From a virus (lineage: Duplodnaviria; Caudoviricetes), in the IMG/VR virus record IMGVR_UViG_3300027707_001276, positions 1 through 41,767 of that record: a stretch of 41,767 nt of DNA; one strand, written 5' to 3'. Position 1 is the stretch's first letter. Each line of letters starts with the position of its first letter. The translations under genes and the position numbers were made by a program. The notes below the pieces were generated by a model. The model searched no databases and was not told the origin of the DNA. It saw only the letters and a program-made list of their open reading frames with translations. Positions 1-41,767 of the stretch are shown piece after piece.

Positions 1-350
1 ACATCACCCACTCGGGCAAATCCTTTTTCTGCAAAGGCTCTAACATCGGGCTGCCGCCAAAACCACTTCCAACTAGGCTCAGTGTATACAGGAAGTATAT
101 CACTTGAGAGTCGTACCATTCTAAGATCTTCATCTAGTGTTCCTACCCTGCTGACTAATTTGTAGCAGGCTTCTATGTTTCGTTCCATCAAGTCCCAAAG
201 CCGCTGTTCTGCTTCTTGGGGATGTTCACGCAACCACCTAACTGTGGTAGAGCCTGTATTTAAGTCACGGTCTTTGGCATTAATCTTCATGCCATTGACT
301 TCTTCAGGATCATTAATCCATTTGCAGGCAAAGCCCAGTCGTTTAATCAT
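1..350 (-). CDS. uvsE: UV-damage endonuclease (UvsE/UvdE family), 5' part; runs off the window
   Basis: Not in the ORF track. Manual translation from ATG at 350 gives MIKRLGFACKWINDP...RMVRLSSDILPVYT..., open to base 1. RLGFAC and RLSSD match UvsE motifs. Confidence 0.8.
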   Translation of the reverse strand, partial: MIKRLGFACKWINDPEEVNGMKINAKDRDLNTGSTTVRWLREHPQEAEQRLWDLMERNIEACYKLVSRVGTLDEDLRMVRLSSDILPVYTEPSWKWFWRQPDVRAFAEKGFARVGD

Positions 351-573
351 TGCATAATCCTGAAATAAGAAGTTCACGTTCTGTCATATAGGCCACAGGT
401 TTGATCCATCCATTCCCCCAACACTCATACAAAATCTTTTGATATTCAGCCGGACATTTTTCACTTATCTCGAATCCTGCTCTTGGAGCAGTGACGAACT
501 TATCAACAATACGAAAACAAGGATTATCTTGTCTGATTGTGCGAATTTGGCTGCGATATGTAGTAAATGTCAT
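343..573 (-). CDS. hypothetical phage protein, 76 aa
   Basis: Fits the operon packing; stop overlaps the uvsE start region. Confidence 0.65.
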   Translation of the reverse strand: MTFTTYRSQIRTIRQDNPCFRIVDKFVTAPRAGFEISEKCPAEYQKILYECWGNGWIKPVAYMTERELLISGLCND

Positions 574-591
574 ACTACAAGTATAACATCA

Positions 592-1398
592 TCACTGCCA
601 GTTGTCAACAACAAATTTGTCCTGAACGTCCTGCGGATTTGGTTCTCCGTGAAACACGGCTATGCTGCATTCTTGATGCGGCCTAACGTCATTTCGAACA
701 GTTTTGAATTTTCTTCCACCATATGCAACAGTGAGTTCTTCCCTGCTTCGGATTTCCCATTTGTAACTCATAATCCATTCTTTGGGCCAGAACTTGATTT
801 TATCTTTGCATAACTTCCATATCCAATCCTGATCTCCCTGAAGCCGTTGTGCATCTGCGGGCTTTTGTTTGAACTGTTCATAGATATGGCTCTGTGTTCC
901 GTGAGTCCAGGCCAATACAGAACTGTTGAGATAGTTCCACGACGGATGAAATTTCCTATTGAAATCATGGATACCTATAAAGCTGTTGGAATGATATCCG
1001 GTGAGCTTGTCCATGTTGGCATGTATGACCACATCAAGGTCGAGATACAGTATTCTTCCCTTCAAAGACAATGTAGAATCAAACATGTGAACCTTGTGCC
1101 ACCATCCCCTAGCATAGTTGGCATTTGGTTGATATATTTTGCGTACTCCGGAAATGTCGTGTTGATCGTCGGTGAGACAAGCAAATTCATAGGGCACTGT
1201 GAGATGCCTCGACACCATGTTGCGCAACCGTTCTACATATTCTCTGCCATACTTGTTACCGAATCTCACGCACAGCACAGTGATAGGATCGCTGTGATCT
1301 GAAGGCACTACTAGATCAGGATATTCTCCACGTGCCGCCATTTTAGCAGCTTTCTTTTCAGCCTTGGCGTGTCTGCGTTGTTCTTTTGACAATTCCAT
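592..1398 (-). CDS. glycosyltransferase, GT-A fold (GT8-like phage family)
   Basis: [28 protein letters not shown] (DxD), [18 protein letters not shown] motifs. Confidence 0.8.
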
Positions 1399-2203
1399 CT
1401 ATGGCTACCAGGTCTTTTAAAATATCGCTAAGGTCATCTAACTTGATCATGTTAGGTCCGTCGCTGGGTGCGTTATCTGGATCTTCGTGACATTCCATAA
1501 ACAGGGTCGACACACAGCCTGTGGCTATAGCAGCTCTCGCCAAGTACGGGACCATGGTCCTATCTCCCCCAGATCTTTCTCCCATTCCCCCAGGCTGTTG
1601 AACAGAATGTGTGGCATCAAAGACCACTGGATAGCCAGTGCTTGCCATAATAGGTAGACTGCGCATGTCCACCACAAGATTATTGTATCCATGAGTGTAT
1701 CCTCTTTCGCATAACATGATGCGTTCATTACCAGTTGAAGCAATCTTTGCCGCAACATTTTTCATATCGTGGGGTGCAAGGAACTGTCCTTTCTTGACAT
1801 TGATAGCACATCCGGTTTCTCCAGCAGCTAATAATAAATCAGTTTGTCTGCATAGGAATGCAGGAATCTGTAGTATATCAATGCCAGCTTCTGCACATTC
1901 TTTGGCCTGCCACGATTCATGAATATCTGTTAAAACAGGCACTCCAAAACTGTGCTTGATTGCATTGAGAATTTGTAAGCCTTCCTCGATGCCAACTCCT
2001 CGTTTAGTACTAATACTAGAACGATTGGCTTTATCAAAACTGCTTTTGTAGATCAAGGGAATGCCAAGTAATGCTGTGATAGCAATAAGTCTAGCACATG
2101 TGGCTTCTGCATGGTCTTGACTTTCTATTTGACATGGTCCAGCAATGAGAACAAAGGGTAATTTGTTACTGATAGTAAGTTGATTAATATTAAATGTACG
2201 CAT
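1358..2203 (-). CDS. kdsA: 3-deoxy-D-manno-octulosonate 8-phosphate (KDO8P) synthase
   Basis: [60 protein letters not shown] at 2203 preferred. Confidence 0.95.
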
Positions 2204-2211
2204 ATTATTAT

Positions 2212-2370
2212 TTACCAATGTCTGATGACACCAGCGATAATAAACAGGTTAGTAATGATATAGATCAGTATGATAACGGTACGAACAAGTGCTACTGAAT
2301 CAGCTTCCTGGTCAGTAGCACCTGACTTTTCACCTAGAGCCTTGGCCCATATATGCCAAAGTCTACGCAA
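2212..2370 (-). CDS. small membrane protein of a T4-like phage family, 52 aa
   Basis: Below the ORF-track cutoff. TTG start gives [52 protein letters not shown], which fills the queD-kdsA gap and has one hydrophobic helix. Confidence 0.75.
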
Positions 2371-2820
2371 TTACGCCTCGTAGATAGCCGAGTTAGCGCC
2401 ATGTTCTGCACATTCTACCCTAACACAATAGCAACGACTACCAGTTTTTTCTCTAATCAATTTATCAGCAAAATTGAAAGCATGTTCGGCAAACTTCTCT
2501 GCACCCACACCATCAAATATTCTGATCTCTGCTAGGTCCAATGCTTCTAGTTCTTGGAACTTGGTTAAATGTGGATCCGATTTATCTAACGCCAACTTAT
2601 GATCAAAGTGATCTTCTAGCCATGCCTTGAGCGGTTTCAGACCACCAAAGTCCACCGCCCAGTTTTTATCATCTAGTTGGTCACATCCAAATGTGAATGT
2701 AAATGCTAGACTATAACCATGTAGTAAATGACAGTGGCTGTGATCTGCATTAGGTTGACGGAATACTGCTGACAGACCAATGTTGTGTCCGTAATGTTTT
2801 GTTGAAAGAAATTTTGCCAT
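2371..2820 (-). CDS. queD: 6-carboxytetrahydropterin / 6-pyruvoyltetrahydropterin synthase (QueD-like)
   Basis: HCHLLHGY (CxxxHG), VDFGGLK, FDHK, GAEKFA, VECAEH motifs; AAGGAG RBS before ATG at 2820. Confidence 0.88.
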   Translation of the reverse strand: MAKFLSTKHYGHNIGLSAVFRQPNADHSHCHLLHGYSLAFTFTFGCDQLDDKNWAVDFGGLKPLKAWLEDHFDHKLALDKSDPHLTKFQELEALDLAEIRIFDGVGAEKFAEHAFNFADKLIREKTGSRCYCVRVECAEHGANSAIYEA

Positions 2821-2897
2821 CTCTAGTCTCCTTTTTGTAGGTAGCAAGTTTGATGACTGCAGAGTGTTTATAGAGGGATGATGCCATAGAGACCTCT
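2821..2897 (-). promoter_or_regulatory. preQ1 class I riboswitch-like element in the queD 5' leader
   Basis: Minus strand reads AGAGG-UCUCUAUGGCAUCAUC-CCUCU-AUAAAC: 5-bp P1, loop starting with U and ending CAUC, A-rich tail, directly upstream of queD. Loop and tail are longer than canonical. Confidence 0.55.
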
Positions 2898-2907
2898 TTG
2901 TGTGTGT

Positions 2908-2943
2908 ATGTAATATTATATTACATTTCTATTTATAATGCAA
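2908..2943 (-). promoter_or_regulatory. overlapping promoters for queD: sigma70-like and late-type, with a palindrome
   Basis: TTGCAT (2943-2938)-17 nt-TATAAT (2920-2915); TATAAATA at 2937-2930; perfect inverted repeat ATGTAATA-tta-TATTACAT at 2908-2926. Confidence 0.55.
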
Positions 2944-3526
2944 TGAATTCCACGTTATTTTTTCTCCATTCCTGCGGCATCTTCCACCCCTGTCTATTAT
3001 AGATAACAAATGTTGTATTGGGATAATGCATGAATACCGATGCGATCTGGTAGACCCAATAGCTAGGATCCACTGCCTGAGAATCTGTTCTAGCATAGTT
3101 CATTGTGCCTTTGTAGATGTTGTTCACACTATGATCAATTGGATATAGATCAAATCCGATTAACGTAACTTCTTGGTGTCCTAACACAGTTGCCAACAGC
3201 ACAGCGTATCCTCCGCTGCCCCAATGTTCGCCTTGATCTTTTTTTAATTCACCTCGAGTGGGTACTTCAGGTAGAAGGTTGATGTTTTTGTTTTTTCTTA
3301 TTTTTCTAAAATAGTGATACCAACGATCGCGCACATAGATTTCTGTGTCTTTGGTATTGATATTGTTTACAGCTTCTTCGACCATTCTACGATCACAGCA
3401 GATCAAATGATTGACATTGAGATCTCTGTGTATGGCATTGCATCCTATAAGAACATGATTGGTGTATGTGCTAATATCAACGTGGCGTCTACTTTCGCCG
3501 TTGCCAATTACCAATGCTCGAGGCAT
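2933..3526 (-). CDS. hypothetical protein, Maf/sialyltransferase-like nucleotide-binding fold
   Basis: VIGNGES, IGCNAI, WGSGGYA, LIGFD pattern resembles DUF115/Maf and CMP-sugar transferases. Confidence 0.5.
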   Translation of the reverse strand: MPRALVIGNGESRRHVDISTYTNHVLIGCNAIHRDLNVNHLICCDRRMVEEAVNNINTKDTEIYVRDRWYHYFRKIRKNKNINLLPEVPTRGELKKDQGEHWGSGGYAVLLATVLGHQEVTLIGFDLYPIDHSVNNIYKGTMNYARTDSQAVDPSYWVYQIASVFMHYPNTTFVIYNRQGWKMPQEWRKNNVEFIAL

Positions 3527-4368
3527 TATTCGATTCTACCGAATCCGTTCCATATTCCAGGGTTACCTGGCTGAACACAGACCCAACCGATTGATTTTCC
3601 TGCTTGGGGTGAACTGTTCCATACGATATCGCCTTCGTTAAACGAACCACTGCTAGGAGGTTCATTTCCGCTGAGATGCAGTTTGTCGTTGAATTTTAAT
3701 GCGCCATTCACATGCAAGGTACTACGAGGATCGGGGTTATTGACATTAATGCCTAACGAACCTATGATTGTGACCTTGGTATCTCCCACTGCCGGGTTAC
3801 CTATAATAACATTACCGCCGGCCTTGATTTGGATCCTGGCGGTATTATCAGTTCCTAGTTCTAGGTCAGTGTAATTATACGTGCCGATTCTTGCAGTGTT
3901 AGTGCCTTCTGCACCTATCACTATGTCAACATTTTGATCTATAATGTTAACAGCAGCTTTGGGTTGATCTGTTCCAAGTCCTAATCGATCAGATATGCTA
4001 TCATAAACTAGATATTGATTTACACTCAATCCGCCATCTACTATCAATCCCTTTAGATGACCAACTTCTCTTAAACTGCTTTTGGTTACGGTAGGACCTA
4101 GTTCTTTCTCATCAATCAATTTGATGTTGTTGATGCTTAGATATTTTCCTTTGGCAAGATCTATATTTTCAGATACAAAGAATCTATCCGGATTGGAATT
4201 AAAAATAAACTGTTTGTTGTGCCCTTTCCCACTCCACAGTATTCCCTTGCCATCGATATCACCTTTGATGATTATGTAAGGAAATTCAGCAGAGTCGATT
4301 TCTTGACCTTCTTGAAATACTTCTTGCAACAAGGTTGTTAATGCATTTAATTTTTCTTGGCTTGCCAT
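3526..4368 (-). CDS. putative virion structural / fibre-like protein, paralog of the upstream gene
   Basis: Gly-rich beta repeats (RLGLGTDQP, LGINVNNP, LHVNGA) and C-terminal GDIVWN...GWVC...GxW motif. Confidence 0.6.
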   Translation of the reverse strand: MASQEKLNALTTLLQEVFQEGQEIDSAEFPYIIIKGDIDGKGILWSGKGHNKQFIFNSNPDRFFVSENIDLAKGKYLSINNIKLIDEKELGPTVTKSSLREVGHLKGLIVDGGLSVNQYLVYDSISDRLGLGTDQPKAAVNIIDQNVDIVIGAEGTNTARIGTYNYTDLELGTDNTARIQIKAGGNVIIGNPAVGDTKVTIIGSLGINVNNPDPRSTLHVNGALKFNDKLHLSGNEPPSSGSFNEGDIVWNSSPQAGKSIGWVCVQPGNPGIWNGFGRIE

Positions 4369-4369
4369 G

Positions 4370-5464
4370 TTATGAATTTCCAATTTTACCAAAAGGCGAC
4401 CATAGACCAGGACTTCCGGTTTGAATACACACCCAACCTACATAAGAATTCATTCTTGGCTGTATGTTCCATATGATGTCACCTTCGTTATACGATCCAT
4501 TTGTGGGATAAGTGCTGTCGTATTTTTGCAGTCTATTATTAAATCTTATTGCACCGTTGACATGCAGATCAACTTCTGGATCTGGGGTTGACACTCTCAC
4601 AGATAATTTACCATGCACACTAACCTGAACTGGTGCAATTTTTGGATTACCTAACATTATGTTGCCGCTGGGTGAAATAATTATTCTTGCAGTGTTATCG
4701 GTGCCGATTTCAAGTTGATGACTGGCATAAGTTCCTACGAATGCTTTGACTGTGTCTTTAGATCCGAGAACTATTTCTACTCCTTCGTCTACAATACTCA
4801 CAGCAGCGTTAGGACTGTCTGTGCCTAGGCCTAGTCTACTAGTGTTGGCATCGAACACCATGAACTGACTTACTGATAAACTACCATCTACTATCAATCC
4901 CTTGAGATGACCGACTTCTCTGAGATTACTTTTAGTTATAGTAGGGCCTAATTCTTTTTCATCAATTACTTTGATGTTGTTGATAGTGATACTTTTGCCT
5001 TTAGCAAGGTCTATATTTTCAGATGAAAAGAATCTATCCGGCTCAGAGTTGAATATAAATTGTTTGGTGTATCCCTTCCCACTCCACAGCAATCCTTTGC
5101 CGTCGATGGTATCGCCTGAAAATACGATAGGCACATCTTTTTCAAACTTGATGTCAGCACGGATCTCATCAACTTCTAGGATCTTGGTTTTAAGGGTGCC
5201 GGTGACTGTGAGATTATCTATGTTTTCTACGAATAGATTTTTAACTGTGACACCATCATTGTTCACAGTTAACTGGGTTTTTACAGCGGTATCTGTGATA
5301 CCGGTACTGGCAAAGTTATGTATTTTGCCCCCGGAAATATGATCCCCCGACAGGGATCGTGCAGGCATTTTTCGTGCTATTTCTTTGCCGTTTGGTGCAA
5401 CAGTTTGTGCGATTGCGTTGATCTCATCGCCTAGTGCGGCTAATAAATTATTGACATTGCTCAT
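4370..5464 (-). CDS. putative virion structural / fibre-like protein
   Basis: Same architecture as 3526-4368; preceded by late-type ATAAATA at 5478-5472. Confidence 0.6.
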   Translation of the reverse strand: MSNVNNLLAALGDEINAIAQTVAPNGKEIARKMPARSLSGDHISGGKIHNFASTGITDTAVKTQLTVNNDGVTVKNLFVENIDNLTVTGTLKTKILEVDEIRADIKFEKDVPIVFSGDTIDGKGLLWSGKGYTKQFIFNSEPDRFFSSENIDLAKGKSITINNIKVIDEKELGPTITKSNLREVGHLKGLIVDGSLSVSQFMVFDANTSRLGLGTDSPNAAVSIVDEGVEIVLGSKDTVKAFVGTYASHQLEIGTDNTARIIISPSGNIMLGNPKIAPVQVSVHGKLSVRVSTPDPEVDLHVNGAIRFNNRLQKYDSTYPTNGSYNEGDIIWNIQPRMNSYVGWVCIQTGSPGLWSPFGKIGNS

Positions 5465-5487
5465 AGTAATGTATTTATCCGCCAACG

Positions 5488-5513
5488 AAAAAGCGGACCG
5501 AAGCCCGCTTTTT
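5488..5513 (-). terminator. intrinsic terminator, UUCG loop, potentially bidirectional
   Basis: Minus strand AAAAA-GCGGGC-TTCG-GTCCGC-TTTTT just after the stop at 5531. Confidence 0.85.
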
Positions 5514-5530
5514 ACTGAGAATTTACTTTG

Positions 5531-6706
5531 TTATTGTACTTTTAATAACACAGTATCCTCGTTGATTCTGCCGTTGAGTTTGATATCTACAGCTTTGATA
5601 TCGTCTAAGAACTTGCGTAACTGCACTTTGCCTGCTGCCTTGAACTCTTTGAGCTGTTCTTCCGGCTTGCGCAGGGTTTTCTGCACACTTTTTATTGGAT
5701 CAAAGCCAATGACCGTGGTGCCTTTGACTCCAAGATCGTTGAATTCAGCGGCCACATACTTGCCTAATTTACGTGACTTGACATTGTAGATCCACAGTTC
5801 CTTGGTACTGATGATATCTTGTGGGTTGATAGACACCAATTTAAGTTTTTCGTCCTGCTTGAGATACTTCATCTTGGCCACAACCTTGGCTTTATCGGTA
5901 GGCTTTTTAGCACGAGGCTTTTTATTAACCTTGGCTTCTTGTGCCAGCATGTCACACGCTGCCAGGATTTCGCTGTAGAACAGCGTGATCTTTTTCAGGT
6001 TGGCCTTGCTCAAATGACTGTAGCCCTCTTTCAACTGCTCGTCTTTGGTAGTAGCTGCTTCCACCAATTCGTCGTAGGTCCGACTGTATAATGTTTTAAT
6101 AATACGAGCGTGAGCAGCCTTGGCCTGACGTCCACGTAGTAGATTTAGAAGTTTAAATGCTTTTGGCTCAAACGATTCTGGATTTACTTGAAACGCCTCG
6201 ATGGCATCTTCAATTTCTTCAGTCATACCTAGTGCAACTTCACGTAGTCGTTCTTGAATGCTAGGAGTATATACTGCGGGTTTGGTTTCTACTGCACCTT
6301 CTTCAGATTCAACTTCGTCGTGTTTGCCCTCGTCGATGATCTTAGCAATGCTCTTGCTCAACCATTCTGCGGTGTTACGACCTTCATTAAAGTCCGCTCT
6401 CACTGCAGGCATACCTCTAAGTAGATTGGCAGCAATGGCGCCTACAGTAGCGCCGCAACGATTGTCTTTGGTATCTTTGAATGCTTTGATAACATCTTTT
6501 GGATAGTTCTGGATGCTCATCCAATTAATAACTTTGGGTTTGAGTTCTTTGCCGCTGGTTTCCAAACGATAATAACTCATAGACATCCGGAAGTGTCGAC
6601 TAAATTGATCAGCAGTGAAGGTTTCGTGATCGTCCCATTTCGGACTTAGATCACGTCCTTTGTTTTGACGGATAGCAATACTTGCTTTTTTCAGTTTGGT
6701 TACCAT
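5531..6706 (-). CDS. hypothetical phage protein, 391 aa, basic C-terminal domain
   Basis: Long ORF with AGGAG RBS, its own sigma70 promoter and terminator. Confidence 0.8.
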   Translation of the reverse strand: MVTKLKKASIAIRQNKGRDLSPKWDDHETFTADQFSRHFRMSMSYYRLETSGKELKPKVINWMSIQNYPKDVIKAFKDTKDNRCGATVGAIAANLLRGMPAVRADFNEGRNTAEWLSKSIAKIIDEGKHDEVESEEGAVETKPAVYTPSIQERLREVALGMTEEIEDAIEAFQVNPESFEPKAFKLLNLLRGRQAKAAHARIIKTLYSRTYDELVEAATTKDEQLKEGYSHLSKANLKKITLFYSEILAACDMLAQEAKVNKKPRAKKPTDKAKVVAKMKYLKQDEKLKLVSINPQDIISTKELWIYNVKSRKLGKYVAAEFNDLGVKGTTVIGFDPIKSVQKTLRKPEEQLKEFKAAGKVQLRKFLDDIKAVDIKLNGRINEDTVLLKVQ

Positions 6707-6737
6707 TTAGTCACTCCTGTTGTTAAACAATACATAT

Positions 6738-6766
6738 ATTATAGCACCAAACTGTGAGTTTGTCAA
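6738..6766 (-). promoter_or_regulatory. sigma70 consensus promoter
   Basis: TTGACA (6766-6761)-17 nt-TATAAT (6743-6738), with extended -10 TGn. Confidence 0.85.
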
Positions 6767-6957
6767 CCATGTCCAAATCGCTTGATTTCATGTAGGTCGC
6801 CATGTTCATCTTCTTGATACACAATAGCTTCCATAACACCCAATCCAAGATTGGCTTCTGCTATTTCTAATGCTTCTTTCCTACTGCTCGTGGTTTCTAC
6901 CAATTCTTCATGGCCCGATTCATCCACTGCCCAAACTTCATAAAGTTCAAAGTTCAT
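6763..6957 (-). CDS. hypothetical acidic protein, 64 aa
   Basis: AAGGAG RBS; operon packing. Confidence 0.65.
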   Translation of the reverse strand: MNFELYEVWAVDESGHEELVETTSSRKEALEIAEANLGLGVMEAIVYQEDEHGDLHEIKRFGHG

Positions 6958-6975
6958 GATACTAACACAATCTCC

Positions 6976-7527
6976 TTAGATAAATTTTTCCCAATCTCCA
7001 CCGGGCACTACGGCCCAGCCAAGCTGTTGGAGATCATTCCGGATCTCGTCGGTGATGCAACCTTCCGGTACATAGCCTTTAACATGATCAGGATCACCAT
7101 TGCCCAATCCTTCACCCATACCAGAACAGTACCAATCTATATAGTCGCCCTTTTCCAACATGTCGGCCACAATACCGCCGGCACTTCTCCAGGAGGCACT
7201 CCAAAAATCTCTGTCCGGATCTTGTCTAAGGATAGGTACAACTTCCAATTTGACAAAGTCATTGTTGCATATGGCTGCATAGATATTTTGAGCATAACCG
7301 TCACTGGCTTTGGCCTTGTCACAGATCCATACAGTACTGCGAAGATCATACTGCATGTTGTTCTTTTGCCATTCGGGATCTACGAGATTTGCCGCATCTT
7401 GCTCTTTGGCAGTTTTCCAGAAGTTTTCATATTGCTCTGGAACTTCTTCACCTTTTTCCTCGGCACGGCGTTTGACACCTTCTAATTGGAAGGTATGCCG
7501 TTCAGGGCTGCTTGAAATTTTTGACAT
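6976..7527 (-). CDS. hypothetical phage protein, 183 aa
   Basis: Operon packing; WSASWRSAGGIVA...YIDWYCSG block. Confidence 0.75.
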   Translation of the reverse strand: MSKISSSPERHTFQLEGVKRRAEEKGEEVPEQYENFWKTAKEQDAANLVDPEWQKNNMQYDLRSTVWICDKAKASDGYAQNIYAAICNNDFVKLEVVPILRQDPDRDFWSASWRSAGGIVADMLEKGDYIDWYCSGMGEGLGNGDPDHVKGYVPEGCITDEIRNDLQQLGWAVVPGGDWEKFI

Positions 7528-7855
7528 CTTGTATTGCTTTCTTTAGAGTTTCTGCGTAGTTCAATGCCTGCTGTTCAGTCATAATAATGTTGGCTTCATA
7601 CTCAATATAGCCTTTGGTAAGTAGAATCCAAATAGTCTGCCAACGATTTAGACTCCACCATTGAGACTTCTGTGTGGTGTAGGTAGTAACAGTAACACGA
7701 TGGTCATCAGCTTCGACCCAAACATTGTGATCGTGATTGGCGTCGTGACATTCGCAAGTGACCTGATAGGTGATTGCGTCGCCATAGTTATTGCGTTTAA
7801 GAACGCCTTCAGCAGGAGTCTGTGGTTCAAGTTCAGTCCAAGGTTTTGACATCAT
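7502..7855 (-). CDS. hypothetical phage protein
   Basis: Overlaps both neighbours in the operon; CxC..H motif. Confidence 0.7.
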   Translation of the reverse strand: MMSKPWTELEPQTPAEGVLKRNNYGDAITYQVTCECHDANHDHNVWVEADDHRVTVTTYTTQKSQWWSLNRWQTIWILLTKGYIEYEANIIMTEQQALNYAETLKKAIQDVKNFKQP

Positions 7856-8054
7856 TTCTTCTTTCATATATACTTTTTACCATGCGTTGATAATCTTCTT
7901 CTGGTAACACAGTTCTATACATGCTAAGAGCCTGCGTGATCATGACCCCAGCTATTTCTATATCTTTATATTCTTCCAACATCACAGCAGTGAACTGTAG
8001 ATACTTGGCATACAAATCTTCAATACAGTGTTCGTGTTGATCTGATATGCTCAT
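7833..8054 (-). CDS. hypothetical phage protein
   Basis: Operon packing; ATG at 8054 follows the upstream stop. Confidence 0.65.
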   Translation of the reverse strand: MSISDQHEHCIEDLYAKYLQFTAVMLEEYKDIEIAGVMITQALSMYRTVLPEEDYQRMVKSIYERRNDVKTLD

Positions 8055-8055
8055 A

Positions 8056-8901
8056 TCATGTCCAGAGACTGTCACGAGCTTTGATCAAACGGATCATCAT
8101 GGCTTCATCTTCTTTTTCATAATCAGCTTCAATTTTTTGAAGTAGTTTATGTGCTTTGTCTTGTGCTTTCTTAAGCACAGGATCTTTAGGAGATCTAAAA
8201 CTCAACTTACCACCATTGGCTTCTCGCTGTGCTTCGCAGGCCGCAGTCCATCCACTGGCATCGTATGGGTCTGGACGAGCACGATAAGTCACAGTCCACC
8301 ATATGTAAAGCTCTTTAAGTTCTTTAGCTCGTTCTGCTTGTCCAGTTGGCTTGCCAAAGTTAGGACTGTCTTTTTCAACACCCATATTGTCATCCATAAC
8401 CAAGGTCATTGCCCAATCAAGATGATCAATACCAGCTTGCGGACAACGCCAAGTTCTCCAACGCCACCAACCACTGGCCCAGAATGGAGGATTGTATTTG
8501 GCGCGGTCTTCTTTGCTGCCCCAGGCAATATGCATCCATGCTGATTCTACTTCAACAAAGTCTTGTAGTTCGTTAAACAAGCATGGTAGAAACCTGTTAC
8601 CAACATCCTGCCACTGCCCGGGTTTGATGTCGCGACTGTGAGCAGTAAGACTATGAGTACGAGTAACCCAACGGTTATTGATATAGTACTTAACACTGTG
8701 TAAACTCCTAACGGGCCAGGTGACAAAATCCTGAATATGTCCCAGTGCTTCTTCAGCCAACCAGTATCGAAAATTGTGTTTCATTTGAGCCGCAGTGGTC
8801 CAGTCGTCCCATTCTTCTGCGGTACCGGCACTGAGTTTCTTGGTGCCGCGGAGCCAATCTGCAAAGGGAGTGCATGACCAGTAATTTGAATGTTGTGCCA
8901 T
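8056..8901 (-). CDS. hypothetical Trp-rich phage protein, 281 aa
   Basis: Long ORF downstream of a sigma70 promoter. Confidence 0.8.
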   Translation of the reverse strand: MAQHSNYWSCTPFADWLRGTKKLSAGTAEEWDDWTTAAQMKHNFRYWLAEEALGHIQDFVTWPVRSLHSVKYYINNRWVTRTHSLTAHSRDIKPGQWQDVGNRFLPCLFNELQDFVEVESAWMHIAWGSKEDRAKYNPPFWASGWWRWRTWRCPQAGIDHLDWAMTLVMDDNMGVEKDSPNFGKPTGQAERAKELKELYIWWTVTYRARPDPYDASGWTAACEAQREANGGKLSFRSPKDPVLKKAQDKAHKLLQKIEADYEKEDEAMMIRLIKARDSLWT

Positions 8902-8931
8902 AATGATGTATTTTCTCTGTTGAACAACTTA

Positions 8932-8960
8932 ATTATACTATCTTTCTAGAAACCTGTCAA
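8932..8960 (-). promoter_or_regulatory. sigma70 consensus promoter
   Basis: TTGACA (8960-8955)-17 nt-TATAAT (8937-8932). Confidence 0.85.
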
Positions 8961-8977
8961 TATCTATTCAAAATGAA

Positions 8978-9358
8978 TCAAAACTTTTTTTGATATCCTG
9001 CTAGGTTAAGCATGATTGAATATTGTTCGTAGGCTTTTTGGACAGCAGCATTGGTATTTCTATAGTGAGCTTCTTCACGTTCTTTGTCCATCAGCATTTG
9101 AAACATGTCAATTGGTTTACCGCGATGATTAATATAGTTAAAAAACTTGCGTTCCATTTCAACTAGAGTTCGTAGTCTGCCTTCGGGTATTTCTACTGTG
9201 TAGACCTGTTCGGTTTCGTACTCGACTACATCGTGGCGAATGATATCAGCGCGACTGGGATCTGTAAAAAACCGGGGAGGATGATACCGTGCCCTACGCT
9301 TGGAATCGTTGAGCACACGTACTTCGTAGTTTTCGCAGAATTTGTTAAGTTCATCCAT
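8978..9358 (-). CDS. hypothetical phage protein, 126 aa
   Basis: Start overlaps the thyX stop. Confidence 0.75.
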   Translation of the reverse strand: MDELNKFCENYEVRVLNDSKRRARYHPPRFFTDPSRADIIRHDVVEYETEQVYTVEIPEGRLRTLVEMERKFFNYINHRGKPIDMFQMLMDKEREEAHYRNTNAAVQKAYEQYSIMLNLAGYQKKF

Positions 9359-10022
9359 TTTGTACTAGGCTTTCAGCCATTGGGAATATTTCTGCAATGA
9401 CCTTTGCGCAGGCCACAGCCACTTCTTGATGCTCTTTTTGTGTACCATTTGCTGAACGCAGTTCAATGAAGTGTACCCATGAACGTAGCGTACCATTCAT
9501 ATATAACCTGCTTTCTGTAAGACCTTCTGGCAGCACAGCACGAGCTTGTTCCTTGGCTATACCATTAGAGATAGCCCACTCGTATTCTCTTTTGGCTGCA
9601 TAGATGACTCGTTGTTGAGCTCTGTACCATTCGTTTTGTAACAGTTGATCATCAACTGGGACACTGTTTTGTCTGTTCTTTGGATCTTGCAACCGTGCTT
9701 CTCTACATACAAACGACAGGTCTTTAGTAGGGTCAGCATATCGCTGACTGAACTCTTGGAAGCTGAAGCTACGATGTCTGAGGATCTGTCGTGCAATATC
9801 CCTGGTGGTGGTGATTTCGATACAGGCGGAGACCATTTCGAGTGGGCTCCAGTGTTGGTGTTTGACCAAGTATCGGATGAGTTTTTCTGATGTGTCTGTG
9901 TTGAGTTGATTCGAGGGATTGCTGACACGGGCGCAATACGCAATGAGTTCCTGTGCATCTCCGATGCCAAGATCTGCGAATTCCTGTGTGGGTTGACTGT
10001 AGCTGAGTAATCGAACATTCAT
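9351..10022 (-). CDS. thyX: flavin-dependent thymidylate synthase
   Basis: Signature RHRSFSFQEFSQRY, plus HWSPLE, ARAVLP, LRSWVHFIELR, QKEH. Start at 10022 or 10025, not 10154. Confidence 0.95.
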   Translation of the reverse strand: MNVRLLSYSQPTQEFADLGIGDAQELIAYCARVSNPSNQLNTDTSEKLIRYLVKHQHWSPLEMVSACIEITTTRDIARQILRHRSFSFQEFSQRYADPTKDLSFVCREARLQDPKNRQNSVPVDDQLLQNEWYRAQQRVIYAAKREYEWAISNGIAKEQARAVLPEGLTESRLYMNGTLRSWVHFIELRSANGTQKEHQEVAVACAKVIAEIFPMAESLVQNG

Positions 10023-10498
10023 CATGCTTCCTTTAAAATCTTCATCAACTTCTCTTTCTCGAGAAGATCCTTTTCCATTTCTATATATTGCTGACGCAGT
10101 TCTTTTAACTTGTCCCAACGTTCTTCCAGTGCTGGATTGGGATGAAGTATACACAATCGTTCTTCGATCTGCTCTATGGCTTTGGTTAGACTCTTACCAC
10201 CCACAACGATATCGGCACCTTCCTGCATGACCAGACCATCGCCGTTGATATGAACTTTGGCATTCGTCGAGGTAGTAGTATTATTCCAATTATAGGTACC
10301 AGCCCCAGCAGTCCCAGTAGTGGTGTAGGTGTAAGGTGGTGTTACAGTGCCTGACCACATAGTATTATCAATGGTGATGGTATCAGTGCCCATGCTGCCG
10401 CCTATGTTAGTGGTATAAGGCACCGCACCATAGCTGCTATCTATGGTCACGGTGTCTGAGTTGTAGTTAGGCTGCTGTTTTTGCTTCTTTGCGGGCAT
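10022..10498 (-). CDS. hypothetical phage protein, Thr/Gly-rich N-half and coiled-coil C-terminus
   Basis: Fills the gap between Hc1 and thyX. Confidence 0.7.
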   Translation of the reverse strand: MPAKKQKQQPNYNSDTVTIDSSYGAVPYTTNIGGSMGTDTITIDNTMWSGTVTPPYTYTTTGTAGAGTYNWNNTTTSTNAKVHINGDGLVMQEGADIVVGGKSLTKAIEQIEERLCILHPNPALEERWDKLKELRQQYIEMEKDLLEKEKLMKILKEA

Positions 10499-10664
10499 TT
10501 TTTTCTTCTGTGATTTCATTGCGGCGAGCTTTAACTGCCTTGCCTACTTCTTGAAGAGCCTTGCGAGCACGAGTACCTGCGGCATTATTGCCAGCTGCGA
10601 ATTTGGCATCCTCTGCTAAGAATTCTTCCATTGCTGTTTTTAATTGTTCTACTGTGTTTGACAT
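10467..10664 (-). CDS. histone H1-like Hc1 family protein
   Basis: KFAAGNNAAGTRARKALQE motif; AAGGA RBS. Confidence 0.8.
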   Translation of the reverse strand: MSNTVEQLKTAMEEFLAEDAKFAAGNNAAGTRARKALQEVGKAVKARRNEITEEKNARKEAKTAA

Positions 10665-10706
10665 AATGTTTTCCTTAAGTTATGTTCTACTACTTATTAT
10701 AGTAAT

Positions 10707-10815
10707 TGGTGTGGTCGGTAGGATTCGAACCTACAAAGCGATGTCTAAGACGTTGCCCTTGCCCAAATGCGTTTCACAACGGACCGGAGGTCTACCAAGT
10801 TCCACTCACGACCAC
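10707..10815 (-). ncRNA. 109-nt tRNA-like RNA with a non-canonical anticodon region
   Basis: Acceptor GTGGTCG/CGACCAC, A discriminator plus CCA, T-arm GTAGG-TTCGAAT-CCTAC, Leu-type D-loop GGAACTTGGTAGAC; about 52 nt between D and T arms with no 5-bp stem/7-nt loop. Confidence 0.75.
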
Positions 10816-10821
10816 ACATAT

Positions 10822-10850
10822 AGTATATAACCGCAAACGCAAAAGGTCAA
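10822..10850 (-). promoter_or_regulatory. sigma70-type promoter for the tRNA-like RNA
   Basis: TTGACC (10850-10845)-17 nt-TATACT (10827-10822); predicted +1 falls at 10815. Confidence 0.7.
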
Positions 10851-10878
10851 GACTTTTGTAGTTAAATACTGTCAGATC

Positions 10879-11874
10879 ATGACACAAGACTTCACAAAAA
10901 TACCATTCGACAACATAATAAGATTTGGACAGCGTACCATGTTGCATCGCCCATTATTTTCTACCAGTTGGATTTTGGGTCGCTTCTGTAATTATAACTG
11001 TTCCTATTGTTGGCCCTATGCCCGTAGTGATAAGATGGATTATCAAACCTTAGAAGTATATAAGTCTACTATAAATGAGATAAAACGTCAAGCTCGTCAA
11101 AATGGATTTACTGAATTCCATTGGAGCTTCAGCGGCGGTGAGCCTACTGCTTATAAACAGTTGCCGGATTTGGTAAAACACCTAGACGAAACAGAAAGCA
11201 CATATCAGAGCATACACATGACTACCAATTTGTCGCCAGGATCAAAATGGTGGAACACATGGTGTAACAACACTGCTTTATTACAGCGTAGAAGTATCAC
11301 AGCATCATTCCATGATGAGTTTGCCAGGGAGCAAGAGTTCGGAGACAAGTGTCTACAGTTACAGTATGAGTTGGTCCATGTCACAGTCAACCAAGTTATG
11401 GTACCTGAAAAGTTCTACGAACTATATGAAAGGTTAGAACGTTTTCACAAACGCGGAATCCATGTAACTCTTAAACCTCAAAGTGATCCCACAGCCAGCG
11501 GCATTGTAGATGGATACACAGAAGAAATGATGCATTTGATGCAGACGGGTTTCCCTCAAAAGGTTAATGGAGAAGAGGTTTATCAGATTGCCTTATATGA
11601 TCACACTGGACAGGAATATCTTTTTGACCAAGCGGAAAGATTTAATTCTTTTGGTTTTAATAAATTTCAAGATTGGAGTTGCAATAGTGGATATCAAAGT
11701 GTTATAATAAGAGGTAATGAAGTAAAAAGAAGTTATAGTTGTCACGATGCACCACTAGGCACCTTAACTGACGGGTTTAGTTTAATATGTAATCCAAGAG
11801 TATGCGTTACACCTACATGTGTTAGTTCGGCAGATAGCAAAATACCCAAGAGAAAAATATTTTATGTTAGATAA
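10879..11874 (+). CDS. radical SAM protein with a C-terminal Cys-rich auxiliary domain
   Basis: CNYNCSYC, SGGEPT, TTN; C-terminal CNSG...C...CVTPTC. Confidence 0.9.
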   Translation: MTQDFTKIPFDNIIRFGQRTMLHRPLFSTSWILGRFCNYNCSYCWPYARSDKMDYQTLEVYKSTINEIKRQARQNGFTEFHWSFSGGEPTAYKQLPDLVKHLDETESTYQSIHMTTNLSPGSKWWNTWCNNTALLQRRSITASFHDEFAREQEFGDKCLQLQYELVHVTVNQVMVPEKFYELYERLERFHKRGIHVTLKPQSDPTASGIVDGYTEEMMHLMQTGFPQKVNGEEVYQIALYDHTGQEYLFDQAERFNSFGFNKFQDWSCNSGYQSVIIRGNEVKRSYSCHDAPLGTLTDGFSLICNPRVCVTPTCVSSADSKIPKRKIFYVR

Positions 11875-12643
11875 TTTGTTACCTTTTAAAATAGACAATC
11901 ATCTAAAGAAAAATAAATTTATTCCTGGTGGTTCTTTTGACAGGGCAGGAGAGTGGTCGGGTGCAGATACGCAGTTGCTCTATAGGAAAAATTTAAAAAC
12001 ACAACCGCAAGATTGGTATTACAGGACCAATTCTGTAAAATATACCAATAATTCTAAAGGATACAGAACCGCAGAATTTGAGAAAATAAACTGGGCGGAA
12101 TCAATAGTTGTATTTGGATGTTCTTATGTGTATGGCGTGGGCGTGGATGATGCTCATACATTGAGTCAGCAGCTAGAAAATATCATGCAGATACCGGTTA
12201 TAAATCTAGGACAGGGCGGAACGTCAGTAAATTTTAATCTACATAATTCCGTAATTTTAGCTGACGGATACCCAACACCAAAAGCGGTAATAATGGGTTG
12301 GCCAGGCTATGATAGATGTGTGTCTTACAGAAGAACCGGCGTAGAAAATTATGGGTCTTGGAATTTGGAGAAAAATAATTATATGGATCTATGGACCAAA
12401 GACAAATATAATCCGCGAGCCAATGCAGTTATGGCCCAGAAAATTTTTCAACTGATATGGAAAAATCGAACAGCGACATATGAATACTCCTTTGATGCAG
12501 CTACCTCAGAATTGTTCAGTTTCGATAGAACCTTTGACAACATACACGCCATTGACTTTGCTAGAGATCTACTTCATCCCGGACCTTCTGCTATTAGAAA
12601 AACTGCGGAAATTATATCTGTTTCTTTGCAAAATAAAATTTAA
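11864..12643 (+). CDS. SGNH/GDSL hydrolase-like protein
   Basis: FGCSYVYG, NLGQGG, DLLHPG motifs; ATG at 11864. Confidence 0.65.
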   Translation: MLDNLLPFKIDNHLKKNKFIPGGSFDRAGEWSGADTQLLYRKNLKTQPQDWYYRTNSVKYTNNSKGYRTAEFEKINWAESIVVFGCSYVYGVGVDDAHTLSQQLENIMQIPVINLGQGGTSVNFNLHNSVILADGYPTPKAVIMGWPGYDRCVSYRRTGVENYGSWNLEKNNYMDLWTKDKYNPRANAVMAQKIFQLIWKNRTATYEYSFDAATSELFSFDRTFDNIHAIDFARDLLHPGPSAIRKTAEIISVSLQNKI

Positions 12644-12646
12644 ACT

Positions 12647-13327
12647 ATGCAAAACATTATAAAAACAGTCAGCAAAACTCCTGATAGACTTGTTGCATTT
12701 GGATGTTCGTTCACATATGGCGACGCATTGCCTGATACATGGCCCGTACACGAACTAGGACAAACGTCAAGCAAGTTTGCTTGGCCGGCTGTGTTGGGGA
12801 AACTTTTAGAAGTGGAGGTTGACAATCGTGGCCGCTCGGGTGCTAGCAACTTTGAGATACTATTTAACATTTTAAATTATGATTTTAAATCAACAGATGT
12901 GGTGATTATTATGTGGTCATTTCCTGATAGAGATATGTTATTCAATAAGTCTCACTTTTGGCAAGAGCAACAGCATACTTCTGTAGGTGCATGGAATGAT
13001 TCCGAACTAGAAAAGCACTGGGCTATGGCACACAGTTCGGCCGACTTGGCTATAAAGTCTTGGTTTTACATACATCATGCTAGCTTATTTTTAGAGTCAC
13101 AGGGCATTAAATTTATTAATGTGTTTGCTTCCTACAGAGCATTAAGGAAGTTTAAACCAAAATTTTTAAAAGTTAATTTCTTTAATATTGAACCGGGAAT
13201 AAAAGATTTTGTTTTTCCAAACGGAGTGTATAGAGATTATGCCCTAGATAACCAACATCCTGGAGTAAACGGTCACGAGTTTATTGCTAACAGAATAAAA
13301 GGATTTATGGATGCAAATAGATACTGA
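12647..13327 (+). CDS. SGNH/GDSL hydrolase-like protein
   Basis: FGCSFTYG, NRGRSGASN, DNQHPG motifs. Confidence 0.7.
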   Translation: MQNIIKTVSKTPDRLVAFGCSFTYGDALPDTWPVHELGQTSSKFAWPAVLGKLLEVEVDNRGRSGASNFEILFNILNYDFKSTDVVIIMWSFPDRDMLFNKSHFWQEQQHTSVGAWNDSELEKHWAMAHSSADLAIKSWFYIHHASLFLESQGIKFINVFASYRALRKFKPKFLKVNFFNIEPGIKDFVFPNGVYRDYALDNQHPGVNGHEFIANRIKGFMDANRY

Positions 13328-13907
13328 ACACTTACACTACTGGATGCAGGCTGTTAGGCAAAGTTCAGATCCCATGCGTACCATGGATGCCTTTTGGTCA
13401 GGGCAACTTAACAGCAAAGAGTGGTTAATAACTAATCTTCGAAAACATGTAAACAAGATTGTTAGCATAGATATTCACGGCGGCTGGGTTGGGGTATTGG
13501 CCAGTATGTTATTTCAAAGCGAAATCAATGTCAAAAATATTCGTAGTATTGACATTGATCCTACATGCGAGCCTATTGCTACAATGATGAATAAACGAGA
13601 AGAAATGGCTGGTAGATTTCGAGCAGTCACTTCAGACATGTGCGCTATTCGCAGTGACGCTGATGTTGTTATTAATACTAGTTGTGAACATATTACACAA
13701 GATCAATATGATCTATGGTTAAACGGAATGCCACACAATAGTCTTATTGTGGTGCAAAGCAATAACTATGACATTCCCGAACACATTAGAACTGCAGGCA
13801 GTTTAGAAGAATTTAAAGAACAGAGTAACCTTACAGTGATATGGGCAGGCGAATTAGAACTGCCCTTGTACACTCGGTACATGATTATAGGAAAAATAAA
13901 TGTATAA
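13311..13907 (+). CDS. class I SAM-dependent methyltransferase
   Basis: IHGGWVG, SIDID, DVVINTSCEH. Confidence 0.75.
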   Translation: MQIDTEHLHYWMQAVRQSSDPMRTMDAFWSGQLNSKEWLITNLRKHVNKIVSIDIHGGWVGVLASMLFQSEINVKNIRSIDIDPTCEPIATMMNKREEMAGRFRAVTSDMCAIRSDADVVINTSCEHITQDQYDLWLNGMPHNSLIVVQSNNYDIPEHIRTAGSLEEFKEQSNLTVIWAGELELPLYTRYMIIGKINV

Positions 13908-14898
13908 CCTAGAAGAAATCAAAGCAGTACACTTAGAAATTACATCCAAGTGCCAGGCCAAATGTCCTATGTGCTCTCGAAATCTTCAAGGAGGCCAGGT
14001 AAATCCTATGATTGAATTAGAGGAAATAACCTTAGAACAATTTAAAAATTGGTTTCCTATAGAATTTATAACACAGTTAGACAGTCTATATATGTGTGGT
14101 AACCTCGGTGATCCAGTAATAGCTAAAGATACATTGGAAATATATCAATATCTTAGAGAAAATAATCCAAATATATCATTGCGTATGCACACAAATGGCA
14201 GCGCAAGAAACACACGATGGTGGCAAGAACTAGCTAATCTTAAAGTTGGGGTTATCTTTGGCATTGATGGGCTCGTAGATACTCACTCAGTCTATAGGAT
14301 AAACACAGATTGGAACAAAATTATTGAGAATGCCAAAGCATTCATATCCAACGGTGGTTGGGCCCGTTGGGACATGATTGTATTCAAACATAACGAGCAT
14401 CAAGAAGATGAGTGTAGGCAGCTGAGCAGTAAGATTGGCTTTGCAGAATTTACTGTAAAACACACTAGCAGATTCCGTGACGGGCAATTAAATGTACTCG
14501 ATGATCAAGGAAAAACTATTAACATCCTGTATCCTACCACTCTAAGTCATTCGATGATTGACAAAGTTAAAAAAGCCAAAGAAGATACATTGCCTATAAT
14601 TCATTGCAAGGTACAGAAAGGTAATCAAATATATGTCAGCGCCACCGGAACAGTAACTCCGTGTTGCTGGACCGATATGGAGCATGATATCCCAATGTCT
14701 ATTTCAAGAATTGATTATCTAGACAAAATCGGAGTATGGCCAAATTTGAAAAACGCCACCATACAAGATATTTTTGATTCCGGTTATTTTGATAAGATTG
14801 AACAAGCATGGAGTACGTGTGGACTCAAGGCCTGTTCCAAGCAGTGTGGATCGTTTGACAGAATGAATGCCCAATGGGCTGAAAGGTCTAAAACATGA
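13900..14898 (+). CDS. radical SAM protein with a C-terminal SPASM/twitch-like domain
   Basis: CQAKCPMC, CGNLGDP, HTNG; C-terminal C...GTVTPCC...CSKQC. Confidence 0.9.
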   Translation: MYNLEEIKAVHLEITSKCQAKCPMCSRNLQGGQVNPMIELEEITLEQFKNWFPIEFITQLDSLYMCGNLGDPVIAKDTLEIYQYLRENNPNISLRMHTNGSARNTRWWQELANLKVGVIFGIDGLVDTHSVYRINTDWNKIIENAKAFISNGGWARWDMIVFKHNEHQEDECRQLSSKIGFAEFTVKHTSRFRDGQLNVLDDQGKTINILYPTTLSHSMIDKVKKAKEDTLPIIHCKVQKGNQIYVSATGTVTPCCWTDMEHDIPMSISRIDYLDKIGVWPNLKNATIQDIFDSGYFDKIEQAWSTCGLKACSKQCGSFDRMNAQWAERSKT

Positions 14899-16163
14899 CA
14901 ATGCCCTGGTGTCCAATACCGTGGAGTCACATTGCTGTAAAGAGTAACGGAGCACTACGGATATGCTCGCATAGTCAAAGCGGTGGAAACAAGAATACCT
15001 TGCTTGAAAAGGATGGACGGGCTTTGAGAATAGATGATATCAGCAAAGCACTAAACTCTGATACATTAAAGGAGGTTCGATTAAAGTTTCTAAATAACGA
15101 ATGGCCAGAACAATGTCGTAGATGCAAGATTGAACAAGAGTCAGGCAAGCGTAGTCGCAACCAATGGGAAGCAACTATGTATGATTTTACCAGAGAAGAT
15201 GCAGAACATATTACACTACCAGATGGCGCTGTAACTGAGCAGCGTATATTTTCTATGGATTTAAGATTAGGTAACAAGTGTAACCTACAATGTGTTATGT
15301 GTCATCCCGGTGAAAGTAATCAATGGTATAAAATTCAAGAACAGATCACCGGTTCTAAAATATTCATGATTGATGATGTTACTTACAGCACAGATGGACA
15401 TGATCACTTTGAGTGGGTTGATCAGGAAGAATATTATCAACTGCTTACCGAAAATGCAAAATATCTGCAGAAAATCAAGTTTGGCGGCGGCGAGCCTTGG
15501 CTGGTTAAACAGCACCTAACTCTTCTAAATAATCTATTAGAGCAAGGACTTGCCAAAAACATCGAACTTGAATACAGTATCAATGTAACCGTCGTGCCGC
15601 AGGATTTCTTACGCACTATTGATAAATTTAAATTTGTCAAACTATGCTGTTCGGTTGATGGATACGGGGAAGTTAATGAAGCAATCCGTTATCCTACTAA
15701 GTGGTCAGTGATTGAAAAGAATCTAGACTTCTTAGATACCGGGCCTCCAAATTCAGCAGTCTTTACTAGTACCACGGTGTCGATCTTAAATATAGAACAC
15801 TTTGTTACATGGATGCAATGGTTAGAGAGCAAGCAGTTTAAAAAGATTAATACTGAAACATTCTCAGGAGTAGTAAGTCATCCAGTAATGAATCCCAAAT
15901 ATTTAAATCTACGATTAATGACTAACGAACAACATACAAGAATGTTCATGCATCTAAAGAGCCAAACCGCTGACACGGCAATGTTAGATAAGTTAACGCA
16001 ATGGGAGATGTATTCGAAGAAATTGCCTATGACAGAATCAGAGATTATTCAAGGTAGAAAAGACCTAAAAGACTTCTTTGAAAAGATGTCAAAAATACAA
16101 GGCAAAGATTGGAGAGCAATCTTCCCTATGTGCTACCGGATGATAGAAGAATGGAACGAGTAA
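14895..16163 (+). CDS. radical SAM protein with an N-terminal twitch-like domain
   Basis: CPIPW...RIC...CRRC, then DLRLGNKCNLQCVMC, GGGEP. Confidence 0.9.
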   Translation: MTMPWCPIPWSHIAVKSNGALRICSHSQSGGNKNTLLEKDGRALRIDDISKALNSDTLKEVRLKFLNNEWPEQCRRCKIEQESGKRSRNQWEATMYDFTREDAEHITLPDGAVTEQRIFSMDLRLGNKCNLQCVMCHPGESNQWYKIQEQITGSKIFMIDDVTYSTDGHDHFEWVDQEEYYQLLTENAKYLQKIKFGGGEPWLVKQHLTLLNNLLEQGLAKNIELEYSINVTVVPQDFLRTIDKFKFVKLCCSVDGYGEVNEAIRYPTKWSVIEKNLDFLDTGPPNSAVFTSTTVSILNIEHFVTWMQWLESKQFKKINTETFSGVVSHPVMNPKYLNLRLMTNEQHTRMFMHLKSQTADTAMLDKLTQWEMYSKKLPMTESEIIQGRKDLKDFFEKMSKIQGKDWRAIFPMCYRMIEEWNE

Positions 16164-17011
16164 GGGTTGCACCTGAATACGATGCTAAATGGCTAGAGGT
16201 TGAAAGGCCGCAACCTCTGTGCGATAACTATTTAGAATCGTTGTTCACTGATACAGCCACAGGGTTTAAAGGAATTAAACCTGACCATTCGCTAGCAATA
16301 CATGAACAGTTTAAAGAGAAGGCTACTAAATTTATATTTGGATCGACTCTAAATACACTACCTGGTATTGATGCATTTTCCTTTATAGGCATCACGGCAG
16401 GGTGTACTCAGTTTATTGATAACATTTATATGCAAGGCCCTGTACAGGTCTTGCGTGGTGATTATAGATATCACGAAAGATTGGGATTAGCGTATGTTAA
16501 AGATGTGGGCTCGCTGATTCCGAATATTCCATTAATTATAGCAATGCCGTTTCCTAGCATTGGTGCCCCACATCATGACATGGAGGAGATATTAAATGAA
16601 TGTTTGGTTAAAAAGATTAAAGTCCACATCGACAGTGCTTGGACCACCTGTTGTCGTGATATCGTATTTGATTACGGGCATCCTGCTATATCTAGTGTTG
16701 GTATCAGTCTTTCCAAAGGTCTAGGATTAGGTTGGAACCGAATTGGTCTGCGTTGGACCAAAGAACAAACTAGAGATAGCATATCGATAATGAATGATTT
16801 TCATATGCAAAACAGAATGCCAACTATGATAGCAAACTATGTATTAGACAATGTGTCTAGTGATTACTTGTGGACCAAGTATGGCGAGCTAAATGCAAAG
16901 ATATGCAATGATTTTGATCTCATTCCTTCTAAGGCCATACATATGGCATTTAAACAAGACAGAACATTCGTTGGTCTATCTACGTTAATTAGGCACTTGA
17001 ATAATGAGTAA
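16151..17011 (+). CDS. PLP-dependent enzyme, aminotransferase class I/II-like fold
   Basis: HIDSAW (DxA) and SLSKGLGLGWNRIG (PLP-lysine motif). Confidence 0.65.
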   Translation: MERVRVAPEYDAKWLEVERPQPLCDNYLESLFTDTATGFKGIKPDHSLAIHEQFKEKATKFIFGSTLNTLPGIDAFSFIGITAGCTQFIDNIYMQGPVQVLRGDYRYHERLGLAYVKDVGSLIPNIPLIIAMPFPSIGAPHHDMEEILNECLVKKIKVHIDSAWTTCCRDIVFDYGHPAISSVGISLSKGLGLGWNRIGLRWTKEQTRDSISIMNDFHMQNRMPTMIANYVLDNVSSDYLWTKYGELNAKICNDFDLIPSKAIHMAFKQDRTFVGLSTLIRHLNNE

Positions 17012-18323
17012 GACGTTTTGCCCTATTCCTTGGCTTCATCAAGCCGTGCGTACCAACGGCGATTGTAGAATTTGCTGTCAGGCAAACGTCACTCCTAATC
17101 AAGGAATCTTGAGAAAAGAAAATGGCGAGCCTTATAACGTATCCAGGGATAACATGTTTGATATCCAAAATGCTGATTTACTAAAACGTGTAAGACTGAA
17201 TATGATCAACGGTGAGTGGAACCCAGAATGCGGCCGTTGTAAGAGTGAAGAAGAAACCGGCATGATGGCTCGGCGTCCAAGCGAAGTAGAGAGGTGGGAA
17301 GATTCGTTTACATTCGATGATGCTGTAAATGCTACCAAGCCCGACGGTTCAATAGATCTTAAACCAATATACCTAGATTTACGTTTTGGAAATTTTTGTA
17401 ATTTAAAATGTCGAATGTGCGGTCCTACAGAAAGTCATTCGTGGTACGAGGAACACACCGATTATTTTTCTGAACAAGGGTTCAATGACACTCAGGGTTT
17501 TGTTAAACTTGTTCGCAATGATAAAGGTAGGTGGATTTCCGACGAGTACAACTGGCATGGCGAGGATTATTTTTGGAATAATTTAGAAGAAAATATGCCT
17601 AACTTGAGCAGAGTGTACATGGCCGGTGGCGAGCCGTTGTTGATAGAACGACACTATGAGTTTTTGCAAAGATGTATTGATCTAGGACATTCAAAAAATA
17701 TTGTTCTAGAATATAACACAAACTTGTCAGTGTTACCGGACCGAGCGTTATCTATGTGGCCATTTTTTAAAATGGTTCGTATCGGTGCAAGCATTGACGG
17801 CATGGAAGATATACTAGAATATCAACGTTATCCGTTCAAGTGGAATGTGGCTTTAAAGAATTTAAAAATATTAGATGACATTGCTGTTAATAATGATAAT
17901 ATTTTTCCCTCGATGAAATATACAGTTTCTGCCTATAATGTATTTCATTTGCCGAAGTTTATATGGTGGAAATTATTTGATAGCGGATTTAAGAAAATCA
18001 ACGATGTTGACCATAAACCGGTAATCGGATATCATATGGTGTACGAACCTTATAGAGTATGTACGCAGATGTTTCCAACATCTTTAAAAAATGAACTTAA
18101 ATTACATTATTCTGAATGGGAAGAAAAATTTAACAACTCCGATTTACCAGATAACATAAAAGAAACTGCAATTAATATTTTACAGTCTGTAATTACATTT
18201 ACTTTCTTAGAAGATAGATCAAACGAATTGTCTGAGTTTGTTAAATTTACAAAATATTTAGATCAAAAAAGAACACAGGATATTATGACAGTTGCTCCGG
18301 AATTAAGGAGTCTTTTTGAGTAA
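17004..18323 (+). CDS. radical SAM protein with an N-terminal twitch-like domain
   Basis: CPIPW...RICC...CGRC, then DLRFGNFCNLKCRMC, AGGEP, YNTN. Confidence 0.9.
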   Translation: MSKTFCPIPWLHQAVRTNGDCRICCQANVTPNQGILRKENGEPYNVSRDNMFDIQNADLLKRVRLNMINGEWNPECGRCKSEEETGMMARRPSEVERWEDSFTFDDAVNATKPDGSIDLKPIYLDLRFGNFCNLKCRMCGPTESHSWYEEHTDYFSEQGFNDTQGFVKLVRNDKGRWISDEYNWHGEDYFWNNLEENMPNLSRVYMAGGEPLLIERHYEFLQRCIDLGHSKNIVLEYNTNLSVLPDRALSMWPFFKMVRIGASIDGMEDILEYQRYPFKWNVALKNLKILDDIAVNNDNIFPSMKYTVSAYNVFHLPKFIWWKLFDSGFKKINDVDHKPVIGYHMVYEPYRVCTQMFPTSLKNELKLHYSEWEEKFNNSDLPDNIKETAINILQSVITFTFLEDRSNELSEFVKFTKYLDQKRTQDIMTVAPELRSLFE

Positions 18324-19575
18324 GACGTTCTGTCCATTACCGTTCGTACATCTAGCCACTCGCCCCAACGGTGATGTTCGAGTATGTTGCACAGCCAATG
18401 CTAGTGGTGCTGGCATGGATGATAACAAAGGCGCTGGGTTAGTTACTGAGGACGGGGTTAACATGAACCTACGAGAACATACCATTGGACAGGTGTGGAA
18501 CAGCAAGTTTATGAGAGATACTCGATTACAGTTATTAAACGATCAAGTGCCTACCAGTTGTACTAAATGTTTTCAAGAAGAAGCCAATGGCATTACTAGT
18601 AAGCGACAATGGGAAACAGAAGTCTGGAATGAACAAATAGACATGGATAACATTGTTAGCACTACTGCCGAGGATGGATCTTTACCAGTTAGTATACCTT
18701 ATTTTGATCTGCGTCTAGGTAACTTGTGTCAATTGAAATGTGTTATGTGTAGTCCACATGACAGTTCAAGCTGGATTAAAGATTGGAAATTACAATACCC
18801 TAAGTACAAGTCCATCGAGTTAAAGCAAGATCAAGGTTGGGATAGCAAGTACGATTATACCTGGTATCAAAAGGGCAACTTCTTAGACACAATGAAAGAG
18901 CAAGCACAGTTTATCAAAGAATTGTACTTCGCTGGCGGGGAACCGCTGCTGATTCCAGAACACTATAAGATCTTACAGTTCATGGTCGACACTGGCAACG
19001 CTGGTAATTGCATGTTGCGCTATAACTCTAACGGATTAGAACTACCAGAAAAGTTATTAGAACTATGGAGTCATTTTAAAGAAGTTAGATTTAACTTTAG
19101 CATTGACGCAGTAGGTGATAAGAATCATTACATTCGCTATCCTAGTGACTGGAATACTATTGTGAAAAATTTGCACATACTAGACAACACTCCAGACAAT
19201 ATCATAGTTAACATTGCCTGCGCAGTTCAGTTACTAAACATAATGTACTTGCCAGAGTTAGCAAAATGGAAGATATCACAGAACTTTGAGAAGGTTCACA
19301 TGCATCCAAAGACCAATGGTGATATAGGTACCCATCTAGTATACTTTCCAAGTTACTTAAATATTCGTGTATTGCCTGCGGAGTTAAAAGAATTAGCTGC
19401 TAAAAATATTCGACAGTTTACAGACAACCCTCGATGGTTAGGCTTTATTGATTATATGATGCAGGAAGATTGGAGTTCTAAGTTACCTAGTACTATAGAA
19501 TATTTAGAAACCTGCGACACAACTCGCGGAACCAACTTCCGCTCGGTGTTTCCTGAATTGAATAAATTGGCATAG
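18316..19575 (+). CDS. radical SAM protein with an N-terminal twitch-like domain
   Basis: CPLPF...RVCC...CTKC, then DLRLGNLCQLKCVMC, AGGEP, YNSNG. Confidence 0.9.
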   Translation: MSKTFCPLPFVHLATRPNGDVRVCCTANASGAGMDDNKGAGLVTEDGVNMNLREHTIGQVWNSKFMRDTRLQLLNDQVPTSCTKCFQEEANGITSKRQWETEVWNEQIDMDNIVSTTAEDGSLPVSIPYFDLRLGNLCQLKCVMCSPHDSSSWIKDWKLQYPKYKSIELKQDQGWDSKYDYTWYQKGNFLDTMKEQAQFIKELYFAGGEPLLIPEHYKILQFMVDTGNAGNCMLRYNSNGLELPEKLLELWSHFKEVRFNFSIDAVGDKNHYIRYPSDWNTIVKNLHILDNTPDNIIVNIACAVQLLNIMYLPELAKWKISQNFEKVHMHPKTNGDIGTHLVYFPSYLNIRVLPAELKELAAKNIRQFTDNPRWLGFIDYMMQEDWSSKLPSTIEYLETCDTTRGTNFRSVFPELNKLA

Positions 19576-20095
19576 CATATGCATTGCCATTGTGATAGAC
19601 CTTGACAAACTTGACAGCATTGCCTGAAGCATTCACAATTTCATCAGTTATACATAATGAACCAGTTTCGATGTTACCTGCAACTTTAAGGTTGCCGGCT
19701 GAATCTAAAACCACTTTAACCTTTAGTGTGTGGTCATTAGCAACTGCCAACAACAGCTCAGACGATCCTAGAGTAGAACCAACTTTAAAGATTGCACTAC
19801 CGATTAACGGAGTTTCTTCTGTAGAGTATCCTAGGCTAGAACCTTGTTTTATTCGAGCATAGATCTGTAAGCCGCCCAAAATGTCGTTGGTTTCAACAGG
19901 TAGTTTGTTTTCCTGTGTTCCTCTAGATTTAGTCACACCTATATAAATGGGCCAGTCGCCTTCTCCAGCACCATCAACATACAGTGTTTGACTGTTATCT
20001 GAAGATTGAACAATGACGTTGCCTTCGCTGAATATATGAAGGGGCTCGAAACTTTGTTCAGGTCCACAAACAATCTCTTTGTTTAGTAAACTCAT
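19493..20095 (-). CDS. hypothetical protein resembling a tail-fibre domain
   Basis: KSRGT...NDILGGLQI...LDSAGNL; preceded by TATAAATA and a GAGGT RBS; ATG at 20095. Confidence 0.6.
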   Translation of the reverse strand: MSLLNKEIVCGPEQSFEPLHIFSEGNVIVQSSDNSQTLYVDGAGEGDWPIYIGVTKSRGTQENKLPVETNDILGGLQIYARIKQGSSLGYSTEETPLIGSAIFKVGSTLGSSELLLAVANDHTLKVKVVLDSAGNLKVAGNIETGSLCITDEIVNASGNAVKFVKVYHNGNAYAMPIYSIQETPSGSWFRELCRRFLNIL

Positions 20096-20118
20096 TAAAT
20101 ACCTCACAGCTATTTATA
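20095..20118. promoter_or_regulatory. divergent late-type promoter pair
   Basis: Plus TTAAATA at 20095-20101; minus TATAAATA at 20118-20111. Confidence 0.6.
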
Positions 20119-20119
20119 A

Positions 20120-20881
20120 ATGAAAAAATTTTACTGGATCCATAAAGATTACCAAAACGAAAGCCTTAACAATTTGGCTCGTAGATTGGTTGAATATAAC
20201 ACCGCCGATTTGTTATCGAATGGGTACGACGTCTTTTATACTGACACGATTCCTACAGACGGATCAGAGTACGAGTACTCCGGCAAACTAGCGGTGGGTA
20301 ATTTTAACATGGACTATTCTGTTGCAGATATTCCGGTTATAAATGACATGTTTAATTATAATCTTTACTTTCCAACAAACACGCAAGATCCTTTAAGAAT
20401 ACCTGTAGATGTTAAGGGAACATTTGATTGTCTTGTATCGTTGGGTGCTGGCAACATGATCGAAACAACGCCTACAGCCATTGGCCTACAGGGTTTCAAT
20501 CATTATGTCATTGACATTAGCCCAACCGCTATTCATAAAAGCATGGGTCTGTACAAAGAAATATCAAAAGAGTTTATTCAGCTAGATATTTTTAACACAG
20601 ATGCAGTTACGAATTTCTTAAAAACATGCAAAGGATCTAGAGGCTTCTGGGTAGTTAGTAATTGTTTCAACTACACCGTTAACTCATTGATATATGATGT
20701 CAAGCTGAGATTTAAATTGCAACAACAGTTTCTTGAAGCACTAGCCAACGACACCAACATCGAATGGTATGTGTCAATTTTTACAGCGGATGGCGGCGAT
20801 TATCATTGTGCTCGTGCTTCCGATATATTAGCAAAACAATTTGATAAACGATTCGAGGTCCTTCCGTGGATAAAGCAGTAA
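20120..20881 (+). CDS. hypothetical protein, possible methyltransferase-like fold
   Basis: SLGAG, VIDISP, IQLDIF patterns only. Confidence 0.5.
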   Translation: MKKFYWIHKDYQNESLNNLARRLVEYNTADLLSNGYDVFYTDTIPTDGSEYEYSGKLAVGNFNMDYSVADIPVINDMFNYNLYFPTNTQDPLRIPVDVKGTFDCLVSLGAGNMIETTPTAIGLQGFNHYVIDISPTAIHKSMGLYKEISKEFIQLDIFNTDAVTNFLKTCKGSRGFWVVSNCFNYTVNSLIYDVKLRFKLQQQFLEALANDTNIEWYVSIFTADGGDYHCARASDILAKQFDKRFEVLPWIKQ

Positions 20882-21627
20882 CTGATTTCTTTAACGCTAA
20901 TAAAGATATAGAACACAATAAAGATGTTTTGCCACCTCCTGCTGAATTTTTAAATCTAGAGTCGGACCAAACAGTAACTAATTTCTTTAAGTGGATTCGA
21001 CATAGTAGTCAATGTAAATCTTTAATGTTGGATACCAACACCGACACATCTGAAATTAAACAAGAATTAAAAACTAGAGCATCTCTAGCAATACCACATC
21101 GTGAGCACCCTACATGGAAATCTATAACCTTGTATGGTTATTCATCTATTATGACCAACTCATATGAACAGTATAAACTAGACGGATTAATAACAGACGA
21201 TGATATTACTGACTGGACAGATGTGAGTAGATTTTTTCCAAAGACTGTTACATGGTTGAAAGCAACTTGTCCGTTAAAAGAATTTTCTAGAATACGAGTA
21301 ATGGTATTAGAACCAGGTGGGAGCACAACCCCACACAAAGACTATGAGATGGGTCAGGCATTATGCGGCCCCATCAATGTGGCAATATCAAATCCACCTG
21401 GGTCGGAATTTGTTTTAGAAAACGGTGGTATAGTTCCTTGGCAAGAAGGAGATTTTAGATCAATGGATCTCGGAAGCGTACATTGCATTAGAAACTTAGG
21501 CAACGAGCCTAGGATACACTTAATCATAACACCAGCTAAGACAGATTGGGATATAGATGCCATGCGTCTTGCCTGTAGAAGTTTTATAAAATATCAAAGA
21601 GAAAGAGATGACATACGAAGAAATTGA
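20866..21627 (+). CDS. Asp/Asn beta-hydroxylase-like 2OG-Fe(II) oxygenase
   Basis: LEPGGSTTPHKD...HCIRN...RIHLII; GTG start with GAGG RBS. Confidence 0.82.
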   Translation: MDKAVTDFFNANKDIEHNKDVLPPPAEFLNLESDQTVTNFFKWIRHSSQCKSLMLDTNTDTSEIKQELKTRASLAIPHREHPTWKSITLYGYSSIMTNSYEQYKLDGLITDDDITDWTDVSRFFPKTVTWLKATCPLKEFSRIRVMVLEPGGSTTPHKDYEMGQALCGPINVAISNPPGSEFVLENGGIVPWQEGDFRSMDLGSVHCIRNLGNEPRIHLIITPAKTDWDIDAMRLACRSFIKYQRERDDIRRN

Positions 21628-22267
21628 AAGAGGACTGTTGTTTAACAGTCTTGCGAATATTGGCGACTTTATTAAATTAAAAATGTACGTAGATCCTGTT
21701 AAGCTAGAACAGGATCTAGAGCAATTTAAAGATAGTTGGTGTCCGTATAATGCAAAGAAAGATTTGCACAACAATCGTTGGGGGTTGCCGGTAACCAGTC
21801 ACACCGGTGATGTCATGGATAACTATCATCTTAATAGCTTTGGCTATATGCAGCAGTATCACGATGTCGAGATGAAGGAAGAAAACTTCAATACCCCGAC
21901 GCAGGTATATGATGCATTACCGCAGATACAATCGATCATTGATATGTTCAAGCCCGACATCGGGCGTGTACACTTTCTTAGGATAGGGGCAGGTGGGTTC
22001 TTTCCTCCCCATATTGATCACTTTGGTGCTTGTCCTGAATATGTCAGACTCATCACAATATTTGGTAAATGCAAACCAGAAAACTTTGTACAATTAATCA
22101 ACGGCAAAGCAACTTACTTTGATCCGGGATATTTTTATTGGGCTAACTTTCAACGTGAACATTCTGTATTCAGCTTCTCTGATCATGTGTATTCTCTAAT
22201 ACTCACAGTCAAGCTAACACAACGCACACACGATATTATTTTAAAGAATGGAATGAATGTTTCATAA
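21608..22267 (+). CDS. Asp/Asn beta-hydroxylase-like 2OG-Fe(II) oxygenase
   Basis: GGFFPPHID...NFQREHSVFS. Confidence 0.75.
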   Translation: MTYEEIERGLLFNSLANIGDFIKLKMYVDPVKLEQDLEQFKDSWCPYNAKKDLHNNRWGLPVTSHTGDVMDNYHLNSFGYMQQYHDVEMKEENFNTPTQVYDALPQIQSIIDMFKPDIGRVHFLRIGAGGFFPPHIDHFGACPEYVRLITIFGKCKPENFVQLINGKATYFDPGYFYWANFQREHSVFSFSDHVYSLILTVKLTQRTHDIILKNGMNVS

Positions 22268-23165
22268 ATTAACCTACTATGACAAGTCTAAAGAAGACTG
22301 GTTCCTAGTTAGCTGGACGCTGGGTAACAAGTGTAACTACAGATGCTCCTACTGTCCAACATTCCTCCACGATGGCAGTGCTGGATGGCCGGACTGGGAA
22401 ACAGTTAAGCATTTTGTAGAAAACTTTAACTTGCCCGATAAAGAGATTTGCTTTCGTATCAGTGGCGGCGAACCTACATATTGGAAACACTTTTTATCGT
22501 TAGCTAAACTAATTAAAGAAAAAGGCAATGTCTTTAGTTACCTAACCAATGGTAGTCAATCAGTTGAGTACTATCAGCAACTATCGAAGTACAGTGATGG
22601 AATGATACTAACTTATCATCACGAATATGCCAACATTGATCACTTTATAGATATTTTACAAAACGTTCCTGGCATGAAAGGTGTCAATGTAATGCTGACT
22701 CCGTCAAACTTTGAAACAACAGTGGCTATAGCAGAGCAGTTATTCAACGCTGCTGATAATGTAGCTGTATGGCCTAAGATAGTATTAGATAAGCAGGAAG
22801 GATCATTTACAAACAAGTCAGCAGAGTTTGCTGACGAACAGCGTAAGGTGCTTAAAGAATGGAAGTTCTTACGAGATCTGCCTGACCAAAAGTTGCATCG
22901 TGGAAAGATGCTGTTAGATGGTGAAGAAATAAGTGGCAATGAATTAATACTAACTGGAAAAAACAATCACAAGGGCTGGAAGTGCTGGGCTGGTCTAGAT
23001 GGCATAGGCATTGATCAATGGGGAGATATATACAGAAGTGATTGCCTTTATGGAGGCAAAATAGGAAATTTAGAAAGTTATCTATTACCTTCTGAACCAA
23101 TTGTGTGCGGTAACAACACATGTACTTGTTTAAGCGACGTTTATTTAAAGAAATCAAATGAATAA
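22257..23165 (+). CDS. radical SAM protein, paralog of 10879-11874
   Basis: WTLGNKCNYRCSYC, SGGEPT, TNG; C-terminal CWAG...C...CGNNTCTC. Confidence 0.9.
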   Translation: MFHKLTYYDKSKEDWFLVSWTLGNKCNYRCSYCPTFLHDGSAGWPDWETVKHFVENFNLPDKEICFRISGGEPTYWKHFLSLAKLIKEKGNVFSYLTNGSQSVEYYQQLSKYSDGMILTYHHEYANIDHFIDILQNVPGMKGVNVMLTPSNFETTVAIAEQLFNAADNVAVWPKIVLDKQEGSFTNKSAEFADEQRKVLKEWKFLRDLPDQKLHRGKMLLDGEEISGNELILTGKNNHKGWKCWAGLDGIGIDQWGDIYRSDCLYGGKIGNLESYLLPSEPIVCGNNTCTCLSDVYLKKSNE

Positions 23166-24471
23166 AATTATAACAGTTAAAGATTATACAAAAAATTTAA
23201 AATTAGGAAGACCAGAATTAGATGGTCAAGCTATGTGTGCAAACAAATGGACGTTTTTATCTGTGCATTTTGATGCGGGTATAATTAAGAATTGTTGTAA
23301 TGTTCCTGCAAAACCTATAAGTTCTGATGATTTATTAAAATATGACACAGATGTTTTTTTTAATACACCGTATGAGTTGGAAAGAAGGCAAGAAAAATTA
23401 GATAACGTAAAGCATTCAGACTGTGCTAGTTGTTGGACTTGCGAAGAAAAAGGCGTTAGAAGTCAGCGTAAACCCGAGCCGTTTTATGAAGCTCACCGAT
23501 CTCGATTTAATGTTCCTAGAGGAACCGAAGCATTGCCGACTTTCTTAGAATTATATTTTAATAATACCTGTGATTTAAAATGTGTGTATTGCAATGATTT
23601 GTCAAGTTCTCAATGGGCAACAGAATTAAAAAAATACAACGAATTGTCTTTAAATTACAAAGACACCACTGACGGAAAACTTAAAGAAATTTTTTATCAA
23701 TGGTTTGAAACAGAAGGTTGCCAGAATATTTTAAATTACAGTATACTAGGCGGCGAACCTTTGATACAATCTGAATTCCACGAGTTTGTGGAATATTTGT
23801 TAGTGCTGATGGAGAAGAATCCAAACAGACATAAAATTAAACCAGAACTCACAGTGTTTACCAACGGCAACACTCCTACCAAATACATGGATAGATGGCT
23901 GTTGTTATTAGATCGACTACATAATCACGTATCCGTAAGGATAGAATTTAGTAATGAAAGTACCGGGGCTCGATCAGAGTTTATTAGATCAAACTTAAAC
24001 TGGAATACGTTTGAATCAAATGTTAACAGAACTATCATAGCAACAAAAGGTAAAGATATTCGAATTAGATTTGCCTGCACACACAATGTTTTAAGTATTG
24101 CTAGATTTATCGATTTTTTAAAATGGGTCAATGATCTGCAGATTACTCACGGAGTTGAAATAGAATTTGGATCTAATGGTGTTGTGCAACCTAGCTATCT
24201 GTCGACTTGGAATTTAACAGAAGATTATAAAAGTTCTATTACAGAAGCTATTGATTGGATTAATCAAACAGTCCCAAGTTGGAAGGAATATTCTGAATAT
24301 CTTTCAACAATTAGAGATGGCCTAGGAAAATATAACACAGACGATCTTATTTCTATTCCGGCGTTTGTAGAAAGAATGAAAGAACGCAGAGGGTTAGACT
24401 TTGCCACTACCTTCCCTGAATTACAGAATTGGTATAAATTCTGCAACGAAGTCGCAGCCAAGGGCAAATAA
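23158..24471 (+). CDS. radical SAM protein with an N-terminal twitch-like domain
   Basis: CANKW...CC...CASCWTC, then FNNTCDLKCVYC, LGGEP, TNG. Confidence 0.9.
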   Translation: MNKIITVKDYTKNLKLGRPELDGQAMCANKWTFLSVHFDAGIIKNCCNVPAKPISSDDLLKYDTDVFFNTPYELERRQEKLDNVKHSDCASCWTCEEKGVRSQRKPEPFYEAHRSRFNVPRGTEALPTFLELYFNNTCDLKCVYCNDLSSSQWATELKKYNELSLNYKDTTDGKLKEIFYQWFETEGCQNILNYSILGGEPLIQSEFHEFVEYLLVLMEKNPNRHKIKPELTVFTNGNTPTKYMDRWLLLLDRLHNHVSVRIEFSNESTGARSEFIRSNLNWNTFESNVNRTIIATKGKDIRIRFACTHNVLSIARFIDFLKWVNDLQITHGVEIEFGSNGVVQPSYLSTWNLTEDYKSSITEAIDWINQTVPSWKEYSEYLSTIRDGLGKYNTDDLISIPAFVERMKERRGLDFATTFPELQNWYKFCNEVAAKGK

Positions 24472-25578
24472 GAACTGCTTTTTAGTTTGAATTTCGTAGG
24501 CAACGGTCCATGCTCTGCCTTGATACTCGATCGGTCGTCCTAACACGTGGTCTCTATAATATCGACTATGGATAATGTTGCCTTCTTTATCAAGTACAAT
24601 CAACGGAATTGCTGGTGAGCCAGATGGAAAGAATACTGCATTGTTCTCGAAGGCAATACCGCTTCTAAAACGATATTTTCCACCAAAGTTTAATTTTTCA
24701 TCAAGATTAAAAGTTTTACTTTTATCAGTATCACAATTATACACAAGTCCGTAGTTGCTTGTACACTGACTCTTGTCACCATATGGTAGAGCAATGATAG
24801 TGTCGTCAACCAATATTCCGCAATTAAACTTTTTAAAGAATACTGGAATATCAATCTGTTGCAACCTGTATGTGTTTGTATCAGTGTCAACGATTAACAC
24901 TTGATCTAAATGTCCGTTCTGACCAAACGGTAATGCGTAAAGCATGTTTCCTCTGACAATAAAATCAGTATATTTTCTTAGTATATGTTTCTGCTCAAAC
25001 TCTACAGGATACGTTACAATATCAGTGCCATCGAATGAAACAACATTTATGTATCCTTCGGTATCACCCCTAGGTGGACTCCAGAATCTGCCATTGCAAT
25101 AGACAGTGCCCATGTGCATCTTTCTATGACCGTACGTATTGAAATCATGCAAGGCAACCTTGTCATCTTTGATATGGATGGCGAATGCAGTATCCTCATA
25201 ACCTAAAGGAAAACTAAATCCTTGAGCACCATCACTAGCAAGACTATAAAACTGACCTTTGCCTGGTTTGTCTATTGCATGGTAGATAGGCTGGTTGTTT
25301 TTTATTTGTAATATAGTATGGAAGTTATCAAATATACCGTAAGGTATTGTCCATATACTATCGCCTATGCTGCACATACCATTAAACTTGCTTGTTGCCT
25401 GCGGTAGGTCTAAGTCTAAGAAATCAAACTTACCATCTTTGTAGAACATAAACTTGTTATAGTTTTTGCATTTATCTGTGCAAAACGGCGGGCTTACTAG
25501 GTAATCGCCGTGTTGGTGCAGTACAAGATGTTTAATCTCAGACTCTCTGTAAAAGTCTTCAAATGCTTTATACCCCAT
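24421..25578 (-). CDS. beta-propeller-like repeat protein
   Basis: Recurrent units of about 50 aa: IWTIPYG, GFSFPLG, FWSPPRG, LYALPFG, IIALPYG, AVFFPSG. Confidence 0.65.
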   Translation of the reverse strand: MGYKAFEDFYRESEIKHLVLHQHGDYLVSPPFCTDKCKNYNKFMFYKDGKFDFLDLDLPQATSKFNGMCSIGDSIWTIPYGIFDNFHTILQIKNNQPIYHAIDKPGKGQFYSLASDGAQGFSFPLGYEDTAFAIHIKDDKVALHDFNTYGHRKMHMGTVYCNGRFWSPPRGDTEGYINVVSFDGTDIVTYPVEFEQKHILRKYTDFIVRGNMLYALPFGQNGHLDQVLIVDTDTNTYRLQQIDIPVFFKKFNCGILVDDTIIALPYGDKSQCTSNYGLVYNCDTDKSKTFNLDEKLNFGGKYRFRSGIAFENNAVFFPSGSPAIPLIVLDKEGNIIHSRYYRDHVLGRPIEYQGRAWTVAYEIQTKKQFLFALGCDFVAEFIPIL

Positions 25579-26797
25579 TTAGATTTATCTTTTTAATTAC
25601 AGTTTCAGTTTCAGTATCAAACACTAATATGTCTTGGAAGCCTTCACTCTCCCCGTATGGAAAAGCAAAGATTTTATCATCTACCATAACACAACTATTA
25701 TATTTTTCAATAGTGGTTGAGTCTTTGTAATGCTCACTCACATCAACGGTATACGTGCTGTCGTCCTTGGTATCAATAACCAATACTTCCGTTAAGTCTC
25801 CAAACGTTTTCCAAGTTGATTCGGGCTCGCACACACAGCCACCTCGAGGAATGAAGTATATCTTACCTTGACTATTCTCGCCGCCCGCAAAATACTTTTT
25901 ACTTTCTTTGGCAATACCCAACTCCTTAATAGTCACGCTGTCGGTAGTGCCATCGATGATCATTAACTCGCTCCAGTCTTCGTCGTGTCCTGCTGGGGGG
26001 AAGTAGATCTTACCGTTCTTGGATATTAGATTACTGTAGTACTTTCTGCTAGTTGCAGTTTGCCCTGTATGAGAGTAGACCCACACACCATCGACGAACA
26101 TGCCCATTAAGTCAAAGTTGGGATTTCTACAGTAAGGCGGTGCATACAATTTGCCATTGTACTGCGCTAATGTTGTATACTTGGTGCCAGAGTAAGGAGT
26201 ATCATCTATATCAGTCCACAACGCACTTAGATCAACCAGCGTGTAATCTAGTGTCTTGCAGTTGTATTCTATTCTGTAAGGGAAGTAAGGCTTGGCGATT
26301 CGATCACCGCGTGGCATTGCATAAATTATGTCACCTAACAGTTGGCTAGTGTGCCACTTCTTTGTATCGTTGATCGGTAATTGTAGCTGTTGCTGAATTA
26401 CTGTCTCTGTAGTTAGATCAAAGATCAGCATGTGATCAAATTCTTCAATATCACCGTGCGGCAAAGAAAATATCTTATTGTCATAGATGTGCCCTATAAC
26501 GTATTTGCCGTGTCCAGCAGTTACTGAAAGCTCTACATAACTAATGTCGTCTGTTAATGTGTCAACGATTAGTATCTTGCTTTCGCCGTAGGGCAAAAAA
26601 TATATCTTATCTTGATGAGCGATCCCCCATATCCACTTTTCCACAGATGAATCAACAGTTATAGAAATCTTGTCTATTTGATAAGTGTGAGGATTTAGTT
26701 TAAGCATATAGTTGATGCTTTCATTTAATCCATACGGCGGCATGTATATCATACCGTTACTGCCTATAGCTGCGTAGCTAAATGATTGGGGAGTCAT
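25568..26797 (-). CDS. beta-propeller-like repeat protein, paralog of the downstream gene
   Basis: IYMPPYG, IYFLPYG, IFSLPHG, IYAMPRG, LYAPPY, IYFPPAG, IYFIPRG, IFAFPYG repeats. Confidence 0.7.
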   Translation of the reverse strand: MTPQSFSYAAIGSNGMIYMPPYGLNESINYMLKLNPHTYQIDKISITVDSSVEKWIWGIAHQDKIYFLPYGESKILIVDTLTDDISYVELSVTAGHGKYVIGHIYDNKIFSLPHGDIEEFDHMLIFDLTTETVIQQQLQLPINDTKKWHTSQLLGDIIYAMPRGDRIAKPYFPYRIEYNCKTLDYTLVDLSALWTDIDDTPYSGTKYTTLAQYNGKLYAPPYCRNPNFDLMGMFVDGVWVYSHTGQTATSRKYYSNLISKNGKIYFPPAGHDEDWSELMIIDGTTDSVTIKELGIAKESKKYFAGGENSQGKIYFIPRGGCVCEPESTWKTFGDLTEVLVIDTKDDSTYTVDVSEHYKDSTTIEKYNSCVMVDDKIFAFPYGESEGFQDILVFDTETETVIKKINLNGV

Positions 26798-27873
26798 GAT
26801 AGTGTGTCTATGCCTTCGAATAGTTTGCACAAGTGGCCGAAGTGATTAACATTCTTTGCCTGTGAAACAAGTTTTAGATGTTGTGGATTATTTCTAGCAA
26901 TCAGTTTCTTGCTAATACCTGCATCTAAAAACTGTGTACGTAGAAAGTCGTAGTCAAAATTTAACATGATATTTGTTATTTCTAAGTCATTTAGGGGAGC
27001 CCAGGTTAACGTATTTCCTAAATGCCAATGTTGATAATCAAACGAATTCCTTCCTAAAATAAACTCTTTAGCCTGATCTGCATTTAAATTTAATTCGTCA
27101 GCTTCTTTGTATGATTTTTGTTGTTTTGATCTTAGATAGTAATGGCTATGGTATAAATTAGAATTACTTCTAAGATCGTCTAGGATGTTCTCTCCATTAA
27201 TTTTTCCTAGCATGTATGCGTGTTGCGGTAATCGCAGCATCATTTCATCACCGTGGGTTCCTGATAACAAAATACTAGGATTAGTCCAATGATGTATATC
27301 ACGGTAAGCCCAATTATTTCCGATGTCTGCTCGATTGTAGCATACAAAATAATCCATATCTTTATGTTCATATGTGAGTAATTCGTATCTTTTTTTATGT
27401 TTAATTATGAACGAAATTAGTAAACTAATGTCTACTCCACCGGTAGGAAATAATTTTATAGGTAAGTCTGTTTCAAAGTTTTTTATCTTATCATCGAGGT
27501 AGTGGTATAGGTAATCAAATACTTCATTGTTAGTTAAATTTAAATTTCTAAATTTAGTAGAATACGAGTTTTTTAAAAACTTAACAGAATCGTTAAGTAG
27601 GCAAATACCATCGTTAGTGGCATACTGCATTTCGTAATTAAATAGATTGCTAATATTATCACAGTCATAATACACTGGAAATGATCTCTTTATGCTAGTA
27701 TCGATTTCAATACCCGACGATAGTAATTTAATTGTACACTGATTCTCCGATAATCCCTTGGATATTTGTTTCTCAGTAATTGTCCATCCGGTATCTAGAT
27801 CAATATGCAGATCGTTATGTTTAACATGTACTGGAAAGTTGTTATTTTGAATTCGACCAATATTAAAAAACAT
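26794..27873 (-). CDS. asparagine synthetase-like (N-type ATP pyrophosphatase) protein
   Basis: TGGVDI (cf. SGGxDS) and LSGTHGDE (cf. SGEGADE); no N-terminal Cys glutaminase nucleophile. Confidence 0.6.
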   Translation of the reverse strand: MFFNIGRIQNNNFPVHVKHNDLHIDLDTGWTITEKQISKGLSENQCTIKLLSSGIEIDTSIKRSFPVYYDCDNISNLFNYEMQYATNDGICLLNDSVKFLKNSYSTKFRNLNLTNNEVFDYLYHYLDDKIKNFETDLPIKLFPTGGVDISLLISFIIKHKKRYELLTYEHKDMDYFVCYNRADIGNNWAYRDIHHWTNPSILLSGTHGDEMMLRLPQHAYMLGKINGENILDDLRSNSNLYHSHYYLRSKQQKSYKEADELNLNADQAKEFILGRNSFDYQHWHLGNTLTWAPLNDLEITNIMLNFDYDFLRTQFLDAGISKKLIARNNPQHLKLVSQAKNVNHFGHLCKLFEGIDTLS

Positions 27874-28297
27874 ATAATTCCCCAAACGCAGATTTTAAGT
27901 CGGATGCTAATTTTTTATACACTTGGTCAATAGGGTGTGATCCTAGATTATCCCAATCAATCATTGTCATTTCATCTCCGTTAATTATAATATTACTCAA
28001 AGTCCAATCACCGTGATACACCGGTGTTGTTTCTAAAATTTGACTTAGACAAAAATTATGTATTTTCTCAACAAATTCCAAAGTATGTGGAAATTCACTT
28101 GCCGGTGTTCCTTCTACAACTTTAAATCGAATCCAGTTGTTTCCGTGTTCAAGTACATATCCCGGTAATAATAGATTTAAATCCTCTACATGTTTTTCAA
28201 TCCACACTGGATCTACATTATACCAAATCTTTTTATAACTATCCCCACAAAAATAGACAGCTCGTTGTTTTTCGTTGTTATATCGTATTAATTTCAC
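27863..28297 (-). CDS. minimal protein-kinase-like / phosphotransferase
   Basis: HGDWTLSNII...MIDWD catalytic motifs; 144 aa. Confidence 0.75.
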   Translation of the reverse strand: MKLIRYNNEKQRAVYFCGDSYKKIWYNVDPVWIEKHVEDLNLLLPGYVLEHGNNWIRFKVVEGTPASEFPHTLEFVEKIHNFCLSQILETTPVYHGDWTLSNIIINGDEMTMIDWDNLGSHPIDQVYKKLASDLKSAFGELYVF

Positions 28298-28313
28298 GGG
28301 AGTTTTAAATGCA

Positions 28314-28337
28314 ATAAATAGTTCACGAAGTATTTAA
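28314..28337. promoter_or_regulatory. divergent late-type promoter pair
   Basis: Plus ATAAATA at 28314-28320; minus TTAAATA at 28337-28331. Confidence 0.55.
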
Positions 28338-28364
28338 CTACTGTCTCGTTAGGAGAAACATATC

Positions 28365-29096
28365 TTGGAAGCCAGGGTAATCAAGGATTACGATCCGAAT
28401 AATCACAATATCACAGAAGATCTACTGTACGATACCAACGACTGGGATCTTGTTGAACTAAATTATGATGTTAACAGTGTTGATTTAAAAACCTGGTGGG
28501 ATGATCTAATAACTCAATTCCCAGAAACTATTTTTAATTTTAATAAGAACCACGATCTCTTAAATCTTGAAAAAAGCAAAGAGATGGTCGAGACTGGCTA
28601 TTGTGGTTATTACTGCGGCCCTATTGACGGTGTCACAGTAGCTTGGCCCATTGAACGATATGAACCATTGCCGCCGCCTGTTCAGTGTAATCCAGAACTA
28701 TACCCCGAAGTCAACATGGATTCATTTATAGATGATGCTGTTATTATGCCTAAGTTCTGTTTTGGATATTTTAAAGATCTCGTAGAAGCGTTGGGGAGAG
28801 ACGCATTTAGGCAAGTGGTAACATCCCGACATTATCCGGGTATGTATATTAAACAACACATTGACAGTAAAAGATTAAAATTACACATTCCTATAGAAAC
28901 ACCAGACGGTTCTTATTTTCATTTTGGTAAAGACCGAGATAGAAAATATCATATGAAATTGGGGAAAATATACATCCTCAATACAGGCGATTGGCACGGA
29001 ACATCTAATGACACCGAACAATGCCGAACTCATATTATTACCAGGATAACTAGAAATCATGTTTTGAAAGTTATCGAGATGTCTAACAATGATTGA
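28365..29096 (+). CDS. Asp/Asn beta-hydroxylase-like 2OG-Fe(II) oxygenase
   Basis: PGMYIKQHID, KLHIPI, LNTGDWHGTSN...RTHII; AGGAG RBS, TTG start. Confidence 0.8.
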   Translation: MEARVIKDYDPNNHNITEDLLYDTNDWDLVELNYDVNSVDLKTWWDDLITQFPETIFNFNKNHDLLNLEKSKEMVETGYCGYYCGPIDGVTVAWPIERYEPLPPPVQCNPELYPEVNMDSFIDDAVIMPKFCFGYFKDLVEALGRDAFRQVVTSRHYPGMYIKQHIDSKRLKLHIPIETPDGSYFHFGKDRDRKYHMKLGKIYILNTGDWHGTSNDTEQCRTHIITRITRNHVLKVIEMSNND

Positions 29097-29529
29097 TATT
29101 AAGGTTTATTCTAAAAAAAACTTTGAGGAGACTGGATTTACAGACACTAATGTAAGTCGGTTAACCGACAATTTTTTTATCTGTATTAATGCAACTGGAC
29201 ACGTACACAGTACACCACATTTTACAAAATCGTATCCTAGCATACTTAATTGTTATTTTGATGATGTTGAACACGATCAAGTTAAATTTGATACTATATT
29301 CAACATAGAATTTAATGCTCGTGCGTGTACACTAGAGCAAGCAGTTGAAATAAAAAATTTTATAGATGCTGTGCCCGACGAGTCTAAACTGCATATCTAT
29401 TGTTCTAAAGGCAAATCTAGAAGTCCTGCTGTGGCGAAATTTGTAGAAGAATATAAAAATAATAAAACCGTTGAATATGAAAATTATAATCAACACGTTT
29501 ACACTATTTTAAAATCCTTGATATGCTGA
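29089..29529 (+). CDS. Cys-based protein-tyrosine-phosphatase-like protein
   Basis: YCSKGKSRS (CX5R) and FDD acid loop. Confidence 0.75.
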   Translation: MIDIKVYSKKNFEETGFTDTNVSRLTDNFFICINATGHVHSTPHFTKSYPSILNCYFDDVEHDQVKFDTIFNIEFNARACTLEQAVEIKNFIDAVPDESKLHIYCSKGKSRSPAVAKFVEEYKNNKTVEYENYNQHVYTILKSLIC

Positions 29530-30119
29530 ATTTTAAAATAAAATTACTCGATAATGTAGTGTTCGACCAGAGCGAGCTAATCTCTTATTATGATAAAATT
29601 AACAAAGATTATCAACACATGAGATGGACCCCTGGAAATAATATTGATACAAAAACACATTCTGTAAATGAGATGTATAGTTGGGCTGTACAAAGCAATT
29701 TAAAAGATCCAACAAAGCCTTGTCCGCCGTATCATATAGACACCGGTGAAGAAATAAGCGAAGCAGATAATTGTCAAGTGCCTACGGAATTAATTTTTGG
29801 GTTCGGTAAAAAAATTATAGATACATTTCCTGAAGCAAGGCAATTAGGAATATCCGGTCACCCACCAAATACCAAAATAGAGTTGCATCCAGACAACGAT
29901 GAATTTTTAAAAATACACATACCTATAATAACCAATCCAGATGCATGGTTCTTGTATGAAGATGAAAAATTTAACATGCAGGTAGGTAATGCTTATCTAG
30001 TGAATACAACTATACTGCACGGCACATATAATCAAGGCTCAACTGATAGGATTCATATGATTTTTAAATTTCCGGCAGCACAGTTAGAAACAATCTTGAC
30101 AGGAATGTACAGTATATGA
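29523..30119 (+). CDS. Asp/Asn beta-hydroxylase-like 2OG-Fe(II) oxygenase
   Basis: LHPD, KIHIPI, VNTTILHGTYN...RIHMI. Confidence 0.82.
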   Translation: MLNFKIKLLDNVVFDQSELISYYDKINKDYQHMRWTPGNNIDTKTHSVNEMYSWAVQSNLKDPTKPCPPYHIDTGEEISEADNCQVPTELIFGFGKKIIDTFPEARQLGISGHPPNTKIELHPDNDEFLKIHIPIITNPDAWFLYEDEKFNMQVGNAYLVNTTILHGTYNQGSTDRIHMIFKFPAAQLETILTGMYSI

Positions 30120-30850
30120 TCCGAATACCACCAAGCGAACTGGATTTTAATATTTTAGATGTATCCGGAACACACATCCCCGGATATAAACCTTACATCA
30201 TTGAATTTCCTATTATCGATACTGGTTGGAAAATTAAACCGTGGTTTAAAATTGATCTTGAAAAATTAAGAAGCTGGTACGAGGACTTGGAAAAAAACTA
30301 CGGAGATTGGAAATTTATTCATGGCGAACATAAATGGATGTGGAAAGAAGATCCCAGCGATCCAACCGGTGAAACTGGACACAAATTTATGCCTGATAGT
30401 GCCTGGTATAATTTAAGTTGGAACCCACCCGATAGACAAGGAGTATTACCTCCAGAACGTAGTAATGCTAAACCGGAATTCAAAGATACAGAAGAAGATG
30501 TTCCTGAATTATTTCCGAGAGAGTGTTTCAACGGATACATGTTGGAAGTTGGGGAAGAAATTGCCAGCAAGGTACGAACCAAAAAAGTAATTGTTAGCAT
30601 ACTAACACCCGGAACAATACTGCACACACATCAAGACGCTCCAGATAAATTTCGATTTCATATTGCCTTGTATACCAATGACGATGCATATTGGATCATT
30701 GATGGTGAACGTATTCAGATTCCCGCAGATGGTTGGGTTTATCTCGTAAATACTTCGTACCCACACTCTTTATACAACGAAGGCAGTTCTCCAAGTATTA
30801 AGATTTATGGAAAAATCTATACCGAGGATGTACTTAAATTGGATCTATAA
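30116..30850 (+). CDS. Asp/Asn beta-hydroxylase-like 2OG-Fe(II) oxygenase
   Basis: PGTILHTHQD, RFHIAL, VNTSYPHSLYN. Confidence 0.8.
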   Translation: MIRIPPSELDFNILDVSGTHIPGYKPYIIEFPIIDTGWKIKPWFKIDLEKLRSWYEDLEKNYGDWKFIHGEHKWMWKEDPSDPTGETGHKFMPDSAWYNLSWNPPDRQGVLPPERSNAKPEFKDTEEDVPELFPRECFNGYMLEVGEEIASKVRTKKVIVSILTPGTILHTHQDAPDKFRFHIALYTNDDAYWIIDGERIQIPADGWVYLVNTSYPHSLYNEGSSPSIKIYGKIYTEDVLKLDL

Positions 30851-31395
30851 TGTTACTAGCAATTCTAATATCGTTGGCCTACTCAGTTTTTACTATTTTT
30901 ATATGTATAAAATATATACATCCGAGAGCGCATCAAGGAAAGAATTATCAAGAAACATTTAAAACAGTATTATATAGGTTTTGGTTTTGGTTTTCAACCG
31001 GTTTAAAATATAATGAATGGGCGGCAATACATCGCCATAATCACACACATGCTGAGCAAAAATGGAAAAATGGAAAGCCAGAGAGCAGAATTATTAGAAG
31101 CTTTATGTATAACCATCAGAAAGTTAATAAAGATTTAGTAGAAGAATACGGAATAGAAGTTCCGTATTCTTGGTTGGATAAGAATGTGTATTATCGATTT
31201 TCTTTTGTCGGGCCTATACTAAATTTATTGCTACTTTTCTTGTTATTAGGTTTTTGGGGAATTATTCCTTGGATAACTAATTTAGGCTGGACGATACTTT
31301 TAAAGTCTGAATCAGTTAACGCTGATGTTATACGCAACTATAGTGTTAATGAATTTTTAATTATCTTTAAAGAATCCGGAAATTATTATGAATAA
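30850..31395 (+). CDS. truncated or degenerate membrane fatty-acid desaturase-like protein
   Basis: HPRAH and WAAIHRHNH boxes plus transmembrane stretches; third His box absent. Confidence 0.6.
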   Translation: MLLAILISLAYSVFTIFICIKYIHPRAHQGKNYQETFKTVLYRFWFWFSTGLKYNEWAAIHRHNHTHAEQKWKNGKPESRIIRSFMYNHQKVNKDLVEEYGIEVPYSWLDKNVYYRFSFVGPILNLLLLFLLLGFWGIIPWITNLGWTILLKSESVNADVIRNYSVNEFLIIFKESGNYYE

Positions 31396-32917
31396 GAAAA
31401 AAATTATTATAGTAGGCGGCGGAACAGCAGGATGGATTAGTCTTGCCTATCTCGCAGCAACTACAGATGCCGAGTTAGTGATTATTCATAGTGATGAGGT
31501 TGATAGTTTAGGAGTCGGGGAAAGCACAACTCCTACAGTTAAACACGTGGCTGAGGCCTGCGGAATTGACGAAGCTACTTGGATGAAAGATGGCAAAGCC
31601 ACTTTTAAATATGGCATTGAGTTTTTAAATTTTAACAAGCCCGGAAGTCGTTGGTTACACACATTTGATGATTTACTTCCAGGACAATCCTTTCACACAC
31701 CAACCACAGAGTTTGGTAAAAATATTTTTAAGAAAGAAATTAGCAGTGTGGAATATTTCCTAACTAAACGTGCTCAGGGATTGGCCGGACATGACATTGA
31801 CTGGTTCAATGACAGTCAAGGTGGCTGCGAATTTTTACTTAAAAATAAACTAAGCCCGTACACACAACAAGGTAATGCTAATTTTAGCAAGTTTCCAGGT
31901 TATAGCTATCATATCAATGCTATGGAGTTTGGCAACAGTTTAAAAAGTCATACTCCGAAAGAAAGATACACAGAAATACGTGCTCACGTAGAAGGAGTTG
32001 AGTACGATGAAAACGGTGTAAAAAATATTGTACTTAAAGATGGCACAAAGATGTCCGCTGATTTGTATATTGATTGTACCGGGTTCCGTAGATTATTAAT
32101 CGGTGAGATGACCAAGTTTAATCCGTACGTCGGATTACTTAATAATGCTGCTATCTGGGGACCTGTAAAAGAACAAGTATACAGACCCAGTACTATAAGT
32201 GACGCCCAGCCGCACGGATGGATATGGGAAACGCCTACTTGGGGACAGATCGGATCCGGTTATGTTTTTAGTGATGATTTTATTACATTAGAGCAAGCAG
32301 AGGATCACATTAGAAATCATTGGAAGAAGAAAGGCATGGAGTGGAACCCTCTCAAGTCTGTCAAGTTTACCAGTGGACGATTAGAAAATATAGCAGTTAA
32401 AAATGTTGTTGTCAACGGTCTCGGTCAAAGCTTCATCGAACCACTCGAAGCCACAGCTATTATGATTACCTGTGTTACCATCCGTAATGTATCAAAGATG
32501 TTTAACAAGCACAGCGGGTGGAGCGAAAAAAGTAGTAGAATTTTAAGTACAGTGATGGAACGATTCCTTGAAGAAACCAAAGAGTTTGTGCTAGGTCATT
32601 ACACACTAACTGATCGAACAGAAACTGACTATTGGCGTGCCTACCACAACACAGATATTTTAGAATACATGGCCAAGATGATTGAAAAGAAATTAGAAAA
32701 AGAATGGGTCAGCCACGGTGAAACTAATCTCAATGGCTACAACTGGGCTAGTATGTTGATAGGCTACGATAAACCGTATCTTGGAAAATTGCCTAAGATA
32801 GAAGCATGGCAGATGGACAACTATGAATTTTATACCAAGCAACTAGTTGAAAATTATCGTCACCTATACAGTAAAAACTTATCTATCGAAGATAGATTAA
32901 AACGTATTCACTCTTAA
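31388..32917 (+). CDS. flavin-dependent (tryptophan halogenase family) halogenase
   Basis: GGGTAGW, GVGESTTP, ATFKYGI, DCTGF, GWIWETP, FIEPLEAT. Confidence 0.9.
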   Translation: MNKKKIIIVGGGTAGWISLAYLAATTDAELVIIHSDEVDSLGVGESTTPTVKHVAEACGIDEATWMKDGKATFKYGIEFLNFNKPGSRWLHTFDDLLPGQSFHTPTTEFGKNIFKKEISSVEYFLTKRAQGLAGHDIDWFNDSQGGCEFLLKNKLSPYTQQGNANFSKFPGYSYHINAMEFGNSLKSHTPKERYTEIRAHVEGVEYDENGVKNIVLKDGTKMSADLYIDCTGFRRLLIGEMTKFNPYVGLLNNAAIWGPVKEQVYRPSTISDAQPHGWIWETPTWGQIGSGYVFSDDFITLEQAEDHIRNHWKKKGMEWNPLKSVKFTSGRLENIAVKNVVVNGLGQSFIEPLEATAIMITCVTIRNVSKMFNKHSGWSEKSSRILSTVMERFLEETKEFVLGHYTLTDRTETDYWRAYHNTDILEYMAKMIEKKLEKEWVSHGETNLNGYNWASMLIGYDKPYLGKLPKIEAWQMDNYEFYTKQLVENYRHLYSKNLSIEDRLKRIHS

Positions 32918-33516
32918 AATCCAACACTCTTTTTTCGTTCTTCGAAATACCGATCAACGTTAAACTTCCAAATACTTTGTTTAGTGTTGAATAATTCAAA
33001 TTCTTCATAGGCCTTGATAAACACTCCTCGTTTGACTAGCATTGGTGCAATTTTTTGATCTATAAATTGACTCCTAGCAAAAGTTTCAGCATTGGGTGTA
33101 TTTGTACTTGCAAATATTTCAGCCTTGGGATCGTGAGACAATACGAACTCTATCTGCATTCCTATCATATAGCTTATCTGATATCCTAATTTAAAAATAT
33201 CTAAAGTTAATCCCTCTCCAAGCCGATATCCAGGAAGCTGTGCCCCTCTAAAAAATACACGCCAAGCATGCTCGTGTACTTCAGGAAGATGATGCACTCC
33301 TAGCAAATTCCAGATGCAATCGTTGTCAGTATCATACCCTATAAAATACTGACCGTAAGGCATTTTCATTTTGTCGAGTTTAATCGACTCAAAGCTGTCA
33401 TTATTTTTTAAACCTTTTTCTTTAAAATAATCGCAAAACTTTTGTAGAGAAGGATAGTCTGCTTCTTCTAGCAGTCTAAACACAAGGTTTGGTTTTCCAG
33501 GTACTGTTAGTTGCAT
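32914..33516 (-). CDS. hypothetical protein, possibly a GNAT-like fold
   Basis: Coupled to the adenylation gene; fold guess is weak. Confidence 0.6.
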   Translation of the reverse strand: MQLTVPGKPNLVFRLLEEADYPSLQKFCDYFKEKGLKNNDSFESIKLDKMKMPYGQYFIGYDTDNDCIWNLLGVHHLPEVHEHAWRVFFRGAQLPGYRLGEGLTLDIFKLGYQISYMIGMQIEFVLSHDPKAEIFASTNTPNAETFARSQFIDQKIAPMLVKRGVFIKAYEEFELFNTKQSIWKFNVDRYFEERKKSVGF

Positions 33517-34132
33517 TAATTTTTCTTCGTAAAAACTTCTTTGTTGTAATATCAAAAATATCGTTTGTATAATGACCGTTGATCACACATTCACCTTCAT
33601 CGGTAAACTCTACAGTATACCCGTCTTTAGGTGTGAAATCAAATGCTTCTGAGTTATATCCTACAAACACAGGTGGCGGCATCTCGGTCATACCATACCA
33701 ATTAGCCACTAGTTGGACTCCCCTTGCTCTAAATGAATCAATCATCTCTTGAGAGCACAGTCCGCTGCCCACTACCATGTAACGTACTGAACTCATGTCA
33801 AAGTTATCCCAACCTTTGGTTTTAGATAGTATTTCCCAGTGCCTAGGAACTAGACTAATATATGTAGGCTGATATTTATTAAACAACTTAATGTATGAAT
33901 ACGGATCAAAGTTGGCAGTAATTAGTTTTGCGCCCGCATACTGCGCCGGCATTGCTGTCACAGTATAGTGGGCAATAGTATTTCCTGGGAACACATCTAA
34001 CACCACATCATCTTTAGTAAGACCAATTTCGGTGATTGAGTTTAAAGCAAATCGTTTGATATCCTCCCAAGTATATGATATTTCCTTGGGTTCTTTAGTT
34101 GTTCCAGAAGTATGTAATACTAGACCGTTCAT
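33476..34132 (-). CDS. minimal adenylate-forming (AMP-binding, ANL superfamily) enzyme
   Basis: HTSGTTKEPK (A3 P-loop) and WYGMTE (A5); only 218 aa. Confidence 0.8.
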   Translation of the reverse strand: MNGLVLHTSGTTKEPKEISYTWEDIKRFALNSITEIGLTKDDVVLDVFPGNTIAHYTVTAMPAQYAGAKLITANFDPYSYIKLFNKYQPTYISLVPRHWEILSKTKGWDNFDMSSVRYMVVGSGLCSQEMIDSFRARGVQLVANWYGMTEMPPPVFVGYNSEAFDFTPKDGYTVEFTDEGECVINGHYTNDIFDITTKKFLRRKINATNSTWKTKPCV

Positions 34133-34962
34133 ATCAATGTTAATAGTAAATCAGTCATTTCTTGATTAATTCCTTTACCGCCGTGCCCAGTATATGTGCC
34201 ATCATCTTTTAAATAAACGTCACGACTAAAACAGTAATTCAAATCTTCAATATGTGATTCTCTATTAACACTAGGAATGTTGTTTGCTAGTACAACTCGG
34301 TCCTCATTGTAAAAAGACATCTCTACCAGCTTGATGTTCAAGCGGTGGCAGGTACTTCTTAAAAAGTTAATGTACATTGTAGATTCTTGAACATAGAAAT
34401 CTGTTTTTTCAAGTTCTTCAAAGGCTGCATAATGATGTGGCCATTGTTCTTTGCTGGCTTTAAACTTTGACTTATAAAGGAGATAGTTTCCGTTTGAATA
34501 GAAATTGTAAGCATCTGGAAAATGCTCAATTACCAGAACCTTAGGAAGATGCATGTTTGTTTGTAAGAAATTAAAAAACGACATGGCTTGTAGTTTAACT
34601 CCGTATATAGGCCCAGAAAAGTTTATGAAATCTAATCCCAATGATGCACTAACTTTTTCAGTAAACCGATCCTCTTCGTTGAGCCCACAGCCTAATGTAA
34701 AACTGCTGCCACCAAAGTATATGTAATCTCCCTTAACGTCTTGCACGTTTTTCTTCATTCGTAATCCCTGTTCATTAAAATTATAAATCACAGGAGTATT
34801 GTGGTACATCCAATTAGCCGGAATTTCAGTTTGATTTTTTTCAAACAGTGGTTTCGAGTCGCTGCCGTAAAAATCCCATACAGCATCATTTGGTAACGAT
34901 GTATGTTTAAAAGGCCAATAATCTTGAGCCAGGGGAATAATTGTATCTACAATCGGTTTCAT
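34129..34962 (-). CDS. SGNH-like protein, related to 11864-12643
   Basis: YNFNEQGLR, FGGSSFTLG, INFSG, SRD...GHGG. Confidence 0.6.
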   Translation of the reverse strand: MKPIVDTIIPLAQDYWPFKHTSLPNDAVWDFYGSDSKPLFEKNQTEIPANWMYHNTPVIYNFNEQGLRMKKNVQDVKGDYIYFGGSSFTLGCGLNEEDRFTEKVSASLGLDFINFSGPIYGVKLQAMSFFNFLQTNMHLPKVLVIEHFPDAYNFYSNGNYLLYKSKFKASKEQWPHHYAAFEELEKTDFYVQESTMYINFLRSTCHRLNIKLVEMSFYNEDRVVLANNIPSVNRESHIEDLNYCFSRDVYLKDDGTYTGHGGKGINQEMTDLLLTLI

Positions 34963-35711
34963 TCTATGTGCATCCTTGTGTTTAATAGTTTTGTTATAGC
35001 TTCCGGAGTTGGATTGTTGTGGAGCATCCACCAATCTTGATCGTCGTTGTTCCAAGCAGCGTGTAAGATGCCTGTGTTTAAGAGGTATGTTTTTCCTGCT
35101 TCTAATTTGTATTGACGGGTAATATCTGTTAGATCACTGTCGTAATTAAAAAAATGATCAGGCCCAATACTAGGAACTGTGTGCATCCTTATTAAGAATG
35201 GTTGTCCTGCACCTGTGTCTTTGTGAGTTCTTAGCCCACATCCCTTAGGGAATCTAACTAATCGCGCTACTTCAAAAACATCAGGACCTAGCAGATCATA
35301 ATATCTTTTCCAAAATCCGAACATGAATTTTTCAAGAGGTCGATTCCATGTGCTGTCAAAGCCTGATTCATAAACTTCAGGATATAGTTTTCTAGAAGCA
35401 ACACCTTTGAATGGCAGCACTCCTTCTCGTTGATAACTCCACTGAAGCATCCACTGTTCTGGCTGTTCTGTTTGTGTTCTTATCAGCTGGTCGTCTCGAG
35501 TCTTAATGAAGTATTCTAATCTTTCTTCATCGACATACTGATCAACATCCGACCATGCCCATACACAATCTTGATTTTTTATCTGTACTTCGTTGACCCA
35601 TTCCATAGCAGCGGCAATATCTACTGTGATGTTTAATTCGATTAAGTCCCAGTCATTGTTTTGTAAATCCCCAAAAGTGAGACCTGTTGGGTCTTTAATA
35701 AAACGAGCCAT
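34959..35711 (-). CDS. Asp/Asn beta-hydroxylase-like 2OG-Fe(II) oxygenase, paralog of 28365-29096
   Basis: NDWDLIELN shared with 28365; THKD, RMHTVP, LNTGILHAAWN. Confidence 0.8.
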   Translation of the reverse strand: MARFIKDPTGLTFGDLQNNDWDLIELNITVDIAAAMEWVNEVQIKNQDCVWAWSDVDQYVDEERLEYFIKTRDDQLIRTQTEQPEQWMLQWSYQREGVLPFKGVASRKLYPEVYESGFDSTWNRPLEKFMFGFWKRYYDLLGPDVFEVARLVRFPKGCGLRTHKDTGAGQPFLIRMHTVPSIGPDHFFNYDSDLTDITRQYKLEAGKTYLLNTGILHAAWNNDDQDWWMLHNNPTPEAITKLLNTRMHIE

Positions 35712-35716
35712 GAAAA

Positions 35717-35762
35717 ATCCCTAAGTTAGTAACAGGTATTTATTGTTACTAATCTTAGGGAT
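35717..35762 (-). promoter_or_regulatory. 18-bp hairpin with a late promoter in the loop and the RBS in the stem
   Basis: Minus strand ATCCCTAAG-A-TTAGTAACA-ATAAATACC-TGTTACTAA-CTTAGGGAT-TTTTC-ATG. Confidence 0.7.
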
Positions 35763-35779
35763 ACTGTATTATGATATGG

Positions 35780-36988
35780 TTAGTTTAGGTCAACCCAAGC
35801 AGCACCAGTGTATCCTTGAAATTTAGTTCCTGTAGTATTGAAAACTATCATACCGGCTGCCGGCGCTGTAATTGCAGCGTCTCGTGCAGCATTGTTTGCA
35901 TATACACCTGGTTTTAAAACAGGAGCAGAGAAAACTCCAACATCGTCGAATTCTGCTACTTTGGAATTTCCTGGATTGTCGTTGTCGCCGATAAAAAACT
36001 GTAATTTACCTGAAGCAAAGTTAGATACAAGATCGCCTGGATCGGACACCACGGCTCTTACAACTGCCAAGTCAGCAGTTTGGGCGCCGCTCGCGCCACC
36101 ATTAACATATCCGGCAAATTGCAGTTGACCTAGAAGATCGCCTGCGCCCAGCACTGTCTGGCTGCTAAAGGTTCCGTTGGTAGACTTTATTCTTAAAAAT
36201 GCACCCGCCTGCGTGATTCCAGGAGCACCGGCAAGTTCTGCGTTTACGGTTAGACCGGCCTCAGTGTTGTAGCTGTAAATTTCAATTCTATTTCTAGTTG
36301 TAAAATTTCCAAAATTAATTTCGGTGTTAGCGGCCACTGTTATTGTATCATCGCTTAACGTTATTGTGCCGTTTGATAAAGTTCCGGTGACTCCGTCGAC
36401 TAACATAGTCGATGTATCTGAAAATACCGAACCATTAATATCACCGTCTAAATTACCAGTTACATTACCAACTAAATTACCTGTAACATTGCCAACTACA
36501 TTGCCTGTAACATTGCCTGTAACGTTGCCTACAAGTGTTGATCCCGCTGTACCTGTTATTACTCCTGCAACATTGCCAGTTACGTTACCAGTTAAATTGC
36601 CAGTTACGTTACCAGATAAACTTCCGTTGAATGTGTTATTGATGGCATCTACCATTGCAGTGCTATCATCTCCAAATACTGAACCTTTAAATGCATCAGC
36701 TCTTATAGTTCCAGCAAAATTTGATAAATCAAGAGCTGCACTTATACTAGCAGACGCATCGTTATATGTGAAAGTTATTCCAGAATGAGCACCGTTGCTG
36801 AAAAGCAGGGCCGCAGCATCTTGTGCATTTTCATCGGTATATCCGGTAATTTGAACACCGCCTAATGTAGCACCGTTTCCAATGTATAATCTTTGGTCGT
36901 TGGTCACATACAGCAGTTCGCCTTGAGCCAGAGGCTGTGTCATTGCTGTGCGTTCTGCTTCGGTGCCTCTGCGAATCTGTAAGGGCAT
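35780..36988 (-). CDS. tail fibre / virion protein with a major tropism determinant N-terminal (Mtd_N)-like domain
   Basis: LQIRRGT...LAQGELLYVT...LYIGNG N-terminus, GNVT repeats, C-terminal GMIVFN...KFQGY...W motif; AGGAG RBS; ATAAATA at 37028-37022. Confidence 0.8.
   Translation of the reverse strand: MPLQIRRGTEAERTAMTQPLAQGELLYVTNDQRLYIGNGATLGGVQITGYTDENAQDAAALLFSNGAHSGITFTYNDASASISAALDLSNFAGTIRADAFKGSVFGDDSTAMVDAINNTFNGSLSGNVTGNLTGNVTGNVAGVITGTAGSTLVGNVTGNVTGNVVGNVTGNLVGNVTGNLDGDINGSVFSDTSTMLVDGVTGTLSNGTITLSDDTITVAANTEINFGNFTTRNRIEIYSYNTEAGLTVNAELAGAPGITQAGAFLRIKSTNGTFSSQTVLGAGDLLGQLQFAGYVNGGASGAQTADLAVVRAVVSDPGDLVSNFASGKLQFFIGDNDNPGNSKVAEFDDVGVFSAPVLKPGVYANNAARDAAITAPAAGMIVFNTTGTKFQGYTGAAWVDLN
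36440..36625 (-). repeat. degenerate 12-nt coding repeat (GNVT/GNLT tetrapeptide)
   Basis: GNVTGNLTGNVTGNVA...GNVTGNVTGNVVGNVTGNLVGNVTGNLDGDI with synonymous variation. Confidence 0.9.
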
Positions 36989-37053
36989 ATTTTCTACTCC
37001 TGGAATTATTCCTATCACAAGTATTTATGCCGCTGATACTAGAACGTAGAGTC

Positions 37054-37082
37054 AAAAAAATAGCACCCGAAGGTGCTATTTT
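37054..37082 (-). terminator. intrinsic terminator, UUCG loop
   Basis: Minus strand AAAATAGCACC-TTCG-GGTGCTATTTTTTT. Confidence 0.9.
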
Positions 37083-37131
37083 ACCCTCATTTATAAGCGC
37101 CTTAGGGCTGGCGCTAAAATAGGACTACGTC

Positions 37132-37725
37132 CTAATCTGCTGTAGGCCCGTTTCCGGACTTGAATCCGATGCTGCCACCTTCTGCTTCAATCCGTGCAAT
37201 AACGTCTTCAAACAAGATAGGAGCAAAGTCCGGCGTTTGTTCCACGCAAACACAATGATAACGAGTATCTACTATGTCAGTGATCTTACCACCAAACCCG
37301 GGTAACATAACACGATTGGCATGCAAGTGCCCGTGTATGTTAGTACCAAAACGACCCAACGATTCCGGGTGTAACGGAATATGGCTTAAGATCATCCCGT
37401 TCATAACGTGATATGCCCGCAATTCCCTAAAGTGTTCACGGTAGTCGTCATCTCTGAAGATGTCGTGATTACCACGGATCAACACCTTGTCACCGTTTAA
37501 CCTACGCATGATTCCCAAGGCTTTGCGGTTGATAACAACATCGCCTAAATGGTATACCTTATCAGTGGGTTTTACCCGTTCGTTCCAGGCCTTGACCATG
37601 GCTTCGTCCATTTCCTCAGCAGAATCCCATGGACGTAATTTTGTAACACCATCGTTACGTGTGAAGCGGCATACACCTGTGTGTCCAAAGTGTGTGTCGC
37701 TGACTAAAAATACACTAGGCATCAT
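37132..37725 (-). CDS. calcineurin-like metallophosphoesterase
   Basis: SDTHFGH, HLGD, GNHD, SHIP, HGHLH. Confidence 0.9.
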   Translation of the reverse strand: MMPSVFLVSDTHFGHTGVCRFTRNDGVTKLRPWDSAEEMDEAMVKAWNERVKPTDKVYHLGDVVINRKALGIMRRLNGDKVLIRGNHDIFRDDDYREHFRELRAYHVMNGMILSHIPLHPESLGRFGTNIHGHLHANRVMLPGFGGKITDIVDTRYHCVCVEQTPDFAPILFEDVIARIEAEGGSIGFKSGNGPTAD

Positions 37726-37734
37726 GCCCTCCTT

Positions 37735-38142
37735 TCATCGTTCTAATGTTCTTCGAAAAAGTAATTCTTGTTTAGAAAACGCTTCAACTTCCCACGGCAT
37801 CTCTAGATACCTGTGATTTTTTCGATAACGCTTGCCTTTCCAATAATTTACTCCATCTATCTGTTTCAATGTTCCTTTGGCCAATTGCTTAACGTGTACC
37901 ATCTCGTGAGCAAGTGTAAGCCCCATGTCTTTCAAGTTTTTAGGTTTGATCAATACAACATAGCTGTCAATCGCATCTAACGGAACTGTGGAACCTTCCT
38001 GTCCTTCTAGATCGCCCTTGCATACTCTAATCAACAGAGTTTTACGACTACGTTCTAGTTTAAGCTCTTTGAGCATCCTAGGAACAATAATTTTAAAAAA
38101 CGTCTTGGTTCGTTTACTACGGGTTTCAATTAGGTATTCCAT
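37735..38142 (-). CDS. zincin-like phage metallopeptidase
   Basis: LAHEMVHVKQ (HExxH) and PWEVEA. Confidence 0.75.
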   Translation of the reverse strand: MEYLIETRSKRTKTFFKIIVPRMLKELKLERSRKTLLIRVCKGDLEGQEGSTVPLDAIDSYVVLIKPKNLKDMGLTLAHEMVHVKQLAKGTLKQIDGVNYWKGKRYRKNHRYLEMPWEVEAFSKQELLFRRTLER

Positions 38143-38166
38143 TGCTTGCTTTCTCAGTATGTGTAT

Positions 38167-38195
38167 ATTATAGCACAGAAAATCCAAACTGTCAA
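38167..38195 (-). promoter_or_regulatory. sigma70 consensus promoter
   Basis: TTGACA (38195-38190)-17 nt-TATAAT (38172-38167), extended -10. Confidence 0.85.
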
Positions 38196-38212
38196 GTGGC
38201 TAAAACGTCACA

Positions 38213-38767
38213 CTATACCTGCGGTTTGGAAATAATATATCCGTTCTTAATGATGCCATCAATGGCTGTTGACAGCAGTCTAATACCCATGGGACTAAGA
38301 TCTCGACGCCAAAGTGTTCCAGCATTGTCGTCCTGTTTCACCGCACACCAATCTTGAATTAAGATATTGCCCTGATCCCATTCCTGGGATAGTTGATAAA
38401 CACTTCCACCGGCGATTACATCTTTACAAGCTATTGTGTCTTCGACAGCGTGTTTACCTCTGTGTCTAGGTAAAAGGCTGGGGTGATATCCTATTCCGCC
38501 TAATTTAGATTTTGACAACGCTGCATTACTAACTCGAGCATGAGTATATGCAGTAACGATTAGATCACAATCATCTGGTGTTGCATCAGCATCTACTAGC
38601 GTTGGATTACTTGTGTACAATTCGTAATCTAATTTTTTTGAAAGTTTTCCTAGACGATCATCTTCTTCTGTGACTACGACTCGTTGTATAACTACATCGC
38701 TTTTACTTGCTAAAAGATGCAGAGCTAGGCATCCAAAATGTTTTCCGCCGATGAGTACAATATTCAC
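38213..38767 (-). CDS. formyltransferase (Fmt-like N-terminal catalytic domain only)
   Basis: GYHPSLLPRHRG and WDQG; lacks the Fmt C-terminal domain. Confidence 0.85.
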   Translation of the reverse strand: MNIVLIGGKHFGCLALHLLASKSDVVIQRVVVTEEDDRLGKLSKKLDYELYTSNPTLVDADATPDDCDLIVTAYTHARVSNAALSKSKLGGIGYHPSLLPRHRGKHAVEDTIACKDVIAGGSVYQLSQEWDQGNILIQDWCAVKQDDNAGTLWRRDLSPMGIRLLSTAIDGIIKNGYIISKPQV

Positions 38768-38955
38768 CAATTTTCTACACCCGACACTTCAATGGATACT
38801 CTAGCAGGATACTCTGCTATTTCTGTCTCGTAGGTCATTGTAAGAACACTACCAATACCAGAACTGTTATCTTGTTCTAGCGTAAAGTATTCTGTGCCCA
38901 CAGCTTCGCAGATATTTTTAATTTTGTTCAATTCAAATATATTTAAATGTATCAT
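38764..38955 (-). CDS. hypothetical phage protein, 63 aa
   Basis: Start/stop overlaps with both neighbours. Confidence 0.65.
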   Translation of the reverse strand: MIHLNIFELNKIKNICEAVGTEYFTLEQDNSSGIGSVLTMTYETEIAEYPARVSIEVSGVENW

Positions 38956-39515
38956 ACATCACCTTCTTTGATTCTACGAGCTCTACGCTCAGCAGCTAGT
39001 GTAAATACCTTTTCGTTGTCGTTGGTCCAATCTATGGTCTTGGCCGGAATAACTATGCCGGAAGGCAAGGTAACTCCGTTGATACTGTGGGGTTCTTGCT
39101 CATCGTATAACCAACCCAGGGTTCTCATCATGCGGTGCTTGACCAATAGGTTGGGGCTGCGGAATGCCTCGGTATCGTTAAAACCTAGCATGACACCAAT
39201 TTCGCACACTGCCCCGCTGCGACAAACGCCAGCATGGCAATGCACCACAACGTTCATGCGATTTTCTAATGCGTGTTGCAACAGTCGAACAAGTTCGTCG
39301 GCCTGCTCTTGGCTGCAACGCATGGCTTCGTCCAAACATTCGTCCTTGGCTTCGATGTCCAAGAACTGGAATTGATGAACTTCTTTGAATGTGTGCAAAG
39401 GGGTGGGAAAATCGCCAGGCGGATCACAGATTTGGATCAGCATGGAATTTGATCCCGCATCGATGTGAAACCCTTTACGGATGTCACTGAGTGCTACGTT
39501 TTGAATCCATGGCAT
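38952..39515 (-). CDS. Cys-based dual-specificity / tyrosine phosphatase-like protein
   Basis: VHCHAGVCRSG (HCX5R); AGGAG RBS. Confidence 0.85.
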   Translation of the reverse strand: MPWIQNVALSDIRKGFHIDAGSNSMLIQICDPPGDFPTPLHTFKEVHQFQFLDIEAKDECLDEAMRCSQEQADELVRLLQHALENRMNVVVHCHAGVCRSGAVCEIGVMLGFNDTEAFRSPNLLVKHRMMRTLGWLYDEQEPHSINGVTLPSGIVIPAKTIDWTNDNEKVFTLAAERRARRIKEGDV

Positions 39516-39527
39516 GACCAACTCCTG

Positions 39528-39746
39528 TTATAATCTATATGAAATACGACCTTTGCTGAGATCGTAAGGACTAACTTCTACCTTGACACGATCGCCTAGA
39601 ATAATACGAATTTTGTGTTGCTTGAGTTTGCCGCTGGTATAGCAGAGTATTATAGTAGACATATTATCTATCTTTACTCTAAACATATTACCGGGTAGAA
39701 CTTCTTCCACAGCCCCGGTTAATTCAATTATGTCTTCTTTGGCCAT
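39528..39746 (-). CDS. infA: translation initiation factor IF-1
   Basis: MAKEDIIE...LPGNMFRV...SGK...[26 protein letters not shown]; 72 aa. Confidence 0.95.
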
Positions 39747-39978
39747 TTATGTTTTGTCTTTCTTTTTTGACTCGACCGATTCGGCCAGCTTTGTTCCAAT
39801 CGTATCTAACACCGTCTGGGCATACACCATCTACTACAGAGTCAACCCCAAACACACCTACGATTTCAAATTCGCCACCTTGAATAGTGACGAATACATT
39901 TAACTCTTTAGCAAATGCCATTGCCAAATCTAAGTCGGCAAACTCTGTTGATTGTTCTTTATCTATTACTTTATACAT
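39724..39978 (-). CDS. hypothetical phage protein, 84 aa
   Basis: ATG lies 7 nt below a -10 box, so probably leaderless. Confidence 0.7.
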
Positions 39979-39984
39979 GCAACT

Positions 39985-40013
39985 ATTATACTACCATTCT
40001 ATCAATGTGTCAA
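39985..40013 (-). promoter_or_regulatory. sigma70 consensus promoter
   Basis: TTGACA (40013-40008)-17 nt-TATAAT (39990-39985). Confidence 0.85.
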
Positions 40014-40014
40014 G

Positions 40015-40088
40015 TGGTGCTCCAACCAAGAATCGAACTTGAAATACATCCTTACCAAGGATGCGTTATGCCATTTAACTATAGGAGC
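40015..40088 (-). tRNA. tRNA-Thr(GGT)
   Basis: GCTCCTA...CATCC-TTGGTAA-GGATG...TTCGATT...TTGGAGC-ACCA; 74 nt with encoded CCA. Confidence 0.9.
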
Positions 40089-40653
40089 ATTCTATATCTG
40101 CTGCCAATATGAAACGATATTGGTTGCTTTGTACGATGCCTGGACGATGCCATGTTTCACTGGGATATATGATCCAGTGTCCCTGGGTGGGTTTAATAAA
40201 ATATTTTCCGTCTTGTTCTGCACCGTTGGGTGCTATCTCTGTGCCGCAGTAGTCTCGATCTTTGACGTCGTTGGGAATGTGAAGATAGTATATTCCGCTG
40301 AACATTTTACTATTGGGATTTTTTGGATGCCAATGATTGTGCCACAGTTTTTCACGATTTTCGGCACCCTGGAGATTGGTCATAAAACTCCAAGCCATCA
40401 TCTCTGATACTTTGACTTCACGACCTAGATACATGAATAGGCTGAACATAAAGCTCATTCTGTATTTCAACCATACAGGTTCCGGTCGCGCAAATATATT
40501 CTCTTTGGTTTGAAACTTGGGGCTGTTTGTAAAGTAATTGCCATCGGCAATGATGCCCTTGATAATGTTGCAGGCCACGGCATCATCTTGCTCAGTGATA
40601 ACACTGCTAAAATTGAATTTACGAACAAGCTGTGTTTGATCTACTACCTGCAT
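40075..40653 (-). CDS. 2OG-Fe(II) oxygenase superfamily protein
   Basis: WHNH, SGIYYL, IIYPSETWH, RFILA. Confidence 0.7.
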   Translation of the reverse strand: MQVVDQTQLVRKFNFSSVITEQDDAVACNIIKGIIADGNYFTNSPKFQTKENIFARPEPVWLKYRMSFMFSLFMYLGREVKVSEMMAWSFMTNLQGAENREKLWHNHWHPKNPNSKMFSGIYYLHIPNDVKDRDYCGTEIAPNGAEQDGKYFIKPTQGHWIIYPSETWHRPGIVQSNQYRFILAADIECSYS

Positions 40654-40661
40654 GGCGTCCT

Positions 40662-40735
40662 TGGAGCGGGATAAGAGAATCGAACTCTTGACCGAAGATT
40701 GGAAATCTGCTGTTTTACCATTAAACTAATCCCGC
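40662..40735 (-). tRNA. tRNA-Gly(TCC)
   Basis: GCGGGAT/ATCCCGC acceptor, TTTCCAA loop, U discriminator plus CCA; 74 nt. Confidence 0.92.
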
Positions 40736-40742
40736 ATCGAAT

Positions 40743-40970
40743 TTATTCTACTCTTTTAAGATATTCTCGACCTATCTTGCCTTCTTGGATTTCTAGCAAG
40801 GCACTCACCGGAGCATTTACTTGAGTGGTATGTCCTGCTGCCTTGTGTCTACGAGACAATTCTCTAGCTCTTACTGTGGCTATGAGTACAAGATCAAATC
40901 TGTTGCCTCCTGCTTGTTCTACACATTTTTGTGTATCTATGTTAGGACCACGGCTGTCAGTTAGTTTCAT
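40743..40970 (-). CDS. rpoZ: RNA polymerase omega subunit
   Basis: GNRFDLVLIATVRAREL...ALLEIQEGKI. Confidence 0.85.
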   Translation of the reverse strand: MKLTDSRGPNIDTQKCVEQAGGNRFDLVLIATVRARELSRRHKAAGHTTQVNAPVSALLEIQEGKIGREYLKRVE

Positions 40971-40989
40971 TTTTTGCCTTTGTAAAAAC

Positions 40990-41065
40990 TGGTTGCGGGA
41001 GTCGGAGTCGAACCGACGATCTGAAGCTTATGAGACTTCCGAGATACCACCTTCTCCATCCCGCG
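40990..41065 (-). tRNA. tRNA-Met(CAT), initiator-like acceptor
   Basis: CGCGGGA/TCCCGCA with C1:A72 mismatch, A11:U24, GAAGT-CTCATAA-GCTTC, ACCA end; 76 nt. Confidence 0.9.
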
Positions 41066-41070
41066 ATAAA

Positions 41071-41159
41071 TTTAATAAAACACACTTCGCACTTTTCACT
41101 ACGGCGGTGTGCAGTCCTTACAACCTAAACTATGTTTAGGCAAAATGTGTTTTATTAAA
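41071..41159. repeat. 14-bp perfect inverted repeat enclosing two hairpins (ncRNA candidate)
   Basis: TTTAATAAAACACA (41071-41084) / TGTGTTTTATTAAA (41146-41159). Confidence 0.7.
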
Positions 41160-41162
41160 GTA

Positions 41163-41284
41163 ACTTTATTAAAATATACTTCCAACAAGTGTCTTATGCT
41201 TGTTGTACCGTGTGCTATGCACATTTCCTTTGCGAGGCTCCCCCGGGTTTGGGCAACGTAGACGAAAGTATATTTTAATAAAGT
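41163..41284. repeat. 19-bp perfect inverted repeat enclosing several hairpins (ncRNA candidate)
   Basis: ACTTTATTAAAATATACTT (41163-41181) / AAGTATATTTTAATAAAGT (41266-41284). Confidence 0.75.
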
Positions 41285-41490
41285 GTCTAGCTACTCACAC
41301 CACATGAGCCCTAGACTGAGCGGTTACTCTGTCCATAACATTTATTCTTATGGGAAGGTGTTAAACCTCACCTAATGCGTCTCCGCCACTCCTTCACAGA
41401 GCACAGATGGTCAATGCACTACACACCAAGCACTCTTTATGGTGACTGCCCCACCCCCTTTGTATAACGGGCAAGGGCGCCCGGGGTCTG
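41285..41490 (-). ncRNA. structured non-coding region, unknown family
   Basis: Nested stems: GTCTAG/CTAGAC, CTCTGT/ACAGAG enclosing CCATAA/TTATGG and AGGTG/CACCT, plus a GC-rich hairpin at 41449-41486; no ORF. Confidence 0.45.
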
Positions 41491-41767
41491 TTACAGCAAG
41501 CCTTCTGCCTGCAGTGAAGCCACTACATCATCACTCAGAGGAATCTCTGTCTTGATGTTCAACTCAAGCACTTCGTCGTTGAGCTGTTGTTTTTGCTTTT
41601 TCAGATTAAGCACTTCTGCTTTGGCCTGTGCAATTTGTTCCTTGCTGAGAACACTGGTGCTTACTGTATCACCGTAGCCGTAGATGCTACGACGGCTTGT
41701 TTCGCCCTTGTCGTTCTTGATCTTTTCCAACTTGCCCTTGATCACTTCCAAAGAAGTAATCTCTGTG
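41491..41767 (-). CDS. hypothetical coiled-coil phage protein, 3' part
   Basis: The reading frame stays open to the window end. Confidence 0.7.
   Translation of the reverse strand, partial: TEITSLEVIKGKLEKIKNDKGETSRRSIYGYGDTVSTSVLSKEQIAQAKAEVLNLKKQKQQLNDEVLELNIKTEIPLSDDVVASLQAEGLL

Follow-up and report, generated by a model that had tools for sequence, protein, structure and literature searches.

The leader of a queD-like gene in the viral DNA examined here (41,767 nucleotides, called the window throughout) is probably a metabolite-sensing riboswitch that turns translation on, its aptamer being a predicted H-type pseudoknot, 45 nucleotides long, at the 5′ terminus of the queD transcript. Without ligand, the 3′ strand of the knot would close a hairpin over the AUG and the Shine-Dalgarno site. 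A ligand held between the pairs G2893-C2876 and A2879-U2861 would stabilise the knot and pull the 3′ strand away, allowing initiation.

Results

The queD-like gene and the elements of its leader

The open reading frame behind the leader matches PF01242 (E 1e-13), which bears out the placement of the leader before a phage queD in a preliminary description of this DNA. Its score against the NCBIfam QueD family (TIGR03367) is 34 bits, below the cut-off of 89 bits, and in place of HGH, which we take to be the mark of canonical QueD, it carries an HGY motif; canonical QueD was ruled out on both counts. A PDB sequence search with the protein gave no match. The HGY motif is shared with the QueD of phage iggy, to which the window protein is 47% identical, and its enzyme activity may be read across from that protein. 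The letters and coordinates first given for the leader were right: AGAGG at 2897-2893, CCUCU at 2876-2872, UCUCUA at 2892-2887, UAGAGA at 2825-2820, GAGAC at 2830-2826 and GUCAU at 2857-2853. AUAAA lies at 2871-2867 of the minus-strand leader. The elements referred to below are the following.

2371..2820, minus strand: queD-like open reading frame, 149 amino acids, PTPS/QueD family, HGY-type
2872..2897, minus strand: P1 stem-loop, 5′ strand 2897-2893, 3′ strand 2876-2872, closing pair G2893-C2876
2888..2892, minus strand: L1, first base variable, C2891 invariant, U2890 conserved
2879..2887, minus strand: 5′ strand of the predicted pseudoknot helix, with P2 at 2887-2882, the near-invariant mismatch U2881·C2859, and C2880 and A2879 of P3
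2877..2878, minus strand: L2 with the invariant C2877, at the place of the preQ1-I specificity base
2862..2871, minus strand: L3, 10 nt, A-rich, ending in the invariant A2865, U2863 and C2862
2852..2861, minus strand: 3′ strand of the predicted pseudoknot helix (helix 2861-2853); 2857-2852 can instead pair with 2821-2816 over the start codon
2839..2848, minus strand: inner anti-Shine-Dalgarno part of the predicted OFF hairpin (MFE and centroid structures)
2828..2832, minus strand: Shine-Dalgarno site by sequence, AGGAG at 2832-2828
2915..2943, minus strand: candidate promoters, with a −35 at 2943-2938 (3/6), a perfect −10 at 2920-2915, a spacing of 17 bp, and a TATAAATA box at 2937-2930

The leader motif is conserved upstream of phage queD genes

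Viral stretches with a related QueD numbered 597, and the best 80 were taken by the QueD protein alone. A structural descriptor of the leader, which has a single match in the window, at the queD leader, matched 73 of these 80 loci. Two of the seven misses were cut by contig ends, four had the motif by eye, and one (L067) was without it. Judged from these loci, conservation of the motif among homologues is far above chance. A pattern scan of viral contigs, covering 7 of 64 collection parts, yielded at least 120 loci; a downstream open reading frame was called in 117 matches and was QueD in 108 of them, at 37-96% identity. The other nine comprised four chance matches (at most 14 bits in the model), three loci with a gene inserted after the leader, where queD is the second gene, and two that were cut short. 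In a metagenome scan the pattern matched 123 times at 121 loci, with two double counts; queD lay within 1.2 kb in 104 of the 123, 12 were cut short and seven lacked the tail. The motif is thus conserved upstream of homologous queD genes, a point on which the preliminary description had made its proposal depend. All phage-like loci together gave 242 distinct aptamer sequences, including one chance parse, and 6 of 141 parsed leader rows were left out as spurious or mis-registered. At L399/L400 the motif occurs twice, about 800 bp apart (1201 and 1998); the first copy, with queD about 840 bp downstream of it, precedes an inserted gene of 236 amino acids. At L178 and L186 the leader and a short spacer are followed by an unrelated open reading frame, possibly a mobile endonuclease, and both loci stop before any queD.

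The leader was found before three QueD subfamilies in phage contigs. It precedes canonical HGH-type QueD in 10 of 80 loci (six identical) and is absent from the other 70; it precedes a longer type, which we take to be QueD2-like, in 38 of 80 (duplicates included) and is absent from 42. The same RNA is kept before QueD proteins just 29-35% identical to that of the window. It therefore appears, on this comparison, that the RNA is tied to the job of the enzyme and not to one protein surface. The leader was absent from cultured phages with HGY-type QueD, iggy among them (6 loci and 5 whole records), and blastn of the leader against cultured phages returned chance-level pieces only. Since it is missing from many phage queD genes, control through the leader must be dispensable.

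Model searches covered 453 sampled bacterial genomes, 151 apiece from G006's order, G009's class and G008's phylum, with 37 candidates scored per genome; they gave 0, 1 and 0 matches, respectively, a weak negative. The single match (24 bits) lies inside a ferredoxin-like gene, labelled from its sequence, and was rejected. A loose pattern scan of genome contigs (3 of 64 parts) gave an estimated 3600 or so matches, near the chance estimate, and so says little on bacteria; no descriptor match in it scored 10 or more, and nine match or candidate loci reached at most 15.5 bits in the model. In two of four metatranscriptome runs, contigs of relatives span the leader; such contigs reveal neither the start nor the strand nor the level of a transcript.

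A predicted H-type pseudoknot supported by covariation

After removal of duplicates, truncated loci and L067, 46 of the 80 loci were aligned with the window by sequence only in MAFFT, giving 47 rows. In this alignment 92.2% of 578 cells of the predicted pseudoknot were paired; shuffled sequences reached 77.8%, and slid partners 35-47%. Compensatory changes on both sides were seen in 11 of 14 pairs. P1 was paired in 97% of cells with compensatory changes in four of its five pairs, and its closing pair G2893-C2876 was invariant in 47 of 47 rows. The loop-tail helix consists of C2880-G2860 and A2879-U2861, the U2881·C2859 mismatch, and then 2887-2882 with 2858-2853. When the tail was left free in the metagenome pattern, CA was met by UG in 107 of 107 matches and CG by CG in 9 of 9.

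Changes were also counted as independent pairs on a FastTree tree of 191 QueD proteins, a rough proxy for the leader, as the platform family switches 56 times on it. P3 changed in the expected way in 7 of 7 cases (p 0.016), and three inner P2 positions reached p < 0.001. P1 changes went the right way in every inner-pair case, in numbers too few for a test, and the outer P2 positions covaried weakly. G-U pairs are common in P2, which fits an RNA. The P2 of the window is itself weak, with one A·A mismatch and one G·U pair, and the window sequence folded alone does no better than shuffles (z −0.65 to +0.52); the case therefore rests on the homologues. From these we conclude that the leader contains, by prediction, an H-type pseudoknot of about 45 nt made of P1 and the loop-tail helix. 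The preliminary description of a conserved, structured, riboswitch-like leader with preQ1-I-like topology is upheld in this respect.

Around the junction of the helices, ten bases do not vary among the aligned rows: G2893, C2891, U2881, C2880, C2877 (47 of 47 rows), C2876, A2865, U2863, C2862 and G2860. Invariance was counted from the MAFFT alignment alone, because the later parsers required several of these bases. The first L1 base is U in 112, C in 79 and A in 51 of the 242 sequences; the window has U, followed by C. The leaders of L042, L050, L077 and L080 have a 6-nt L3 and an imperfect outer P1 and keep the invariant core.

Predicted competition between the knot and a hairpin over the start region

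Three pairings had been proposed for the leader, and all three occur in the window sequence. The pairing of UCUCUA with UAGAGA at the start codon is full in only 1 of the 73 leaders of the window's subfamily, and that of GUCUC with GAGAC over the ribosome-binding site in 2 of 73; over all leaders, loop-to-start duplexes are shuffle-like. The pairing of AUGGC with GUCAU is conserved. It had been taken for an alternative pairing, and it is instead the predicted pseudoknot helix, extended by CA/UG, whose 3′ strand could also act against the start codon.

Within the subfamily of the window (73 leaders, defined on the 3′ strand of the knot and not on its target), this strand can pair over the start codon as a duplex of 6 bp in 72 leaders. 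Across subfamilies, the P2 3′ strand has two or more bases that can pair with the start region, be it the start codon or the Shine-Dalgarno site, in all but one of 133 leaders (132). A translational mechanism, as suggested, is likely. Among 115 distinct pairs, the hairpin is of an anti-Shine-Dalgarno family in 77, of a long anti-AUG family, that of the window, in 21, of a short anti-AUG family in 14, and of other kinds in three. The best fit for each family was the start region of its own leaders (median −8.2 kcal/mol, versus −4.4 kcal/mol for shuffled targets), and cognate duplexes were better than 95% of shuffles in 60 of 115 only. The base before the AUG and its partner change together.

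With the knot masked, opening the start region took a median of 4.3 kcal/mol instead of 7.8 kcal/mol, and the drop exceeded 1 kcal in 122 of 133 leaders; masking any upstream partner has some such effect. In the window the change was merely from 8.4 to 6.8 kcal/mol, because the inner anti-Shine-Dalgarno stem remains. The Shine-Dalgarno site lies 20 nt 3′ of the knot and outside it, and a consensus scan found no terminator-like site at the window leader. In the modelled structures, knot and blocking hairpin are mutually exclusive; a ligand that stabilises the knot would therefore switch translation on.

Candidate promoters

The weak σ70-like −35 of the window (2943-2938) does not appear in the consensus scan, which needs 4/6; the TATAAATA box is one that we take to be T4-late-like. 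An upstream σ70-like promoter was found in 37 of 72 leaders of the long family and 23 of 31 of the short family; the distance from the end of its −10 box to P1 is 6-9 nt in 29 of the 72 and 14 of the 31, respectively. These counts carry no shuffle control. With the box at this distance, the transcript start in both families would fall at P1.

Among 161 leaders of the anti-Shine-Dalgarno family, just 6 have an upstream σ70 site, and 106 have TAARTA at a distance of 5-11 nt from P1 on its upstream side. The hairpin of this family has a loop that resembles an extended −10 box, with the last T present in 148 of 157, and L3 holds a −35-like hexamer 17-18 bp before it. The C of this hexamer is present in 136 of 162 anti-Shine-Dalgarno leaders versus 5 of 104 in the other families (tree-aware median p 0.008). 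This largest subfamily thus has a candidate nested σ70 promoter, which could possibly bypass the aptamer by way of a short unregulated RNA. Examples are L013:2930-3000 and L037:1799-1867, with the late-promoter-like TAARTA just upstream of P1. In the window's family the nested site was not seen, and a promoter-like site lies upstream of P1. A perfect 8-bp inverted repeat at 2909-2925 of the window, centred on the candidate −10 box and loosely kept in L002 and L028, is possibly an operator or a hairpin.

Pathway genes in carrier genomes

Dihydroneopterin triphosphate (H2NTP) also feeds folate synthesis. The pathway runs from GTP through H2NTP, CPH4 and CDG to preQ0, as given in passages of PMC10484667 and PMC6884629, and the former describes dPreQ0 in the DNA of phage iggy. 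Five near-complete carrier genomes (G001-G005, 343-357 kb) have one strong motif copy each (56-70 bits; next best 16.6). The preliminary description had called for a check for folE, queC, queE and dpdA. Six-frame checks of the 41.8-kb window gave no folE, queE or queC; folE is present in all five carriers, as is a QueE-like gene that scores below cut-off. No TGT or DpdA was found in the five, with a DpdA profile that was positive in two control phages, and no convincing QueC. One other carrier (G462) has a QueC-like open reading frame, and two further carriers have weaker ones. Short PP-loop proteins with a C-terminal cysteine motif (L879:1069-1668, L880, L882 and L883; PHROGs QueC-like, E 1e-18 to 1e-3) could, by their sequences, supply the missing QueC step.

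Discussion

Among known systems close in form is the preQ1-I riboswitch, especially type I. As passages of a review describe it (PMC11625349), the pocket of preQ1-I has a floor of G5-C18, a specificity base C17 before the 3′ strand of P1, and U6 atop P1 (UU in types I and III); A30 of L3 lies at the pocket, followed in type I by the tail base C31, and the bound knot buries Shine-Dalgarno bases or favours termination, so that the switch is OFF. By comparison, the leader is likewise predicted to form a small H-type pseudoknot with a 5-bp P1 closed by G-C, an A-rich L3, a conserved C, mostly as UC, immediately ahead of the P1 3′ strand, and a Q-pathway gene downstream. It differs in L1, where type I has UU and the leader a variable first base and an invariant C, and in its 10-nt L3 ending in YUC. 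Its loop-tail helix is longer (2 bp, the U·C mismatch, then 4-6 bp), its Shine-Dalgarno site lies outside the knot, its predicted polarity is ON, and it was found in phage-like contigs only. The tail has a conserved C, and L3 ends in A-Y-U-C with A, U and C invariant, a register that sequence does not fix relative to A30 and C31.

The leader has some likeness to SAM-II and SAM-V in its U-rich L1 and A-rich L3; both identities were rejected for want of an Rfam match. The THF-II (folE motif) riboswitch (PMC6800512), in which one C and one U (C22 and U44) read the pterin ring according to passages of PMC9881143, sits at the same pathway entry point, and its reading of a pterin by C and U is a suggested parallel to the ligand proposed below. 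It is however a rod of two stacked helices, is OFF and precedes folE, whereas the leader is a pseudoknot before queD; topology, queD context and the lack of an Rfam match rule it out as the identity of the leader.

In phages, one counterpart is the leader pseudoknot of T4 gene 32, which also controls translation; in the parts of PMC10690425 that describe it, the pseudoknot is bound by the gene's own product and represses, whereas here the gene is that of a metabolic enzyme, exchanged among subfamilies. Phage-borne regulatory RNAs are already known from passages of PMC2864571 and PMC9964418. The manA, wcaG and glutamine riboswitch RNAs of cyanophages described there are structured leaders of metabolic genes in large phages, as here, but they are Rfam families, none of which matches the leader, and manA, like the glutamine riboswitch, occurs in bacteria as well. 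Searches of open full texts turned up no description of the leader motif, and the Fremin catalogue of viral structured RNAs could hold it unnamed. The passages of PMC5737381, PMC2864571 and PMC10690425 did not contain queD, nor those of the preQ1 review (PMC11625349) a phage.

The knot could instead be the target of a phage or host protein that stabilises it and frees the start codon, much as T4 gp32 uses a leader pseudoknot, a reading that we consider unlikely. Phage proteins are known to bind leader pseudoknots (passages of PMC10690425), the restriction of the motif to one group of large phages would suit a phage-encoded partner, and invariant loop bases can form a protein site. QueD is an improbable partner, however, because proteins only 29-35% identical to that of the window keep the same RNA; a single motif copy in each of the five genomes speaks against a regulon, and the invariant bases cluster at the place of the preQ1-I pocket.

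Less probable still is a ligand-free knot that acts as a 5′ stabiliser or translation enhancer, where the choice of promoter sets the timing by yielding RNAs with or without the blocking hairpin. The extended −10-like hairpin loop and its −35-like partner favour it. Ten invariant, mostly unpaired bases would not be needed by a purely structural knot, however, and the window's subfamily is without the nested site, its promoter-like site being upstream of P1. That the leader is a preQ1-I riboswitch which turns translation OFF by pairing its loop with the start region, as first supposed, is very improbable despite the G-C floor, the UC before the 3′ strand of P1, the A-rich L3 and the Q-pathway gene, since Rfam models, PreQ1 included, gave no match at gathering in the window or at E ≤ 10 in its region 2600-3200 and 20 related loci, U6 is not conserved, U7 is an invariant C, the proposed loop pairings are rare among relatives, the knot does not include the Shine-Dalgarno site, and an ON switch is predicted.

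For the metabolite-sensing ON switch that we favour, the ligand would come from the FolE-QueD-QueE route and be guanine-faced, with C2877 and an invariant U reading it. The invariant C before the P1 3′ strand, on a G-C floor, matches the α site of preQ1-I and so points to a guanine-faced ligand, while the loss of U6, which reads the minor-groove edge of preQ1, speaks against a shared pocket. Ahead of QueD, an ON switch would be most sensible if it responded to the substrate of that enzyme. Within this reading our first guess, from pathway logic alone and at a little under even confidence, is therefore dihydroneopterin triphosphate or its dephosphorylated forms; a 7-deazaguanine (CDG, preQ0 or preQ1) is clearly less likely, and GTP, guanine or another compound slightly less so again. 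QueD would then be made solely when a precursor common to folate synthesis is abundant.

We tentatively propose, with rather less than even confidence, that the leader belongs to a riboswitch class which is new and restricted to large phages without cultured members. It would have a preQ1-I-like fold with a rebuilt pocket, sense dihydroneopterin (triphosphate) or another pathway intermediate, switch QueD translation ON, and so gate the folate/7-deazaguanine branch in the infected cell. It would also have been coupled anew to three expression platforms and have survived QueD replacement, with a bypassing nested early promoter in one subfamily. Should a metabolite bind the leader, the result would be a riboswitch class so far found only in phages, with a preQ1-I-like fold, reversed polarity and probably a new ligand; the phage would sense host metabolite levels through RNA during infection, and there would be a handle on why these phages have folE, queD and queE-like genes while no DpdA or TGT is detectable in them. 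Because the aptamer is shorter than 50 nt and has a clear consensus and natural compensatory variants, it is testable in days.

Other features of the window

The 41.8-kb virus fragment carries three tRNAs by Rfam scan, which lie with an RNA polymerase omega-like gene and IF-1 at 39528-41065 (minus strand). Downstream of queD, at 1358-2218 (minus strand), are kdsA (KDO8P synthase, above the NCBIfam cut-off) and then a glycosyltransferase-like gene. Seven radical SAM genes, four oxygenases of the Asp/Asn beta-hydroxylase family and one tryptophan halogenase-like gene are densely clustered at 10879-32917.

Follow-up and report, generated by a model that had tools for sequence, protein, structure and literature searches.

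A block of about 25 kb in an uncultured lake virus, composed mostly of genes for modifying enzymes together with one predicted mini tail fibre, may serve the late editing of a glycan on the virus particle, most likely on tail or fibre parts; we give this reading an even chance of being right. The island occupies positions 10879–35711 of the 41,767-nt stretch of DNA that was analysed (the window), and islands of this type sit in freshwater jumbo phages of ~350 kb. The interval is filled by 29 intact ORFs in six transcription units, in line with the gene number and coordinates of a preliminary description, interrupted by no more than two gaps (24 and 67 nt) and with a GC content of 0.374, against 0.426 and 0.429 in the flanks. 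On its left lies a tRNA-like RNA (10707–10815, minus strand) with a CCA end, a T-arm, a long branched anticodon region and its own sigma70-like promoter; ARAGORN and Rfam do not detect it. On its right is a tail-fibre gene (35780–36988, minus strand; Mtd_N domain, E 6e-9) that is preceded by TAAATA at 37022–37027, encodes 14 N-x-S/T sites and has a C-terminal part that is swapped among close relatives. Twenty-eight of the 29 island proteins are predicted to lack a membrane helix or N-terminal hydrophobic stretch, which suggests that the chemistry is cytoplasmic; I24 is the only one with predicted membrane helices.

The first unit, on the plus strand, encodes I01, a radical SAM protein (10879–11874; PF04055); two SGNH-like proteins, I02 (11864–12643; motifs only) and I03 (12647–13327; GDSL at E 1e-3, under the cut-off); I04, methyltransferase-like by a motif and the annotation of its homologue in phage Mosig (13311–13907); I05, a radical SAM/SPASM protein (13900–14898); the N-Twitch radical SAM proteins I06 (14895–16163; NF033640, 294 bits), I08 (17004–18323; 355 bits) and I09 (18316–19575; 410 bits); and the PLP-enzyme-like I07 (16109–17011), a 29% homologue of which matches Aminotran_1_2 at E 5e-4. 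I10 (19493–20095, minus strand; 200 aa) forms a unit of its own. Unit 3, on the plus strand, is headed by I11 (20120–20881), a 253-aa protein without a family label that travels with I10, and continues with the AspH-like Fe/2OG oxygenase I12 (20866–21627; Pfam), the AspH-like I13 (21608–22267; 33% to a Mosig homologue labelled Asp_Arg_Hydrox), the radical SAM protein I14 (22257–23165) and the N-Twitch protein I15 (23158–24471; 205 bits). Unit 4, on the minus strand, runs from a small APH-like kinase, I19 (27863–28297), through I18 (26794–27885), whose AsnB-like ATP-pyrophosphatase motifs are a sequence reading only, to the Kelch-like propeller I17 (25568–26797; weak Pfam match) and its propeller-like paralogue I16 (24421–25578). 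Unit 5, on the plus strand, comprises the AspH-like I20 at its head (28365–29096), I22 (29523–30119) and I23 (30116–30850), all three with Pfam matches, a CX5R phosphatase-like protein known by its motif, I21 (29089–29529), a short desaturase-like protein, I24 (30850–31395), and a flavin-dependent, tryptophan-type halogenase, I25 (31388–32917). Unit 6, on the minus strand, is headed by the AspH-like I29 (34959–35711) and includes the SGNH-like I28 (34129–35055; partial motif), a short AMP-binding protein, I27 (33476–34132), and I26 (32914–33516), for which a language model gave the lead to a GNAT-like acyltransferase.

Much of the enzyme inventory that had been drawn up from the sequence withstood closer analysis. 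All seven radical SAM proteins have CxxxCxxC; six match PF04055 at or over its cut-off, and the seventh does so at E 3e-6. NF033640 (N_Twi_rSAM; curated cut-off 170 bits), a family defined by sequence, is passed at 205–410 bits by I06, I08, I09 and I15, whereas I01, I05 and I14 do not reach its cut-off. We know of no assayed member of this family, and our literature search returned nothing joining twitch domain, radical SAM and Bdellovibrio. The halogenase (Trp halogenase, E 4e-85) and the adenylation enzyme (AMP-binding, E 5e-20) also stand, the latter although it has 218 aa, a length equally short in relatives. Four of the six proposed AspH-like oxygenases pass the PF05118 cut-off, and I13 and I29 have HxD motifs only. 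The desaturase has a DesA-like match (E 8e-23), yet its two His boxes make it look truncated; the kinase match is at E 6e-4; and the SGNH, PLP, AsnB, methyltransferase, phosphatase and propeller labels are based on motifs or weak matches. The inventory had missed I10, I11 and I26.

Every unit had been said to start at a TAAATA motif. Indeed, TAAATA lies 10–44 nt upstream of all six unit heads and of none of the 23 internal genes (joint chance ~4e-7 when the upstream 60 nt are shuffled), at 10863–10868 (plus strand) for unit 1, 20111–20116 for I10, 20096–20101 for unit 3, 28331–28336 for unit 4, 28315–28320 for unit 5 and 35737–35742 for unit 6. The motif is depleted over the whole window (29 observed versus 53 expected). 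It leads 20 of the 21 virion unit heads of a 356-kb relative, G013, versus 4 of the 18 others, with virion and other labels taken from PHROGs and partly from a reading of gene size and position. G013 encodes a gp55-type late sigma factor (phrog_12791, E 2e-73; phrog_234, E 1e-24), which was not found on the window's own fragment. The tie between TAAATA and virion genes in G013, together with this sigma factor, suggests that the island units are likely expressed late, as had been supposed.

Late timing would also suit modification of DNA before packaging, and one alternative, which we consider very improbable, is that the island enzymes hypermodify phage DNA after replication. DNA modification by phage glycosyltransferases is known, and the window encodes QueD and G013 encodes QueE/FolE; the Que genes, however, lie outside the island. 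DNA hypermodification clusters are marked by a TET/JBP oxygenase, a base kinase and an amino acid:DNA transferase, none of which was matched in family searches at E 0.01. Moreover, wholesale exchange of ~30 enzymes between near-identical phages would be hard to square with transcribable DNA.

The argument for a glycan comes from relatives. The island is a hypervariable slot: its content is swapped between close relatives, and gene sets are reshuffled around a small stable core consisting of three radical SAM genes (I01, I05 and I09) and the methyltransferase-like I04. I01 is matched at 74–87% in the 79 phage relatives listed and at 45–56% in Bdellovibrionota, where the core is chromosomal: among 20 Bdellovibrionota loci picked by I01, 18 have I09 (43–48%) and 19 have I05. 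A GT2 gene or the short DxD gene introduced below occurs in 15 of these 20 loci, a raw count over 20 kb of each, and 5 of the 15 supplied the GT2 queries. Phage relatives have a cassette of fibre genes and transferase-like genes with a predicted GT-A fold, and the core and N-Twitch radical SAM genes commonly come after it. The short DxD transferase-like gene was located in 79 phage loci, not de-replicated; the cassette lies upstream in 47 of the 54 having enough upstream DNA, and an island-type radical SAM gene or I04 lies within 3 kb in 37 of the 50 with enough downstream DNA. The closest near-complete relative, G336, has fibre-type genes, the cassette, three N-Twitch-like genes and an I05-like gene in that order on one strand, and additionally a ThyX-side island. 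The cultured phage RsoM2USA has the cassette, an N-Twitch gene and an I04-like gene amid structural genes; the part of its published description that we consulted identifies gel bands only. Both nearest near-complete relatives have the cassette, which is absent from the window's 41.8-kb fragment.

The last gene of the cassette has an invariant D-x-D and a predicted GT-A fold (model pLDDT 85.5; best Z against GT-A-fold chains 11.3, rmsd 2.9 over 139 residues). The predicted fold is compatible with both glycosyl- and nucleotidyltransferases: HddC is the top Foldseek match, IspD-type enzymes tie in Z with glycosyltransferases, and a long paralogue matches Pfam GT2 at E 0.04 only. Relatives' loci add NDP-sugar epimerases, UDP-glucose dehydrogenase, a DegT aminotransferase and a nucleotidyltransferase. 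In relatives the core enzymes directly follow fibre and sugar-transferase-like genes, so that a sugar coat on the particle is the block's likely target, and the virion or glycan target suggested earlier is partly supported by this gene order and by the fibre-like gene within the island.

We propose that virion proteins would receive a sugar decoration from glycosyltransferase-like proteins encoded by the phage itself, and that the six likely late, TAAATA-led units would supply soluble enzymes that edit it. The fibre and transferase-like cassette, known from relatives, would build the glycan; the core radical SAM proteins and methyltransferase would make one conserved rare sugar or linkage; and swappable oxygenases, halogenase, SGNH, GNAT, kinase, adenylation and AsnB-like enzymes would add strain-specific groups to the glycan or to its acyl or aminoacyl substituents. 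Such a variable coat could alter adsorption or shield the particle. Counting against this reading are an island in which no glycosyltransferase was detected, a cassette known from relatives only, a GT-A fold shared with nucleotidyltransferases, the lack of tight co-variation with the adjacent fibre and the loose ties of I10 to the fibres (see below), transporters and desaturases in relatives, and TAAATA on non-virion units, which in G013 include those of SSB and DnaK. The halogenase and AspH families, moreover, act in their best-known cases on amino acids and peptides rather than on sugars (see also Iyer et al., 2010; PMC2938197, in part).

The island had been described as having no visible scaffold, yet I10 is predicted to be a trimeric fibre segment: its model matches the beta-helix of the Bdellovibrio fibre Bd1334 (Z 8.9, rmsd 2.4, 82 aligned) and also the T5 L-shaped fibre, and the predicted homotrimer scores 0.91 versus 0.00 for the best control, with pLDDT of at least 77 and contact agreement between runs of at least 85%. 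Among solved pairs 20 of 30 reach the mark used, and among single chains 1 of 23; the pass of I10 may reflect likeness to already solved trimers. No anchor domain was found in I10, its profile matched none of the fibres, it has no collar Pfam match, and it is present in only 2 of 36 I01 loci.

In an unlikely alternative, amino-acid side chains of virion proteins would be modified directly, by beta-hydroxylation, halogenation, acylation and phosphorylation, with I10 or an Asn-rich fibre serving as substrate and sugar playing a minor part. The six AspH-like oxygenases, halogenase, GNAT, kinase and phosphatase would suit side-chain chemistry, tail-collar and collagen-like substrates were proposed for AspH clusters in the part consulted of Iyer et al., 2010 (PMC2938197), the adjacent fibre offers its N-x-S/T sites, and I10 is accompanied by I11–I15 in G013-type islands. 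However, two other islands keep I13, I14 and I16–I18 without I10, the same right-hand oxygenase module adjoins unrelated fibre C-termini, and conservation is highest in the radical SAM core, which has transferase-like neighbours even in bacteria.

Cassette swapping that co-varies with the fibre gene had been expected; this expectation mostly fails. G013-type phages have 21 of the 29 island genes in common with the window, yet the C-terminal part of the fibre is at background similarity, and the correlation between island content and adjacent fibre (Mantel r 0.23, p 0.015; 18 loci) weakens to r 0.15 (p 0.135) after removal of two near-relatives.

Islands of this kind have already been described, as host recognition clusters (HRCs) and by Iyer et al. 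in 2010 and 2021, so the suggestion of an undescribed system was overstated for the type of island; it is fair for the chemistry, on which our literature search found no paper. HRCs of pelagi- and cyanomyophages are, in the sections consulted, large islands that lack synteny, adjoin tail-fibre genes and gain or lose radical SAM cassettes (Zaragoza-Solas et al., 2020; PMC7029224), and the island described here is likewise large, hypervariable and contains a tail-fibre gene. HRCs lie between VrlC and the neck gene gp14 and hold several glycosyltransferases, whereas this island lies between ThyX and the tRNA-like RNA on one side and a phosphoesterase on the other, and Pfam and NCBIfam detect no glycosyltransferase among its 29 genes, although many relatives have transferase-like genes next to the core. 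Unlike HRC phages, the source is a freshwater jumbo phage of ~350 kb, with an island rich in N-Twitch radical SAM proteins. A cultured HRC example, Pelagibacter phage Mosig EXVC030M (MT647606), has AspH, GNAT, desaturase, aminotransferase and radical SAM genes in its island, and I04-, I05- and I13-like genes.

The HRC transferases were read as host O-chain modifiers (PMC7029224, in part), and a corresponding view of sugar clusters was published for jumbo cyanophages (PMC7824862, in part). Remodelling of the host envelope (LPS, capsule or lipids), which would block competing phages or condition lysis, seems improbable to us here. KdsA (Kdo-8-P synthase) is encoded in the window, followed by a GT8-like glycosyltransferase, in a TAAATA-led unit outside the island (592–2206, minus strand); the core is chromosomal in Bdellovibrionota; and the slot of some relatives holds genes for TctC/DctP binding proteins, for porin-like proteins or for several membrane desaturases, which suggests envelope or lipid chemistry or else a mixed cargo. 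The absence of transporters thus holds for the window and not for the same locus in relatives. Superinfection exclusion would nonetheless fit poorly with late-type promoters, 28 of the 29 proteins lack membrane or export signals, the lone desaturase looks truncated, and the cassette is embedded behind fibre-type genes.

The AspH clusters and Syn9 dioxygenase-halogenase arrays of Iyer et al., 2010, themselves predictions, likewise pair oxygenases, including an AspH-family hydroxylase as here, with a tryptophan-type halogenase, an acetyltransferase and a fibre-like non-enzyme (PMC2938197, in part). They have a T4 collar domain where this island has the predicted beta-helix trimer I10, and a sulfotransferase/PAPS synthase, to which nothing in the window's island matched in Pfam; one relative's locus has a sulfotransferase, and the island here has seven radical SAM genes. 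Halogenase, oxygenases and adenylation enzyme also resemble secondary-metabolite tailoring (PMC2938197 and PMC7824862, both in part), and relatives' islands further contain genes of DHQ-synthase-like, amidinotransferase-like and B12 radical SAM type. Production of a diffusible small molecule or RiPP-like metabolite is nevertheless a doubtful explanation, with little probability in our view: Pfam and NCBIfam searches of the 29 proteins found no carrier protein, NRPS/PKS, peptidase or exporter; no RiPP precursor peptide, recognition element or protease was matched within the island, whose two gaps leave no room for a precursor; and the gene sets are reshuffled freely around the small core.

Campylobacter phage CP220 (FN667788) has a radical SAM, amidinotransferase and NDP-sugar transferase cluster, with five radical SAM and two transferase-domain genes near baseplate genes (23–29% to I05/I01); it differs in having no N-Twitch match, and none of the genes in the 20 kb shown is annotated as an oxygenase. 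In mycobacteriophage virion glycosylation, phage-encoded transferases decorate virion proteins, the outcome proposed here; there the glycan has reportedly been measured (Freeman et al., 2023) and needs a few transferases, whereas dozens of enzymes, radical SAM proteins and oxygenases, would edit the glycan that we propose.

A broader and more tentative idea, possible although we would not favour it, is that a widespread group of jumbo phages and some predatory Bdellovibrionota share a previously undescribed N-Twitch rare-sugar pathway acting on trimeric fibres, diversified by swappable late islands; 20–40 oxygenases, halogenases and acyl enzymes would then yield a strain-specific coat, the viral counterpart of O-antigen variation. 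By estimate from a scan of IMG/VR, ~1,300 stretches have I01 patterns and ~6,200 have those of the transferase-like gene (stretches, not species). If virion-glycan editing is correct, very common lake viruses would devote ~7% of their genome to chemically dressing their particles, host range and virion persistence would be read differently from jumbo-phage genomes, and a large radical SAM family would gain its first function. The fibre-transferase cassette and cultured phages make an old annotation puzzle testable on virions. Whatever the target, a wealth of unstudied radical SAM, Fe/2OG and halogenase enzymes is encoded in these islands.

The island (10879-35711) belongs to a window that is itself the entire 41,767-nt virus record, and its 29 ORFs match the gene number given in the preliminary description. 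They form six units on alternating strands, with internal gaps of just 24 and 67 nt, and have a GC content of 0.374 versus ~0.43 in the flanks. All seven radical SAM proteins have the expected motif and Pfam support, four of them belonging to the N-Twitch family (NF033640). Of the AspH-like genes, four score above the Pfam cut-off and another two show an HxD motif; the halogenase and AMP-binding genes are strong matches. Much of the original enzyme inventory stands, with the SGNH, PLP, AsnB, methyltransferase, phosphatase and propeller labels being motif-level assignments, and with the addition of a GNAT-like gene that had been overlooked. The desaturase-like gene (30850-31395) has two His boxes and lacks the third, and the AMP-binding protein (33476-34132) is about half the usual length, a length conserved in relatives. 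Structure-database profile searches with I07, I04, the propellers and a short DxD gene found in relatives gave no credible match; we regard haemagglutinin matches from solved-structure searches as chance. Viperin identity for the radical SAM proteins was rejected, as PADLOC matches are partial and cover only the radical SAM motif. I17 falls in unnamed viral clusters of the ESM Atlas. The reported lack of a precursor peptide was borne out, since no gap inside the island is free to hold one; among 12 small ORFs behind TAAATA, listed from 29 loci of relatives, no family is shared. Production of a small molecule is a rather improbable role for the island.

The TAAATA hexamer is depleted across the window, and is found ahead of all six unit heads and none of the 23 internal genes, confirming that every transcription unit lies behind this motif. 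G013, a 356-kb relative (96% complete), encodes capsid, sheath, terminase and gp55-type late sigma genes, as judged from an annotation scan of 142 of its 416 called ORFs. TAAATA is present at 20 of 21 virion unit heads in G013 versus 4 of 18 others; all 39 were selected by hand, and over the full set of 177 heads 70 have the motif. Because TAAATA leads both the island units and the virion units of a relative with a gp55-type sigma, we infer, with good support, that the island is expressed late, as had been proposed. Short, near-identical contigs from four lake RNA libraries cover parts of 8000-27999; we did not count these as expression because DNA carry-over is possible and there is no silent control.

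Outside the island, a minus-strand stretch at 592-5485 contains KdsA, a GT8-like gene, QueD, a 197-aa gene of Rossmann type and two genes of virion type. TAAATA lies ahead of KdsA, QueD and the gene at 4370-5485; the stretch is possibly a second late sugar unit. A search with KdsA did not reveal the host. The tRNA-like RNA at the left boundary (10707-10815, minus strand) has an acceptor stem, CCA, a T-arm and a long branched anticodon region, and sits behind a TTGAC-N18-TATACT site; its best 25 matches in the fetched loci are 87-100% identical, and its folding z-score is only -1.2. The minus-strand stretch at 38213-40970 contains PurN-like, second CX5R phosphatase-like and 2OG oxygenase genes, tRNA-Thr/Gly/Met, and genes that we read from sequence as IF-1-like and RNA-polymerase-omega-like.

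We surveyed the locus in relatives by scans with the adjacent fibre gene, the phosphoesterase and the radical SAM gene I01. In freshwater jumbo phages of ~350 kb, the slot from ThyX to the fibre/phosphoesterase is occupied by differing sets of enzymes. Two loci (L035 and L036) have phosphoesterases 97-98% identical to that of the window, yet different islands, and G013 (phosphoesterase 86%) has 21 of the 29 island genes in common, at 41-82% identity and in nearly the same order. Of the 79 I01 loci, 36 extend 9.5 kb or more downstream; in these (not de-replicated), the methyltransferase-like gene I04 is retained in 36, and the radical SAM genes I05 and I09 in 34 and 26, respectively. Annotated representatives of gene clusters from these loci and their flanks (150 of 1,001 clusters) include NDP-sugar epimerases, UDP-glucose dehydrogenase, DegT, a nucleotidyltransferase and a sulfotransferase, as well as B12 radical SAM proteins, TauD, desaturases, and the transporter components TctC and DctP, both of which were confirmed. 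Upstream of I01, three loci (L217, L226 and L205) share a conserved operon of nucleotidyltransferase, RuBisCO-like, kinase, DHQ-synthase-like, SDR and DxD genes, which suggests a cyclitol or heptose-type precursor. The island may also be mixed cargo, of which only the core (I01, I04, I05 and I09) serves one pathway; room for this reading is left by two relatives, G009 and G029, whose islands are rich in desaturase or transporter genes and lack radical SAM genes. The G009 island has about six membrane desaturase-like genes and a Rieske protein, and its fibre gene lies at the end near ThyX. The islands of G029 and G002 have porin-like and tripartite tricarboxylate transporter-like genes; these might provide 2-oxoglutarate or point to a host among the betaproteobacteria.

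With regard to the missing TRANSFERASES, five of six loci with I01 orthologues lie in Bdellovibrionales MAGs; the sixth, 81% identical and on a 6-kb contig, looks like a binned phage. I01 orthologues occur in 16 of 301 genomes of the Bdellovibrionota phylum. In 20 Bdellovibrionota I01 loci, I09 is present in 18 (43-48% identity), I05 in 19 and I04 in 11; by raw count, 15 of them also have a GT2 or a particular DxD gene. Five Bdellovibrionales MAGs (G031-G035) each have 6 to 18 NF033640 matches above the cut-off among the rows shown, often in arrays, and two loci (L153 and L157) have, after the core, large genes whose N-termini read as pilin-like.

This DxD gene is also found in phages, where it is the last gene of a conserved cassette. 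The cassette runs from fibre-type genes through a gene of 116 aa, two of 280 aa (GT8-like by sequence reading only, with no Pfam match) and one of 190 aa to a long and then a short DxD gene. The model of the DxD gene (pLDDT 85.5) adopts a GT-A fold, to which glycosyl- and nucleotidyltransferases match equally well. Eighty loci were fetched, of which one had no call; across the other 79, the cassette lies upstream of the DxD gene in 47 of 54 and fibre-type genes in 23 of 37, while an island-type radical SAM gene or I04 lies within 3 kb downstream in 37 of 50 (I01 itself in 16). G336, a 281-kb relative with several left-flank proteins 85-97% identical to those of the window, has fibre-type genes, the cassette, N-Twitch-like genes and an I05-like gene in succession at 130-150 kb, and a ThyX-side island at 230-264 kb. 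In G013 the cassette ends at ThyX, and in the cultured Ralstonia phage RsoM2USA the cassette, its genes labelled hypothetical in GenBank, lies among structural genes, with an N-Twitch gene between the two DxD genes, followed by an I04-like gene. Based on these arrangements, we infer that a virion operon of fibre and transferase genes has the island as an extension, now detached from it. One G336 locus (L358, 12404-14713) has the short DxD gene fused to ~540 extra residues. The cultured marine Vibrio phage K566 (OZ196521) has a single block with several N-Twitch-like genes, two GT8 genes and a GT4-like gene.

The preliminary description suggested checking for co-variation between island content and the adjacent fibre gene (35780-36988, minus strand), for which no cultured phage was matched. 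The outcome was largely negative. For the 18 loci left after de-replication of 21 that have the fibre and six or more genes downstream, island sharing is weakly correlated with similarity of the fibre C-terminus (Mantel r 0.23, p 0.015), a correlation that is not robust to removal of two near-relatives of G013 (r 0.15, p 0.135), and is not correlated with flank similarity. Moreover, the window and G013-type loci have 80-100% of fibre-proximal genes in common with fibre C-terminal similarity at background, so by sequence the adjacent fibre is not a specific partner of the island. Two loci, L010 and L011, have identical phosphoesterases and fibre N-termini but differ in fibre C-terminus and island; thus, breakpoints appear to fall within the fibre gene.

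The island had been described as having no visible scaffold, a view challenged by I10. This gene (19493-20095, minus strand) is a single-gene unit behind TAAATA with 69 homologues; it accompanies I11-I15 in G013-type islands and is rare among I01 loci (2 of 36). Its model (pLDDT 75) matches the beta-helix of the Bdellovibrio fibre Bd1334 (Z 8.9, rmsd 2.4, 82 aligned), the matched range being the helix rather than the binding tip (PMC10769870), and also matches Bd2439, the T5 L-shaped fibre and many phage fibres. I10 is predicted to form a homotrimer (score 0.91 versus 0.00 for the best control; contact agreement at least 85%; pLDDT at least 77), where 20 of 30 solved pairs and 1 of 23 single chains pass the score mark and like trimers have already been solved. 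I10 lacks an anchor domain, and its profile matched no fibre among 4,363 proteins, such that fold alone ties it to fibres; sequence homology to the adjacent fibre was rejected (BLAST E 0.025). We propose I10 as a candidate scaffold of the island. Fibre-like substrates have been proposed for AspH clusters in a study of phage dioxygenase-halogenase arrays (Iyer 2010; PMC2938197). Direct modification of side chains by the island enzymes, in place of a glycan, is unlikely in our estimation.

Twitch enzymes that have been characterised, BtrN among them, work on sugars or aminocyclitols. Our preferred reading, to which we give roughly even chances as a whole, is late editing of a virion glycan: late in infection, cassette transferases would place a glycan on virion proteins, while the core radical SAM enzymes and I04 would produce a conserved rare sugar or linkage, and swappable enzymes would attach variable groups. 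DNA modification is very improbable. Hypervariable clusters linked to fibre genes, in which glycosyltransferases and radical SAM cassettes occur, have been interpreted as modifiers of the host O-chain (Zaragoza-Solas 2020; PMC7029224). Remodelling of the host envelope by this island is, in our estimation, as unlikely as side-chain modification. Sugar and amino-acid modification clusters are described in jumbo cyanophages, in an article whose main text does not contain the term "radical SAM" (Iyer 2021; PMC7824862). The accessible part of the RsoM2USA paper gives virion bands with no mention of modification, and the record of the Pelagibacter phage Mosig EXVC030M holds an island similar to that of the window, which the available text of the Mosig announcement does not discuss. 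In the 40 kb of Mosig that we examined, neither an N-Twitch nor a DxD gene was found. Because published clusters are similar, the suggestion of an undescribed system needs to be narrowed: this kind of island is already known, and in our literature search we found no description of the core, cassette or product, although supplements could hold relevant gene tables.

We conclude that the island is real and widespread, and that it is probably late and probably concerned with surface-glycan chemistry. To the known kind of island, the window adds a fibre-like gene within the island, a quantified promoter test, a mostly negative test of fibre co-variation, and a link to a named cassette of a cultured phage.
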